Shown here piece after piece: positions 1 through 64,000 of a stretch of 64,000 nucleotides of DNA (position 1 is its first letter; each line of letters opens with the position of its first letter). The notes under the pieces were generated by a model. It made no database searches, was not told where the DNA came from, and saw nothing but the letters and a program-made list of their open reading frames with translations. The translations under genes and the position numbers were made by a program. This DNA comes from a bacterium (GTDB lineage Bacteria > Bacteroidota > Ignavibacteria > UBA10030), in assembly GCA_043803945.1 (NCBI GenBank), contig JAZDJN010000054.1, positions 1-64,000 on the forward strand. The letters are read 5' to 3'.

Positions 1-330
1 AGCGCCGGATGCGGTTTTTGTTGTGCGAATATGAAACATGCTTGAAATCGCTGCTTAGTATGACAATCAATATTAAATTTATCAATTCTAAACCATTTTC
101 GCATATTTTCCATCATGTATTTATCCTTGGACAAGTCGGGAGCCTTTTTTATTTGCTGCAAATCCAAATATTTCCACTCCAAATTGCTACTCTCTGAACG
201 ATGGCCTCCTATAAGGTGTGAATGTATGTGCTATGTGAACATGCGGAGAGAATTTGTACATCCTGTCGGAGTAATGATTTGTACGCCTTCCCAGTTGTTG
301 GATCCAATTGTTAACGGCAATGGATGAATC

Positions 331-1323
331 TCAAAATAGTTTGTTATTTCGATACCAATGAAATGCCTCCTGGATCGCATCATAAATCGGACTGCAAGAA
401 TATCCCAGTTCACTTGCAGCTTTTGTGCAGTTATAGTAGTGGAAGCATCCAGCAGCACGGGCAAGATCTATCGATAACCATGGCTTTCGGTTCATTAGGC
501 GGGCTGTTGTTTCAGAGATATGTCCTGCAGCCATAATGACCGATTGTGGGATCGTAAACAGGGGTTTTATACCGCCAACAATTTCTGCTGTTATTGAAAA
601 TATTCGGGAGTGTGTCATATTTTCTCCCGACAGAATATATCGTTCGCCTACACGGCCATTCCTCGCCGCCTGAAGATGCCCTTTGGCTACATCCTTCACT
701 GAAACCATATTGGTCCCACCAGACGGTGCAAGAAAGAGACGCTTCTTATAGATATCGCGAATGAGCTGGCCTCCATGGAAATGGATGTCCCCCGGACCAA
801 TCACGACCGCTGGGTTTACAATTACTGCCTGTAACCCTTGTTTGATACCGTGATAAATTTCAGCTTCACTGCAGTACTTGGAGAGGCGATAACCGTTATT
901 ATAATGATTGAGATCGAACGTGCAGGTTTCATCAGCCGAATGTCCAAGAGTTGGGTGGCCGAGCGCCGCAACTGAACTCGTATGAACAAATTTTGAGATT
1001 CCTGCTCTGAGGCTTGCCTGAACTAGGTTTCTTGTACCGAGCACGTTGCTGTTAAACATCTTTTCGCGATCAGCAGTATGAAACGATACCACCGCCGCAG
1101 TATGGAATACAATGTCACACCCTTTCAACGCTGGCAGCAAAGAGTCTTGATCAAGGATGTCTCCGTTGAACAATTCCACTTCGAGACCATCAAGAGCGAG
1201 AAGGGAAGAGGAGTGCCGTTTTAAGACTCGAACATGATATCCCTGGCTAAGCAGGAGCTGAGAAAGATTTGAACCGATAAAGCCCGTTCCACCTGTGACA
1301 AGGACAATCATGCACAATGACAA
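331..1323 (-). CDS. NAD-dependent epimerase/dehydratase (extended SDR, dihydroflavonol-reductase/HpnA-like)
   Basis: 330-aa ORF with TGGTGFIG Rossmann motif, HTSSVAALG and YRLSK (YxxxK). Confidence 0.88.
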   Translation of the reverse strand: MSLCMIVLVTGGTGFIGSNLSQLLLSQGYHVRVLKRHSSSLLALDGLEVELFNGDILDQDSLLPALKGCDIVFHTAAVVSFHTADREKMFNSNVLGTRNLVQASLRAGISKFVHTSSVAALGHPTLGHSADETCTFDLNHYNNGYRLSKYCSEAEIYHGIKQGLQAVIVNPAVVIGPGDIHFHGGQLIRDIYKKRLFLAPSGGTNMVSVKDVAKGHLQAARNGRVGERYILSGENMTHSRIFSITAEIVGGIKPLFTIPQSVIMAAGHISETTARLMNRKPWLSIDLARAAGCFHYYNCTKAASELGYSCSPIYDAIQEAFHWYRNNKLF

Positions 1324-1401
1324 TTGAGAGGGTACTATTCGGATGATTGAGATTCTGAATTTGGCTTACCTCTTCACTCAAGGTGTATCAACCGTCTTGG
1401 A

Positions 1402-2199
1402 TTAAGGCACTTCATTGAGGAATTCAACAAGCACTTTGTTGAACTCAATGGGATTTTCAAGATTACTGATGTGTGCTGCATGAGAAATGACCTTGAGTGT
1501 TGATCTCTGAATATGCTCGCGCATTGTTCTTGAGGCAGATACTGGAGTCAGAGTATCATGTTCGCCAACAAGAATGAGTGTGGGAATTGCGATTTGTGAA
1601 AGACCGGCGAGAAGATCCGTTCTGGAGGCAAGCGCAAGTATTGTTCCACAAATCCCCAGAGGGGAATTTGTCTGGATAAGACGAGTAAAGGAATTGACAA
1701 GTGCATCATTCTTTGATTTAGTGTCATCTGAAAATATTGATTGAACGAATTGCTCGGCGAAAACGGATACACCTCTCTCTTTGATCATTTTGAAGGTAGC
1801 GAATCGCTTTACCTTCGTTTCATTGGAATCAGATTCTGCCCTAGTGTTCGAAAGTATCAGAGCATTAAAACGTTCGGGGTATCGTTCCAGCGCGCGCAGT
1901 GCAATATACCCTCCCATGGATAATCCGCACACCGTTGTACGATCAATGACCAGGTGATCGAGAAGTGCAATGAGATCTTCAACGAACAGGTCGATCGTGT
2001 ACTGTCCATCACCGATTTCGCTCAATCCATGCCCGCGAATGTCATAAGTTATAGCCCTGTAATGATTTGGCAGGGCCATCATTTGGGGATCCCACATGGA
2101 ATGGTTGAAAGGAAATCCATGGATGAAGATAATCGGAGATCCTTGTGGCAGACCTCGTTCGGTATAATTGATTGTAAAATTATTCAGTCTGACCTTCAT
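1402..2199 (-). CDS. Alpha/beta fold hydrolase (3-oxoadipate enol-lactonase-like)
   Basis: HGFP oxyanion motif, GLSMGG nucleophile elbow, GEHD and C-terminal catalytic His (AAHISNLE). Confidence 0.88.
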   Translation of the reverse strand: MKVRLNNFTINYTERGLPQGSPIIFIHGFPFNHSMWDPQMMALPNHYRAITYDIRGHGLSEIGDGQYTIDLFVEDLIALLDHLVIDRTTVCGLSMGGYIALRALERYPERFNALILSNTRAESDSNETKVKRFATFKMIKERGVSVFAEQFVQSIFSDDTKSKNDALVNSFTRLIQTNSPLGICGTILALASRTDLLAGLSQIAIPTLILVGEHDTLTPVSASRTMREHIQRSTLKVISHAAHISNLENPIEFNKVLVEFLNEVP

Positions 2200-2243
2200 A
2201 CAATGCCTCTAGTAGAAAATATACAGTTCATTGAATATACTTG

Positions 2244-3398
2244 CTAACACAGTCGTTTAAAAACATTTTGAAGGATATCGATTGCAGCATTTGGCTTTGC
2301 TAGAGTACGAGTCGCCTGTCGTGCCTTCTGTAGAATTGATGGATTTTTAAGAATCCGTGTGAGTTTAAACGACAGGTGAGAAAGATCATTCGCCTGCCAT
2401 CCCGCTCCATATTCAATAATAACTTCAGCATTACGGGTTTCCTGTCCGGGAATCGGATCGACAATAATCATTGGTACACGCTTTGCCATTGCTTCAGCTG
2501 ATGTGAGACCGCCGGATTTTGAAATAATTAAATCTGCAGCATCCATAAGAATATCAATCGTGTCTGTGTAGCCAAAGATTTTGATACAGATATTTGATGG
2601 GTAGGCTTCCTCCTCGAGTGCTCGCATAAGGGTGTTATTTTTTCCACACACGACGAGAAGGTTATAACGGACCGGAGAGAAAGCCTGAAGGGTGGTCACT
2701 ACTTGTTTTGTAATCGATGCAAGACGTCCAGTGCCAAATCCTCCAGAGAGCAGCAGGATCGTAAAGTTCTTGGACAGCAAATCAAAGGACTTCCTTGCTT
2801 GATGCTTCTTCTGCATAGATGTAAAAGCGGGCATCAATGGTATACCAAGCGCAGAAATGGATCCGTTGCTCACACCTTTGGCAGAGAGCTGCCATGCGGA
2901 TTCATCATTATAAACGTAATAATGGTTTACGATCGCGTTAATCCAGAGTTGGTGCACATCGAAATCTGTAGTGATGGAGAAGATTGGAGCATGAATTCCG
3001 GCGTTTCGTATTCTCTCAGCAATGGAAATGTAGGGGAGAAAGTGGGTGCAGAGAATTGCATCCGGTTTCTGCGTCTGGAGATATTTTAGGTAATGAGTAT
3101 AATTTAAATGATCGAAGATGCGTATGGATTGCTGTTTCCTCATCGGTTTCTTCGAGGTTATAGAATACATATACCCCCAGAGCTCCGGCATGTGGTTAAT
3201 TAAATTCAGATAGGATCCGGAATAGAGCTTTTTAAATATTTTTGTTGTGAAATCGAGGCAATCGTAATGTTGGGTGCGAATCGGCAGATCTAAACGCTGA
3301 GCGGTCTGATGCAGCGCTTCACCCGCTCTGAGATGTCCGGCACCACCGGAAGCAGAAAGGATAAGAAAATATTTTAATTTCATAGATCGCTCAGGCAT
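2244..3398 (-). CDS. MGDG synthase/UgtP-like GT28 glycosyltransferase
   Basis: SASGGAGH, THFLP, TDFDVH and KSGGLT...PIPGQE motifs. Start may be 3383. Confidence 0.85.
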   Translation of the reverse strand: MPERSMKLKYFLILSASGGAGHLRAGEALHQTAQRLDLPIRTQHYDCLDFTTKIFKKLYSGSYLNLINHMPELWGYMYSITSKKPMRKQQSIRIFDHLNYTHYLKYLQTQKPDAILCTHFLPYISIAERIRNAGIHAPIFSITTDFDVHQLWINAIVNHYYVYNDESAWQLSAKGVSNGSISALGIPLMPAFTSMQKKHQARKSFDLLSKNFTILLLSGGFGTGRLASITKQVVTTLQAFSPVRYNLLVVCGKNNTLMRALEEEAYPSNICIKIFGYTDTIDILMDAADLIISKSGGLTSAEAMAKRVPMIIVDPIPGQETRNAEVIIEYGAGWQANDLSHLSFKLTRILKNPSILQKARQATRTLAKPNAAIDILQNVFKRLC

Positions 3399-3876
3399 TG
3401 AATATCGATATGTCGTGCAATGGGTATGGGCGTTTTGAATTCTTCAATTCATTCATCTGACAAAGAGTAATGAAAAAGTAATAGAAAAACATCCCGGAAA
3501 TAAGCGCCAATCGAATAAGGAGAATAAAGGGAAATCATTGCTCGATTCGGATTGAGGAATATCCATCTCACTGATCTCTGAAGAGTATTTTAGACTCATC
3601 GAGCAGGATTTCTGAAACTGATAGAGAGCATCGTGACAGGGGAGATCCCTCACGATGGATTTTTAACTGCCCTTGGAATAGTGATGTTAGAAAAATAGTT
3701 CCAATGTTAACGGCGAATACCTCATTTTCAATTGGAGGAATCACCCAATTTCGGCTGAATTTTGTAGAAGGAATTGGAAAAATGAGATAGTTTTTCAAAT
3801 AGTATATTGATAAAATCCTACGAAGCAATATATCAGTGCATTTGTGCAATCAGACCAAAAAGTAGTATATTTGCTC

Positions 3877-3961
3877 AGCCCGCTTATAGTCCTACCTTGA
3901 GCGGGTTTCATAACAACCTCCCTGGCCCCGACGCTTACGGTGCGCGTCGGGGTATTTTTTT
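3877..3961 (+). ncRNA. Candidate small RNA: hairpin, C-rich linker, intrinsic terminator
   Basis: Stem 3877-3886/3898-3907, linker TCATAACAACCTCCCTG, GC-rich stem 3925-3934/3944-3953 followed by T7. Lies on + between two minus-strand genes, with a TATATT -10-like box at 3866-3871. Confidence 0.55.
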
Positions 3962-4063
3962 ATACCGGATAGGTTTAATCTAGGTGTCATCAACTCACGT
4001 TTGATTTTCCACAATTGAAGCTTGATTCTGGCCAAGTTCAGCTATTACTGCTCATTGGAGCGC

Positions 4064-4672
4064 TTATTCGAACAAGTCTTGTACCTCTTCCATGCTCAAT
4101 CTATGAAAATAACCTGGTAGTAAGGAATCAAGGGCTAGATTGCCAATTTTTACTCTGATCAGTCTCACGCATGGATGGTTAATAGCTGCCATCATTCGTC
4201 GTACTTGATGATTTCTCCCCTCCTTGAGTGTGAGTTCAATCCATGATGTTGGAACATTTTTTCGAAAACGAATCGGCTTTGTACGAGGTGGAACCATAGG
4301 CTCTTCATTTAGAAGCCTGGCGATAGAAGGTCTTGTCTTTATTCCATGTAGAACCAAGCCATCCATAAGTTGATTTAGGGCAGATTCGGAAGGAATTCGT
4401 TCCACTTGAGCGAGATATGTCCGAGGGTGTTCAAATTTTGGATCGAGAAGAGTATGTTTGATACGATTATCATTCGTTAAAATGAGCAACCCTTCGCTCT
4501 CAGCATCAAGTCGTCCTACCGGATAGATATCATTCTGGAAAGGGCCAAAACTTTTTAAGGTGAGCCTATCTCCCGCAGGAGAGAATTGTGAGAGAACACC
4601 ATAGGGCTTATTGAAAATGAAAACGAGCGGCGTAGGGGAGTGAGAACGGTTATTTTTATTTTTAAGGGACAT
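4064..4672 (-). CDS. rRNA pseudouridine synthase (RsuA/RluE family)
   Basis: FNKPYGV, VGRLDAESEGLLILTND (catalytic Asp) and EGRNHQVRRM. Confidence 0.92.
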   Translation of the reverse strand: MSLKNKNNRSHSPTPLVFIFNKPYGVLSQFSPAGDRLTLKSFGPFQNDIYPVGRLDAESEGLLILTNDNRIKHTLLDPKFEHPRTYLAQVERIPSESALNQLMDGLVLHGIKTRPSIARLLNEEPMVPPRTKPIRFRKNVPTSWIELTLKEGRNHQVRRMMAAINHPCVRLIRVKIGNLALDSLLPGYFHRLSMEEVQDLFE

Positions 4673-4675
4673 GAT

Positions 4676-4711
4676 AAAAAACAACCCTCATAAATAGTGA
4701 GGGTCGTTGTA
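4676..4711 (-). terminator. Intrinsic terminator after clpC
   Basis: Minus-strand hairpin ACCCTCA-loop-TGAGGGT followed by a T run, just past the clpC stop. Confidence 0.6.
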
Positions 4712-4733
4712 GGAAAACGAGCAATACTCCTTA

Positions 4734-7235
4734 TTAGGAAATACCTGCCACGGTTTCATCTCTCTCTTTGATCTCCTTGTCAGGAATATTTTTTGAGCTA
4801 CATGGAAAAATCAATTCGCCGATCTCCTGGTTGAATTCGATGATCACCTCATTCCCCTGCTGAAAGGTTCCTTTCAGGATTTCTTCGGCTAAAGGATCTT
4901 CCACATATTTCTGGATGGCTCGCTTCAATGGCCGTGCACCAAACGCGGGATCAAAGCCTTTATCCGCTAAAAACTCTCTTGCACTTTGCGACAATGTGAC
5001 ATCAATTCCCATTGAAATAATGCGCTTCGATAAATCTCGAAATGTAATTTCGATGATCTTTAAAATATGTTCGCGTTCGAGGTTATGAAAGACGATAGAA
5101 TCATCGACTCTGTTGAGGAACTCGGGAGAAAACACCCGTTTGAGTGCATCCTCGATGTTGCCTTTCATGGTGGAATACTTATCCGCATGAGTCTGTGTGC
5201 CAAATCCAAGTCCACCTGTAACTTTTATATCCCTCGTTCCGATGTTCGAGGTCATAATGAGGATGGTATTTTTAAAATCGACTCGCCTTCCCAAACTGTC
5301 TGTTAAAATACCATCATCCAATACCTGTAAAAGAATATTAAACACATCTGGATGTGCTTTCTCTATCTCATCGAGCAGGACAACGGAGTACGGTTTTCGC
5401 CGAACCTTTTCCGTTAATTGACCGCCTTCTTCATAGCCGACGTATCCTGGGGGAGCTCCGACAAGTCGAGAGACGGAAAATTTCTCCATATACTCGCTCA
5501 TATCGATTCGAATGAGAGACTCTTCAGAATCAAAGAGGTATCGTGCCAGAACCTTTGCCATCTCGGTTTTTCCGACTCCTGTGGGACCAAGGAAAATAAA
5601 GGAACCGATCGGCCGCCGCGGATCTTTTAATCCGGCGCGGGTTCTGCGAATCGCCCGCGTGAGTTTATTGATGGCCTCTTCCTGACCAATGATAGATTCC
5701 CGTAATGCTTCATCCATCTTGAGTAATTTTGCCGATTCGCTCTTTGCGACACGATTTACTGGTATGCCGGTCATCATAGAAACGACTTCAGCACAATTCT
5801 CTTCACTGACATCATAGATGGTATCACGTGATTTTAATTCCCACTCGCGCTTGGCGATCTCCAGGTCGCTGAATAATTTCTTTTCTAGATCACGAAGTCT
5901 TGCTGCCTCCTCAAAATTCTGGTTCTTCACAACCTGGTTCTTTGCCTGTTTGATTTTCTCGATCTCTTCCTCGACATGGAGTATTTCCTTTGGTACGATA
6001 ATATTAGCCAAATGAACCCTCGATCCCGCCTCGTCCATGACGTCGATAGCTTTGTCAGGTAAGTACCGGTCGGTGATGTATCGATCGCTCAATCTGACTG
6101 CAGCTTCAATTGCTTTTTCGGAGTAACTAACCCCATGATGTTCTTCGTACTTATGTTTGATATTTTGAAGAATTTGAATTGTCTCATCAACGGTCGTCGG
6201 ATCGATCATTATTTTCTGGAAGCGACGGTCTAATGCACCATCTTTTTCGATATATTGACGATATTCGTCGAGCGTCGTAGCACCAATACACTGTAATTCA
6301 CCGCGGGCCAATGCCGGTTTGAACATATTTGAAGCATCGAGCGACCCACTGGCACCACCTGCACCAACAATCGTATGGAGTTCGTCGATGAACAAAATTA
6401 CGTCTTTCGCCTTCTCGAGCTCGTTCATTACCGCTTTCATTCTTTCTTCGAATTGACCCCGGTATTTGGTACCAGCGACCAGAGCTGCCAAGTCCAGCGT
6501 CACAACACGCTTATCATGAAGAATCCTTGACACCTTCTTTTGGACAATTCGGAGAGCTAAGCCCTCGGCAATCGCTGATTTTCCAACGCCGGGTTCCCCG
6601 ATCAACACTGGATTATTTTTCTTCCTCCGACTGAGAACCTGTGCAACTCTCTCAATTTCTTTTTCTCTCCCGACGATAGGATCGAGTTTATCTTCGACTG
6701 CAAGCTTTGTAAGATCTCGCCCAAAGTTGTCGAGAACTGGAGTCTTTGATTTATCCTGTTTTTTCTCGACTTGATGAGGTGCCGGGGGAGTGGAGGGCTT
6801 CCCGGAGATAATATTATCCAATTCGTTCCGGACAACATCATAATGAACGTTAAATTGATGGAGAATTTGAGCAGCAATATTATCATCATCCCTAAGAAGG
6901 GAAAGCAATAAATGCTCGGTCCCAATCACATCTGACTTGTAAAGCTTAGCCTCCAGGTAGGTGATTTTTAAGACCTTCTCCGCTTGTTTCGTTAACGGGA
7001 TATTTCCAATCGTCAGCGTACCGCCAGATGTTCTGACTGTATCTTCAATTGCTTTTTTGAGTTTATAGAGGTCGACTCCAAGGTTTCGAAGGATCTTAAC
7101 GGCAATACCTTCTCCTTCACGAATGATCCCTAGGAGTAAATGTTCTGTGCCAATATAATCATGGCCAAGTCGCAGGGCTTCCTCGCGACTCAACCGGATC
7201 ACATCCTGAACTCTATTTGAAAAATTACCTTCCAT
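4734..7235 (-). CDS. clpC: ATP-dependent Clp protease ATP-binding subunit ClpC
   Basis: Two Clp-N repeats (HDYIGTEH), two AAA+ modules (GEPGVGKS, GPTGVGKT), UVR coiled coil, LGF ClpP-docking loop. Confidence 0.96.
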   Translation of the reverse strand: MEGNFSNRVQDVIRLSREEALRLGHDYIGTEHLLLGIIREGEGIAVKILRNLGVDLYKLKKAIEDTVRTSGGTLTIGNIPLTKQAEKVLKITYLEAKLYKSDVIGTEHLLLSLLRDDDNIAAQILHQFNVHYDVVRNELDNIISGKPSTPPAPHQVEKKQDKSKTPVLDNFGRDLTKLAVEDKLDPIVGREKEIERVAQVLSRRKKNNPVLIGEPGVGKSAIAEGLALRIVQKKVSRILHDKRVVTLDLAALVAGTKYRGQFEERMKAVMNELEKAKDVILFIDELHTIVGAGGASGSLDASNMFKPALARGELQCIGATTLDEYRQYIEKDGALDRRFQKIMIDPTTVDETIQILQNIKHKYEEHHGVSYSEKAIEAAVRLSDRYITDRYLPDKAIDVMDEAGSRVHLANIIVPKEILHVEEEIEKIKQAKNQVVKNQNFEEAARLRDLEKKLFSDLEIAKREWELKSRDTIYDVSEENCAEVVSMMTGIPVNRVAKSESAKLLKMDEALRESIIGQEEAINKLTRAIRRTRAGLKDPRRPIGSFIFLGPTGVGKTEMAKVLARYLFDSEESLIRIDMSEYMEKFSVSRLVGAPPGYVGYEEGGQLTEKVRRKPYSVVLLDEIEKAHPDVFNILLQVLDDGILTDSLGRRVDFKNTILIMTSNIGTRDIKVTGGLGFGTQTHADKYSTMKGNIEDALKRVFSPEFLNRVDDSIVFHNLEREHILKIIEITFRDLSKRIISMGIDVTLSQSAREFLADKGFDPAFGARPLKRAIQKYVEDPLAEEILKGTFQQGNEVIIEFNQEIGELIFPCSSKNIPDKEIKERDETVAGIS

Positions 7236-7489
7236 GAAATTCTCACTTCCTCTGGATTACTATTGAACTTTCTCTACTTACTAAACGTCAAAGTTCATAG
7301 ATAAGTTTCCATTGTGAATATAGATAAAATTGGAAGTGCTGTCAAGGTGAGCGGTTTGCACCGACAACTGTCGTGTTGCTTTAACTTGGCCTTAAGAACT
7401 TCATAGAATTGAGTTAATAGTGCTCTTTGACTTTCTGGCTAAAAAAAGTTACATTTTTCAAGCTTTTCAATGAAACCAGGAAAATTCTC

Positions 7490-8335
7490 TTGCCATTAGA
7501 AAGAACCATCGGGCACGATAAAAAACTACAGGAACGCCTCATTGAAAACGGCGAGATCCCTTCCCATATTGCCATTATTATGGATGGGAATGGTCGCTGG
7601 GCAAAAAAACGAGGACTTCCTAGGATTGCAGGTCATCGCGAAGGAGTTAATTCAGTCCGTGATATCATCGAGGCATGTGGGCAGCTCGGAGTAAAATATC
7701 TTACCCTATTTGCATTTTCTACAGAAAACTGGAAGCGCCCCAAGGATGAAGTATCTCTCCTGATGCGATTGCTGTTGAAGGCATTAAAAGACGAAAAAGA
7801 TCGATTACATCAGAATGAAGTTCACTTGAAAGCGATAGGCGAACTGTCATCCCTCCCTCAAGATGTTCAGGATGAATTGCTGGACGGTATCGAAGTGATG
7901 AAGCGTAATACGGGTCTGACCCTCATCTTAGCGCTTAGTTACAGCGGACGCTGGGATCTGGTACGTGCAGTCTCAAAAATTGCGCATGATATCCAATCCG
8001 GCCTTCTTCAGCAGGATGCTATCTCTGAAGATTTGATTTCCCATTATTTATCGACAAAAGATTATCCTGATCCCGATCTTGTTATCCGGACAAGCGGGGA
8101 ACTCAGAATCAGCAATTTTCTGCTCTGGCAGATTGCATATTCAGAAATTGTCATTTCAAAGGAGTGTTGGCCTGAATTCAGGCGCAAGGAGCTTTATCAG
8201 GCGATCACAGATTTCCAAAAGCGAGAGCGTCGGTTTGGTATGGTGAGTGAACAACTACCAAAAGAGATGCAGATCTATAGAAAGCCTCAGATCAGAGGTG
8301 TTGAAAGGTTCCTAAAAAGTGTCACAAAACTCTAA
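7490..8335 (+). CDS. uppS: Undecaprenyl diphosphate synthase
   Basis: HIAIIMDGNGRWA, FSTENWKRP and IRTSGELRISNFLLWQ. TTG start at 7490 chosen for an upstream AGGA; the open frame begins at 7427. Confidence 0.95.
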   Translation: MPLERTIGHDKKLQERLIENGEIPSHIAIIMDGNGRWAKKRGLPRIAGHREGVNSVRDIIEACGQLGVKYLTLFAFSTENWKRPKDEVSLLMRLLLKALKDEKDRLHQNEVHLKAIGELSSLPQDVQDELLDGIEVMKRNTGLTLILALSYSGRWDLVRAVSKIAHDIQSGLLQQDAISEDLISHYLSTKDYPDPDLVIRTSGELRISNFLLWQIAYSEIVISKECWPEFRRKELYQAITDFQKRERRFGMVSEQLPKEMQIYRKPQIRGVERFLKSVTKL

Positions 8336-10685
8336 GTTTTATTCCCTGATTCTTCTTTTCCTTGTTGCTGAAATTAGCATTTCACAGCAGAAAACCGAGG
8401 TTCTTAAAATACTGGGTATCTCGGTTGATGGTCAACGAACGGCAGACCCTGCTGCGATTGTGGCAAATACCGGTCTGAAAATCGGAGATGAACTTTCGCC
8501 TCAAGGAGATCAAACAAAAATTGCCATCGATCGTCTCTACGGACTTCGGCTATTCGAAGATATTCAGCTCCTTATCGAAAACCGAACCCCTCAAGGCATC
8601 TATCTGTTAATTCGTGTGAAAGAAAATCCGCGATTGGACACAATTGAGGTCGTTGGAAACGATGAATTGAGTACAGAAGACATCGAAAAGAAAATCAATT
8701 TGATTCGTGGACAGTTAGTCACGAAACAGGATCTTTCCACAATTAAAAGGATTCTGAGGCAGAAATATGATGAGGACGGATTCCTCAACGCTGTCATTGA
8801 ACCCCGTCTGGTGCCCACTATTGATACGACACACCGTCGGGTAAAGCTGGTGATTCAACTTGATGAAGGCCAGAAAGTAAAAATTGATAAGATTCGATTT
8901 TTTGGAAATAAGACGTTCGAGGATTCCGATTTAAAAGGGGAGATGAAAGAAACAAACGAACGCGTTTGGTGGCAGTTTTGGTCTACCAATAAATTTGATA
9001 AGAAGAAATACGAGGAGGATAAACAACTCCTCCTCAATTTCTATCGAAAAAACGGTTACCGGGATGCTGATATTATCGCTGATTCGATTCATATAGATGA
9101 GACCAAACATTTTTTGAATATCGATCTGTACGTTTACGAAGGTCCGCAATATAAAGTCCGGAATATCATTTGGGATGGTAATAGCATTTATAAGGTTGAT
9201 GCACTCAATGCTCGGTTAGGAATGAATCCGGGCGAGGTCTATGATGCAGAAAAATTTGAAAAGAATCTCCGCCGCAATGAGGATGAGAATGACGTAACCT
9301 CACTTTACATGAACGAAGGCTATCTGATGTTTCAGGTAGTCCCTGAGGAGATGCGGGTTGGAGTAGACAGCCTTGATCTGGTCCTGCACATTCGTGAGGG
9401 AAATCAGTTTCGTATCGGAAGGGTTCTCGTCACCGGCAATACTAAGACGTACGAGAAAGTGATTCGCCGGGAGTTGTTTACCCGACCGGGAGATTTCTTT
9501 AGCCGCCAGGCGATTATTCGTAGTGCCCGCCAACTTTCTCAGTTGAATTATTTTAACCCGGAAAAAATTCGGCCGGATGTTCGTGAAACAAATGAGAAAA
9601 AGGGTACAGTCGACCTTGAATATGCAGTCGAGGAAAAATCGAGCGATACATTCAATATGTCAGTGGGGTACAGCGGCTACTGGGGATTTAATGGAGGTGT
9701 CGGTCTCGCTTTCAATAATTTTTCTTTGTCTGAACCCTTTCGAGGCGGTGCGGGGCAGGTGCTGACTTTTGATTGGCAATTCGGCGAGGGATATCGGTAT
9801 CGCACGTTCTCAATTGGATTCCAAGAACCATGGATGCTCGATACCCCAACATTATTCGGTGTTAATGTTTTTGATACGCGACAGGTTTTTGGATGGGACC
9901 TTCGGGTCACTGGAGCTTCCCTGAGAGTTGGACGCCGATTCCGTTGGCCGGATATATTTTTCCGAGGTGATTGGACTTTACGGTTTCAGCGCTCCGATGT
10001 CGTGAATGGCGGAGGATACTATCCAGAAGGAAGAACCACACAGTTTACCATCGGTCAGTCCATTTCGCGGAATAGCACGGACAGTCCAATATTTCCAACG
10101 CAGGGCTCGAACGTATCACTGCTAACGGAAATTTCCGGCGGCCCGACAATTCTAGGCTATCCCTCGTCGAAATATCATAAGCATGTCTTCACTGCTGATT
10201 GGTATATCCCTCTCTTCGGTACTCAACGTCTGGCTTTTGCGACGAACAATATGGTTGGACTTATTTTTGAGTATGGCAAGAATACGAGCCTGCCTTACCA
10301 GGAATTGTTCTATATGGGTGGAACAGGATTGGGATACTTCAATACGACGCCGCTCAGAGGATATGAAGATCGTTCTGTAGGTCCCAATAATGGTTATAAT
10401 GGCGGCAAAGCTATCTTGAAATATAACGCTGAGCTTCGATTTGCATTATCGATTCATCCGATCCCAATTTATATGTCTGCGTTTGCTGAAGCAGGCAATG
10501 TATGGCTCGACCCGAAGTATATGGATCCCTATGACCTCAAGAGGTCTGCGGGTGTCGGGGTCCGGCTGCTCATTAATCCGATCGGTTTGATTGGATTCGA
10601 TTACGGGTATGGCTTCGATGGACAGAAAATCGGTGTTGCTGGCCCCGGATGGAAATTCCATCTGCAATTCGGTCGGGGATTCTAA
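8319..10685 (+). CDS. bamA: Outer membrane protein assembly factor BamA
   Basis: POTRA repeats, LRGYED motif, C-terminal aromatic beta-signal (FHLQFGRGF), and operon context. Confidence 0.95.
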   Translation: MSQNSKFYSLILLFLVAEISISQQKTEVLKILGISVDGQRTADPAAIVANTGLKIGDELSPQGDQTKIAIDRLYGLRLFEDIQLLIENRTPQGIYLLIRVKENPRLDTIEVVGNDELSTEDIEKKINLIRGQLVTKQDLSTIKRILRQKYDEDGFLNAVIEPRLVPTIDTTHRRVKLVIQLDEGQKVKIDKIRFFGNKTFEDSDLKGEMKETNERVWWQFWSTNKFDKKKYEEDKQLLLNFYRKNGYRDADIIADSIHIDETKHFLNIDLYVYEGPQYKVRNIIWDGNSIYKVDALNARLGMNPGEVYDAEKFEKNLRRNEDENDVTSLYMNEGYLMFQVVPEEMRVGVDSLDLVLHIREGNQFRIGRVLVTGNTKTYEKVIRRELFTRPGDFFSRQAIIRSARQLSQLNYFNPEKIRPDVRETNEKKGTVDLEYAVEEKSSDTFNMSVGYSGYWGFNGGVGLAFNNFSLSEPFRGGAGQVLTFDWQFGEGYRYRTFSIGFQEPWMLDTPTLFGVNVFDTRQVFGWDLRVTGASLRVGRRFRWPDIFFRGDWTLRFQRSDVVNGGGYYPEGRTTQFTIGQSISRNSTDSPIFPTQGSNVSLLTEISGGPTILGYPSSKYHKHVFTADWYIPLFGTQRLAFATNNMVGLIFEYGKNTSLPYQELFYMGGTGLGYFNTTPLRGYEDRSVGPNNGYNGGKAILKYNAELRFALSIHPIPIYMSAFAEAGNVWLDPKYMDPYDLKRSAGVGVRLLINPIGLIGFDYGYGFDGQKIGVAGPGWKFHLQFGRGF

Positions 10686-10732
10686 TTTTTTTTAGGTCAA
10701 TCTATTCTATCAACATTCTATCCGAGGTTAAC

Positions 10733-11272
10733 GTGAAACGATCTATTTCGTTGTTGGTGGTTGTTCTCTCACTGTTCTGTATCTCCACATCGCTCTTTGC
10801 TCAGGCAACAAAAGCTGCCTTTGTTGACTCCGATGTGATTCTCCGCGAATTACCTGAGGCAAGGCAGGCTTCACAGGAAATTGAAGTGCTGGTAGCGGCC
10901 TGGAGGGATTCGCTTGAGAAAATGAACACAGATTTGCAGAAACAAATTGAAGAGTATCAAAAGAAAGAAGCCATGATGTCTGCTGCAAATAAGGATGCAG
11001 AGCAAAAGCGGCTTGCCGATATCCGGCAGAAAATGCAAGACTACTACAACCAAAGATTTGATGCAAGAGCCGGCGAGGGTGCCGTTGCACGGGAACGCAA
11101 ACTTGCTCCAATCAGAGAAAAAATCTTAAAAGTTATTGAGACGACTGCAAAGGAAGATGGATTTAACTTTGTATTCGATCGCCCGAATGTCCTGTATGCC
11201 GATAATAAAGTGGACCTGACGTATAAGGTTCTCGATCGCTTAAAGAGGGGCACAGCAGTAAAAGGCAAATAA
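10733..11272 (+). CDS. skp: OmpH/Skp periplasmic chaperone
   Basis: Signal peptide, AFVDSDVIL, long coiled coil, FVFD...LYAD...DLT. GTG start after GAGG. Confidence 0.9.
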   Translation: MKRSISLLVVVLSLFCISTSLFAQATKAAFVDSDVILRELPEARQASQEIEVLVAAWRDSLEKMNTDLQKQIEEYQKKEAMMSAANKDAEQKRLADIRQKMQDYYNQRFDARAGEGAVARERKLAPIREKILKVIETTAKEDGFNFVFDRPNVLYADNKVDLTYKVLDRLKRGTAVKGK

Positions 11273-11335
11273 ATCCAATGGATGCCAAGCGATGTCGATG
11301 AATGCTCTTCACTATACCGAGTAAAGGGAGGATGT

Positions 11336-11866
11336 ATGAGGAACGTATTGTTTATACTCGCTATCGGTGTCCTCTACCTGGGCACTGCGTCGGGTCAGAT
11401 GAAAATCGGTTATATCAGCACTGATGCAATTATGAAACAGTTGCCTGATGCGCAGGATGCGCAGCGACAACTCGATGGACTGGTTGCCGACTGGCAATCG
11501 GAGTTGAATAAAGTGCAGCAGGATTGGCAGAAGAAATTCGACGACTACGAAAAGCGGAAGCTGATTCTGACGGATCAACGCAGGTCGGAAGTTGAAAAAG
11601 AGCTGCGCGAACTTGATCAGAAACTCGTCGATTTTCGCAATCGAAAATTTGGCCAAAATGGAGAACTGTTCGGCAAGCAGGGTGAGTTAATGAAACCGGT
11701 GCAGGATCGTGTCTTCAAGGCCATTCAGACAGTTGCCACTGAGGAAGGGTATGACTACATCTTTGATAAGAGCGGAGAGATCCTTCTCATGTATGCTAAT
11801 GAAAAATACGATCTCACCTCCAAAGTGCTCGCTAAACTGAATGTTGTTGCACCAGCTGGAAAGTAA
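11336..11866 (+). CDS. skp: OmpH/Skp periplasmic chaperone (second paralog)
   Basis: KIGYIST...LPDA and GYDYIFDK...YDLT. ATG start after GGAGG. Confidence 0.9.
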   Translation: MRNVLFILAIGVLYLGTASGQMKIGYISTDAIMKQLPDAQDAQRQLDGLVADWQSELNKVQQDWQKKFDDYEKRKLILTDQRRSEVEKELRELDQKLVDFRNRKFGQNGELFGKQGELMKPVQDRVFKAIQTVATEEGYDYIFDKSGEILLMYANEKYDLTSKVLAKLNVVAPAGK

Positions 11867-11881
11867 TTACTCGAAGATTGC

Positions 11882-12940
11882 ATGACCGTTCAAGAGATTG
11901 CCGCCCTCCTCGAAGGAGAAGTTGTCGGAAACGGAGTTCTGGAGATTACCCGGGTTGCTAAGATCGAAGAAGCTCACTCGGGTGATCTCACATTTTTTGC
12001 AAATCCGAAGTACGAGAAATACCTTCATTCCACACAGGCCTCCGCAGTCCTGGTTTCCATGAAACTTGATACTTCTCGATATCCTCTATCGGGAATCACC
12101 TTCATCCGTGTTCACGATCCGTATCTCTCCTTCCTTACGATGTTGAAACGCTTGACACCGATGGTTGACCCCTTCTCCCAAGGAATCGCGCGCTCAGCGG
12201 TCATTGATCCGACAGCAAAGCTCGGCATGAATGTTGCATTGGGTGAATGTGTCGTGATCGAAGAACATACCACAATCGGAGACAATACGAGAATTTCCAG
12301 TGGCAGCGTCATCGGAAAACATGCCAGGGTCGGAAGCGATTGTCTTTTATACGCGAACGTAACGCTCTACCATCAGTGCACACTGGGTGATCGTGTTATT
12401 GTCCATTCCGGAACGGTGATTGGAAGTGACGGATTTGGATTTGCGCCGCAACAAGACGGTTCCTATGAAAAGATCCCTCAATTGGGAATCGTCGTCGTTG
12501 GGGACGATGTTGAGATCGGAGCAAATTGCACGATCGACAGGGCCACACTTGGAGCAACGCGAGTGGAGAAGGGTGTCAAACTCGACAATATGGTTCACCT
12601 CGGCCATAATGTCCATATTGGAGAACATACAGTTATCGCGGGGCAAACCGGAATCAGCGGGAGTACAAAAATTGGAAAACATTGCATGATTGGAGGACAG
12701 GTGGGGATTGCCGGCCATATTGAAATCGCGGATCGAGTCGTCATCATGGGACAATCTGGCGTCACGAAAGGAATCAAAGAACCCGGCACGACGCATTTCG
12801 GATATCCTGCAAAAGAGCATGGAAAAGCATTAAGAATGGAGGCAGCACTCCGGTCGTTGCCGGAGTTGATGAAGGAATTTCAGGCTCTTCAACGTGCCGT
12901 TGAAGAGCTGAAAGAACAGAATGAAGGGAAGAAATCTTAA
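11882..12940 (+). CDS. lpxD: UDP-3-O-acylglucosamine N-acyltransferase
   Basis: TFFANPKY, hexapeptide repeats, GSDGFGFA and IDRATLG...KLDNMVHLGHNV. Confidence 0.96.
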   Translation: MTVQEIAALLEGEVVGNGVLEITRVAKIEEAHSGDLTFFANPKYEKYLHSTQASAVLVSMKLDTSRYPLSGITFIRVHDPYLSFLTMLKRLTPMVDPFSQGIARSAVIDPTAKLGMNVALGECVVIEEHTTIGDNTRISSGSVIGKHARVGSDCLLYANVTLYHQCTLGDRVIVHSGTVIGSDGFGFAPQQDGSYEKIPQLGIVVVGDDVEIGANCTIDRATLGATRVEKGVKLDNMVHLGHNVHIGEHTVIAGQTGISGSTKIGKHCMIGGQVGIAGHIEIADRVVIMGQSGVTKGIKEPGTTHFGYPAKEHGKALRMEAALRSLPELMKEFQALQRAVEELKEQNEGKKS

Positions 12941-12958
12941 TTTAATAGCAAGGACTCT

Positions 12959-14368
12959 ATGCTTATTCAGCAACACACCATAAAAAAACCAGTCACGTTG
13001 ACCGGTGTAGGATTGCACACCGGAGTTCAGACCACCATGACATTCAAGCCGGCGCCCGAACATTTCGGAATTCGCTTTCGCCGGATTGATGTTGGCGGAA
13101 CACCGGAAATCCCTGCCGATGTCGATCATGTGGTTGATGTAACCCGCGGCACCACAATCGGTATCGGCGACGTCCGAGTCCACACAGTGGAGCATGTTCT
13201 TGCAGCGATCGTCGGCATGCAGGTCGATAACATGATCATTGAGTTGAATAACATTGAGCCTCCTATTGTCGACGGCAGTTCGCGCCCCTTTGTCGATCTG
13301 ATTATCGAAGCTGGAGTTCAGGAACAGGAAGCGCCCAAGGATTATCTGATCATTGACCAGACAATTCGCTATATCAATGAAGAAAAGGGTGTAGACATCG
13401 TTGCCCTTCCGACCGACGATTTCCGTGTAACGGTTCTTGTCGATTACAATAATCCTGCGTTGGGGAGCCAACACACCGGTCTCTTCAATCTTGAAAAAGA
13501 ATTTGTCTCTGAATTTTCGCAATCCCGGACATTCTGCTTCCTCCATGAAGTAGAGATGCTTTTTGATCAGGGATTGATCAAAGGCGGTAACCTGGATAAT
13601 GCCATCGTCATTGTCGACCGTGAACTATCGGATGACGAACTTCGGCGTTTGACCAAGAAGCTTGGGATCGATCATTCGGTCATCCTTGGGAACAGCGGGG
13701 TTCTGAATGATAACAAGCTTCATTTCAAAAATGAACCCGCTCGCCACAAGCTGGTTGATTTAATGGGAGATCTGGCACTGATTGGCGCTCCCATAAAAGC
13801 CCAAATTCTGGCAGCGCGCCCCGGCCACGCAAGCAATATCGAATTTGCACGAAAAGTACGAAGACTGTATCAACAGAAAAAATTGGTGAAGAAGTATCAG
13901 TTCGAACGCAAAGAGGGAGTGATCTTCGACATCAATGCGATTCAACGAATTCTTCCCCACCGCTATCCATTCCTCCTCGTCGATAAAATCGTCGATTTCA
14001 AACTTGATGAACGCGCAGTCGGTGTCAAGAATGTAACGATGAACGAGCATTTCTTCACCGGTCATTTCCCAGGCCAACCGATAATGCCGGGCGTACTCAT
14101 CATTGAAGCTCTGGCTCAGACCGGAGGAGTGCTGCTCCTGAATGGTGTCGAAAATCCAGGCGATAAGCTGGTCTATTTCATGTCGATCAATAATGTGAAA
14201 TTCAGGAAACCGGTTGTCCCGGGCGATCAGTTGATCCTCGATGTGGAGATGATCAGCCGCCGATCAAAGATTATTCAAATTAAAGGTAACGCATATGTCG
14301 ATAATACTCTCGTAGCGGAAGGCGAATTTACTGCTGCGGTGATCGACAAGAAAAATTCTAACACGTAA
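12959..14368 (+). CDS. lpxC: Bifunctional LpxC/FabZ fusion
   Basis: LpxC TVEH and RHKLVDLMGD zinc motifs, followed by FabZ LPHRYPFLLVD and GHFPGQPIMPGVLIIE. Confidence 0.96.
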   Translation: MLIQQHTIKKPVTLTGVGLHTGVQTTMTFKPAPEHFGIRFRRIDVGGTPEIPADVDHVVDVTRGTTIGIGDVRVHTVEHVLAAIVGMQVDNMIIELNNIEPPIVDGSSRPFVDLIIEAGVQEQEAPKDYLIIDQTIRYINEEKGVDIVALPTDDFRVTVLVDYNNPALGSQHTGLFNLEKEFVSEFSQSRTFCFLHEVEMLFDQGLIKGGNLDNAIVIVDRELSDDELRRLTKKLGIDHSVILGNSGVLNDNKLHFKNEPARHKLVDLMGDLALIGAPIKAQILAARPGHASNIEFARKVRRLYQQKKLVKKYQFERKEGVIFDINAIQRILPHRYPFLLVDKIVDFKLDERAVGVKNVTMNEHFFTGHFPGQPIMPGVLIIEALAQTGGVLLLNGVENPGDKLVYFMSINNVKFRKPVVPGDQLILDVEMISRRSKIIQIKGNAYVDNTLVAEGEFTAAVIDKKNSNT

Positions 14369-14405
14369 TCAGGCCTCACCAGGTCGCTAAGCAGAAGACT
14401 ATTCT

Positions 14406-15200
14406 ATGGCAATACATATCGATTCTCATGCCGCTGTCAGTCCCAAAGCAACTATCTCCGATGGTGTCCGCATCGGTCCGTTCAGCGTCATCCAGGATGA
14501 TGTCATTATAGGAGAAGGAACCTGGATTGGCTCCAACGTAGAAGTCTCAAACGGTACCCGAATCGGCCGTGAAGGCAAGATTCATCATGGTGCCGCGATT
14601 GGAGGCCCTCCTCAGGATCTCAAATACAAGGGCGAACCAACCACACTCGAGATTGGTGACCACGTGGTTGCGCGTGAATATGTAACATTGAATCGAGGCA
14701 CCAGCGAGACGGGAAAAACAACCATAGGGAATGACTGCCTCTTCATGGCATACGCTCACGTTGCTCATGATTGCAGAGTGGGCAATAATGTCATTATGGC
14801 AAATTGTTGTGCTCTCGGGGGGCATGTTACGCTGGGAAATTGGGTCATCATTGGCGGCATGACCCCGGTACATCAGTTCGGAAAGGTGGGAGACCATGTG
14901 ATGCTTGCCGGTGGCTTTCGCGCAGTGAAGGATGTCCCACCCTTTATCCTTGCGGGACAAGAGCCGCTCGTTTTCGAAGGATTGAATATTATTGGGTTGC
15001 GCCGTCGCGGGTTTTCTCCGAAGGCTATCGAAATCATCGATAAAGCCTATTATTTGATCTATCAATCCAATCTGAATGTCTCGCAGGCCGTTGCACGAAT
15101 CAAAGAAGAAGTTGAATTGATCCCCGAAGTTCAATCCATTCTAGATTTTATTGCACAGAGCAAGCGAGGGATTATCCCCGCGCTTCGTCATCGTTCATGA
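14406..15200 (+). CDS. lpxA: Acyl-ACP--UDP-GlcNAc O-acyltransferase
   Basis: PQDLKYKGE, MAYAHVAHDC and HQF motifs plus hexapeptide repeats. Confidence 0.96.
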   Translation: MAIHIDSHAAVSPKATISDGVRIGPFSVIQDDVIIGEGTWIGSNVEVSNGTRIGREGKIHHGAAIGGPPQDLKYKGEPTTLEIGDHVVAREYVTLNRGTSETGKTTIGNDCLFMAYAHVAHDCRVGNNVIMANCCALGGHVTLGNWVIIGGMTPVHQFGKVGDHVMLAGGFRAVKDVPPFILAGQEPLVFEGLNIIGLRRRGFSPKAIEIIDKAYYLIYQSNLNVSQAVARIKEEVELIPEVQSILDFIAQSKRGIIPALRHRS

Positions 15201-15988
15201 GTTGGCGGTTCGAGAATACAGGCCGGCAATCGGGTAAATATAATATGGAGTATGATGAGCGGCTGGTACGCTCGTTACTCGGTGACTCCGGTACGCCAAC
15301 CGTAAGAGTCTATGGCTGGAATCCTCCGGCCATTTCCCTTGGGTATCATCAATCTATGGAAGACGTTGACCTCGAACGCTGTCGTCAGTCGGGTATCGAT
15401 GTCGTACGGAGACCTACTGGGGGCAGAGCAATTCTGCATTCTGAAGAAGTCACCTATTGTGTTGCTATGCCAACCTCGGGCAAATCTGTACTCACCATCT
15501 ATAATGAAATCAGCAGAGCGCTACTGCGTGGATTGGATGAACTCGGTGCGCGTATCGAATTTCAGAAGTCACAGCCGCATTTCCCGACACTCTATAAAAG
15601 TCCCTCCTCATCGGCATGCTTCAGCAGCTCCGCACGGTATGAGCTCCAGATTCGGGGAAAGAAACTTGTGGGGAGTGCGCAGCGGCGTTTTGTGGCATCC
15701 GATGGACGTGAGGTTGTCCTTCAGCACGGGTCTATCCTCCTTGGAAGTGATCATAAACGGATTGTTCAATTCCTTAGGCTTCCCAGGATGGTGGATCAAC
15801 AGATTCTTCAAAAGGAAATGGATGAGAAAACTATCGATCTTTCCTCGGCGAAGGGTGTTACACTAACATTCGACGAGGTAGCGCCGCTCATCAAAAAAGG
15901 ATTTGAGCAAGAGTGGCAGATCCGGTTTGAAGACGAACGAATGGAAGCAAGCGCATATAACGCTATTTCTCCAACGGACAAGGGCTAA
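15197..15988 (+). CDS. Lipoate-protein ligase A / octanoyltransferase (LipM/LipL-like)
   Basis: RRPTGGRAILH, KKLVGSAQRR and LQHGSI. Confidence 0.9.
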   Translation: MSWRFENTGRQSGKYNMEYDERLVRSLLGDSGTPTVRVYGWNPPAISLGYHQSMEDVDLERCRQSGIDVVRRPTGGRAILHSEEVTYCVAMPTSGKSVLTIYNEISRALLRGLDELGARIEFQKSQPHFPTLYKSPSSSACFSSSARYELQIRGKKLVGSAQRRFVASDGREVVLQHGSILLGSDHKRIVQFLRLPRMVDQQILQKEMDEKTIDLSSAKGVTLTFDEVAPLIKKGFEQEWQIRFEDERMEASAYNAISPTDKG

Positions 15989-16048
15989 AACCGCCGGTAG
16001 AAAAGTGTGTTGTGCTGGAGGTATTTTTTTGATATTATTCAATTGACG

Positions 16049-16843
16049 ATGAAAAAGAAACAAACACATCGACGGCTAAACATTCTTGTCAGTAATGATG
16101 ACGGAATTGATGCTCCGGGAATCTATGCTCTGGTGAAGGAACTTCGCCGTATTGGTACTGTGAGTGTTGTTGCGCCTGAGCGGCAGCAGAGTGCGGTTGG
16201 GCATGCTATTACAATGAATGTTCCCTTACGTGCCCGTGAGTTCTACAAGAATGGAAAATTCTTCGGCCATGCTGTTGATGGGACTCCTGCCGACTGCGTC
16301 AAGCTTGCGGTGAAGGCACTGCTCAAACAGAAACCAGATATCGTCGTCTCGGGAATAAACCATGGTGCCAACACGGCAATCAGTATTATTTACTCGGGCA
16401 CTGTGTCCGCTGCCACAGAAGGCACGGTCCTCGGTATTCCATCAATTGCTTTATCGCTTACAACATATGGGAAAGCGGATTTTTCCTACGCCGCATCATT
16501 TGCAAGAAAATTAATTCCATTTGTCCTGAAGCATGGATTACCAGACGGAGTACTATTGAATGTAAATATCCCTCCACTCCGTGCGAGGGAGATTAAAGGT
16601 GTCATTGTAACACGTCAGGGAAGGGCAATCTGGGACGATATGTTCGATGCACGCCGTGATCCGGCAAACAAAGAATACTACTGGCTCACCGGAGCTCTCG
16701 AAAACAGAGATCTTGAACAGGGAGTGGATCAATGGGCTGTCTCCAATAACTACATTTCTGTCACACCCATTCATTACGACCTGACGAATTACCCCATGTT
16801 CGAGAAGATGCTGGAGTGGGGAATTGAGAAATTAAAGAACTAA
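16049..16843 (+). CDS. surE: 5'/3'-nucleotidase SurE
   Basis: ILVSNDDG, GTPADCV, SGINHGAN and YSGTVSAA. Confidence 0.96.
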   Translation: MKKKQTHRRLNILVSNDDGIDAPGIYALVKELRRIGTVSVVAPERQQSAVGHAITMNVPLRAREFYKNGKFFGHAVDGTPADCVKLAVKALLKQKPDIVVSGINHGANTAISIIYSGTVSAATEGTVLGIPSIALSLTTYGKADFSYAASFARKLIPFVLKHGLPDGVLLNVNIPPLRAREIKGVIVTRQGRAIWDDMFDARRDPANKEYYWLTGALENRDLEQGVDQWAVSNNYISVTPIHYDLTNYPMFEKMLEWGIEKLKN

Positions 16844-16874
16844 ACTACACTGAATTATAAAGGATCATTGAATT

Positions 16875-18035
16875 ATGAGAATTGGAATCTTAACTGGTGG
16901 CGGCGATGTGCCTGGGCTGAATCCGTGTATCAAGGCCGTCGTCTATCGCGCTGCAGATAATGGCGCTGAGGTAATAGGGATTCGACGTGGGTGGGGCGGC
17001 CTTCTGAATTTCGACCTTCACTCATATGACAATGAGGGAAATCACTACATCCCTCTCAATAAAATAAATACTCGCACGATTGATCGGTCAGGCGGAACAT
17101 TTCTGCACACCTCCCGGACAAATCCGGCAAAAGTACGAAAACCGGATATTCCATCGTTCCTAAGGAATATCGAACATGAAAGTATGGGAGAGAATGATCG
17201 GATCGACTTTACCAGCCATGTACTGAAGGTCGTTGAAAAGTTAAAGCTGGATGTTCTGATCACGATTGGCGGAGATGACACACAGAGTTATGCTGTGCGG
17301 ATGCATAAAGAGGGAGTTCCGGTTATTGCTATCCCGAAAACGATGGATAACGATGTCTTTGGTACGGATTATTGCATCGGATTTTCGACAGCAGTGACGC
17401 GCAGTGTCGATTTTATTACTGCGCTCCGGACCGTCGCAGGTTCTCATGAACGAATTGCCGTTGTCGAACTTTTTGGTCGCAATTCCGGTGAGACCTCGCT
17501 CATCACGGCTTATCTCGCCGGAGTTGATCGGGCGATTATTTCTGAAGTACCATTTGACGTAGAAAAGCTCACCAAACTTCTCCTTGATGACAAGAATCAT
17601 AATCCAAGCCATTACGCCATTATGACAATCTCTGAAGGTGCTCATCTTATCGGCGGTCAAATTGTGGAGTACGGTGAGGAAGATGCCTTTGGTCATAAAA
17701 AACTCGGGGGAATCGGCGCCGTTACAGAACAGGCAATCAAGAAATTAACCGGTGCGCACACCGTCTATCAGCAGATAGCCTATCTGATGCGGAGCGGTGA
17801 GCCGGATGCTCTGGACCGTATGGTGGCAATCAGTTATGCAAACCTCGCAACGGACCTTGCGTTAAAGAAGGAATCGGGAAGGATGGTCGCACTCTGTGAG
17901 GGAAAATATACAACCATCCCTCTTGATTCATTGACCCAAGGATTAAAACGAGTTGATGTCTCTGAACTATATGATGCAGAGAATTATTGCCCGAAGGTAG
18001 CACATCTCCTGGGCAAACCAATGTTCTTGTATTAA
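16875..18035 (+). CDS. Phosphofructokinase (PfkA family, probably PPi-dependent)
   Basis: [22 protein letters not shown] and ELFGR. Confidence 0.92.
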
Positions 18036-18066
18036 GAGATCTATGCTTCAGCATTTTCTTGGGATT

Positions 18067-18092
18067 GGAGCCGGGTGATCCGGCTCTTTTTC
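18067..18092 (+). terminator. Intrinsic terminator after pfk
   Basis: GAGCCGG-GTGAT-CCGGCTC followed by TTTTT. Confidence 0.75.
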
Positions 18093-18233
18093 TATTTTAT
18101 GAAAATATTGATACTGCCGGCTCTCTGTTTCTCCATGAGATTAGATTGTTACTGAAAATTGTCTGGCGATGGAACATTAATTAACTTGATAGTCAGTCTT
18201 TGGATTGCAACTATTGGTGATTGAGTTCTACCT

Positions 18234-20837
18234 ATGTCTACCCCCTTAATGCGACAATATCAGCAAGTCAAGGCACGCTACCCTGATACTATCCTGTTAT
18301 TTCGGATGGGGGATTTTTATGAAACCTTTGAAGAAGATGCCAAGACAGCCTCGAAAGTCCTTGGAATCACACTTACAAGGAGGGGGAGTGGCACTGCCGG
18401 TGAAGTGCCACTTGCTGGATTTCCATACCATGCACTTGATGCCTACCTGCCCAAATTAATAAAAGCCGGGTATCGGGTTGCAATTTGTGAGCAACTCGAG
18501 GATCCGAAGTTCGCAAAAGGAATTGTCAAGAGGGATGTTATCGAGGTCGTTACTCCCGGAGTTGCGTTCTCCGAGAAGGTCCTCGAGAATAAACAAAATA
18601 ATTATCTCGCTGCCGTTGCACTCTCTTCACCGTTAGCCACAGGGGGGCATGCCCTCGGTTTTGCATTCATTGATGTATCAACAGGAGAGTTCAACGTTAC
18701 TGAATTTCCTCTCAGGCATCTCACTGAGCAACTGGCGAGCCTTCAACCCTCTGAGCTCATTGTACAAAAACGCGATCGTGACACAATTCAGGCACTCCTC
18801 AAGAATAAAGCTCGGCCATTAATCACGAAGACGGAAGATTGGGTGTTCACAGTTGATTATGGGTATGAAGTTCTGGTTAATCACTTTAAAACTCAATCGT
18901 TAAAAGGATTTGGCCTTGAAGAGATGCGGATCGGTATTGTTGCCGCTGGAGCAATTATGCACTATCTCCAGGAGACGCAAAAAGCAAACCTTCCACACAT
19001 AAAAAAAATTTCACCCTATAGTATCGACGATTTTATTGTTCTTGATGCATCGACCAAGCGAAACCTTGAGATTACAGCTTCCATGTCGGGTTCGTCAGAT
19101 GGCACACTCTTCTCCATTCTGGATCAAACACAAACACCGATGGGGGGTAGATTACTGAAGATCTGGATCAACCGGCCCCTGAAAAGTGTTGAACCTATTA
19201 GGAAAAGATTGGAGGCAGTCGGGGAATTCGTCAGGGACGACCAGACCAGGAAAAAGATACGAGCAGAGTTGAACCAAATTGGCGATCTGGAGCGGCTGAT
19301 AGCCAGGATCGCTACCAACCGTGCCAATCCACGAGAACTCAAAGTACTCAGTACCTATCTCCAAATAATCCCAAGATTACAGCAGCAGTTAAAAGCTGCC
19401 CAATCGTCGTCGGTCAGAGAACTCTGCAATGCTCTCGATCCATTGGAAAATGTTGTTTCGATCATCCAACGCGGATTGGAAGATGATCCACCGCTCTCCA
19501 TGGCTGATGGCGGGGTGATCCGGAAGGGATTTCATACGGAGCTTGATGAACTCCGCAGTATCGCTTTTGGCGGAAAAGAGTGGATCGCCAAACTCCAGCA
19601 GCAGGAGAGGCTGAGAACAGGCATCTCTTCACTAAAGGTGGGATACAACAATGTCCTCGGGTACTACATTGAAATTACCCATACCCACAAAGACAAAATT
19701 CCACAGAACTATATCAGAAAACAGACGTTGACAAATGCGGAGCGCTTCATTACTCCAGAGCTCAAAGAATATGAAGACCGTATTCTGCACGCTGAGGAAA
19801 AAATCCTCAGCCTGGAGACGCGTCTCTTCGATGAACTGCGAAACGCTGTCGCAGAACACGCACAGAGTATCCAGCAGAATGCCTCCATGATTGCTCAACT
19901 CGATTGTTTCATCTCGCTTGCGTTAGTCGCCGTAGAGTATGGGTATAACTGTCCGCAACTCGAAAACTCATCCAGGATTGTCATCAAGAACGGCCGTCAT
20001 CCGGTGATTGAACGGCTCTTACCTCCCGGCGAACGTTATACTCCAAATGATACACTCCTCGATCTGGAGGAAAATCAGATCCTGATCATCACAGGTCCGA
20101 ACATGAGCGGAAAATCGAGCTACCTTCGGCAGGTCGGATTGATTGTGCTGCTGGCTCAGATCGGAAGCTTTGTTCCAGCGGAGAGTGTCACCATGGGAGT
20201 GGTCGATCGCATTTACACACGCGTCGGTGCCAGTGATAATATTACTTCCGGTGAGAGTACATTTTTGGTTGAGATGCACGAAGCAGCAAGCATTGTCAAC
20301 ACTGCCACAGAGCGAAGCTTGATACTACTGGATGAGATCGGACGAGGTACGAGCACATTTGATGGTATTAGTATCGCCTGGGCTCTAACCGAATACATTC
20401 ACTCCAAATTGGGAGTCAAGACTCTCTTTGCCACACATTACCACGAGTTAAATGAGCTGGCAGAATTGTATTCCCGGATTAAAAATTATAAGGTCGATGT
20501 CAGAGAATATGGCGATAAAGTTGTGTTCCTTCATAAAGTTGTGCCCGGATTCGCTGACCATTCCTACGGTATCCAGGTTGCTCAGATGGCCGGCCTCCCG
20601 GATGAGATTACCGAACGGGCAAAAAAAATCCTGCGCAATCTCGAAGCTTCCGAACTCAACGTTCATTCTTCGGGAAAGCAGGTGAAGGGCCGAATCCCTC
20701 CGCCGGAAGTTCAATTAACCTTATTCGAGGTCAAGGATGACCATCTGCGCGAACAATTAAAGCAGTTAAATGTTGAGAAGATGACTCCACTCGACGCACT
20801 CCAAAAGTTAGCTGAATTGAAGAAGACACTCGAATAA
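18234..20837 (+). CDS. mutS: DNA mismatch repair protein MutS
   Basis: TPLMRQY, FRMGDFYE, TGPNMSGKS, DEIGRGTST and FATHYHEL. Confidence 0.97.
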   Translation: MSTPLMRQYQQVKARYPDTILLFRMGDFYETFEEDAKTASKVLGITLTRRGSGTAGEVPLAGFPYHALDAYLPKLIKAGYRVAICEQLEDPKFAKGIVKRDVIEVVTPGVAFSEKVLENKQNNYLAAVALSSPLATGGHALGFAFIDVSTGEFNVTEFPLRHLTEQLASLQPSELIVQKRDRDTIQALLKNKARPLITKTEDWVFTVDYGYEVLVNHFKTQSLKGFGLEEMRIGIVAAGAIMHYLQETQKANLPHIKKISPYSIDDFIVLDASTKRNLEITASMSGSSDGTLFSILDQTQTPMGGRLLKIWINRPLKSVEPIRKRLEAVGEFVRDDQTRKKIRAELNQIGDLERLIARIATNRANPRELKVLSTYLQIIPRLQQQLKAAQSSSVRELCNALDPLENVVSIIQRGLEDDPPLSMADGGVIRKGFHTELDELRSIAFGGKEWIAKLQQQERLRTGISSLKVGYNNVLGYYIEITHTHKDKIPQNYIRKQTLTNAERFITPELKEYEDRILHAEEKILSLETRLFDELRNAVAEHAQSIQQNASMIAQLDCFISLALVAVEYGYNCPQLENSSRIVIKNGRHPVIERLLPPGERYTPNDTLLDLEENQILIITGPNMSGKSSYLRQVGLIVLLAQIGSFVPAESVTMGVVDRIYTRVGASDNITSGESTFLVEMHEAASIVNTATERSLILLDEIGRGTSTFDGISIAWALTEYIHSKLGVKTLFATHYHELNELAELYSRIKNYKVDVREYGDKVVFLHKVVPGFADHSYGIQVAQMAGLPDEITERAKKILRNLEASELNVHSSGKQVKGRIPPPEVQLTLFEVKDDHLREQLKQLNVEKMTPLDALQKLAELKKTLE

Positions 20838-20937
20838 CCAAAGTATCGAATCAGGGGAACAGATAGATGGCGAAGAAGAAATCCTTTTCTTTTTGAATAT
20901 TTCCTTGAAGTTGGTGTATCAACTATAGAACCTGACA

Positions 20938-21516
20938 ATGGAATCAACGGAGCAGACAGAAGCTGATTGGATAGTACGCTGTCAGCGGGGAGACAAAGAA
21001 GCCTTCAGCTTCCTCGTTAAGAGGTATATGCGGCCAGCGTATTATACCGCTTTAAGTTATGTCGGAGCGCATGAAGACGCTTTGGATCTATCTCAAGAGG
21101 CATTTGCGAAGGCCTATATTGCCCTGCCGCGATTTGAAGTTGGGAAAAAGTTCTATACCTGGTACTATCAGATATTGAAAAATTTGTGTTTGAATCACAT
21201 TCGAAACAGGAAGGGTAAGGCAGTGAGTTTTTCAAGTTCTCATCTCACTCAGGATGATAACGAAGATACCCACGATCCAGAATCGCCAGACGAACCCCCG
21301 GACATCCAATTAGAGCGGAAGGAACTCCGTGAACAGGTTTGGACAGCATTATGGCAGTTGGATCCATCAGACCGCCAACTCATCGTAGCACGAGATATTC
21401 TCAATACTTCTTATGAAATGCTGGCCGAATTGATGGATTGCCCCCTGGGGACAGTGATGTCGAGGTTGTATTATGCACGGAAAAAATTAAAACAGAGGCT
21501 GCAAGAGAACATGTGA
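20938..21516 (+). CDS. ECF RNA polymerase sigma factor
   Basis: Region 2 (DALDLSQEAF, FYTWYYQI) and region 4 (SYE...GTVMSRLYYAR). Confidence 0.92.
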   Translation: MESTEQTEADWIVRCQRGDKEAFSFLVKRYMRPAYYTALSYVGAHEDALDLSQEAFAKAYIALPRFEVGKKFYTWYYQILKNLCLNHIRNRKGKAVSFSSSHLTQDDNEDTHDPESPDEPPDIQLERKELREQVWTALWQLDPSDRQLIVARDILNTSYEMLAELMDCPLGTVMSRLYYARKKLKQRLQENM

Positions 21517-21968
21517 TGGCGGAATTATCCGAGCGAGAACAGACAATACTCGTAAAAGCGTTAGAAGGCACGTTAAGTGCTTCCGAACGAAAAGAATTTG
21601 ATATATTGCTGCAAGCGAATAGTGACTTTGCATTTGAATGGCGAACAATGAAACCAATTACGGAGGCGACCATGGCATTGAAATTCAGAGTACCGAATGA
21701 AGAAACATGGGACCGGTACTGGGCTGGTGTTTACTCTCGAATGGAACGAGGTTTTGCCTGGCTTCTGATGAGCATAGGCGGTGCAATCATAATAGCTCTA
21801 GCGCTCTTTCAGGGATCAATGGCTATTGCGCAGGATACCGCGATGCCTCTTATTTTTAAAATTGCCCTGGGTGTATTGTTCCTCGGCGTTGGGGTTCTCT
21901 TAGTCTCAGTCATTCGTGAGAAATGGGTCATTGGAAAAACTGATAAATACAAGGAAGTCATCCGATGA
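21516..21968 (+). CDS. Putative membrane anti-sigma factor
   Basis: TGATG overlap with the sigma gene; N-terminal anti-sigma-like helix and two TM segments. Confidence 0.7.
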   Translation: MAELSEREQTILVKALEGTLSASERKEFDILLQANSDFAFEWRTMKPITEATMALKFRVPNEETWDRYWAGVYSRMERGFAWLLMSIGGAIIIALALFQGSMAIAQDTAMPLIFKIALGVLFLGVGVLLVSVIREKWVIGKTDKYKEVIR

Positions 21969-22306
21969 TTATTAGCACTGCAAATAGCATCACCAACTAC
22001 CGCATTGTGAAAACAATTGGCCTTGTCAGGGGAAATAGTGTTCGAGGCACTCATATCGGAAAAGATATACTGGCGGTCATAAAGAATGTCCTCGGCGGGG
22101 AGATTGAGGAATACACTAAATTACTCGCAGAATCACGTGATCAATCTGTGGATCGGATGGTTCAGGATGCAGAAGCACAAGGGGCGAATGCGATTATCGA
22201 GATGCGATTTTCCACAAGTCAGATTATGGCTAATGCAGCAGAAATTCTTGCCTACGGTACTGCGGTGATTATAGAACCGCTGGAGGCTGCAGAGAAGAAG
22301 CAGTAA
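21965..22306 (+). CDS. YbjQ/UPF0145 family protein
   Basis: GLVRG, GGEIEEYTKLL, GANAII and EILAYGTAV. Confidence 0.9.
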   Translation: MIISTANSITNYRIVKTIGLVRGNSVRGTHIGKDILAVIKNVLGGEIEEYTKLLAESRDQSVDRMVQDAEAQGANAIIEMRFSTSQIMANAAEILAYGTAVIIEPLEAAEKKQ

Positions 22307-22326
22307 TTTTACTATTCACTTTCATG

Positions 22327-22360
22327 AAAGAGGGGCACATCGTTTGACGTTCCCCTTTTT
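22327..22360 (+). terminator. Probable terminator of the sigma-ybjQ unit
   Basis: AAAGAGGGG...CCCCTTTTT hairpin after the stop. Confidence 0.55.
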
Positions 22361-22566
22361 GTTATTCGAGAATTCAGCATAGAGACAGTTTCGCGATCAT
22401 TAAGCTTCTTGTGCTTACGAATCACCAGGGAGCTGATTCATTCTCTCGTTGGCTAGCGGTCAGATTCTAATCGGTTTCGCATCAATCCATCGCTCAGTCC
22501 TATTCTCCGGCTCTCTCCTAATCGACTTCTTGACTGATGAAATTTTATCCTTTCCTTAAAAAAGAC

Positions 22567-22595
22567 TTGACAAGAAAATATTTTTGCTTTATCTT
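22567..22595 (+). promoter_or_regulatory. Sigma70-type promoter of the TetR/efflux operon
   Basis: TTGACA-17 nt-TATCTT. Confidence 0.75.
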
Positions 22596-22623
22596 GGAAA
22601 CGAATAAAACGAATATAGTTTCC
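22596..22623. promoter_or_regulatory. Putative TetR operator 1
   Basis: GGAAAC-N16-GTTTCC directly after the -10 box. Confidence 0.6.
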
Positions 22624-22678
22624 TACGGTGCTGATAATAGTGCCATTTATTAGGACAGAATTCGTTATTCAAAATAAT

Positions 22679-22706
22679 GGATACTCATAATACTAAGTTC
22701 GTTTCC
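22679..22706. promoter_or_regulatory. Putative TetR operator 2
   Basis: GGATAC-N16-GTTTCC, same spacing as operator 1, ending 14 nt before the tetR ATG. Confidence 0.55.
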
Positions 22707-22720
22707 AAGGTAACTCCCAA

Positions 22721-23338
22721 ATGTCGATAGAAGCAGAAAAAGAGAGAATCATTGAATTTGCGATGGAGAAGTTTCTATCGACAGGTGTATCGAAAGTGAC
22801 TGTCGATGATCTTGCCACCGAGCTGCGGATGAGCAAGAAAACTCTCTATAAATACTTTCCAAGCAAAGAAGACCTCATTCGATCGATCATGAGGTTGAAT
22901 ATGAAATGGATTGAGAAAAATGCAGATGAAATATTCTCCTCTGATAAACCGGTTGAGCAAAAGCTCGCTGCTTTTTTTATGCTCGTCGGAAGAGTGATGA
23001 GCAGGGTAAGCAAGCAATTTCAGGGGGAGTTAAAAACATTCTCTCCGTCCCTCTGGCAGGAGATTGAAACCTTCCGGCGTGAAAAAATCTTTGGCCGGCT
23101 GAAAAAACTCTTTGCACAGGCTAAGCAGGAAGGATTGTTCAGGGAAGATCTCAGTGTCGATTTCTTCTACCTGGTTTTTTCGACGGTGGTCGATGGGATG
23201 ATGAATCCCCAGGTCATTGCTCATCAATCGTTTTCTATGGATGAAGCGTTCAGGGGTTTGTATAAACTGATGATGGTCGGTGCCGTTCAACCTGAGGCGC
23301 GTGACAAATTCCAATTTATGGACAATGTCTTTTCTTAA
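22721..23338 (+). CDS. TetR/AcrR family transcriptional regulator
   Basis: N-terminal HTH: VTVDDLA...MSKKTLYKYFPSKEDL. Confidence 0.93.
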   Translation: MSIEAEKERIIEFAMEKFLSTGVSKVTVDDLATELRMSKKTLYKYFPSKEDLIRSIMRLNMKWIEKNADEIFSSDKPVEQKLAAFFMLVGRVMSRVSKQFQGELKTFSPSLWQEIETFRREKIFGRLKKLFAQAKQEGLFREDLSVDFFYLVFSTVVDGMMNPQVIAHQSFSMDEAFRGLYKLMMVGAVQPEARDKFQFMDNVFS

Positions 23339-23357
23339 CTGTACGTATGAGGAACCT

Positions 23358-24281
23358 ATGAAGCATCTGCATATTTTCACACTCTGTCTCTCTTTGGTTT
23401 TGATAAGCTGTAATAAAAATGATCCGGCAAACCTCACGGCGACAGGTACAATTGAGGCGCGGGAAATATCATTAAGTGCTCAAGTGGCAGGACAAATCCA
23501 GAGTCTGAAGTTCGAGGAGGGCCAAAAAATTCTGGAAGGGGATACTCTGCTCTTTATCGATAGCCGTGACTGGCGCTTTCAACTTCAACAGGCTGAAGCT
23601 GCGCTGGCAGCGACAGAAGCACAGTTGAGACTCGCTCTCAAAGGTGCTCGGGATGAGGATATCGCACAAGCGGAAGCAAGTTATAAAAGTGCAGAACTAG
23701 ATGTATCCCGGCTTGAAGATCTCTGGAAAACAAAGAGCATCCCGCAAAAGATGCTTGATGATGCCCGCACACGATTTACCGTTGCACTGCAGGCGTACGA
23801 AAAAATTAAACGTGCAACCCGGCAGGAAGACCTTGATGCAGCGCGGGCTCGACGCAATCAGGCTTCTGCCTCGGTATTATCGATGCAGAAGAAAGTTGCA
23901 GATTGCATCGTCCTTGCCCCTGTTCAAGGAACAATTACAAAACGATTTGTCGAGCGTGGAGAAATGGTTGGAACCGGAACAACCCTTGCTCGAGTGGCAA
24001 ATTTAGAGGAGATGGATATCACTATCTATTTCAATGAAGTGGATCTTCCGAGGATCAAACTTCAGCAAAAGGCCATGGTGCGGGTAGATGCTTTCCCAGA
24101 CCGGGATTTTGAAGGAAGAGTAGTTTACATCTCACCGATTGCCGAATTCACTCCAAAGAATATTCAAACCAAGGAAGAGCGCACCAAATTAGTTTTTGCC
24201 GTCAAACTTAAAATTGCTAATCCGGATGGAATACTCAAAGCCGGTATCCCCGCTGATGTCACGATTCACATAGCCGAATAA
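23358..24281 (+). CDS. HlyD/YbhG-like membrane fusion lipoprotein
   Basis: Lipobox LISC, GTIEA, coiled-coil hairpin and AEFTPKNIQTKEERTKLVF. Confidence 0.92.
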   Translation: MKHLHIFTLCLSLVLISCNKNDPANLTATGTIEAREISLSAQVAGQIQSLKFEEGQKILEGDTLLFIDSRDWRFQLQQAEAALAATEAQLRLALKGARDEDIAQAEASYKSAELDVSRLEDLWKTKSIPQKMLDDARTRFTVALQAYEKIKRATRQEDLDAARARRNQASASVLSMQKKVADCIVLAPVQGTITKRFVERGEMVGTGTTLARVANLEEMDITIYFNEVDLPRIKLQQKAMVRVDAFPDRDFEGRVVYISPIAEFTPKNIQTKEERTKLVFAVKLKIANPDGILKAGIPADVTIHIAE

Positions 24282-24296
24282 CGCTGAGTGTTCTCA

Positions 24297-25220
24297 ATGT
24301 CCGACACAATCGTACTCGACAAGGTTGTCAAGGTGTTCCAGGAAGGACACCACGAGCAGATCCTTGCCGTCGATCATCTCACTCTGGAAATCAGACGCGG
24401 GGAGATATTCAGTTTCGTCGGACCTGACGGAGCAGGTAAGACGACAACCATACGTATGATGTGCGGAGTGCTCCCGGCAACCGAGGGGAAGATCTCCATC
24501 TTCGGATATGACATCCGTGCCGACAGAGAGGAAGTTAAGAAGCGGATCGGATACCTCTCACAGCGGTTTAGCCTCTATCAGGATCTAACGATCGATGAAA
24601 ATCTTGATTTCTTTGCTGAAATCCATCGGATAAAGAAATTTCAGGCCCAGAAAGAAGAGCTTTTGCAGTTTACACGACTGACAGAGTTTCGGGATCGTTT
24701 GGCCGGAAAGCTCTCTGGGGGAATGAAACAGAAACTTGCGCTGGCCTGTACTTTGATCCACTCACCGGAGCTTATTTTGCTGGACGAACCAACAACCGGT
24801 GTCGATCCTGTTTCCCGCCGGGATTTCTGGAAAATCCTTTCCAGCCTCCTTAAGCAGGGAATTACGATCGTTGCCTCGACCCCGTATCTCGATGAAGCGG
24901 AGAGAAGTACAAGGGTCGCGTTAATGAACGAGGGGCGGCTGCTGCAGTGCGATACTCCCGAACAGATCAAGAATGATTTCCCTCACCGTGTATTTGAAAT
25001 TGTGTGTCGTGATGTTCATCAGGCTGTTGCGGTACTGAGTACATTATTCAAGAAAAGTGAACTGCAACTCTTCGGCGATCGGCTGCATCTGCTGGTGACG
25101 AATAAATCCCAGGTCGATGCTGCGGTGATAGCCATGGAAGAACATTCTCTTCCGGTAGAGCATGTGCGTGAAATTACGCCGTCATTGGAAGATGTGTTCA
25201 TTGCCAGAATTCAATCGTGA
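24297..25220 (+). CDS. ABC transporter ATP-binding protein (YbhF-like, first)
   Basis: GPDGAGKT, LSGGMKQKL and LLDEPTTGVDP. Confidence 0.93.
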   Translation: MSDTIVLDKVVKVFQEGHHEQILAVDHLTLEIRRGEIFSFVGPDGAGKTTTIRMMCGVLPATEGKISIFGYDIRADREEVKKRIGYLSQRFSLYQDLTIDENLDFFAEIHRIKKFQAQKEELLQFTRLTEFRDRLAGKLSGGMKQKLALACTLIHSPELILLDEPTTGVDPVSRRDFWKILSSLLKQGITIVASTPYLDEAERSTRVALMNEGRLLQCDTPEQIKNDFPHRVFEIVCRDVHQAVAVLSTLFKKSELQLFGDRLHLLVTNKSQVDAAVIAMEEHSLPVEHVREITPSLEDVFIARIQS

Positions 25221-25236
25221 GAATGTTGAGGAACGT

Positions 25237-26577
25237 ATGAGACAAGAAATAAAACAATTGCTTTGGATCGTCCTGGGATTTGCACCGTTGTATGTCAGTG
25301 CTCAGGAAGGACGCCGTGTCACATTGCAGGAATGCATCGCTCTTGCCCGTGAGAAGAATCCCTCGATGGAGATCGCACGAGCCCGCATTGCCGGAGCGAA
25401 TGCAAAGGCAGAAGAGGCATCATCGCTCATGCTGCCTCAGGTGAAACTTACAGGCCGTGCTGCCACACTCAGCTCTGTCCCCGAATTCAAATTACCCTTT
25501 ACACTCCCGGGAATTGGCCAGCCGGTGCTCTTTGAATCCATTACAGAAAATTATTCTTTGAAGCTTTCACTTACACAGCCCGTGTTTACAGGGTTCCGGC
25601 TTCAGAAAAATAAAGCGATGGCGGAAATGACTGCGCAGGCAGCGGGTGAAGAACTGAAGCGGGATCAGGCCGATCTCTTGCTTCAAATCGCGAACATTTA
25701 CTGGAACCTCGTTCGCGCCCGCGAAATTGAAACTGTCTTGACACAGTCCGTGGGACAGATCAACGCCCATCTCACCGATGTCAGAAATGTATCCCGACAA
25801 GGGATGGCAACTGAAGCAGAGGTGATGAAGGTGCAGGTGCAACTCTCCGATGTCAAAGTAAAACTGATTGAGGCAAAGAATGCCGTCAAGGTTTTCACGA
25901 TGACCATGAATTCTCTGATTAGTCAGCCTCTGGAAAATCCATTGATCCCCGCTGAGAGCGCTGCTGCAGCCGACAGAGACTGGCTGGCAAACCGTCAGTT
26001 AAGCGACTTAATTTCTCTTGCACACCGTCAACGGCCGGAACTCAAAGCCCTCGGCATCCGAAAGTCAATCGGCGAAGCATCTGTCGATGCATCTCGCGGC
26101 GGCTGGTATCCCCAGGTATCACTGGCAGCGAACTATGACTATGCAAAACCGAATTCCAGAATTCTCCCGCCCAAACGAGAGTGGGATGGAGCATGGGATA
26201 TCGGTCTTATGGTGCAATGGACTGTCTGGGATTGGTTCGCCACCGAGCACCAGACCAATCAGGCAAAGGCACAGCTCAGGCAGACAGAGGAAGGATTTCG
26301 GCAGACGGAAGATTTGATCGGGATTGATGTTGCACAGGCGTATTATTCGGCCCAGGCCGCACACGAGAAAGTTGGTGTTGCTCTCGAAGGCGTTTCACAG
26401 GCGGAGGAATCATTTCGCATCACAAAGGAAAAATTCAGAACCGGCCTCATTTCGAGTACAGAACTCCTCGATGCAGAGATGGCGTTGCTCCAGGCGAAAC
26501 TTACCCATATCCAATCGGTCATCGATCAAGTGCTTGCTGCGACACGATTGAAAAAAGCAACCGGGGATCTTCAGTGA
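25237..26577 (+). CDS. TolC-family outer membrane efflux protein
   Basis: Signal peptide, two OEP repeats (LPQV.L, YPQVSL) and operon context. Confidence 0.9.
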   Translation: MRQEIKQLLWIVLGFAPLYVSAQEGRRVTLQECIALAREKNPSMEIARARIAGANAKAEEASSLMLPQVKLTGRAATLSSVPEFKLPFTLPGIGQPVLFESITENYSLKLSLTQPVFTGFRLQKNKAMAEMTAQAAGEELKRDQADLLLQIANIYWNLVRAREIETVLTQSVGQINAHLTDVRNVSRQGMATEAEVMKVQVQLSDVKVKLIEAKNAVKVFTMTMNSLISQPLENPLIPAESAAAADRDWLANRQLSDLISLAHRQRPELKALGIRKSIGEASVDASRGGWYPQVSLAANYDYAKPNSRILPPKREWDGAWDIGLMVQWTVWDWFATEHQTNQAKAQLRQTEEGFRQTEDLIGIDVAQAYYSAQAAHEKVGVALEGVSQAEESFRITKEKFRTGLISSTELLDAEMALLQAKLTHIQSVIDQVLAATRLKKATGDLQ

Positions 26578-27575
26578 GTATTCCAGAACCATATCCTGCT
26601 TCTCTCTATTCAACCGCTGAGGGTGAAATGGCAGTGGTGGTTGACCGATTGTCAAAACGTTTTGGTGCGTTTGAAGCGGTCAAGCAGGTGAGTTTTTTAG
26701 TTCGCAAAGGGGAGATCTTCGGATTCCTTGGACCGAATGGTGCCGGAAAATCGACCACCATTCGGATGCTCTGCGGGATTCTGGCATCGACATCCGGAAG
26801 TGCAACTGTTGGTGGATACGACATCTCAAAAAATCCCGATGGCGTAAAATCGACCATCGGCTATATGTCGCAGAGGTTCTCGCTGTACGAAGATCTCACT
26901 GTGGAAGCTAATATCAATTTTTACGGAGGCATCTACGGTTTATCAAATTCGAAACTCAAGGAGCGGAAAGAGTGGGCGGTTGAGATGGCAGGGTTGACAG
27001 GAAAGGAGCGGCAGCTCACTCATACCTTGTCGGGCGGCTGGAAGCAACGGCTGGCACTTGGATGTGCAATTCTCCACGAACCACCGATCCTCTTTCTCGA
27101 TGAGCCGACCGGCGGAGTTGATCCGGTTTCACGCCGGGCTTTCTGGGATCTGATTTATGACCTCTCAAAAAAGGGAACAACAGTTTTTGTGACGACCCAT
27201 TATATGGATGAGGCCGAGCATTGTAATACGATAGGATTGATCTATGCCGGGAAATTGATTGCTCTCGGCTCACCCACAACATTGAAGCATCAGCTTGATC
27301 GCTATACGATGGTCGAAGTGTTGTGCGATAAACCGGTTGATGCCATGGAGATTCTGCGCCGCGAGCCATGGGTTATTGAGACTTCTATCTTTGGTTCTGC
27401 CTTCCATGTCAGTACCTTGAGTGAGACTGATAAACTTTCAGAAATCAAAAAGCGGCTAAAGAAGGAAGATATCATTGTGCAGAAAGTTGAACAAATCATT
27501 CCATCGCTGGAAGATGTTTTTATCCATCGTATCGCAGAAGAAGATGAACAACATACCAACTCGCTGAGTGCATAG
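26574..27575 (+). CDS. ABC transporter ATP-binding protein (YbhF-like, second)
   Basis: GPNGAGKS, LSGGWKQRL, LDEPTGGVDP and TTHYMDEAE. Confidence 0.93.
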   Translation: MSIPEPYPASLYSTAEGEMAVVVDRLSKRFGAFEAVKQVSFLVRKGEIFGFLGPNGAGKSTTIRMLCGILASTSGSATVGGYDISKNPDGVKSTIGYMSQRFSLYEDLTVEANINFYGGIYGLSNSKLKERKEWAVEMAGLTGKERQLTHTLSGGWKQRLALGCAILHEPPILFLDEPTGGVDPVSRRAFWDLIYDLSKKGTTVFVTTHYMDEAEHCNTIGLIYAGKLIALGSPTTLKHQLDRYTMVEVLCDKPVDAMEILRREPWVIETSIFGSAFHVSTLSETDKLSEIKKRLKKEDIIVQKVEQIIPSLEDVFIHRIAEEDEQHTNSLSA

Positions 27576-27578
27576 CCT

Positions 27579-28712
27579 ATGCCATCACTGAATATCCTTC
27601 CTATCGTTCGGAAAGAGTTTCGCCAGATACGGCGCGACAAGAGGGTGCTGGGTGTGCTTCTCTTCATTCCTGCCCTCATGCTTGTGATGTTCGGTTATGC
27701 ATTGAACTTCGATGTCAAACATACCCGGCTTGCCGTGTACGATCAGGACAGGAGCAGAACGAGCAGGGAATTCATAGAGGAGTTCTTTCATTCAGAGCTG
27801 TTTGATCTGACGCAATACATCGATCATCCGGCTCAGGGGACACAATTGCTCGACAGGGAAGAAGCGAGGGTGGTATTGGTGATCCCGTCCGATTTTTCAA
27901 AGAAAATCTCCTCGGGCAGTGAAGCGGAAATTCAGGTCCTGATCGATGGGGCGAACTCCAATGCAGCCTCCATCGTCCTTGGTTATGTGAACATGATTGT
28001 TCAACAATATTCCTTCAAGGTGATTCTTCGTTCTCTTGTCCGGACAGGAGGGCGGGAGATCAGTTTGCCGATCGATTACAGGCCGCGTGTCTGGTATAAT
28101 CCCGAACTGAAGAGCGCAAAATTTCTTGTTCCAGGCTTGATTGCCTTTATTCTCATGATAACCGCTGTCATCTCGACCTCGCTTGCCATTTCACGAGAAC
28201 GAGAGCTGGGGACGATGGAGCAGTTGCTCGTTTCTCCTATCAAACCGATAGAGTTGATTCTTGGGAAGACTATCCCATACACACTGATTTCACTCATCGC
28301 GACAACGGGAATTCTTGTGCTCGGTTATCTACTGTTTGGGGTAACGATCAAGGGAAGTATTTTCCTCCTGTTCCTTGTGACACTCATCTTTCTTATCGGC
28401 AGCCTCGGATTGGGATTGTTGATTTCAACGATTGCAGAAACCCAGGAACTGGCATTTATGATTGCTACGATTCTCACAATGCTGCCGACTTTCATTCTCT
28501 CCGGATTCGTTTTCCCAATCAGAAATATGCCGGTCATTATTCAAGCGATCACCTATATTATCCCTGCACGGTATTTCCTGGTATCTCTGCGGAGTATCGT
28601 AATCAAAGGCGTCGGCATCACCGCGTTCTGGGATGAGTTTCTTATGCTCATCCTTTTTGCACTCATTATGCTGATCATCAGTACGGTGCGGATGAAGAAA
28701 CTTTTACAGTAA
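27579..28712 (+). CDS. ABC-2 type permease (YbhS-like)
   Basis: KEFRQIRRD, WYNPEL, RERELGTMEQL and multiple TM helices. Confidence 0.92.
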   Translation: MPSLNILPIVRKEFRQIRRDKRVLGVLLFIPALMLVMFGYALNFDVKHTRLAVYDQDRSRTSREFIEEFFHSELFDLTQYIDHPAQGTQLLDREEARVVLVIPSDFSKKISSGSEAEIQVLIDGANSNAASIVLGYVNMIVQQYSFKVILRSLVRTGGREISLPIDYRPRVWYNPELKSAKFLVPGLIAFILMITAVISTSLAISRERELGTMEQLLVSPIKPIELILGKTIPYTLISLIATTGILVLGYLLFGVTIKGSIFLLFLVTLIFLIGSLGLGLLISTIAETQELAFMIATILTMLPTFILSGFVFPIRNMPVIIQAITYIIPARYFLVSLRSIVIKGVGITAFWDEFLMLILFALIMLIISTVRMKKLLQ

Positions 28713-28737
28713 CAATCTCCTGGTTGAAAGAGAGTCG

Positions 28738-29868
28738 ATGGGACGCATTATTCATATCATAAAGAAAGAATTTCTCCAGATTCGCCAGGATCCGAAAATG
28801 CTCCGGATGAGCATTATCGCTCCAGTCCTTCAACTGCTTATCCTCGGGTATGCAGCTACGATGGATGTGAATGAAGTTCCTCTGGCGCTCTGCGACCTCG
28901 ATGGTTCTCCCAGCAGCAGAAAGCTGATAGAAGGATTCACAACCACCGGGTACTTTACCATTGTTGCCAATCTGGATCGCCTCTCTGATGTTGACCATCA
29001 GTTGGATAATGGGCATGCCTCGATTGCGCTGGTTATTCCCTCCGGCTTTGAGAGGGATCTCGGTTCCGGAAAGCAAACGATGGTGCAGGTTGCCGTGGAT
29101 GGGACAGAGACCACCGCGGCGAACGTGGGTCTCGGTTATGCCTATATGATCGTCTCACGGTTTTCACAAAATATCATGCTTGAATCGCTGAACCGAAAAG
29201 GAGCGATGGGTACAGTTCCAGCTCGTCTCAATCCTGAAATCCGCGTTTGGTACAATCCAGAATTGAAAAGCCGCAATTATATGGTTCCGGCCGTTCTCGG
29301 TTTGCTGCTCATGGTGATGACCATGCTGCTAACGTCGCTCGGTATTGTCAAGGAAAAAGAGCGCGGCACTCTGGAGCAACTGATCGTGACGCCAATAAGG
29401 CCCTACCAGCTCATCATCGGCAAGCTGGCTCCATTTCTTCTCATCGGTATTGTTGAAGTCATTCTGGTCTGTTTTTTTGCAATCGTATTCTTCGGGCTCA
29501 CAGTGAAGGGCGGTTATCTCTGGCTATTCCTTTTCTGCATCTTGTTCCTGATGTCAACGCTGGGATTAGGGCTCTTCATTTCAACAATTTCACGGACGCA
29601 GCAACAGGCGATGATGACAGCAATCTTTTTCTTTATGATGCCGATGATCTTCTTTTCAGGATTTGTTTTTCCGATAGAGAATATGCCTCAGGTGATTCAA
29701 TACGTTTCGTATTTAATGCCCCTCCGATATTTCTTCGTCATTGTCAGGGGGCTCTTCCTCAAGGGAGTCTCAATAGAAATACTCTGGCCGCAGGCTGCGG
29801 CGTTGTTGGGATTCGGGATTGTCATCCTTTCGATGAGTGTTCTCAGGTTCCAAAAGCGACTCAACTAA
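28738..29868 (+). CDS. ABC-2 type permease (YbhR-like)
   Basis: KEFLQIRQD, WYNPEL, KEKERGTLEQL and multiple TM helices. Confidence 0.92.
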   Translation: MGRIIHIIKKEFLQIRQDPKMLRMSIIAPVLQLLILGYAATMDVNEVPLALCDLDGSPSSRKLIEGFTTTGYFTIVANLDRLSDVDHQLDNGHASIALVIPSGFERDLGSGKQTMVQVAVDGTETTAANVGLGYAYMIVSRFSQNIMLESLNRKGAMGTVPARLNPEIRVWYNPELKSRNYMVPAVLGLLLMVMTMLLTSLGIVKEKERGTLEQLIVTPIRPYQLIIGKLAPFLLIGIVEVILVCFFAIVFFGLTVKGGYLWLFLFCILFLMSTLGLGLFISTISRTQQQAMMTAIFFFMMPMIFFSGFVFPIENMPQVIQYVSYLMPLRYFFVIVRGLFLKGVSIEILWPQAAALLGFGIVILSMSVLRFQKRLN

Positions 29869-30213
29869 ATGACGGCATATCCTTCCTTACGCCGGATGCT
29901 TGGATGAAGAGCCTTACCGCTTGAAGCTAAGAGGGCGTAAAGAATACGAAAGGAATAAAGAGAATAGACGAAAAGAATAGGGTGTAGTGTATCATCTTCT
30001 CCAGTCTCTCCTCGTCGCAAAATGCTGTTGCCACCCATGACAGTCGATGCTTTAATACCAATTCGGTAGACCGATGGCAGCTCGCGTTTCTCACTCCTCA
30101 TTGCTTCATTTATCACACGGAACCTCATTCTCATCACACGCCCGAACCACTCAGAAGAATTCGATTGGAAAACCGGGAAAAAACAGCTTACATTAATACA
30201 CAGGAGGATGTGA

Positions 30214-32499
30214 ATGCCCGTCGTACTTCATAAAGCAGGAATCATGAAAGCGTTCTCAACAAGCGTCATAGTAGTAGTTCTTTTAACTTCGATAGCTTTT
30301 CCGCAAGATCAGGCGTCTAAACAGAAAATTCTGCAGGCCGATTCTCTTCAGATCGCAGGCAATTTTAAGGAAGCGAAAGCCCTTTATACTTCCATTCCCT
30401 CCAATAGCCCGCGTTATGTCGAAGCAAGATTGAACCTGGCACGTATCCGTGTACTGGAATGGCGATGGAGCATTGCCATCGATGAATTGGAAGAGGTTAT
30501 TAAAATTGATTCTGCAAATATTGAAGCACATTATCTCCTGGCAGTCAGCAACAGAGAAGCCGCACGACCTATTATCTGGCTCATGCGCGATCCCTACGTC
30601 AGACAGGCACGGATTCACTTTGCATGGGTGATGAGCCAGGATTCGCTTTACGAAGATGTTCTGGCACAGAATGCTCTTTTCAATTTCCAGGAGAAAGAAT
30701 ATCCAACAGCGTTCGACCTTGCCTATCGGCAGCTCCAATTGAAACCCAACGATCCGAAAAGCTGGCTCGGTATCTTCAAGCTGTACCGGCTTGCCCTCCA
30801 GCATTTGAGTCGTGATGAAGTGTCCCTTCTCTTGAAAAATAAACCCAATGCTATTACTACCTTCTTCTCTGCTGAACTGCTCCGCCGAAACAAATCGTAT
30901 GAAGAGGCTGCCCTTAGTTACCAACGGCTGTTGTCGGAGCGGTCGACACTTTCCCCCATACCGCTTCATCTTGCACTTGTCCGGACCTTCGTAAGAATGA
31001 ACATGCCGGATAGTGCTGAATCGAACTACTGGAAAGCAGTCACATGTGCACGCTCGGCGATCGATGTCCGGTTTCTGTTCGAGGATATCAAGTACATTGT
31101 TTCACCGGTCGAGTTAAGGATGTTCGATACGTTGACCTCTATTAATACTGCACAGACGCTCCTGAGAGCATTCTGGGCGACCAGAAACCCGACACCGGCA
31201 AGTGCCGTCAATCAGCGGTTGATTGAACATTATCGACGGCTGCTCGTAGTTGAAGAGAAGTATGCATGCGACATGATCCGCCAAACACTCCACGAGGCAG
31301 ATCAGCCAATCCAAAATCCATTGCTCTATACCCTGAATCAGGATTATGATGACCGGGGATTGATCTACATCCGGCTCGGGCCGCCTGACAACATTGCACG
31401 CTCTGCGGGGGAGATGGTCAAGGCGAATGAATCGTGGCTCTATAAATATTCTGTAGATCATCCGAAAATCATTTTTGATTTCAATCAGATTTCTTCGGAG
31501 CATAACGAGTGGCGACTTGGCCCGATTCCCCTGGATGAAAAGGTGTTGCGCGATCGCTTGACATGGGATATTGTGTACGCAAATTTACTGGATGCACTCC
31601 AAACCCAGGGAGAGTTAGAGCGAAGAGAACAGGAGATGCGAATCTTTACACAGGAGAATGTGAACTATGGGCTGACATCCGACCGCCATACCTGGGTGGA
31701 ACCGATTGATCCGCTGGAAATTGTTGCTTCAGTAACTTCATTCAAATCGGAGCAGAACAAGACCCTGATCGATATCAGTTACGCATTTCCCCTTGGCCCG
31801 ATTCTCACAAAGGCAGGCGATTCACTCTCGACCATCAGAATCGAACGGGGTGTCGCAATTTTTGACCGGAACTCCCGATCTATCTGGAAAGCCCTCGATA
31901 CGATTACCATTCGGCCGACGGGCGAACGGACAGGTGTTATTGTCGATCTGTTTCGCTTCACGGCTCCGGCGGATTCCTATCGCGTTGCGCTTCAAGTGCG
32001 TCCGCTGAACTTGAACCTCTACGGAACATGGAACAAAACGATGTCTATACGGGATTACACCGGGAAAGAATTAGCACTCAGCGATATCGAGTTCCTTCTG
32101 CCGGCAGTTTCAAAAAGTTCTGTGAAAATCGAGGGAATGAAAGTTCTTCCAAGCCCCTTTACACGCTACCCGCAGAACCAGCCGCTGCGTACCTATTTTC
32201 AGGTCTATAATCTGATGAAGGATCGGCGTGGGATTACCTCGTATACCGTTGAATATTTCCTGGAGGCGGTGAATGTTTCTAAAGGATTGTTTGACAAAGT
32301 TGCCGACCTCTTCCGCTCGGGTGGCAAAGTGGCATTTAACACTAAACTTGAGAAACGCAGCGAAGAATCGGATGATTCTGTTTTCTTTCCGGTTGTTATC
32401 GACGGATTTAATTCAGGTGAGTATCTCCTTACCATAAAGGTCACCGACAATCTTTCGAAAAGGACGATGGAGCGGAGGAGGGCTATACATATTCAGTAG
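30214..32499 (+). CDS. Secreted TPR protein with GWxTD-like domain
   Basis: Signal peptide, TPR repeats, FW..RNPTP...N.RLIEHYRR and DDRGLIYIRLGPPD, plus a C-terminal beta-sandwich. Confidence 0.75.
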   Translation: MPVVLHKAGIMKAFSTSVIVVVLLTSIAFPQDQASKQKILQADSLQIAGNFKEAKALYTSIPSNSPRYVEARLNLARIRVLEWRWSIAIDELEEVIKIDSANIEAHYLLAVSNREAARPIIWLMRDPYVRQARIHFAWVMSQDSLYEDVLAQNALFNFQEKEYPTAFDLAYRQLQLKPNDPKSWLGIFKLYRLALQHLSRDEVSLLLKNKPNAITTFFSAELLRRNKSYEEAALSYQRLLSERSTLSPIPLHLALVRTFVRMNMPDSAESNYWKAVTCARSAIDVRFLFEDIKYIVSPVELRMFDTLTSINTAQTLLRAFWATRNPTPASAVNQRLIEHYRRLLVVEEKYACDMIRQTLHEADQPIQNPLLYTLNQDYDDRGLIYIRLGPPDNIARSAGEMVKANESWLYKYSVDHPKIIFDFNQISSEHNEWRLGPIPLDEKVLRDRLTWDIVYANLLDALQTQGELERREQEMRIFTQENVNYGLTSDRHTWVEPIDPLEIVASVTSFKSEQNKTLIDISYAFPLGPILTKAGDSLSTIRIERGVAIFDRNSRSIWKALDTITIRPTGERTGVIVDLFRFTAPADSYRVALQVRPLNLNLYGTWNKTMSIRDYTGKELALSDIEFLLPAVSKSSVKIEGMKVLPSPFTRYPQNQPLRTYFQVYNLMKDRRGITSYTVEYFLEAVNVSKGLFDKVADLFRSGGKVAFNTKLEKRSEESDDSVFFPVVIDGFNSGEYLLTIKVTDNLSKRTMERRRAIHIQ

Positions 32500-32528
32500 G
32501 TTATGGATTCCCAATCAGATTTTACCAC

Positions 32529-32788
32529 TTACGTAAAAAAAGAAAAATCATCAATTAATCTGGGTTCTTAATAGCAAACTCCAAACCACCCCATATGAGG
32601 CTCTCTAAAAAGTGTCTTTGTTATTTCGATCCCGATTTATCGGGAGAGAAATCTTGCTTTTTGTTTAGATTTCTCAGTTGCTGTGCGCCTTCGAAATGAC
32701 AAAACGGTCTTTTTGGACAGCCCCCAAAAGGGGAGGTCAAAAACAAAATTGATCGCTTCAGTCATACAGATTCTTCTTCCGGCGTAAC
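32529..32788 (+). mobile_element. Composite non-autonomous element, copy A (scaffold, inner IR element 32597-32724, REP-like doublet)
   Basis: Flanks are homologous to those at 45040-45301 and 54019-54353. Inner termini GAGGCTCTCTAAAAA/TTTTTGGACAGCCCC. Confidence 0.7.
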
Positions 32789-32881
32789 GTGAGTCATTAA
32801 GTATTTTTTTATCGAAAAGGGTAAAGGCGAGCGATCCTTATAACTCAACCTTAGTGCTCACGCGGCTGAGTATCAACATTT

Positions 32882-35314
32882 ATGAAGCACACACCGTTTC
32901 CTCATACCAAGAGACTACACTCTGTAATATCTGTAAGCCATGCGTGGGTGCTTTGCCCTCTGATTAGGTTTTCACGACTGTTCCGACATTCGTACCTCAG
33001 AAACATCCATCTGCTACACCTTGCATTCTTGTTCCCCTTAATCCTCTATTCTCAAAATTTCAAACAGGGAACAGTTGATTCTCTTCTTCTGCGTGCAGAT
33101 TCCTGTCTAAAAAGGGGATTATCGGGCGAGGCAAAAAAACTCTTTGGGACAATTCTCTCCAATTCCGGATCAGCCTCCGTTCAAGCGTTATCGGGAAGAG
33201 GGTCTCTCTTTATGGCAGAAGGCCGGTGGGGGCAGGCACTCGACGACATAAAAAAAGCAGTGCAGGGTGCTCCGGAGAATATGGAGCTGCATTACCAGCT
33301 TGCGATCTGCGAGAGAGAGTATGCGCGCTTGTATTCCGGCGGAAGTCATTGGACGGATGCTAACAACGAGTTTCAGTGGATTCTGAGAAAAGACTCTCTC
33401 TATCAGGATATTCTCGGACAGTATGCACTCTTTCTGTATTTTCGCGGTGAGGGAGAGAAAGCCTTTGACGTTGCTCAACGGTTTGTCCTGAAGAAACCCC
33501 GCGATCCCCGTTCCCACCTTACTCTCCATAGGCTGTACCGATTATTTATCGCCGAGCATGATGAGGAAGAGGCTCTTGATGCATTTGAAAAGAGAGGTGA
33601 TGAGACTGCCCAGTATTTTGCGGGGGAGATACTCCGGAGAAGCGATAAACTCGAGAAGGCTGAGCAGATATTCCGCACACTCCTTTCCCGTGAACAAACA
33701 ATGCCGAGGCAGCCGATCTATCTTTCCCTTGCGCGTCTCTATGCCAAACGTGACCAACCCGATAGTGTAGACCGATGCTTCTGGTCAGCCGTGAATGATA
33801 TACAAGTCTTTGCCGGCATCGGATTTGTCTTTCGGGATCTCAAATATATTTTTTCTCCGACAGAGTACCAGCATTACATTTCACTTTCGAACGCTGCTCA
33901 GCAGGCAGTATTTTTCCGGACGTTTTGGCAGAGGAGAAATCCGGATCCAACGGCAATCCACAACAAACGGTTAGTGGAACATTACCAAAGGCTCAACGGT
34001 GCTGAGGAGCAATATGAATGCTGGTCATTCAGGCAGCAGCTCTTACCGGGTGAAATTCCAATTTCGTTTCCCCCGCTCTACGCGCTGAATCAGGAATTCA
34101 ACGATAAGGGATTGTTCTTTCTTCGTTTCGGCAAACCGGACCAGATTGCGACAAAGAGCGGATGGGAGCCGCTTTCGCAGACTGCTGGTTCAACTTTACG
34201 CTCCAGCACGGAGCTGGGTACAGGAACCGAGTCGTGGCTGTATACGAGAAAAGAAAATTATCCCAAAATGATTATTCACTTCAAGGAATTATCAGGAAGG
34301 CGGAATGAATGGCGGATTGGGACATGGGTGAGTGTCAACCTGCTTGAGAGATTGGCGGCCTGGGATATGAGCTATTTCGAGGTGTACCGTGATCCGGCAC
34401 GATATCTTGATCCCAACCAGAGTGAGGGGCAGCAGTGGATGGACAAGGTTGCCGAGGAGGGAGAGAAGACAGTTATTCTTGCACTCTCTATGGATCGGTC
34501 GTCGAGTGGTGAGAAGCTTATACAGATTCCAGTGCATTCCAGTGTCACCTCATTCCAGGGGCCCGCAAAGCGATCGTATGTGGATGTGAGCTATGCGATA
34601 CCGACCACAGCGATTCTCAACAAGGTGAGCGACACTACTCAAGTTGTCCGTGTTGAAATCGGGCTGCTTGTCCACAGCACATCGTCTGTGCAATTCTTGC
34701 GGCAGGTCGATACCGTTTCGATATCGCTGAAGGCGCATCCTTCCGGGATGTTTCTCGATCTGCTTCGGTTTCCCGCGCCGCCGGAGATTTACAACTTTGC
34801 GCTGCAAGTGAAAGTACTTGGCACACCGCTGGTGGGGGGATGGAGCTTTGTCGGAAAGGTCCCCGATTATTCAGGTACCGACCTCTCGATGAGCGATATT
34901 GAAATTCTCTTCCCTGTGCCGGAGCGGGGTGTCCTTCAGATCGATGGTGTCTCAGTTATGCCAAGTCCGTTTATTACGCTCATGACAACCGATCCTGTGA
35001 GAACCTATGTTCAGGTCTATAATCTACAGAAAGATTCGCTTGGAAAGACATCGTACACGATCGAATACAAATTGACCAAAGTTAGGTCAACCGAGAATTT
35101 TTTTGGCAAGGTATCGGGACTCTTCCGTTCGAAAAAGAAATCGGGTTCAACTTCGAAACTCGAATTGGGAGGGAAGGAAAAGGATGTGACTCAATATATG
35201 CCGCTGGTGGTGACAGATATTGAGCCAGGCGATTATTATTTGACGATACGAGTGACTGATCATAACAGGAAAAAAACAATTGAACGGTTGCGGCCGCTGG
35301 AGCTGCGGGAGTAA
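32882..35314 (+). CDS. TPR protein with GWxTD-like domain (paralog of 30214..32499)
   Basis: FWQRRNPDP...NKRLVEHYQR and NDKGLFFLRFGKPD; colinear similarity to the upstream protein. The true start is probably downstream of 32882. Confidence 0.75.
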   Translation: MKHTPFPHTKRLHSVISVSHAWVLCPLIRFSRLFRHSYLRNIHLLHLAFLFPLILYSQNFKQGTVDSLLLRADSCLKRGLSGEAKKLFGTILSNSGSASVQALSGRGSLFMAEGRWGQALDDIKKAVQGAPENMELHYQLAICEREYARLYSGGSHWTDANNEFQWILRKDSLYQDILGQYALFLYFRGEGEKAFDVAQRFVLKKPRDPRSHLTLHRLYRLFIAEHDEEEALDAFEKRGDETAQYFAGEILRRSDKLEKAEQIFRTLLSREQTMPRQPIYLSLARLYAKRDQPDSVDRCFWSAVNDIQVFAGIGFVFRDLKYIFSPTEYQHYISLSNAAQQAVFFRTFWQRRNPDPTAIHNKRLVEHYQRLNGAEEQYECWSFRQQLLPGEIPISFPPLYALNQEFNDKGLFFLRFGKPDQIATKSGWEPLSQTAGSTLRSSTELGTGTESWLYTRKENYPKMIIHFKELSGRRNEWRIGTWVSVNLLERLAAWDMSYFEVYRDPARYLDPNQSEGQQWMDKVAEEGEKTVILALSMDRSSSGEKLIQIPVHSSVTSFQGPAKRSYVDVSYAIPTTAILNKVSDTTQVVRVEIGLLVHSTSSVQFLRQVDTVSISLKAHPSGMFLDLLRFPAPPEIYNFALQVKVLGTPLVGGWSFVGKVPDYSGTDLSMSDIEILFPVPERGVLQIDGVSVMPSPFITLMTTDPVRTYVQVYNLQKDSLGKTSYTIEYKLTKVRSTENFFGKVSGLFRSKKKSGSTSKLELGGKEKDVTQYMPLVVTDIEPGDYYLTIRVTDHNRKKTIERLRPLELRE

Positions 35315-35919
35315 ATAGCTTTATCATTTCCCGGTTTCCAGTTCCACTCTAAACGCTCTCTGCACCGATCCCCAAACATCTCTAAAAAAGCAGACTGCAA
35401 GAACTGTTCTGTGAGTTGGTTTGCCTGCCGCCGCTTCTCCCGCGCAACATCGGCTTTCTCTAATATGGATGCGATTTGCTTTTGGATGGGAAGTGGGGGA
35501 AGAGGGACTCTAATTGATTCTAAATATGTTTTGTTTATATGCGGAATCGTTGCTCCGGTACAATGCTCTCTTAATGAAGAGAATTGCGATCGCAAAAACC
35601 AACCGAGATAGATTGGGGAGATCCCTTCGCTTACTATTCTCAGTCGAGCAAGTGTACTTCCAATGAATCCTTGTAACCCAAAACCAATTGTCCCCGCGTT
35701 TGCACCATCCCAATCAATTATGATATCTTTATTCGTAACCTCAACACCTTTCTCGTCTGTATACTTTAGATTGTTGTCAGTTCGCAAATCTTCAATTTGA
35801 ATGTATCTGCTTCCTCCATTCGTCGGAGATGTCAGGATAATATCATGTTTATTCCCCTTGGATATTGAGGTGAATTCGCCGAGCGGCTTCACGTTCCAAG
35901 CATTGATACTTACTCTCAT
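35260..35919 (-). pseudogene. hsdS: Type I R-M specificity subunit, half-size (one TRD plus conserved region)
   Basis: GATIPHI...PLPPLPIQKQIASILEKAD...LQSAFLEMFGD, after which homology ends at about 35367 and the frame runs into the convergent gene. Confidence 0.8.
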
Positions 35920-37136
35920 CTGCGTTGCTTTCGATTCATAAGAGCTTTTCTGGTTACTTCCACTTCATTCGCCAACCTCTTCTCATCAGGTAGAGCAAGC
36001 TTGTACTCTGCAGCGAGTACTTTGTTGGGTAATCCTTCGAGTGCATACCTGGCAACAGCAGTGTCCTTCTCAGCGCAGAGGATCAGTCCGACCGGCGGAT
36101 TCTCACCATCGTTCACCCAATGTTCACGAGCGTAATTGAGATACAGATGCATCTGCCCGGCATCGGCGTGTGTGAACTTACCGACCTTCAGGTCGATTAC
36201 CACCAAACATCTCAGCTTGCGGTGGAAGAAGAGAAGGTCGATGCGGTACCATTCGTTACCTATACGGAGACGTTTTTGTCTGCCAATGAATGCGAAGTCG
36301 CCGCCGAGCTCGAGCAGGAACCTCTCCAAGTGCACAATGAGGGCTTCCTCCAGATCATTCTCAGAGTACTCATCCTTCAATCCGAGAAACTCCAGCACGT
36401 ACGGATCTTTGATCTCCTCCTCGGCAGTTGGGATGTCTCCTGCCTGTGGCTTCGATCCTTTCTTTAGCATCGCTCCCTTCTTTCTAGAAAGAAGCGTGCG
36501 CTTATAAAATTTGGTCGAGATCTGTCTGTCCAATTGCCGCACAGACCAACCGCCGCGAATTGCTTCAGTTTCGTAGAAGGCACGAGCCTCGGGGTTCTCC
36601 ACTGAGAGGAAACGAACATAATGCGACCAAGGAAGAGGAAAGGTATGAGCAAGTTGCGAGAGAGTGATTTTCCGGGACAGTGTTTCGGATTTTCCAGACA
36701 GTGTCTGAATAATTTCAGGTTCGGTAGGCAGTGCCAGCATTTTCTGTATCGTTGCAGTTTCAGATTGTGCAGACAGTGTCTGCACAATTGAAGATTTGCC
36801 AGACAGTGTCTGTCGAATGTGATTTGGATCCCACGCAAGGAAAAAAGCTCTGATTTGAAACAGATTACGCCGGCTGAATCCACGACCGAACCGTGCTGTC
36901 AGATCTTCAGCCAATTTATCGATTACCTGTTCACCATAAGCTGCCCTTATGTATCCACGCTGCTCAAACTCCACGATCCTTTGCCCAATTTCCCAGTAGG
37001 TTGCAGTGAGAATAGCATTGACTGTTCGAGCGCTTGTTCGCCTTGCCTGCTCTAACAGCTCACTGACCGAAGAAAGGAGTCCATGGTAATCGCCAGCCCG
37101 GACAAGTACGCTTGATGCATTTTTCTTTTTTGCCAT
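35916..37136 (-). CDS. YhcG/DUF1016 PD-(D/E)XK nuclease-domain protein
   Basis: YWEIGQRIVE, GRGFS..NL, LPWSHY, KDPYVLEFL, IDLLFFHR and GQMHLYLNY. Confidence 0.92.
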   Translation of the reverse strand: MAKKKNASSVLVRAGDYHGLLSSVSELLEQARRTSARTVNAILTATYWEIGQRIVEFEQRGYIRAAYGEQVIDKLAEDLTARFGRGFSRRNLFQIRAFFLAWDPNHIRQTLSGKSSIVQTLSAQSETATIQKMLALPTEPEIIQTLSGKSETLSRKITLSQLAHTFPLPWSHYVRFLSVENPEARAFYETEAIRGGWSVRQLDRQISTKFYKRTLLSRKKGAMLKKGSKPQAGDIPTAEEEIKDPYVLEFLGLKDEYSENDLEEALIVHLERFLLELGGDFAFIGRQKRLRIGNEWYRIDLLFFHRKLRCLVVIDLKVGKFTHADAGQMHLYLNYAREHWVNDGENPPVGLILCAEKDTAVARYALEGLPNKVLAAEYKLALPDEKRLANEVEVTRKALMNRKQRR

Positions 37137-37138
37137 AG

Positions 37139-38670
37139 TTAGCGAATCATCGCCTTTATGTTTTGAATGTCTTGCGCAATTTCGTTTTCCAGCTCCAGCA
37201 CTTTTTTCATGATGGCTTCCGGTTTCTCATACTCGATCTCCTTGTGTTCGATTTCCTTGTAGCGTGAGATAGAGAGATCGTACTTGTTGGTGCGAATTTC
37301 ATCGGCAGGAACGGGGAAATGTTTGCCTTTTCGGTTCGGACCCCCCTCCAATCCCCCCTTAACAAGGGGGGACAATGGGGGGTCAGACGCGAACGCCATT
37401 TGTCGATAATATCCGGAATATCATTCTCCGAAACCTTCTGCCGCTTATCATCCAGCGAAAATCCATCCGCCTCCATATCATAAAACCAGACGTTGTCTGT
37501 TGTGCCGCCCTTCTGGAAGATGAGCACCGCAGTGGAGACTCCTGCGTAGGGTTTGAACACACCCGATGGCATGGAGATAACGCCCTCGAGTTTGCATTTG
37601 TCAACAAGTATCTTTCTCAACGCAAGATGTGCGTTGCTCGTGCCGAACAGCACACCGTCGGGCACAATCACGCTGCACCGCCCGCCTGTTACAAGCAGGT
37701 CGTACATCAATTCAATAAAGAGCAACTCTGTCTTTGTTGTTTTCACCGAGAACCGCTCGTTGATGTCGCTCTTATCGATAGATCCCTTGAACGGCGGATT
37801 GGCGAGTATAACATCGTACTGCGTCTTCTCGGCAAACGCTTTGGAGAGTGTATCGGTATAACGGAAGTTGGGATTGTCGATACCATGCAGCATCAGGTTC
37901 ATTGCGCCGATGCGCGTCATTGTGGCGTCGAAGTCGTAGCCGGTGAGCGCCTGGCTCTTGAGGAATTTTAACAGCTTCTTGTCGGCAATCCTATCGCCGA
38001 TGAGATGGTGCGGTTTCCCTTCATCGTCGTACTCAAGCACGTCGGGACTGGTATTCGATTCGAGTATGTGTTCGTATGCATTCACCAAAAATCCGCCTGT
38101 GCCCGCGGCCGGGTCGCAGATACGGTCGCCAACCTTTGGATCGACCAGCTTCACCATCATGCGGATGATATGCCTAGAAGTACGGAACTGTCCATTCTTG
38201 CCCGCCGTGGTAAGCTGCATCAGTAGATACTCGTACAGGTCTCCCTGCACATCGATGTTTTGTTCGCTTATGTGCATCTCGTCGATAATTTTCACAGCTT
38301 CTTGCAGCAACGATGCCTTTGGAATGATGAAGACTGCATCCTGCATATGCTGTGTGAAGGAGCTTGTCTCGCTTCCAAGATTGCGAAGAAACTCGAACAC
38401 TTTATCACGCACATGCTTCAACATCTGGTCGCCGGGCAACTGGCTCCAGTATGACCATCGGCATTCCTTGTTTGAGCGAAATACAGACTTGTACGGCGTG
38501 CCTCTGCGCTTCGCCGATGCAGTGCGAGCGTTGTCCATATCTTCCAGACGCTTGAGGAAGATAAGATAGGACATCTGCTCGATAGCCGTCAGCGGATTGG
38601 AGATACCGCCGGACCAAAACTTATCCCAGAGAGCGTTTACTTTTGATTTTAGTTGTGGGTCAGTGAGCAT
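37139..38670 (-). pseudogene. hsdM: Type I R-M m6A methyltransferase, frameshifted near the 3' end
   Basis: DPAAGTGGF (motif I), NPPF (motif IV) and PSGVFKPYAGVST. The normal C-terminus (YDLSISRYKEIEH...) is in a different frame, 37139-37340. Confidence 0.88.
37339..37384. repeat. GC-run palindrome inside hsdM
   Basis: GACCCCCC-TCCAA-TCCCCCCTT-AAC-AAGGGGGGA-CAAT-GGGGGGTC hairpin at the frameshift. Confidence 0.8.
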
Positions 38671-38712
38671 AAGTTTTTAATTCTTCCTCATGGTTTCGAC
38701 CCCACCCTTTGT

Positions 38713-38831
38713 GAGGCTGTCTTAAAAATACATTTATTGGTGGGATAGGCATTCTTGCCTGTCCGATATTAGCAAATAATGACAAACAGGAATGTTTGTC
38801 CCACCAAATTTTTTTCTTTTTGGACAGCCGC
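38713..38831. mobile_element. MITE-like inner element (copy B, no scaffold) with REP-like doublet
   Basis: Termini GAGGCTGTCTTAAAAA/TTTTTGGACAGCCGC. Internal inverted pair TTGGTGGGATAGGCATTCTTGCCTGTC / GACAAACAGGAATGTTTGTCCCACCAA. Confidence 0.7.
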
Positions 38832-39221
38832 ATAATGCAAGGCGGTCATGAAACTTTGTCTTCGAGATTTGATAGTCTCATTTATCTTTACAAGAACATC
38901 GTTTAATTTGTTATATATTTCTTCATTCGTGAACCTCACAACGCAAATTCCAAGTGCTTCGATTTCTTTTTGTCTGTTTCTATCATATTCAATCGCATCA
39001 GCTTTATCATGTGATGATCTATCAATTTCAATAGCAAGTTTGATTTCCGTTGAATAAAAATCTACCACATACGATCCAATGCTGTATTGCCGGCGAAACT
39101 TGCATCCATTTATTTGTCTGCTCCGTATCCGTGCCCACAAGAGCCGTTCTGCTTCTGTCATCTCCCGGCGCAGTTCCTGCCGCCGCTCCTTCATCTCAAA
39201 CCTGTTGAAGACATCAGTCAT
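38769..39221 (-). CDS. DUF559 / Vsr-like endonuclease-domain protein
   Basis: LRREMTEAERLLW, KFRRQYSIGSYVVDFY, LAIEID..SH and VRFTNEEI. The 3' end reads into the MITE. Confidence 0.88.
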   Translation of the reverse strand: MTDVFNRFEMKERRQELRREMTEAERLLWARIRSRQINGCKFRRQYSIGSYVVDFYSTEIKLAIEIDRSSHDKADAIEYDRNRQKEIEALGICVVRFTNEEIYNKLNDVLVKINETIKSRRQSFMTALHYAAVQKEKNLVGQTFLFVIIC

Positions 39222-39294
39222 ACACTATGATAATACTAAAATATCCTCCTTCACAAGTCGAAGATCCCGCTTGCTCTTGAGCGGGAGGGTCGCC

Positions 39295-39360
39295 ACCGCC
39301 CGACCAGAATTTATCCCAGAGGGCGTCGACTTGACTTTTCAGTTGAAGATCGATGAGCAT
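39295..39360 (-). pseudogene. Duplicated 5' fragment of hsdM (22 codons)
   Basis: Encodes MLIDLQLKSQVDALWDKFWSGG versus MLTDPQLKSKVNALWDKFWSGG at the start of hsdM. Confidence 0.85.
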
Positions 39361-39361
39361 C

Positions 39362-42300
39362 TCAATTAGCTATTTGTTCATAAAGAATGATCCGAGTTTG
39401 GGGATCAGGTGAGAGATGAGGTGCCATCAAGGGTTCATCAATTACAATTGATGATCTCACCTTCCAGTCCTCTTTCGATACAATTCGAAAACGGTTGAGG
39501 ACAACGTCAAGGTTCTTTCTTACCCATTCCACTCTCCGTAAATGCTTCGCAAGATGTGACTGAGGGCCGTCAAAAAGTTCTTTTAGTTCTTGATGAAACT
39601 CATATGGTGTTCTTGAGAGAAGAAGGTCTTTGCACTCAATAATATCGATGATTTTATCTTGCGGATATAATACAATAACGTCAATATCGCCTAATGACTG
39701 TCCGCGTCCAAACTCCATTTCCACTTTTCCGAACCTCTTTATGTTGGAATCGACGATCACGTTCTCACTTTTTTTGAATTGTTGAGCCACTTTCTCATTA
39801 AACTGGCGACCGTATGGCTCCCTGAGTTTGCTAATAATACGCTGCAAAGCTGTTGATTTTACCTGACTATGGAGGCGACCGGAAACGATAGTTCCGAAGA
39901 AGTTGTTGAACGCCGTCCAAAGCATCCTTACACCAAAATGGATATACGGTATGCCGTTTCTTAATTCAACAATTAATGGTCGACGGATGTATGATACTTG
40001 TCGATTGAATCTCCAAGGATAGTAGTGGTGCTTCCCAGAGAACTTAGGATGGCTAAAAAACTCTGTTCTTGGTTCAAACACAAGCGCCTCCAATAGCACA
40101 GCAATACGTTCAGGTGGAATCTTGCCATCTGAGGTTAATGATTGATGTATATTTTCGTAAACACCAACGTAGATAGTTAAATCACTTTTCAATGCAATCG
40201 AATGCAAACAACCGACAAGGTTAGAATAATCATCCAGAGTATATCCAAATTCTTCTAACATGCCAGTATTCACTTCCATCAACAAATCGCTCGTTCGTTC
40301 ATCAGGTGGATCGACTTGCTTTATGGTAGAGCTCCAGTGCTTTTGAAAAACTCTGAGGAGGTGACTAGAGTATCGAGTGAAATACTGTGAAGTAAAAGCA
40401 GACAAGGCTTTTTCATACTGCTCTCTTGTGCGACCTACGCGACCTGAATCGAGTAGTTTGACCTTCATATTACCAATATTGTAATAGAGTAGATCACTGG
40501 TAAATCCCCAGCTAACAATTTGCTCTGCTATAGCAACCAAGCGGTCAAGGGACGCCTCACTGACAGGACGAATTCCAGATGGGGGCTGCGCCGCTACGTA
40601 TTCTATAAGGAACCTACTTGCAATACTAGATTCCGATATCTTTTTCGATCGTTCTTCGAACATTGAACTAATCTTTGATTGATCAGCAATTTCCAACTGC
40701 ATAGGCATCTGCATTTCAATAAGTGCCTTCTCTCGAACTAGTGCTTCATTCTGTCCTATGAGCGTTTCGATCAGATCTGTGGCACGATAGGTTGCTACCT
40801 CTTTTTTCAGTTCCGAAAAGAGATGACTGACGATATGTTCATTAATGAACGTTGCTTGTTTTCCAGGATCATCTTCAATTTTAAGTTTGAGGCTGGTAAC
40901 ATGTTCACCAACGTCATCCAGCATGGATTCTATGTCCATTTCATCAACAAGCCTTGGATCGTCAATTCCCCTAGGATCAAGCTCTGGATTCGTAATAGTA
41001 TCAACAGTAGATATTTTCTTCTTTCGTCCGAGTGGTGCATACTTGTTGAGCAACTGCTCGATGCTGGTCGTTCCAAATGGATCACTTGCCAGGTTTCTTC
41101 TTACTACCTCACCGAGTGCCCTGAGGAGGATACCAATAGCAAACCTTTCTCCTTCGTTTGTTTGGCCATACATCTTGTGTACAATCGCAGGATAAATTTC
41201 TACCGTGATCATTTCTTTGGTCGTTATATCGCATATCAAGTAAGCCTCGTCTCTGAGTGGTGGTTCGCTCGGCCTCCAAGAATTCCAGTCAGCCTTTTCG
41301 TCGATTTTAATCTGGATAACAAACTGAGAGTATAGTTGCTTGATTTGGAGAAATATTAGTTCTAAGGCTTCGCGCATTTCATACAACCAAAAACTGAACA
41401 TCTCGATCATTTCGATCACGATTCTACGAGGGTCACCCGACAGCTTCTCGTTTTCACAGACAAACCAGATAGGAATGGTAAAAGCTTCAAGCAATACTTC
41501 AACAGCGCTTGGGATATCTCTTGGGATATACACGGGAGTATTATCACCGTGCAACTTGATCACCTCTGTGATCGCATCTCTTGAAGGTGTCACTACCGCG
41601 TGGCGATCAATCTTTATAAGCGCTTCTGTCCTCACTGCTCTTGCAAAGTCACCTGGGAGATAGAGCATGGTAGGTTGAGTTTCATCGCCAATGTAATACG
41701 AATATTTTTTGGATCGAAAGAAGCCATACTCATCCATAGTATCAAAACTGATGATCTGAGTTCTATTTCGGATTCTTTTTTGAGCAATTGCGTATTTATA
41801 CAAAAAGAGATTCTTTCCACCCTCAAGTGTAGCAATAATATCTAGTGTTGCGGAGGAAAGGCACAGTGCTGGGAAATCATAATACGGCTGGCAAAATTGA
41901 AATTTGGTCCACCGAAGAAAATGACAAAACAAAAACAGATACATTATCTCATTGGGTGGATTCTTGGAGAGGAAAAAAATATCCGATAGCTCTTTCAATT
42001 TCACGTGCAAGACGGATGAATCTCCAATAGTATTCACATTGGATCGCGGAACTAGATCATCGGTGAGTAAACACACGATCATCACCTTATCAACATCAAA
42101 TCCAAAAGCACCAATGACGCTTGAAAGCCTGGCATCCTCTTTAGGTTCCAAGCCCTTGATAGGGAGTGCTTCAAGCCAACTAAGGTGAGTAGACACACTT
42201 GCCCACGCTTTGTGTCGCAGTTCCTGTGCAAATTTGTCTCTCAATCCATTTTGTTCAAGTACATTAATTATGTGGTGTTTCAGCGAAGGCAAGAGCGCGC

Positions 42301-43045
42301 TTGAGTCACTTACTATGAAGGAAGATCGAGTTTTTATGATCGGTGTCCTAATCATATCTCCCTCATCGAAGTCTCTAAGAAATCTCTCAATTCGAACTTG
42401 CCCGATTGGAGTACAAAATGGATCATATTCATTTGTTCTAAAGCCACATTTTCTACCTAAATCGTTGAATTCATCAAAGGTAAAAGTTACTGAATGTTGA
42501 AGCTGATGGAGTTGTTCTTCTTTTGGAATAACTATTTTATCTGAGTATTGAGCTTGAGTATTTCTGAGAATCCCAGCTTTTTGAGCAATCCGCTCGCTAA
42601 CGGTGAGAATAAAAAGGCATTTTGAATACAGATCTACCGAGATTGCATCAGGTAGTAAGGATTCAGTTGGGTGGAACAATGCATGGAAAAGAAGATCAGC
42701 TGTATGATGCTACGCATCAAAACTTCCTGGAAAAATCCTATATCCTCCACCAAAGAAAACAATCTCTTCACAAAGAGGTTGTTTCGAAGGATCTTCTGCG
42801 CGGGTGAAATATGAGTCTGCTATTTCATTACCGTTGACAAGTTCATCAAGTTCTGCTGGGGAGATTTCCGGTTGATCGTTTTCAACATTCGCGGCGGCCA
42901 GATTGCAAAGAGCATCAATCCGGACGACATGATCGGAGTTCTCTGTATGAATGCGCAACGCCGCCAATTTACACAATAAATCGACAGTATTATAGCCCTC
43001 AATTTCCCCTTTTAGAACTTTAATTGTGTGTTTATTATTATTCAC
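39362..43045 (-). pseudogene. Large (1227-codon) hypothetical protein with C-terminal PD-(D/E)XK-like nuclease, interrupted by one in-frame TAG at 42710-42712
   Basis: ORFs 42710..43045 and 39362..42679 are in the same frame (..FDA*HHTADLLFHALFHP..). C-terminal GDIDV...IIECKD motif. Confidence 0.75.
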
Positions 43046-43073
43046 CGCTATCAGTACGAAATAATTTCAAGTT

Positions 43074-43224
43074 CTATCCAGTGAACCTCTTCGCCAAATA
43101 AATCAACGTGTTAATCTCGTTTTCGCTAAACAGCTTCGCCACCGCATTATTCATATCAAGCATACATTTTACCTGTTCGATACTTTACCTTTGGCTCCTC
43201 AGCGCCAAAGCCAATTCGCCGCTT
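43074..43224 (-). repeat. Direct repeat unit 2: ORF6N-protein tail plus 26-codon ORF
   Basis: KRRIGFGAEEPKVKYRTGKMYA*, then 1 nt, then MNNAVAKLFSENEINTLIYLAKRFTG*. Confidence 0.8.
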
Positions 43225-43497
43225 ATAGGGCATATGCTTGGAATGCCTTCCTCTCTTTAAGGTACCAAATTGGTACCTTAGAGTCGAATACTCTTCCACT
43301 GTGAGAACAAACATGAAGTCGCCCGGAAAACGATCACGGTTTCTGTTCACAGCCCGTTTGAGAGCTTTAGTCTCTACCTCATATAAATCGGCAAGGTCGG
43401 TATCCAGAATTACCTTTTGTCCTCGAATCAGTAGAATTCTCCGCTCGATAACTTCCGGCACCAATTCGACCCGTTTCAATAGCCTCTCCTTTTTCAT
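43156..43497 (-). pseudogene. ORF6N-domain protein, internally deleted
   Basis: IRGQKVILDTDLADLYEVET...RNRDRFPGDFMF. PY is joined directly to KRRIGF, so the AFTEQGVAMLSSVL segment usual in this family is absent. Confidence 0.8.
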
Positions 43498-43500
43498 TAT

Positions 43501-43678
43501 CTATGCTGCCAATCTCTTTGCTAATTCAATTAACTCTTCTATCTCACTCTCCCCAAACAACTTCTCCACCGCGTTATTCATCTCACGCTTTCATTATACC
43601 AGTTCGATATTTTACCTTTGGCTCTTCAACGCCAAAACCAATGCGCCGCTTGGGAGAGGTGGGTGGAGCCATCAATTG
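43501..43678 (-). repeat. Direct repeat unit 1: orphan ORF6N-protein tail plus 26-codon ORF
   Basis: QLMAPPTSPKRRIGFGVEEPKVKYRTGIMKA*, then 1 nt, then MNNAVEKLFGESEIEELIELAKRLAA*. Offset from unit 2 is 427 bp. Confidence 0.8.
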
Positions 43679-45015
43679 TCAAATAGTTTCTCAGCCAAAG
43701 GCTGATCCGCCAAACAGATGGCGGACAGGTGCGCCGGTGCAAGGGCTTCCTTCGTTTCATCAATCGAGGCAAGCGTTCTCGACACCCAGAAATCGTTAAA
43801 GATTGTTACGAGCACCGGTATCTGCCCTGTCGTTCCCTCTTCCTGAGCCGGCAGCATATTGAAGTGCTCGAAATTCTCCCAGTAGTCGACAATAAGGAAC
43901 TCTTCCTTTTCCTCTTCTGTCATATTCGCGCCTTTGATTCCCTGGCGCTGGAACTTTGTCTGTGCGGCATACACGTTTTTATCAACGAGATATTTCTCCT
44001 CGACTGCCTTATCAAACGTATAAAGGAAGGTGGGAATCTTATCGTGACAATCGAAAAACTTAAACGTGTCCCGCTCAATGAACTCCGCGGGTGTGGCTGT
44101 CAATCCGATCTGCACACCATCGAAGTATGCCAGGACATCTGTGAATTTGTTGTAAATGGAGCGGTGACATTCGTCTGTTATAATCAAATCGAAATCGGCC
44201 GGAGTGAACTTATCGTAACATAACTCGAGTGTCTGGAGTGTGGAGACACAGATGCGTTTCCGTTTCGCATCCTCAAGATCGTAGGTGCGAATGCGGGCTC
44301 GTGACTCGTTGGGGAGGAACACCTTGAATCCATCTGTCAATGCTTGTTCTACGAGTGCATCCCGGTCGGCAAGGAACAGAATCCTCTGAGCTTGATGCGT
44401 CTTCAGAAACAGATCGATCAACGCCATTATCGTGCGGGTCTTTCCTGTTCCCGTTGCCATCACGAGAAGCGCTTTCCGCTTCTTCTTGGTTTCTATTGTT
44501 TCGGAGATCCTTCGAATCGCCTCTACCTGGTAGGAGCGGTTAACAATTGTTGCATCGATCTGGATACTGTTGAGGGGCTTCTTGTTTTGTTTCAGGAAGA
44601 GGAGGCGCTCAAGATTTTCCCGTGAGAAAAATCCAGCCACCTGCCGTGCGGCCGCTGCCTCGCTATCCCAGAAGAAGATATCTTCTCCATTTGCCATGAA
44701 TCCGAATGGGCGGAAGCTTTGTTTCTTTTCGATTCCTTGCAGGTACTCCAGGATCTGCTGTTTGCCGACACGTGCATCTCGGCTCGTTCGTTTTGCCTCG
44801 ACAACAGCGAGTACCTCACCGTTTGTGCGATAGAGACAATAATCGGTGAACCCTTCCTGAGGAGATGCATCGTAACCTGCAACGGGGATTTCGAATGCGA
44901 CCTGTGTGCGGTCGGAGATATTCCATTCGACTTTCCTGATCTGCGGGTCTATAATGTTGTACCGAGTCTGTGCTTCGCTTATTCTATAACGATTTGTACT
45001 CAGGCTACACCCCAA
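43672..45015 (-). pseudogene. hsdR: Type I R-M restriction subunit (EcoEI/EcoAI-like), internally deleted and truncated
   Basis: TDY...VEAKR nuclease motif, MATGTGKT, DECH and TATP are present. Helicase motifs IV-VI (no QxxGR) and most of the C-terminus are missing; only 447 codons remain. Confidence 0.87.
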
Positions 45016-45039
45016 TGAGCAGTGAATGATATAAACACG

Positions 45040-45301
45040 TTACGCAAAATGGATTGATCATCGATTAAGAGAGTTTTATTTCTTGGTATACTTAATCCTC
45101 CCATATGGGGTTGTCCAATGTGTAGGACGAGTTGTCCGACTTTTAGTCGAGCTAACTCGTCCACATTCCTGAAAATTTTAGGATTTATATGTGTCACGGT
45201 ATGGACCGTGACACCCACGCGATCCTTTTAGACACCCCGAAAGGAGAGGTCAGATGCAAGATCTACCGCTTTAATCAAGCAGTTCGTTCTTTCTGCGTAA
45301 C
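45040..45301 (+). mobile_element. Composite non-autonomous element, copy C (scaffold, inner element 45107-45238, different REP-like doublet)
   Basis: Same flank lengths and motifs as copy A (TTACG.AAAA...ATCATC.ATTAA...CCCATATG; GAGGTCA...GCGTAAC), but more diverged. Confidence 0.62.
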
Positions 45302-45395
45302 ATCAGTGATTAAAACACAACGACGAGAAAGAGCTCTTAAAATCTAATATTCCTTTGTGTCGTTGTGGTTCAATTCTTTTGTGTATTTACAAATG

Positions 45396-45476
45396 AAAAA
45401 ACCCGCCTGACGTTTGCTGTTCTCACGCCCCACGGGTTCATTGTTGCTGGTTTCACTCTCCTCTGTTCAGCAAGTT
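45396..45476 (-). ncRNA. Candidate short structured transcript or leader
   Basis: Minus-strand promoter TTGCTT-17-TAGATT (45511-45483), a TTGCTG/CAGCAA stem, then AACCCG...CGGGTT running into a T6 tract. Confidence 0.4.
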
Positions 45477-45544
45477 GTATTAAATCTACCTTTCTACGAG
45501 TTTAAAAGCAATCATTCTAAAAGCGATGTCTATAGGGACTTCGT

Positions 45545-45573
45545 TTGATTTTCTCTACAAAATCAGCTACACT
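45545..45573 (+). promoter_or_regulatory. Putative sigma70 promoter for the PP2C-ATPase pair
   Basis: TTGATT-17 nt-TACACT. Confidence 0.45.
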
Positions 45574-45590
45574 TTTATGGAAAAACGATA

Positions 45591-45706
45591 GCCACTAAGA
45601 CACGCCTGCCCGCCGCAAAGATTCTTTCAGGTAGGCGGGAAGTCACTAAGAATTTCTGTAAATATAAAAATACTCATGATTCTTCGTGCATTGGGGACTT
45701 AGTGGC
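45591..45706. repeat. Palindromic element (GCCACTAAG...CTTAGTGGC) with inserted micro-palindrome
   Basis: Inverted 9-bp termini, internal CACTAAG repeat and CCTGCCCGCCGCA...AGGCGGG insert at 45605-45639. Confidence 0.65.
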
Positions 45707-45764
45707 AATTATGTTATCGAGGACCGTTTATCTCTATCGTTGAAGAAAAGGATCATGCTGGTCA

Positions 45765-46997
45765 ATGCTTAGTCAACGCAGGTTATACCGAACTATCGAG
45801 AGTTTTGCTTCGGAACATTTTAAAACCGATAAAGAGCTTCTGAAGCATGTGCTCAATGAGATTGTCAAGGATGAACAGATCACGATTAAAGGCGGGCGCA
45901 TCTGGGAATATGAACCGGAGAGCGAATCCTACCGATTGATCCATCAAATCGGCGTTATCGACAAGCTCGAACAAGACTACCGAATACAGGTCTCCCGCTA
46001 TCCGCTCTTCCACCGGCTGGTCGAACATCGTTCCATCATTGCCAATGAGACCGACTCCTATCTGCGGAAAGCCGGCATAATAAAATTTTCAGCAACCGGT
46101 GTAGGGGAGAAGATGCAATGGAAAAAAGGGCTGGTCTTTCAATACATCCTTGCCTTTAATTCCGATTCGATGGAAGACTCACTGCTTTCCGATTTAAATA
46201 TTATCGGCCTTGCGGTGACATCCGCGATGAAGGGCAGGAAGATCGAACGTAAAGCGCATTTGCTTGAAAAAGATATCGACAAGGCGCGTGAAATCCAGCA
46301 GAGCATCCTTCCCCAGCATGCCCACAACTTCCACCACTTTGAGATCTACGGTATCTCCATCCCCGACAGAATTGTCGGAGGTGATTTCTTTGATTACCTC
46401 CAGGCAGATGGCGAACCAGATCGGTTGAGTGTGGTCATCGGGGATGCTGCAAGCAAGGGATTCCGCGCCGCCGCGCAGGCGTTGTATGTTGCCGGTGCAT
46501 TGCGGATGGGAATATCCTACCATACGAAAATCGGCCTGTTGATGTCCAATCTTAACCGGTTGGTGAATAAAACGTTTTCTGAAGAACAATTTGTAACAAT
46601 GTTCTATGCGGATCTCTCCAACGACAAGAAGGGACTGGTCCTCTACGCCAATGCGGGTCACAACAGCCCATTCGTGTTCCATGCCGATGACAAATCGGTG
46701 GAGCTGCTTGAGGCAACCGGACAAATTCTGGGGCCATTTCCGCAACGCGGATACAGGGTAGAACACACTCACCTGCTTCCGGGAGATGTGCTTGTGATGT
46801 ACACGGACGGTGTCAGTGAAGCAATGGGGCCGGGCGGGCAATACGGCGAAGAGCGTGTCATTCATGTTACGCAAGAGGCGTATAAGCAGAGTGCAAAAGA
46901 AATCTGTCAAAGGATTGTTGAAGATGTAACAAAATTCTCAGCTGGATCCACCGATGCCGATGACCAAACTGTTGTGGTCATTAAGCGTATGGGATAA
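45765..46997 (+). CDS. PP2C/SpoIIE (RsbU-like) Ser/Thr phosphatase with GAF-like N-terminus
   Basis: VGGDFFD, IGDAASKG, NAGHN, YTDGVSE and DDQTVVVI. Confidence 0.9.
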   Translation: MLSQRRLYRTIESFASEHFKTDKELLKHVLNEIVKDEQITIKGGRIWEYEPESESYRLIHQIGVIDKLEQDYRIQVSRYPLFHRLVEHRSIIANETDSYLRKAGIIKFSATGVGEKMQWKKGLVFQYILAFNSDSMEDSLLSDLNIIGLAVTSAMKGRKIERKAHLLEKDIDKAREIQQSILPQHAHNFHHFEIYGISIPDRIVGGDFFDYLQADGEPDRLSVVIGDAASKGFRAAAQALYVAGALRMGISYHTKIGLLMSNLNRLVNKTFSEEQFVTMFYADLSNDKKGLVLYANAGHNSPFVFHADDKSVELLEATGQILGPFPQRGYRVEHTHLLPGDVLVMYTDGVSEAMGPGGQYGEERVIHVTQEAYKQSAKEICQRIVEDVTKFSAGSTDADDQTVVVIKRMG

Positions 46998-47035
46998 AGA
47001 GGAACTGATAATCGTTTATTTTGGAGGAAGAGGTA

Positions 47036-48643
47036 ATGACTGATCAAAAAAAAGTTGGTGTTGTGACACAGGTGAATAGCGGATCGTTAACTGTCATTCT
47101 CGATACGACCGTCACAACGCTTGTCCGTGAGTTGAGCGGGAAAATTTATTATATCGGCCAGATCGGAACGTACTACCTGATTCCGGTAAACAAGCTGCTT
47201 ATTGTGACCATGGTCTCGGATATCCGCAAAGCAGAAAATGTGGAAAATGGGAAATCGTCGCAGCGTTATCTTATGACACTTAATCTTGTTGGAACGGTAA
47301 AAGCCGGCCGTTATGAACGTGGAGTTTCATTTATTCCACCCGTTGATTCACCCGTCTTCATTGCAGAGGATGCCGATCTGACCGCTGTCTTTTCAATCTT
47401 CAGGAAGTTTGGTTTTTCAGTTGGACAGCTCTCCTTGTTTGAGCGTGAGCGTGCATTCCTGGATCCGAACAAATTTTTTGGGAAACACCTTGCCGTACTC
47501 GGATCGAGCAGTGCAGGAAAATCGTGCACGGTTGCATCAATCCTGCAAAAAGTTGCCTTCTATCCGGATGCGAATATCATCATCCTCGATATTCATAATG
47601 AGTACAGTACGGCCTTCCCCGATGTCAGCAAGCATCTCAACATTGCGGAGCTGGAAATGCCCTTCTGGCTGATGAACCTTGAAGAAATGCGAGAGACGTT
47701 CATTGACGATCGTGATGAAAATGCATCAAGCCAGTTAACAGTCTTCAAAGACCTTATTATGATGTCGAAGAAAGCCAAGAATCCGCAGCTTGCCGAGGTC
47801 TTGACGATCGATACGCCGGCATATTTCGATCTCGCTGAAGTCCGTGCGAAGATGCAATATCTGGATACGGAAAGAATCTCCGGTGCGAGCTCAGGTGGTG
47901 CAAAGGAGGGCCCGTTCTATGGCAAGTTTGCCCGATTTCTTGTCCGGCTCGATAGCCGCCTGAACGATCCCCGCTATGCCTTTATGTTCAAGCCCAAAAA
48001 CTATATCCAGTCTTCTTCCCTTAAAGAATTGCTGAGTGAAATCTTTGGTGCCGAGGGAAGCGCTCAAGTTACCATTATGGATATGAGCGGTATCCCATTC
48101 GATATTGTGAATACCATCGTTTCGCTGGTTGCCCGGATGGCATTCGATTTCAACTTCTGGAATAACAACCGCCGGGATTTTCCAATTCTTCTTGTTTTTG
48201 AGGAGGCGCACAACTATTTGCCATCCAGCGGTATCGCCGGCGCTGCACGGAAAACCGTTGAACGTATTGCGAAAGAGGGACGTAAGTACGGAGTGAGTTG
48301 TATGATTGTCAGCCAACGGCCTGCCGAAGTCTCTGAGACGATTATTTCTCAGTGTAACAACTTTGTCATCCTTCGCCTCACGAACCCGATCGATCAGAAC
48401 TATGTGCGTAAACTGATGTCGGATACCTTCTCAGGCTTAATCGATACACTTCCTTCACTCAGGCAGGGCGAGGCATTGATTGTAGGTGAAGCGATTCCGA
48501 TGCCGCTTCGGGTTCAGATAGATTTTCCAAATCCCGAGCCTGCAAGCGCCGACATCAAGTTCTTCGACAAGTGGAAGCAGAGTGATAATAAGACGATCGT
48601 GCCCGATGTCGTTGAGAGGTGGTGGAGACAGATCAGGCATTGA
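47036..48643 (+). CDS. HerA/FtsK-like ATPase (DUF87/DUF853) with HAS barrel
   Basis: GQIG HAS barrel, KHLAVLGSSSAGKS, DIHNEY, FEEAHNY and KEGRKYGVSCMIVSQRP. Confidence 0.9.
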   Translation: MTDQKKVGVVTQVNSGSLTVILDTTVTTLVRELSGKIYYIGQIGTYYLIPVNKLLIVTMVSDIRKAENVENGKSSQRYLMTLNLVGTVKAGRYERGVSFIPPVDSPVFIAEDADLTAVFSIFRKFGFSVGQLSLFERERAFLDPNKFFGKHLAVLGSSSAGKSCTVASILQKVAFYPDANIIILDIHNEYSTAFPDVSKHLNIAELEMPFWLMNLEEMRETFIDDRDENASSQLTVFKDLIMMSKKAKNPQLAEVLTIDTPAYFDLAEVRAKMQYLDTERISGASSGGAKEGPFYGKFARFLVRLDSRLNDPRYAFMFKPKNYIQSSSLKELLSEIFGAEGSAQVTIMDMSGIPFDIVNTIVSLVARMAFDFNFWNNNRRDFPILLVFEEAHNYLPSSGIAGAARKTVERIAKEGRKYGVSCMIVSQRPAEVSETIISQCNNFVILRLTNPIDQNYVRKLMSDTFSGLIDTLPSLRQGEALIVGEAIPMPLRVQIDFPNPEPASADIKFFDKWKQSDNKTIVPDVVERWWRQIRH

Positions 48644-48669
48644 TAATTGTCGAGACATTGTTATGCGTG

Positions 48670-48699
48670 AAAAGGTGTGCCGATGGTACACCTTTTTTT
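48670..48699 (+). terminator. Intrinsic terminator after the ATPase
   Basis: AAAAGGTGTGCC-GAT-GGTACACCTTTTTTT. Confidence 0.8.
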
Positions 48700-48712
48700 G
48701 TGGTGATCTTTT

Positions 48713-49018
48713 CACTGTTCCCCGAGTGCCGTTGTCGGCCTGCCCGCCGCAGCCATGCGCAGGCGGGGGATCTATCATGCAGTGGAGTGTGGTTCCGTGT
48801 AGCAGATCCCAAACTGAAGCATTTTGGGATCACTGGTTATTTCCTGTTATCTCCTCAACCCTCAGTGATCCCCGAATGCTTTTATCGGGGATCTGTCATG
48901 CGTGGAGTATAGTTCCGCGTAGTAGATCCCAAACTGAGGCCCGCCTTCGCACTTCGTGTTTCCGCCTGCTCTGAAGCTCCGGCGGACGGGTCGGCGGGCA
49001 AGCATTTTGGGATCACTG
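48713..49018. repeat. Tandem pair of REP-doublet (REPIN-like) units
   Basis: Units 48713-48835 and 48863-49018: CA(C/G)TG.TCCCCGA.TGC...TCGGGGATCT-spacer-AGATCCCAAACTGAAGCATTTTGGGATCACTG. Each has a different GC-rich insert. Confidence 0.8.
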
Positions 49019-49102
49019 TATTTGCGTGTTGATGTCCATCATTAGCGGGAACACCATGAGCGAAACGGACGTTATTCTTTTATAGAGAAGAACAAGCTCA
49101 GG

Positions 49103-49489
49103 CTATAGGGCATCGATTACACGATGCAGCCTTCTGTTAACCTCATCCGCGATGACTCCTATATGCGGGTTCTCAAGGATTTTTGTCATGATCATCGGAT
49201 CGAACGCAGCGACAACCGTTTGCTCCTCTTTTTCATAGACGATGACGTTACAAGGGAGCAAGAGTCCAACCTCTTCTTCGGCAAGCAGCGCTTTATGGGC
49301 GAAGGGAGGATTGCATGCACCGAGAATGACATACTTCTTAAAGTCGACATTCAATTTTTTCTTGAGAGTCTCTTTGACATCGATTGTCGTTAGTACTCCG
49401 AATCCCTCTTTCTTCAATTCCTCGGTGACCCGTTCGATTGCTTCTTCGTACGTCATAGAAACAGTTTTTGAGAAGCCGTATTTCATCAT
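49103..49489 (-). CDS. DUF302 domain protein
   Basis: GFGVLTTIDV...ILGACNP...GLLLPCNVIV. Confidence 0.92.
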   Translation of the reverse strand: MMKYGFSKTVSMTYEEAIERVTEELKKEGFGVLTTIDVKETLKKKLNVDFKKYVILGACNPPFAHKALLAEEEVGLLLPCNVIVYEKEEQTVVAAFDPMIMTKILENPHIGVIADEVNRRLHRVIDAL

Positions 49490-49556
49490 TCCCCCTTTTG
49501 AAAGTTCCATTCCGCAATTCCTCCTCCCATATGTGCCATCTTGAATCCAAATTTCT

Positions 49557-49790
49557 TTAATTCAAACCGCAAGCACCACCGCAGCATTCACCGCCCGTTT
49601 CACAAGGAGGCGCTGAAGGGTAATTTGAGGAGGATGAACCGGACATTGAAACCGATGCAGCCGATATCAGTTTTTTATGCTGAGTAGATCCGCAACTCGG
49701 GCAGATCACATCTTCGATTACTTCTTTTGTTTTATGATATACGTCGTACGTCCCTCCGCAATCCACACAGCGATAATCGTAAATGGGCAT
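49557..49790 (-). CDS. FmdB-family zinc ribbon protein
   Basis: MPIYDYRCVDCG...CPSCGS with Cys-rich tail CETGGECCGGAC. Confidence 0.9.
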   Translation of the reverse strand: MPIYDYRCVDCGGTYDVYHKTKEVIEDVICPSCGSTQHKKLISAASVSMSGSSSSNYPSAPPCETGGECCGGACGLN

Positions 49791-49852
49791 TCTATTCTCC
49801 TATAAGTGTTTTGCAAAAATATTGATAAAACTGTCAACTCCAGTTTATGTGG

Positions 49853-49987
49853 AAAAATCAAAAATGAAAAATCAAAATGACAACGGAAAATGAAGATATC
49901 GAAAGAGTAGCATAATTCACATATGAGTTCTTCATCATTTTGATTTTTACATTGTTATTTTGCTCTTTTCACTCTAATTCTTGATTT
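49853..49987. repeat. Inverted arrays of ~7-nt A-rich repeats
   Basis: AAAAATC-AAAAATG-AAAAATC-AAAATGAC facing CATTTTGATTTTTACATTGTTATTTTG. Confidence 0.55.
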
Positions 49988-50039
49988 AAGATATTTTACC
50001 TTGTGAAGATGTGATGCAGTAAATCTCAAAACGATTCAT

Positions 50040-50864
50040 CTACAATCCTGCGGCATCCCAAAGATTTCTGGTGTCGATTATGAGCTTTGCTATCTTTTGG
50101 CACACCTTCTTAAAATATTCATCTGCTTTTCCCTGATCGAATTTTACATACCCCTGCTTTTCTTTGTAGAGCATAATCGATGTCGGTGAAGGATATGCAG
50201 TATAGCTGCCGCTTGGAGGCAGGGGCGCTGCAAGATTATCCGAGTACAGCTCTTTTTTCACCAGTTTGGGATTGACAGCCTGAATAAATGCATTTTCATT
50301 CCAGCCGGCATGGCCGCCATCCTCACCAAAGACAGAGATCGTCACATCCGAGGTGTATGTCCACCAGTTTATGACGAGGGTCCGTACTTTCTTTTCCTGA
50401 CCCACTTCTGTCGCAACCTGGCTGAGCACAGTGGATTGGATACCGCCGTGGCCGTTCACCACAATGATATTTTTGAATCCCATCTTTGCCATCCCTGATA
50501 TGACATCCTTCAGATAGGCACGGTAGGCCGGCTCGGAAATTGCGAAAGAGCCGGGATATGCATCGAGGCTTCCGGTAATACCATAGGGGACGACAGGAGC
50601 GACGAGGGCATTCACCTCTGCGGCGATTGTTTGCGCGATTGCCTGAGGAGCAATAATATCGGCTCCATTGTTGATAACGCCGTGTGCTTCAAGTGTGCCG
50701 GTCGGAAGAATCACCGTGCTGATCCTGGAAGGTACGAGCTGCCGGATTTCCATCCAATTCAAGTCGCTCAGTTCGCGAGAAGGTACTGTCTCCTTTGCTT
50801 GTGCAAAGAGTACCAATGGAAACAGCACAAATACAATCAATTGTATCATTCGTCTCTTCATCAT
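50040..50864 (-). CDS. Creatininase-family amidohydrolase with signal peptide
   Basis: LPTGTLEAHG...AD, NGHGG and HAGWNE. Start after AAGGAG; N-terminus MMKRRMIQLIVFVLFPLVLFA. Confidence 0.87.
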   Translation of the reverse strand: MMKRRMIQLIVFVLFPLVLFAQAKETVPSRELSDLNWMEIRQLVPSRISTVILPTGTLEAHGVINNGADIIAPQAIAQTIAAEVNALVAPVVPYGITGSLDAYPGSFAISEPAYRAYLKDVISGMAKMGFKNIIVVNGHGGIQSTVLSQVATEVGQEKKVRTLVINWWTYTSDVTISVFGEDGGHAGWNENAFIQAVNPKLVKKELYSDNLAAPLPPSGSYTAYPSPTSIMLYKEKQGYVKFDQGKADEYFKKVCQKIAKLIIDTRNLWDAAGL

Positions 50865-51066
50865 GAACTCCTTGAAATGTCGATACTCTCTCTGCATTAA
50901 GAAAACCAGATAATAGGACACAGATGACACAAGAAAACCACTGATCATCACAGATAATATTTTAAGAAGATTATTGAGGGTATTCATTACTCAGAATAAT
51001 AAGGGTGTTGTGTCGATCTTGTATTTTTCAGTGTCATCAGTGTTCAAATATTTTCTCACTGAGCAG

Positions 51067-53832
51067 TTACTTTGATTTTAATAATTGGCGAAGGACATAT
51101 TGAAGAATGCCGTCATTCTTATAGTAGTCCACCTCATTTGGCGTATCGATCCGGCACAGTACTGTAAAGCTCTTCACCGATCCATGTTGGTCGATGGCCT
51201 TCACATTCATTTTCTTATGCGGGTGAAGGTCCTGGGCGATTCCTTCGATTGAGTATGTCTCAAATCCTGTCAGCCCCAGGGATATGTAATTTTCTCCATC
51301 CATGAATTGGAGCGGGAGAACTCCCATGCCAACCAGATTACTTCGATGAATTCGTTCGAAACTTTCTGCGATGACTGCCTTCACACCAAGAAGCATGGGG
51401 CCTTTTGCGGCCCAATCACGTGATGATCCGGAACCATATTCTTTGCCTGCGATGATGATCGTTGGAATTCCTTCTGCTTTATACTTCATCGCTGCATCGA
51501 AAATTGAAAGGGGATCTTTCGACGATGGATGAATAGTCACTCCTCCCTCAGTGCCCGACAGCAGGAGATTCTTCAATCTCACATTGGCAAAGGTTCCGCG
51601 CATCATGATTTCATGATTGCCGCGGCGTGCACCATACTGGTTGAAATCTTTTTTCTGAATACCCCGATCCGTTAAATAGCCTGCAGCCGGGCTGCTTGCC
51701 GCGATTGATCCGGCAGGTGAGATATGATCTGTTGTGACTGAATCGCCAAGCAATACCAGAGCGCGGGCAGCGCTGATATCAGTTTTTGCGGCCGGCTCTT
51801 TTTTGAGGTCGGTGAAATAGGGTGCGGCTTTGATATAGGTGGATTCAGCATCCCACGTATAGCGCTCTCCCGATGGCGTATCCAATGCGTTCCATCGCTC
51901 ATCTCCACCAAAGACATCAGAGTATTGCTCCTTAAACATGCTCGAAAGCACGTTATCCCTGACGGTTTGCTGTATCTCTTCCGGAGTTGGCCATATATCT
52001 TTTAGATAGATCGGTTGGCCATAGCTTCCTGTACCTAGTGGTTCGGTAGTCAGGTCGATGTCCATTGTGCCAGCCAATGCATACGCAACGACGAGAGGGG
52101 GAGAGGCGAGGTAGTTTGCTCGTACCTGGGAGTGAACCCGGCCTTCGAAGTTACGATTGCCGGAGAGTACGGAAGCGACAACGAGATCATTCTCCTGAAT
52201 AGACTTCGAAATTGCATCGGGAAGAGGTCCGCTGTTTCCTATGCAGGTCGTGCAGCCATAGCCAACTAAATGAAAACCAAGCGCGCCCAACGGTTCATAC
52301 AAACCGGCATGCCTGAGATACTCGGTGACGACTTTCGAACCGGGGGCGAGACTTGTCTTCACCCAGGGTTTTGTCCTAAGTCCCTTTGCAATTGCTTTTT
52401 GTGCGAGCAACCCTGCAGCAATAAGGACGGAAGGATTTGAAGTATTTGTACAACTTGTAATCGCGGCAATCACCACATGCCCGCTATTCATTTCTAAAGG
52501 TGATCCATCTTTCACGGTTGAGATCGGTTTCAATTTCAATTCAAATGCCGCTGGTACAGATGCCGAGGATTGCTCTGTCCACTGCTTCAGATCTTCTTCA
52601 TTTGCCTTTGTTCCTTTTGAAGAGAGATAATCGGCAAACGCTTTTCGATAAGAGGTTCTTGCCTGATTCAGGACAACTCGATCCTGCGGGCGCTTTGGAC
52701 CGGCAAGGCTTGCCTCGACTGTTGAGAGATCGAGTTCGAGCGTATCGCTGAACTCCGGTGTTGGTGTCCCCTGGGAGACGAATAGATTTTGGGCTTTGTA
52801 ATACGATTCAACAAGCTGGACGAGTTCAGGATCTCTCCCGGTGAAGTGAAGGAAATTCAATGTCTCATGATCAACCGGAAAGAATCCCATAGTTGCTCCA
52901 TACTCAGGAGCCATATTAGCGAGCGTTGCACGATCGGCAAGGCTTAATGCAGAGATACCGGGGCCGTAGAATTCGACAAACTTTCCGACGACCCGTTTCT
53001 TGCGAAGCATTTGTGTCGCCGTTAGCACAAGATCGGTCGCTGTGGTGCCTGGCTTCAGCGCGCCAAATATTTTAAATCCCACCACCTGTGGTATGAGCAT
53101 TGAAATTGGCTGACCAAGCATTACGGCCTCCGCTTCTATACCTCCAACACCCCACCCGAGCACTCCCAATCCGTTAATCATTGTGGTGTGAGAATCAGTG
53201 CCAACTAACGTGTCGGGGTATGCGACCGTTTGGCCATCAGTCATATCGGTAAAGACGACACGCGCCAGGTATTCCAGATTCACCTGATGGACGATTCCTG
53301 TTTCGGGAGGAACAACGCGAAAATTTTTGAAGGCCTGCTGCCCCCAGCGGAGAAAAGCATAACGTTCTTTGTTTCGCCCATACTCGAGGGCTGCATTCAT
53401 AGAAAATGCCTGGAGTGTACCGTATTCATCAACCTGTACCGAATGATCGATAACAAGATCGACTGGTTGAACAGGATTAATGAGATTTGGATCGCCTCCC
53501 ATGGCAACCATGGCATCGCGCATAACAGCAAGATCCACAACACAAGGGACACCTGTGAAATCCTGGAGGAGGACACGTGCAGGCATAAAGGCAATTTCCT
53601 TATCGGGTTCTGCCTTAGCGTTCCAGTGAATCAGTGCCTCAATATCTTTTTTGGTCACGACTCGCCCATCCTCGTACCGGAGGAGGTTTTCTAAGAGGAT
53701 TCTCAGCGAAATGGGGAGTTTTGAGATCGTTCCTGGATACTGCTTTTCCAAGGCCTGCAAGGAAAAATAGGTATACGATTGAGTGTCCATGGTGAAACTG
53801 GATTTCGTTTGAAAGCTGTCGAGACTCTTCAT
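51067..53832 (-). CDS. acnA: Aconitate hydratase A
   Basis: [40 protein letters not shown] and [10 protein letters not shown]. Confidence 0.97.
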
Positions 53833-54018
53833 TGATCCTCCTTACAATTCCAAGATGGTTATTTGTGCAAGACCAATATATATAAAAAAATCTTCATTTT
53901 TTCATTTCTGATAATGAAGAGATTTACGATATTCTGGTGCGGGAGGAGGCCGCCCCAAATTGCATTTAACGTTCCAGAGAGTGTTCTCGGAACGAGTGAA
54001 AGAGAAATAGTAACTGAC

Positions 54019-54353
54019 GTTACGCCGGAAGAAAAATTTGTATGATTGAAGTGAATGATCCTGTTTTTGACCTCCTCTTTTTGAGGCCGTCCAAAAAGAA
54101 AAAAATTGTCTCACCCGAGTGCTTGTATCGGGTGTCCAGTGCCTTTATTTTTCAAATATCTGGATTCCCTGCCTGCCGAAGTGGCTTCGCCAGGCAGGCA
54201 GGCCGCTAAAAGTCCCGTTGTACGGGATGCCGTAAAGCGGCACATGCGGGAATGACAGTGTCCTTTTTTAGTTTTTAGACAACCCCATATCGGGTGGTTT
54301 GGGGTTTGCTAATGAGAGCCCAGATCGATAGATCTTTTTCCTTTTCTGCGTAA
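54019..54353 (-). mobile_element. Composite non-autonomous element, copy D (inverted relative to A; inner element 54083-54286)
   Basis: Flanks match copy A with about 11 differences in 64 nt and about 13 in 68 nt by hand alignment. Inner termini GAGGCCGTCCAAAAA/TTTTTAGACAACCCC. Confidence 0.75.
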
Positions 54354-54465
54354 GGTGAATAATAATATTACTCTTGGCTCACTTGGCGGCCACATCTACT
54401 TTCAAAGAGTCTCTTTTTTATTTTTACGTAGCATGTGTTAATCATTCAATGAAGGAAGGATCAAT

Positions 54466-56016
54466 ATGTCTACCGAGAAGAAAATTCTTCAACTAAGGGA
54501 AATTCGTGATTCTGTGAAACAGGCAGGGGGCGAGAAACGGATCAAAGCGCAGCATGACAAAGGAAAGCTCACTGCACGAGAAAGGATTGAAAAGCTTCTC
54601 GATTCAGGATCGTTTGAAGAGATCGATCAATTTGTCAAACATCAGTGTACTGATTTTGGCATGGAGAAGCTGCGACCCCTGACGGATGGAGTGATTACAG
54701 GATATGGGGCAATCAATGGAAGGACAGTCTTTGTCTTCGCGCAGGATTTTACCATTTTTGGAGGTTCACTTTCCAAAGCTCATGCCGAGAAGATCATCAC
54801 ACTCATGGATATGGCAGCAAGAGTGGGAGCACCTCTCATCGGCATTAATGATTCGGGGGGAGCGAGAATCCAGGAGGGAGTAGTTTCTTTGGCGGGATAT
54901 GCCGATCTCTTTCTGAAGAATGTCCTTTACTCGGGAGTCATACCACAGATTTCACTGATTATGGGACCGTGTGCCGGGGGAGCAGTCTATTCACCGGCGA
55001 TCACCGATTTCGTTTTTATGACAGAAAAGATCTCATACATGTTTCTGACCGGACCAAAAGTCATTAAGCAGGCAACCCGGGAGGAAGTCACTGCGGAAGA
55101 CCTCGGGGGGTCGGCAGTGCATGCAACGAAGAGTGGAATAGCGCATTTTGTCTATCCGAATGAAGAAGAGACATTTCAGGGAGTGCGAAAACTTCTCTCG
55201 TACTTCCCTCAGAACAATAATGAACTTCCGCCTCACACTCCCTATATCGATAGTGCCGATAAGCAGAGTGACCGGTTGAATACTATGATTCCGGATAGCC
55301 AGAGCAAACCGTATGATATGAAAGAGGTCATCAAAGAAATCGTAGATGAGAACGATTTTTTCGAGGTGCTTCCAAAGTATGCGGGCAACATTGTTGTGGG
55401 ATTTGCGCGTCTGAATGGAAAACCGATTGGCATCGTGGCTAATCAACCGAAAGTTCTCGCCGGTGTTTTGGACAACAATGCGTCGATGAAAGCGGCGCGG
55501 TTTATTCGTTTCTGCGATGCATTTAATATTCCGCTCCTTGTACTCGAAGATGTCCCAGGCTTCATGCCAGGCACGATGCAGGAATACAACGGCATCATTA
55601 AGAATGGAGCGAAATTGCTGTATGCATTTGCCGAAGCAACTGTCCCGAAGATTACCATCATCATCCGCAAAGCGTATGGCGGCGCATATTGTGTCATGAA
55701 CTCGAAACATATCCGCGGCGATATTGTCTACGCCTGGCCGACAGCGGAAATTGCCGTGATGGGTCCGGATGGAGCAGTGGAAATTGTATACAGCGAGGAG
55801 CTTAAGCAGGCGACCGATCCGGGAAAACGAAAAGAGGAGTTGAAAGAATTATACGCCGATAAATTCGCCAATCCGTACACGGCTGCTGAACGAGGGTATG
55901 TCGATGATGTGATCGAACCAGCGGAGACCCGCACAAAATTAATCAAGGCATTCCAGACACTTTCAACCAAGAAGGACACCAATCCGAAGAAAAAACATGG
56001 GAACATTCCACTCTAA
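54466..56016 (+). CDS. Acyl-CoA carboxyltransferase beta subunit (propionyl-CoA carboxylase / methylmalonyl-CoA decarboxylase alpha type)
   Basis: GKLTARERI, DSGGARIQEG, GPCAGGAVYSPA, RKAYGGAY and KKHGNIPL. Confidence 0.93.
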   Translation: MSTEKKILQLREIRDSVKQAGGEKRIKAQHDKGKLTARERIEKLLDSGSFEEIDQFVKHQCTDFGMEKLRPLTDGVITGYGAINGRTVFVFAQDFTIFGGSLSKAHAEKIITLMDMAARVGAPLIGINDSGGARIQEGVVSLAGYADLFLKNVLYSGVIPQISLIMGPCAGGAVYSPAITDFVFMTEKISYMFLTGPKVIKQATREEVTAEDLGGSAVHATKSGIAHFVYPNEEETFQGVRKLLSYFPQNNNELPPHTPYIDSADKQSDRLNTMIPDSQSKPYDMKEVIKEIVDENDFFEVLPKYAGNIVVGFARLNGKPIGIVANQPKVLAGVLDNNASMKAARFIRFCDAFNIPLLVLEDVPGFMPGTMQEYNGIIKNGAKLLYAFAEATVPKITIIIRKAYGGAYCVMNSKHIRGDIVYAWPTAEIAVMGPDGAVEIVYSEELKQATDPGKRKEELKELYADKFANPYTAAERGYVDDVIEPAETRTKLIKAFQTLSTKKDTNPKKKHGNIPL

Positions 56017-56322
56017 CAACGATCAACCATCATATTGATCCCCCCGTTCGATTGAATCTGATTGCAGCCTTTCGGGTGGAAAGAAAAGATCCGCTTTTCA
56101 TTTATAGAAGAACGTCGTTTCCTGATACTATCGAATACTCTGATAGTGGTACATTGCATTATTATTTCTACCCAAAACAACGTCAGCGATCATGTGTGTC
56201 AAACTCAAGAATTGAATTCGCTCTCTCTTCATTGAGAATACTGGTGAGATTCTTTTTTGATTTATCATTATACTACATAGGTAATTATCAAACGTACTGT
56301 TCTTTATCATATGAGGTTTTTC

Positions 56323-58002
56323 ATGAGTGACGAAGGAAACAATAGCAGTCCTATCCAATCATCATTTTCTCATTGGCAATCTCAAACATATCTCAAAACA
56401 CTAGAGAAGAATCCGGAACGAGAAGAAAAATTTACTACGATATCATCCCAACCTGTTAAGCCATTATACACCCCGCTTGATGTGAGCGACGAGTATGATG
56501 ACTCTCTCGGATATCCCGGTCAATATCCATTTACACGCGGGATCCAGCCGACGATGTACCGCGGCAGGTTCTGGACAATGCGTCAATATGCCGGCTTTGG
56601 AACGGCAAAAGAGTCCAACGAACGATACCGCTACCTCCTTTCGCAAGGTCAAACCGGACTTTCCGTTGCATTCGATTTACCCACCCAGATTGGTTACGAT
56701 AGCGATGCTCCGATTGCTATGGGAGAGGTGGGTAAAGTTGGTGTAGCAATAGACACGCTGGCCGATATGGAGATTCTCTTCGATCAGATACCGCTCGATA
56801 AAGTTTCCACATCGATGACTATTAATGCTCCTGCAGCAGTTCTACTCGCAATGTATATTGCCGTTGCCGAAAAGCAGGGGGTCGGTAAGGAGAACATCAG
56901 CGGGACGACCCAGAATGATATTCTCAAAGAGTATATGGCACGAGGGACGTACATCTTTCCACCAAAACCATCGATGCGGTTAATGACAAATATTTTTCAG
57001 TACTGTACGAACGAAGTACCGAAATGGAACACGATATCGATTTCAGGCTATCACATTCGTGAGGCAGGCTGTACCGCAGCGCAAGAGGTTGGCTTTACCC
57101 TCGCCGATGGCATCGCCTATGTGAAGGCAGCGATTGAGGCAGGCCTCGATGTGGATGAATTTGCCGGACAACTCTCATTTTTCTTCAATGCTCATAATGA
57201 GCTGCTGGAAGAGGTTGCGAAGTTTCGAGCAGCCAGAAGACTTTGGGCAAAGATTATGAGAGACCGTTTCGCCGCGAAGAAACCAAAATCGATGATGCTG
57301 CGCTTCCATGCTCAGACAGCAGGATCGATGCTCACTGCACAGCAGGTCGATAATAACATTGTACGGGTGACAATCCAGACTCTGGCAGCAGTTCTGGGTG
57401 GAACTCAGAGCCTCCACACCAACTCACGCGATGAAGCGCTCGCCCTGCCAACGGAAGAGTCGGTTCGCGTGGCATTGCGAACGCAGCAAATTGTTGCTCA
57501 CGAAAGCGGCGTTGCCAATACCGTCGATCCGCTTGCCGGATCGTATTACGTTGAAGCGTTGACAGATCGAATTGAACGTGATGCTGCCTCCTATATCGAG
57601 AAGGTCGATGGTATGGGGGGAATGATTGATGCGATCGAGAAGGGGTATCCGCAGAGCGAAATTCAAAAAGCCTCATATGAATATACGAAAGAAGTTGAAT
57701 CGGGAAAGCGCATTGTTGTCGGAGTGAATAAGTATCATGTTGAGGAGCAGGAGCCGACAGGATTACTTAAAATTGATCCGGCAGTACAGGAAGGACAGGT
57801 ACAGTTCCTGAACAAGATTCGCTCTGAACGGGACGCAGCGCAGGTGCGGATGAAACTTGAGAAGCTCCGGGAAGCAGCAGTCGGAGATTCTAATCTTATG
57901 CCTTGCATTTTCGAAGCGGTAAAAGTGTATGCCAGCGTTGGAGAAATTTGCAACACCCTCCGCGGCGTGTTTGGTGAATACAAGGAACACGTGGTTCTAT
58001 AA
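56323..58002 (+). CDS. Methylmalonyl-CoA mutase, substrate-binding subunit of the split type (no B12 domain)
   Basis: [32 protein letters not shown] and LHTNSRDEA. No DxHxxG motif. Confidence 0.93.
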
Positions 58003-58085
58003 CTTTTTGTGAAAGTGGCAACGCCTTAGTATTTGTGGCGCATTAGCTGCCATTGCTTTTTCCGCTGAAATGGAGATCAATGATA

Positions 58086-59453
58086 ATGAAAATACTCTTG
58101 ATTCAACCACCAAAATCACCCCGGACAATCGGTGGAGAAGACGTATTCATCTACGAACCCCTGGCACTGGAGTATGTTGCCTCGGGTGTGACGAATGATC
58201 ATGACGTCAAAATACTCGATATGCGCTTGGAGAGCGACCTTGAATCAGCCCTCACTGGATTTGATCCGGACATTGTCGGCATAACCGCCTATACTGTTCA
58301 TGTCAATGTAGCCAAGGGACTTTTTGAGCAAGTCAAAGCTTGGAATCCAAAGGCGCTAACAGTTGTGGGCGGACACCATGCAACAGTAATGCCTCGCGAT
58401 TTCCTCATGCCGTGCATCGACCTCGTCGTGATAGGAGAGGGTGTTTTTTCCTTCAAGGAAATTGTACGGAGGTTTGAAAAAGGAGAATCCTTTGAAGGCA
58501 TTCCAGGAACGCTGTATGCGAAAGGTAATAATCCGAGCAGAACGGAGTGTGAAACAGGGATTGATCTTGACTCAGTTCCTTTCCCTGAGAGGACATTAAC
58601 CGCTAAATACCGTAGCCGATACTACTCGGAATGGATGAAGCCGCTGGCTTCCCTTCGTACATCCAAAGGATGCCCATACCATTGCAGCTTCTGCGCTCAA
58701 TGGAAGATTGCTGGAGGGCGCTATTATAAGCGAGAGTCACAACGAGTGGTAGAGGAACTTGCAGGAATTCAGGAGGAATGCGTTTTCTTTGCTGACGATG
58801 AGTCCCTCATCGATGCCCCACGAATGGCTCTACTCGCCAACTTAATCAAGGAAGCAGGCATACGAAAACGGTATTTCCTTTATGGAAGGAGTGACACAAT
58901 AGCTCGACATCCTGAGCTGTTGAAGTTGTGGCGAGGCATCGGGCTGGAGCGTGTTTTCGTAGGATTGGAGTTTTTTCGAAATGAAGACCTGGACTATATC
59001 TGCAAGAGCTCAACATCAGAGGACAATGAGAATGCCGTTCGAATCCTGCAGGATCTCGGTATAGACATCTATGCCTCCTTCATTGTTCGACCGAGTTTTA
59101 CCAAGCAGGACTTTGCCCTCTTGCGGCAGTACTGCCGACGATTGACACTGAACTACGCATCCTTTGCAGTCCTGACACCACTACCCGGAACTGATCTCTA
59201 TCGAGATGTCAAGAATCAACTTCTCACGCACAACTATGACTATTTTGATTTCATTCACACGCTGCTACCGACTGCGCTCCCACTGAAGGAGTTCTATGCG
59301 GAATATCGTCGTCTTTATATGAAGGCGATTCCCATAACCAGGCAACTTAGTTTCCTGAAAAAGTTCTCTCTGCGGGAGATTCCCGGGGCGATAGTCAAAG
59401 GGACACGATTCTACGAACGATTAAAAACCACCCACTTGGATTATTTTCAATGA
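58086..59453 (+). CDS. B12-binding radical SAM enzyme (class B methylase, HpnR-like)
   Basis: EPLALEYVA, GGHHAT, SKGCPYHCSFC and TPLPGT. Confidence 0.88.
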   Translation: MKILLIQPPKSPRTIGGEDVFIYEPLALEYVASGVTNDHDVKILDMRLESDLESALTGFDPDIVGITAYTVHVNVAKGLFEQVKAWNPKALTVVGGHHATVMPRDFLMPCIDLVVIGEGVFSFKEIVRRFEKGESFEGIPGTLYAKGNNPSRTECETGIDLDSVPFPERTLTAKYRSRYYSEWMKPLASLRTSKGCPYHCSFCAQWKIAGGRYYKRESQRVVEELAGIQEECVFFADDESLIDAPRMALLANLIKEAGIRKRYFLYGRSDTIARHPELLKLWRGIGLERVFVGLEFFRNEDLDYICKSSTSEDNENAVRILQDLGIDIYASFIVRPSFTKQDFALLRQYCRRLTLNYASFAVLTPLPGTDLYRDVKNQLLTHNYDYFDFIHTLLPTALPLKEFYAEYRRLYMKAIPITRQLSFLKKFSLREIPGAIVKGTRFYERLKTTHLDYFQ

Positions 59454-59554
59454 GCAATTGATCGTTCGTCGCTCGGCATGCCACTGCCCCGCCAGAAAGC
59501 GACGGGGTAAACGTGGTGAGGCGAAACGATAGAAGAGAACAAGGAATCCAGACT

Positions 59555-59965
59555 ATGAAAGCGACACATATCGAACATATTGGAATTGCCGTGCGGAATT
59601 TGAAGGAGGCTATTGAATTCTACGAAAGCTCCTTTGGTCTGCATTGCTATCAAATTGAAGAAGTCAAAGATCAAAAAGTAAAGATAGCGTTCTTTCGACT
59701 TGGACACATCAAGATCGAATTGCTTGAATCGACTGATCCGGAGGGTCCAATCGGCAAGTTTATTGAGAAGAAGGGTGAAGGAGTTCACCACATCGCCTTT
59801 GCCGTCGAGAATCTGGGAGATGCATTACAGCACTTGAGCCGCGAAGGAGTGCAGCTCATCGATAATCAGCCGCGGAAGGGAGCTGAAGAATTGATCATCG
59901 CTTTTCTCCATCCGAAGTCGACGCATGGTGTGTTAATTGAACTCTGTGAACAACCGAAGAAGTGA
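59555..59965 (+). CDS. mce: Methylmalonyl-CoA epimerase
   Basis: IEHIGIAV, QKVKIAFF, IELLE, GEGVHHIAF and FLHPKSTHGVLIEL. Confidence 0.95.
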   Translation: MKATHIEHIGIAVRNLKEAIEFYESSFGLHCYQIEEVKDQKVKIAFFRLGHIKIELLESTDPEGPIGKFIEKKGEGVHHIAFAVENLGDALQHLSREGVQLIDNQPRKGAEELIIAFLHPKSTHGVLIELCEQPKK

Positions 59966-60035
59966 GCTCAAACAAAACTATGCTTATGGAACGTCTTGCA
60001 GGATTGGGAAAAATCATTTTGCCAGAGCAATATGC

Positions 60036-60063
60036 TTGACATTGGGAAAAAAATATATATCTT
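60036..60063 (+). promoter_or_regulatory. Sigma70-type trp promoter
   Basis: TTGACA-16 nt-TATCTT just upstream of the leader ORF. Confidence 0.65.
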
Positions 60064-60072
60064 GAAGAAGCA

Positions 60073-60156
60073 ATGAAACAGAATATCTCACAATATCGAA
60101 ATCAACATCAGGCTTGGTGGTGGCGCTGGCGTAATACCGCGTTTCTACCGACATAA
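60073..60156 (+). CDS. trpL: trp operon leader peptide
   Basis: MKQNISQYRNQHQAWWWRWRNTAFLPT*, with four Trp codons, upstream of a terminator and the trp genes. Confidence 0.9.
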   Translation: MKQNISQYRNQHQAWWWRWRNTAFLPT

Positions 60157-60180
60157 CACATTAGAATTCTTTTATTCAAT

Positions 60181-60223
60181 AAAGGTGGACTCGCGGAGAT
60201 AGCGGTTCCACCTTTTTCTTTTT
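60181..60223 (+). terminator. trp attenuator terminator
   Basis: AAAGGTGGA...TCCACCTTT stem followed by TTCTTTTT. Confidence 0.85.
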
Positions 60224-60303
60224 CTCCCCCTGAAGATTGTGGAATCCTCCTCCAGCGATCTCTTCCACCACATCAGTCACAACTAACTCCAATGGAGGAC
60301 TTT

Positions 60304-61617
60304 ATGCAGCGCAAAATCACTCTCGAAGAACACGAAATCCCAACTGCGTACTACAACATTTTACCGGATTTGCCCACGCCGCTCGATCCGCCGTTACACC
60401 CGGGGACGAAGCAGCCAATCGGCCCGCAGGACCTTGCACCGATTTTCCCGATGGGCCTCATTATGCAGGAGGTGAGCAGCGAGCGGTTTATTGAAATACC
60501 CGATCAGGTTCGGGAGGCGTATGCGATGTTCCGTCCAACCCCGATGATTCGTGCCACGCAGCTTGAGAAAGCACTCGACACACCTGCGAAAATATTTTAC
60601 AAGTACGAAGGTGTAAGTCCGGCAGGGAGCCACAAACTGAATACTGCGCTTGCCCAGGCCTACTACAATAAACAGGAGGGAGTCAAGCGCCTCGCTACGG
60701 AAACCGGAGCGGGACAATGGGGAAGTTCATTAAGCTTTGCATGTAATTTCTTTGGATTAGAGTGTAAAGTATACATGGTGAGGGTAAGCTATGAACAAAA
60801 ACCTTATCGACGTTCCATGATTCGAACATGGGGGAGTGAGGTGGTCGCAAGTCCAAGCACCGATACCCAAGCAGGGCGGACAATCCTGGAAAAAGATCCT
60901 CATTCACGGGGCAGCCTGGGCATTGCCATTAGTGAGGCAGTTGAAGATGCTGCGATGCGTGAAGATACAAAATACTCTCTCGGTAGTGTGTTGAATCACG
61001 TTCTGTTGCACCAGACAATCATCGGACTCGAATCAAAGAAGCAAATGGAAAAAGCAGGTGAATATCCTGATGTCGTTATTGGTTGTGTGGGCGGCGGCTC
61101 AAACTTTGGCGGTATCGTTCTTCCTTTTATCAAAGATCGTATTGATGGAAAAACGCTGAGGGCAATCGCTGTTGAGCCCACTTCTTGCCCGACATTGACG
61201 AAAGGGGAATTCCGTTATGATTTTGGGGATGTAGCGAAAATGACACCGTTGCTGCCGATGTACACTCTGGGAAATGAATTCATGCCGCCTTCAATTCACG
61301 CCGGTGGATTGCGCTATCATGGCATGTCGCCAATCATCAGCAGATTGTATAAGGATAAGCTCATTGAAGCGCAGGCGTATGAACAGCAGGAAGTCTTTGA
61401 AGCCGCAGTTCTGTTTGCAAAGACAGAAGGGATCATCCCGGCACCGGAATCAGCTCATGCCATTAAATCTGCAATCGAAGAAGCGAAACGTTCAAAGCTA
61501 GAGGGTACCTCGAAAGCTATTCTCTTCAACCTCAGCGGTCACGGCCATTTCGATATGAGCGCGTACGATGCGTATCTCGATGGAAAGCTGAATGGGAACG
61601 GAGCATCAAAAGGATGA
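60304..61617 (+). CDS. trpB2: TrpB2 (TrpB-like PLP enzyme, tryptophan synthase beta type 2)
   Basis: [32 protein letters not shown] and [11 protein letters not shown] start after GGAGG. Confidence 0.94.
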
Positions 61618-61709
61618 CAGAGTACCCCACACATCCACTCTCGCGGAACCGAGCGAGAGTGGAGAGAAGAGATGTTTTGTTCATCGTGTTGATCTGATGA
61701 ACTGGAGAG

Positions 61710-63212
61710 ATGATGATCAGTCTTGATGAGTTTCTCGCGATCTCGCGAACATACAATGTTGTGCCGCTGGTAAAACGTATTTTGGCTGATATGCATACTC
61801 CCGTCTCTGCCTACCTTGCGATGAAGGAGGGCAGAGAATGTTCTTTCCTCCTGGAAAGTGCCGAAACGAACGAAACCTTTGGCCGGTATTCCTTTCTTGG
61901 CGTCGATCCGGTTTTACTGATACTTGTCAGAGAGGAGTCGATCGAGATTATCAAAGGCACGACTCGGGTGGAAAAGAAACAGCCGCTGCTGGATGAGCTG
62001 GCGGATCAGTGTGCCGCATTTCGCCAATACCCAATCCCCGGCGGAATCGGATTCAGCGGTGGTTTTCTGGGATATCTGGGATATGGATGTGTCCGTCAAT
62101 TTGAAACTGTCACGCTGAAGCAGAAGGTTCATCGCTCCGAGCCCGATGCCATGATTGGATTGTTTGAATCTGTTATCCAGTTCAACCATCGTGAGAACAT
62201 CATTCAGATTGTGCAAAATGTTATCATCGATCCGGAACAACCTCTGGATCGGCAATATGAGATAGGGCGGCAAAAATTAGAAACCATCGCATTGCGGCTT
62301 CTGAATAGTGCGATTGCGATAAACAATTTTTACAGCCCGGCAGCAGTTCCTAAGTACCTCGTGGAAAAGGCGATGTATTGTCAGTCTGTTGATGCTGCAA
62401 AGCGGTACATCAAGGAGGGTGATATTTTCCAGGTCGTTCTCTCCCGAAAAATCGAACTTCCTTATTCGGGCGATCCTTTTCCAGTCTATCGTGCTCTTCG
62501 TGTTATTAATCCATCGCCGTATCTTTTCTATCTCGATTTCGGAGAAGTGAAACTGATTGGCTCGTCTCCTGAGGTGTTAGTGAGAGTTCATGAAAAAACG
62601 ATAGAGCTGTTTCCCATCGCCGGCACACGAAGACGAGGGAAAACGGAGGAAGAAGATCGGCTGATTGAGGAGCATCTCCTGAACGACGAAAAGGAATTAG
62701 CCGAACATCATATGCTCATAGACCTCGGGAGAAACGATGTCGGCCGGGTGTCGGAGTTGGGGAGTGTTCATGTTCCAGTGAATAAGCGTATCGAGCGGTA
62801 TTCTCATGTCATGCATATCGTCTCAGAAGTACAGGGCACTCTCCAATCGGGTCACACAAGTCTGGATGTACTTCGTGCCTGTTTTCCGGCGGGGACGGTT
62901 ACCGGTGCCCCCAAGATCCGGGCAATCGAGATTATCGATGAGCTCGAATCATCGCCGCGAGGTCTCTATGCGGGGTCCGTCGGGTATATCGGTTTTAATG
63001 GCGATCTGGATATGTGCATTACGATCCGCACCATTATTGCATCGCGAGAGAAACTGTCAATTCAGGCAGGAGCAGGGATCGTTGCCGATTCTTTTCCGGA
63101 AAATGAATATAGAGAGACCGAGGCAAAAGCCCAGGCGCTGCTCGATGCGATCGCTCTGGCATCGCGGAAGTTTGAATTCATCACGCCTCTGGAGAAGGAG
63201 CGTGGAGCTTGA
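61710..63212 (+). CDS. trpE: Anthranilate synthase component I
   Basis: FLLES, GDIFQVVLS, NPSPYLFY, PIAGTRRRG and GTVTGAPKIRA. Confidence 0.95.
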   Translation: MMISLDEFLAISRTYNVVPLVKRILADMHTPVSAYLAMKEGRECSFLLESAETNETFGRYSFLGVDPVLLILVREESIEIIKGTTRVEKKQPLLDELADQCAAFRQYPIPGGIGFSGGFLGYLGYGCVRQFETVTLKQKVHRSEPDAMIGLFESVIQFNHRENIIQIVQNVIIDPEQPLDRQYEIGRQKLETIALRLLNSAIAINNFYSPAAVPKYLVEKAMYCQSVDAAKRYIKEGDIFQVVLSRKIELPYSGDPFPVYRALRVINPSPYLFYLDFGEVKLIGSSPEVLVRVHEKTIELFPIAGTRRRGKTEEEDRLIEEHLLNDEKELAEHHMLIDLGRNDVGRVSELGSVHVPVNKRIERYSHVMHIVSEVQGTLQSGHTSLDVLRACFPAGTVTGAPKIRAIEIIDELESSPRGLYAGSVGYIGFNGDLDMCITIRTIIASREKLSIQAGAGIVADSFPENEYRETEAKAQALLDAIALASRKFEFITPLEKERGA

Positions 63213-63796
63213 TTTTTGTTCTGGATAACTACGATTCGTTCACCTATAACCTCGTCCAGCTCGTCGGCAAGTATTCTCCGGATATTGTGGTGAAAAGAAA
63301 TAATAAGATTAGCGTTGAAGAAGTGAGAACAATGAAGCCGGACGGGATCATTATTTCTCCCGGACCGGGCAGGCCCGAGCGCGTTGGAATAACAGAACAA
63401 TTGATTCGGCAAATCGGAACCGACATCCCTCTGCTTGGTGTCTGTCTCGGCCATCAGGCAATCGGCTCGGTGTTCGGTGCTTCCGTAACGTATGCCCCCT
63501 CTCTTGTGCATGGAAAGGCAACACCAATCGTTCATTCAGGTTCAGCGCTGTTCTCTCAGATCCCAAATCCCTTTCTGGCAGGGAGATATCACTCCCTGGT
63601 TGTCAGTCGAGATGGATTCCCCGATGAACTCCGAATTACTGCCTCAACGAAGGATGGGATCATTATGGCTCTTGAGCATCGAAACTATCCGATCATCGGC
63701 GTTCAGTTCCACCCTGAGTCTATCCTTACACCGGTGGGCGAACAAATTATCCGGAATTGGCTGAAAGGAGTGGTGAAGGATGAAAGAACTTCTTGA
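63209..63796 (+). CDS. trpG: Anthranilate synthase component II (glutamine amidotransferase)
   Basis: DNYDSFTYNL, SPGPG, GVCLGHQ and QFHPES. Confidence 0.95.
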   Translation: MIFVLDNYDSFTYNLVQLVGKYSPDIVVKRNNKISVEEVRTMKPDGIIISPGPGRPERVGITEQLIRQIGTDIPLLGVCLGHQAIGSVFGASVTYAPSLVHGKATPIVHSGSALFSQIPNPFLAGRYHSLVVSRDGFPDELRITASTKDGIIMALEHRNYPIIGVQFHPESILTPVGEQIIRNWLKGVVKDERTS

Positions 63797-64000
63797 AAAA
63801 TGTTTAGCAGGGGAACATCTCACTTCCTCTGAGGCCTCGTCAGCTCTTGAGATGATGATGGATGGGAATGCAAGCGATGCCCTGATTGCAGGATTGCTGA
63901 TCGCCTTGCGGGTGAAAGGAGAGACGATCGATGAGGTCACTGGTTTTGCCAGAACGATGCGTGAACGTTCGGTACACATTTCCGTAAATGATCCAGATGC
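63780..64000 (+). CDS. trpD: Anthranilate phosphoribosyltransferase, N-terminal part (cut by window end)
   Basis: MKELLEKCLAGEHLT...IAGLLIALRVKGETIDEVTGFARTMR. Confidence 0.88.
   Translation, partial: MKELLEKCLAGEHLTSSEASSALEMMMDGNASDALIAGLLIALRVKGETIDEVTGFARTMRERSVHISVNDPD

Follow-up and report, generated by a model that had tools for sequence, protein, structure and literature searches.

An intergenic repeat of layered organization: one non-coding frame encloses unrelated DNA-hairpin clusters at three loci of a single contig

The analyzed window was a 64-kb stretch of one contig from an uncultured lineage, and the whole sample of 3+1 copies lies within it. We observed that a non-coding frame of 187 bases is common to three intergenic loci, named A, C and D, and that it holds unrelated clusters of DNA hairpins inside. 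The frame is made of a 54-nt outer arm and a 40-nt unit on the left, and of a 38-40-nt unit and a 53-nt outer arm on the right. These part lengths were equal in A, C and D, and the break points agreed within 1-2 nt, which bears out the claim of the first-pass annotation that the arms are split at one position in all copies. At this single interruption point the frame contains a core of 94 nt (A), 99 nt (C) or 170 nt (D), and the three whole elements measure 281-357 bp. In our analysis A, C and D most resemble a layered version of the known REPIN, BIME, BOX and MITE repeats, and not a new kind of system. Their parts, with the evidence for each in brackets, are:

32520-32800, + strand: element A
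32520-32573, + strand: A outer left arm, 54 nt, starting ..CAC TTACGT, an A/G-rich terminal inverted repeat (BLAST, nhmmer left-arm model)
32574-32613, - strand: A left U unit, a REP-like imperfect palindrome of ~40 nt in reverse orientation (R1 40.8 bits, alignment)
32614-32707, + strand: A core, 94 nt, a 13-bp closing stem enclosing two hairpins (DNA fold z = -5.5 for 32612-32709)
32708-32747, + strand: A right U unit (R1 45.7 bits)
32748-32800, + strand: A outer right arm, 53 nt, ending ..TTCTTCCGGCGTAAC GTGAGTCATTA (BLAST)
45030-45313, + strand: element C
45030-45083, + strand: C outer left arm, the most diverged part of the family (nhmmer, global alignment)
45084-45123, - strand: C left U unit (R1 35.6 bits)
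45124-45222, + strand: C core, 99 nt, three hairpins in succession (DNA fold z = -8.0 for 45118-45225)
45223-45260, + strand: C right U unit (R1 35.2 bits)
45261-45313, + strand: C outer right arm (BLAST)
54007-54363, - strand: element D
54310-54363, - strand: D outer left arm (repeat search, BLAST)
54270-54309, + strand: D left U unit, reverse relative to the element (R1 37.7 bits)
54100-54269, - strand: D core, 170 nt, at least four hairpins including the CCTGCCTGCC..GGCAGGCAGG hairpin at 54168-54198 (DNA fold z = -6.5 for 54098-54271)
54060-54099, - strand: D right U unit (R1 44.4 bits)
54007-54059, - strand: D outer right arm (repeat search, BLAST)

We compared the arms by pairwise BLAST within the window. 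The right arms of A and D were 80.2% identical over 101 nt (E = 1.6e-20) and their left arms 78.5% identical over 93 nt (E = 3.3e-16), in agreement with the value of about 80% given previously; a repeat search recovered the A/D arms independently at 80-81% identity. The right arm was also matched between A and C (72.9%, 96 nt, E = 2.4e-12) and between C and D (69.6%, 92 nt, E = 4.9e-8), and in global alignment it was well conserved, without indels. C had been called more diverged, and indeed its left arm gave no BLAST match at E<0.01 within the window. Aligned globally, this arm was 60-61% identical to those of A and D (shuffles: mean 44-46%, maximum 56%), and it has the terminal TTACGC and the stretch CCCATATGGGGTTGTC in common with the family. 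The sequence was as first described, with left and right arms common to the three loci, A and C in direct orientation and D inverted. The boundaries were corrected, as the homology extends ~10 nt beyond TTACG on the left and ~13 nt beyond GCGTAAC on the right.

In the inner part of the frame, a REP-like palindromic unit of ~40 nt, which we named U (consensus TTTTTRGAC-RG-CCNC-loop-GNGG-AG-GTC-AAAAC), forms an inverted doublet. REP-like doublets had been noted in the cores, but it was overlooked that the inner frame itself is such a doublet. A covariance model of U (R1) detected exactly 8 units in the 64 kb; they make up 4 inverted doublets, with no unit left over as a singlet, and neither nhmmer nor R1 revealed further U units or arms in the window past these 8 units and the 3 scaffolds. 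The eight units align with a mean column identity of 66%. In their local hairpin 82.1% of cells were paired, compared with 74.2% in shuffled sequences (0 of 500 reached the value) and 43-67% in slid controls, in a test on 8 related sequences from which the tested structure was itself derived. One stem position changes on both sides (CG, n = 4; UG, n = 2; UA, n = 1; GC, n = 1). Shared inverted inner ends, also reported before, were found in A and D (GRGGYTSTCYWAAAA), while those of C are more diverged. We counted 6 occurrences of GRGGYTSTCYWAAAA against 2.6 expected (2 of 100 shuffles reached 6), and all six lie in A, D and the fourth doublet, element B:

38690-38856, no strand assigned: element B, a U doublet without outer arms (R1 41.0 and 36.7 bits), made of U (38690-38729), an 85-nt hairpin core (38730-38814) and U (38815-38856)

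The doublets of A, C and D are equally asymmetric, with an ATAT loop in the left unit and an AAAA loop (C/G-AAA(A)) in the right one; the loops of B differ. The 3' end of a DUF559 ORF is overlapped by element B, which is situated just upstream of hsdM. R1 did not detect any U unit on the other side of the DUF559 gene in the window, and a literature search yielded no link for DUF559, a candidate mobilizing enzyme.

Further, we analyzed the cores. Their lengths are not conserved (85, 94, 99 and 170 nt), and their sequences are unrelated and not merely diverged, with no BLAST similarity above words of ≤9 nt, as had been noted for the interiors of A, C and D. All four fold as DNA much better than shuffles (z = -5.5 for A, -8.0 for C, -5.1 for B and -6.5 for D). 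Since each folds far better than its shuffles, the cores are structured modules and not drifted spacer. Simple copying of one MITE, already judged insufficient, fails because arms of ~80% identity flank cores without any similarity.

A different derivation from mobile DNA would be that of ordinary MITEs, in which a single insertion sequence supplied the arms as its two ends and the cores as remnants of its interior after independent deletions. The elements are small, multi-copy and non-coding, and they have terminal inverted repeats of the pattern TTACGY..GRAAR / ..TTCTT..RCGTAA. These repeats are imperfect (best local matches 9/10 in A, ~20/31 in C and ~24/33 in D), and the TTACG/CGTAA termini are invariant across A, C and D in the RNAalifold consensus. 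TA, as a candidate target-site duplication, fits at each of the six boundaries, in flanks that are AT-rich; the 7-mers that might be duplicated agree at 6 of 7 positions in D and 5 of 7 in C, and those of A do not match at all. Six-frame translation revealed no ORF common to A, C and D, and A and D had no 5-residue words in common in the relevant frames. A small peptide following the GGAGG of the right arm was rejected, as ATG or TTG follows in C and A only and the peptides are not conserved. However, independent deletions are unlikely to have hit both break points within 1-2 nt in all three copies, the cores are dense hairpin clusters with no coding remnants, and B, without outer arms, is bounded by the same break points. 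No transposase, Y1/RAYT/TnpA, TnpB, IS or recombinase was found among the 50 window ORFs scanned against Pfam, and blastn in distant mode gave no match of A to plasmids or of D to phages. We consider an origin as ordinary MITEs very improbable. A, C and D are old (60-80% identity), therefore recent mobility is not indicated.

Two further groups of candidates were considered. The left boundary carries TTAC, the IS608 target, in all three copies, which might suggest an IS200/IS605-type derivative. This TTAC belongs to the inverted termini and is mirrored at the right end, and D, which by GC skew lies on the same replichore, points the other way. Integron attC sites, retron msr/msd, bridge RNA and omega RNA were rejected in view of the lack of an adjacent integrase, RT, IS110 or TnpB gene.

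One hairpin in the core of D belongs to a second dispersed family, CCTGCCYGCC. This motif was found 11 times in the window against 3.8 expected (0 of 100 shuffles reached 11), with intergenic hairpin copies at 45605, 48739, 48993 and 54168-54202. Hairpins also differ between the members of a repeat pair nearby:

48706-49030, + strand: two paralogous repeat units, 48706-48842 and 48858-49030 (repeat search, unit comparison)

The two units are distinguished by GC-rich sequence at two hairpins that they share: one differs by a 63-nt hairpin in its loop, the other by a 29-nt block at its tip. This pair at 48.7-49.0 kb is independent evidence within the window of turnover at hairpin tips, and indirect evidence of insertion there.

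We regard it as somewhat probable that A, C and D represent a lineage-specific, non-coding and non-autonomous intergenic repeat of three nested layers, the cores of which were replaced after copying. The first layer would be the MITE-like pair of outer arms (54 and 53 nt) with their imperfect terminal inverted repeats, the second the inverted U doublet, REPIN-like in its organization and found alone as B, and the third the 2-4 small hairpins at the tip of the doublet's long hairpin, wholly different between copies. Because the asymmetric doublet is the same in all three and the frame lengths are identical, outer arms and doublet were most likely inherited jointly from one composite ancestor and then copied; replacement of the cores would have followed this copying. 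In the mechanism that we favor, the tip of the U-U' hairpin, exposed on single-stranded or cruciform DNA, may be a hot spot at which small REP-like hairpins are gained and lost; the enzyme would be a hairpin- or ssDNA-specific transposase (RAYT or IS200/IS605-like) encoded elsewhere in the genome. In a variant of this mechanism, different doublets could recombine through their ~40-nt U units and exchange cores in this way. If neighboring genes are affected (mRNA stability, termination), this would be a side effect. Several observations weigh against the layered reading: all 3+1 copies come from one 64-kb window, the 50 ORFs scanned there include no transposase, the terminal inverted repeats are poor, the copies are old, the core lengths vary more than those of REPIN spacers, and no core was common to two of the frames A, C and D, so that exchange, as against replacement, is putative.

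The order of events would be reversed if the frame were a programmed landing pad, the first option of the first-pass annotation. Empty scaffolds, consisting of arms only or of arms and a bare U hairpin, would disperse first. Cassettes bounded by U or REP-like, different for each scaffold, would then be captured independently at one specific site, with swapping of cassettes. The identical break points in 3/3 copies, the existence of the U doublet by itself (B) and the hairpin-tip insertions elsewhere in the window are consistent with such capture, and REP hairpins are documented insertion targets (PMC3184786). On the other hand, all three scaffolds carry the identical asymmetric doublet in one orientation, while independent captures should mix orientations and variants (for orientation alone, 3/3 would arise by chance with a probability of 0.25). 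Neither an empty scaffold nor a recombinase was seen in the 64-kb window. We find this order of events quite unlikely. A dedicated acceptor is a possible but doubtful extension of the layered repeat. The frame would then be a mobile hairpin scaffold whose ssDNA tip serves as a programmed integration site for second-tier tiny hairpins, a repeat-in-repeat-in-repeat form of ssDNA transposition with cassettes exchanged between frames. If so, the recurrent insertions into hairpin tips at 48.7-49.0 kb would show this process at work on further hairpins.

We analyzed whether the elements could act as RNA. In a structured non-coding RNA family, whether of sRNA paralogues or of 5'-leader elements, the arms would be conserved and a hairpin domain at the periphery would vary. 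Folded whole, elements A, C and D form long nested hairpins (z = -4.5, -6.6 and -5.5), the frame length is kept to the nucleotide, and the right arm is conserved without indels. All three are co-oriented with the downstream gene (chance probability of 3/3, 0.25), as would also suit a transcribed or a regulatory function, and 6 of 42 pairs change on both sides. However, any palindromic DNA repeat would give such pairing, and the RNAalifold covariation term was 0.02 (3 sequences). Rfam 15 gave 0 matches at the gathering score in the whole window, and at E≤5 in 32000-55000 only two weak unrelated matches, both outside the elements. The option of a structured RNA, raised by the first-pass annotation, is on these data unsupported. 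Scans for sigma-70-type promoters and terminators, which do not cover other promoter types, revealed nothing common to the three loci and no conserved signal in the arms. The left arm of C has one 9-of-12 sigma-70-like site (45065-45092), at chance level (4 sites in the region, 1.8 expected). The downstream genes are unrelated (TPR protein, SpoIIE phosphatase, aconitase), and they begin at different distances (82, 452 and 175 nt). We think a structured RNA family unlikely.

Inverted ends around segments of 260-340 bp upstream of genes could also suggest invertible promoter segments (invertons), and A and C, in direct orientation, flank a Type I restriction-modification island as recombination sites delimiting it might do. 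Invertase sites are near-perfect inverted repeats. Here the inverted ends are poor within each copy, and the sigma-70-type scan called no promoter-like site inside A or D. As to recombination sites, no pair is more diverged than A and C, unlike recombination products, and an 810-aa TPR gene lies between A and the island. Either role is extremely improbable in our opinion.

We compared the layered repeat with known systems. A REPIN is an inverted REP doublet, the spacer of which is less conserved in sequence and keeps hairpin capacity, with compensatory changes (Bertels & Rainey 2011, PMC3116915); each family has its own spacer length, 71 or 110 bp in SBW25. REPINs also come with a cognate RAYT (Y1 transposase) gene bordered by the same REPs, and with tens to hundreds of dispersed extragenic copies; the 64 kb of this genome that we analyzed hold 4 doublets. 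Like REPINs, U is a short imperfect palindrome with highly conserved ends, inverted pairs form a long hairpin, the doublet is the unit (8 of 8 U in doublets) and the spacer keeps hairpin capacity. Unlike in REPINs, the spacers here are unrelated multi-hairpin clusters of 85-170 nt, and three of four doublets sit inside a further conserved arm pair of ~54 nt. In pneumococcal BOX elements conserved ends pair and internal modules vary, and pneumococcal repeats are also found nested within each other by insertion (Croucher et al. 2011, PMC3049150). The likeness to pneumococcal and S. suis BOX (boxA-boxB(n)-boxC) is that terminal modules pair, and internal ones fold independently and vary without disturbing the frame; in BOX, however, one homologous unit (boxB, sometimes boxD) is repeated in tandem to make up the interior, whereas the hairpins here are mutually unrelated. 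Enterobacterial BIMEs are likewise mosaics of REP hairpins and other conserved motifs, and REPs are known insertion targets, the REP hairpins being specific landing sites (Delihas 2011, PMC3184786). The guests known for REPs are full insertion sequences, in contrast to the small hairpins found here, and the host hairpin here is enclosed by a further MITE-like frame. REPINs, BOX elements and REP insertion targets thus come near, contrary to the initial statement that no named element is alike. With bacterial MITEs (Correia, ERIC, RUP) the elements share small size, intergenic non-coding character and terminal inverted repeats, and bacterial MITE transcripts fold into long stem-loops (Delihas 2008, PMC2229807). 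Copies of one MITE family normally share their interior; the terminal inverted repeats here are weak, TA at the termini is possible and a target-site duplication is putative.

ERIC insertion variants and cyanobacterial nested repeats may be closer relatives of the A/C/D type. Wilson & Sharp reportedly described in 2006 ERIC variants with insertions at fixed internal sites, and Elhai et al. are said to have described in 2008 nested small dispersed repeats of cyanobacteria.

On present evidence, the A/C/D family is a descriptive curiosity from one contig, and its activity and effects on neighboring genes are putative. If the layering holds genome-wide, other small hairpin repeats would be gained and lost preferentially at the tips of hairpins in repeated DNA, REPIN-like doublets could travel within larger non-autonomous elements, and such elements would be extended to an uncultured lineage of the FCB group. 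This bears on the old question of how mosaics of the REP, BIME and BOX type come about and by what enzymes very small repeats are moved.

For relatives, we searched genome contigs with a strict pattern of the right arm (19 specified bases), which gave 3 loci against ~4 expected by chance (own estimate). One match (L001) falls within an ORF of more than 871 aa, and the other two (L002, L003) agree little outside the pattern. The three matches are thus at chance level, and no relatives were found in these contigs with this strict pattern, which may miss diverged copies. The host genome is absent from the searched contigs or masked in them, because the window's own three copies were not among the matches. 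The acyl-CoA carboxylase beta subunit (pccB-like) of the window was a singleton (one 172,944-nt contig), and its best relative, from a Bacteroidota MAG, was 76% identical.

The three loci A, C and D, at which the first-pass annotation had proposed a constant scaffold with three different REP-like cassettes, were confirmed by re-inspecting the sequence. Each consists of two outer arms, an inner frame and a core, and a fourth locus, B, has the inner part only.

32520-32800, plus strand: element A, frame and core
45030-45313, plus strand: element C, frame and core
54007-54363, minus strand: element D, frame and core
38690-38856: element B, inner doublet without outer arms

BLAST within the window aligned the right arms of A and D (80.2% over 101 nt, E 1.6e-20), A and C (72.9% over 96 nt, E 2.4e-12) and C and D (69.6% over 92 nt, E 4.9e-8), as well as the left arms of A and D (78.5% over 93 nt, E 3.3e-16). 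Repeat finding in the window also recovered the arms of A and D independently (repeats I1 and I2). The left arm of C is the weakest part of the family. It gave no match to the other copies by BLAST within the window; in global alignment it was 60-61% identical to those of A and D, while shuffles averaged 44-46% and did not exceed 56%. Similarity continued for about 10 nt beyond the left TTACG and about 13 nt beyond the right GCGTAAC, and then ended. Just upstream of the left end, about 22 nt were common to C and D (45010-45031; 54365-54385, minus strand) and absent in A. These two copies may have a longer left end, or the match may be chance.

The frame had the same order and lengths in A, C and D: outer left arm of 54 nt, inner unit of 40 nt, core, inner unit of 38-40 nt and outer right arm of 53 nt. 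The cores measured 94 nt (A), 99 nt (C) and 170 nt (D) and had nothing in common above words of at most 9 nt. Point substitution cannot account for the different length, architecture and sequence of the A and D cores, given that these two elements retain 80% identity in their arms.

Inner ends resembling GAGGCTGTCYAAAA were present six times in the window (2.6 expected; six reached in 2 of 100 shuffles) and were located in A, D and B. Each is part of an imperfectly palindromic unit, here named U (about 40 nt), in which a T-run and GAC are followed by a C-rich/G-rich stem of 4-6 bp with a loop of 4-10 nt, and then by GTC and an A-run. We aligned eight U units, two per element with the left ones reverse-complemented, and the mean column identity was 66%. 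The local hairpin was paired in 82.1% of cells, compared with 74.2% in shuffles (0 of 500 reached 82.1%) and 43-67% for slid partners, in a test on eight related sequences of a structure derived from those same eight. One stem position varied on both sides (CG in four units, UG in two, UA and GC in the others). A covariance model of U, run over all 64 kb with filters off, found exactly these eight units, at 35-46 bits, and the next match had 12 bits. All U units therefore belong to inverted doublets, four in number, with no unit standing alone, so that the inner frame is organised like a REPIN. The REP-like label, earlier given to the cores only, thus applies to the inner frame as well. The doublet was asymmetric in the same way in A, C and D, with the ATAT-loop unit beside the left arm and the (C/G)AAA(A)-loop unit beside the right arm; in the U alignment, the loops of the B units differed from these.

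The same asymmetric doublet and the identical frame lengths suggest that arms and doublet descend together from one composite, which was then copied. We infer that the cores were replaced after this composite had been copied. In the explanation we prefer, small REP-like hairpins would be repeatedly inserted and deleted where the tip of the U-U' hairpin is exposed, with single-stranded or cruciform DNA as the putative substrate and an enzyme that would be encoded elsewhere. Core exchange through recombination between U units is an alternative that may fit equally well. The unrelated cores could instead have been captured independently at a landing pad, which we consider quite unlikely.

Turnover at hairpin tips was indicated independently at 48.7-49.0 kb, by two tandem paralogous hairpin-rich intergenic units (48706-48842 and 48858-49030). 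The units were near-identical where both were present and were set apart by two indels: a 63-nt GC-rich hairpin, placed in the loop of a hairpin left intact in the other unit, and a GC-rich block of 29 nt that tips a second hairpin common to both. These positions indicate that small hairpins are gained or lost at the tips of other hairpins in this genome, and the cores show the same geometry, each sitting on the tip of a U-U' helix. A hierarchical system of nested transposition targeted to hairpin tips is a more tentative reading, which we regard as rather unlikely. A 130-aa ORF across 48582-48974 had no Pfam match and is probably spurious.

The REP-like motif CCTGCCYGCC, counted with one mismatch allowed, was present 11 times in the window against 3.8 expected, and 11 was reached in 0 of 100 shuffles. 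Its exact or near-exact copies were intergenic hairpins at 45605-45642, 48739-48769, 48940-49002 and 54168-54198, with CCTGCCYGCC...GGCRGGCA(G/A)G stems and differing loops. Since one of these hairpins lies inside the D core, a second dispersed hairpin family has contributed to one core or more. Downstream of C, a 9-bp inverted repeat (45591-45599 / 45698-45706) surrounded one CCTGCCCGCC hairpin and an internal CACTAAG repeat; this may be another composite repeat.

Folding predictions for whole A, C and D gave long, nested hairpins (z = -4.5, -6.6 and -5.5). In the RNAalifold consensus, TTACGY/RCGTAA formed one tier, an A/G-rich stretch paired with a T/C-rich one the next, CCC/GGG the third and a 16-bp U-U' helix the fourth. 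Isolated cores, folded as DNA, were far more stable than their own shuffles (z = -5.5 for A, -8.0 for C, -5.1 for B and -6.5 for D). The A and B cores each had one closing stem enclosing two hairpins, the C core three hairpins in a row and the D core at least four, including a CCTGCCTGCC...GGCAGGCAGG hairpin. Such folding would also be compatible with a structured RNA family; the covariation term of the consensus was 0.02, and we regard this possibility as unlikely.

Coding sequence was rejected, as six-frame translations of the three copies had no ORF in common. A known RNA family was rejected as well, with 0 Rfam matches at the gathering score in the window and none within the elements at E ≤ 5 in 32-55 kb. 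We found no tRNA or tmRNA, and scans of the three loci gave no sigma-70-type promoter or terminator common to A, C and D.

Bacterial MITEs have terminal inverted repeats, often TA termini, and long stem-loops (PMC2229807). That A, C and D are MITEs, IS ends with different deletion remnants as cores, is very improbable; Pfam detected no transposase, RAYT, TnpB, integrase or RT among 50 window ORFs. The same search gave housekeeping genes, a Type I R-M island, DUF559 and ORF6N.

The three copies had unrelated neighbours. A gap of 21 nt separates element A from the TPR/GWxTD gene before it, and the paralogue of that gene follows 82 nt beyond A. Aconitase is encoded 175 nt downstream of D, which is divergent from an acyl-CoA carboxylase beta-subunit (pccB-like) gene. 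Element C has truncated hsdR on one side and, 452 nt downstream, a SpoIIE phosphatase gene on the other. That the copies are invertons or island att sites is extremely improbable; the imperfect terminal inverted repeats argue against invertase sites.

A right-arm pattern with 19 specified bases gave three loci over the genome contigs, about four being expected by chance by our own estimate, and the window's own copies were not among them. One of the three was inside a long ORF, and none had the left arm. Blastn found no match in plasmids (query A) or phages (query D). In a homology search the pccB-like protein was a singleton, on one contig of 172,944 nt, its best relative (76% identical) coming from a Bacteroidota MAG. 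The host appears to belong to the FCB group.

REPINs are described as REP doublets in inverted orientation; conservation is lower in their spacer than in the REPs, yet spacer length and hairpin capacity are kept, with compensatory changes (PMC3116915). In BOX elements, conserved boxA and boxC ends pair with each other and enclose boxB modules, which vary in number and fold independently, and insertion of one pneumococcal repeat into another has occurred (PMC3049150). BIMEs combine REPs with other motifs in a mosaic, and REPs are targets for IS element insertion (PMC3184786). As far as these descriptions go, A, C and D work like REPIN, BOX, BIME and MITE elements and have the arms as an extra outer layer. 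Spacer length is conserved in REPINs but not in A, C, D and B, and internal modules are homologous in BOX but not in A, C and D. The first-pass interpretation, which knew of no named element of this kind, is partly supported: the constant frame with an exchangeable core is real but has precedents, and a programmed mechanism or an RNA function would be hypothetical. A, C and D are best read as a layered REPIN/BIME/BOX-like composite repeat of an uncultured lineage. Possibly closer precedents are the nested small dispersed repeats reported from cyanobacteria (Elhai, 2008) and ERIC variants reported to carry insertions at fixed sites (Wilson and Sharp, 2006).

The paralogues flanking A are tandem TPR/GWxTD-type genes (761 and 810 aa; 30214-35314) whose 3' parts still had 70 nt in common, 74% identical (family D2). 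GGAGG preceded at least one gene start (30214). The first 22 codons of hsdM were present in duplicate on the minus strand (39360-39295 and 38670-38605; 76% over 66 nt, family D3). The two copies are separated by 624 nt, which held a small hairpin, a DUF559 gene (39221-38769), whose ORF ran about 30 codons into B, and B itself. This looks like a DUF559 and repeat cassette inserted into the hsdM 5' end and bringing a surrogate 5' end. The R-M island (39362-45015; GC lower, 42-44%) looks disrupted. It held an HsdR N-terminal fragment (447 aa, HSDR_N and ResIII only), followed by two 160-nt direct repeats (43065-43224 / 43492-43651, 77%) around the ORF6N gene and by ORFs of 111 and 1105 aa, neither with a Pfam match. 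GATC was over-represented in the whole window (426 observed, 247 expected from base composition). The 48.7-49.0 kb repeats had eight GATC in 336 nt, and one GATC stood at the same alignment column in A, C and D, where the outer right arm begins (32751, 45260 and 54057).
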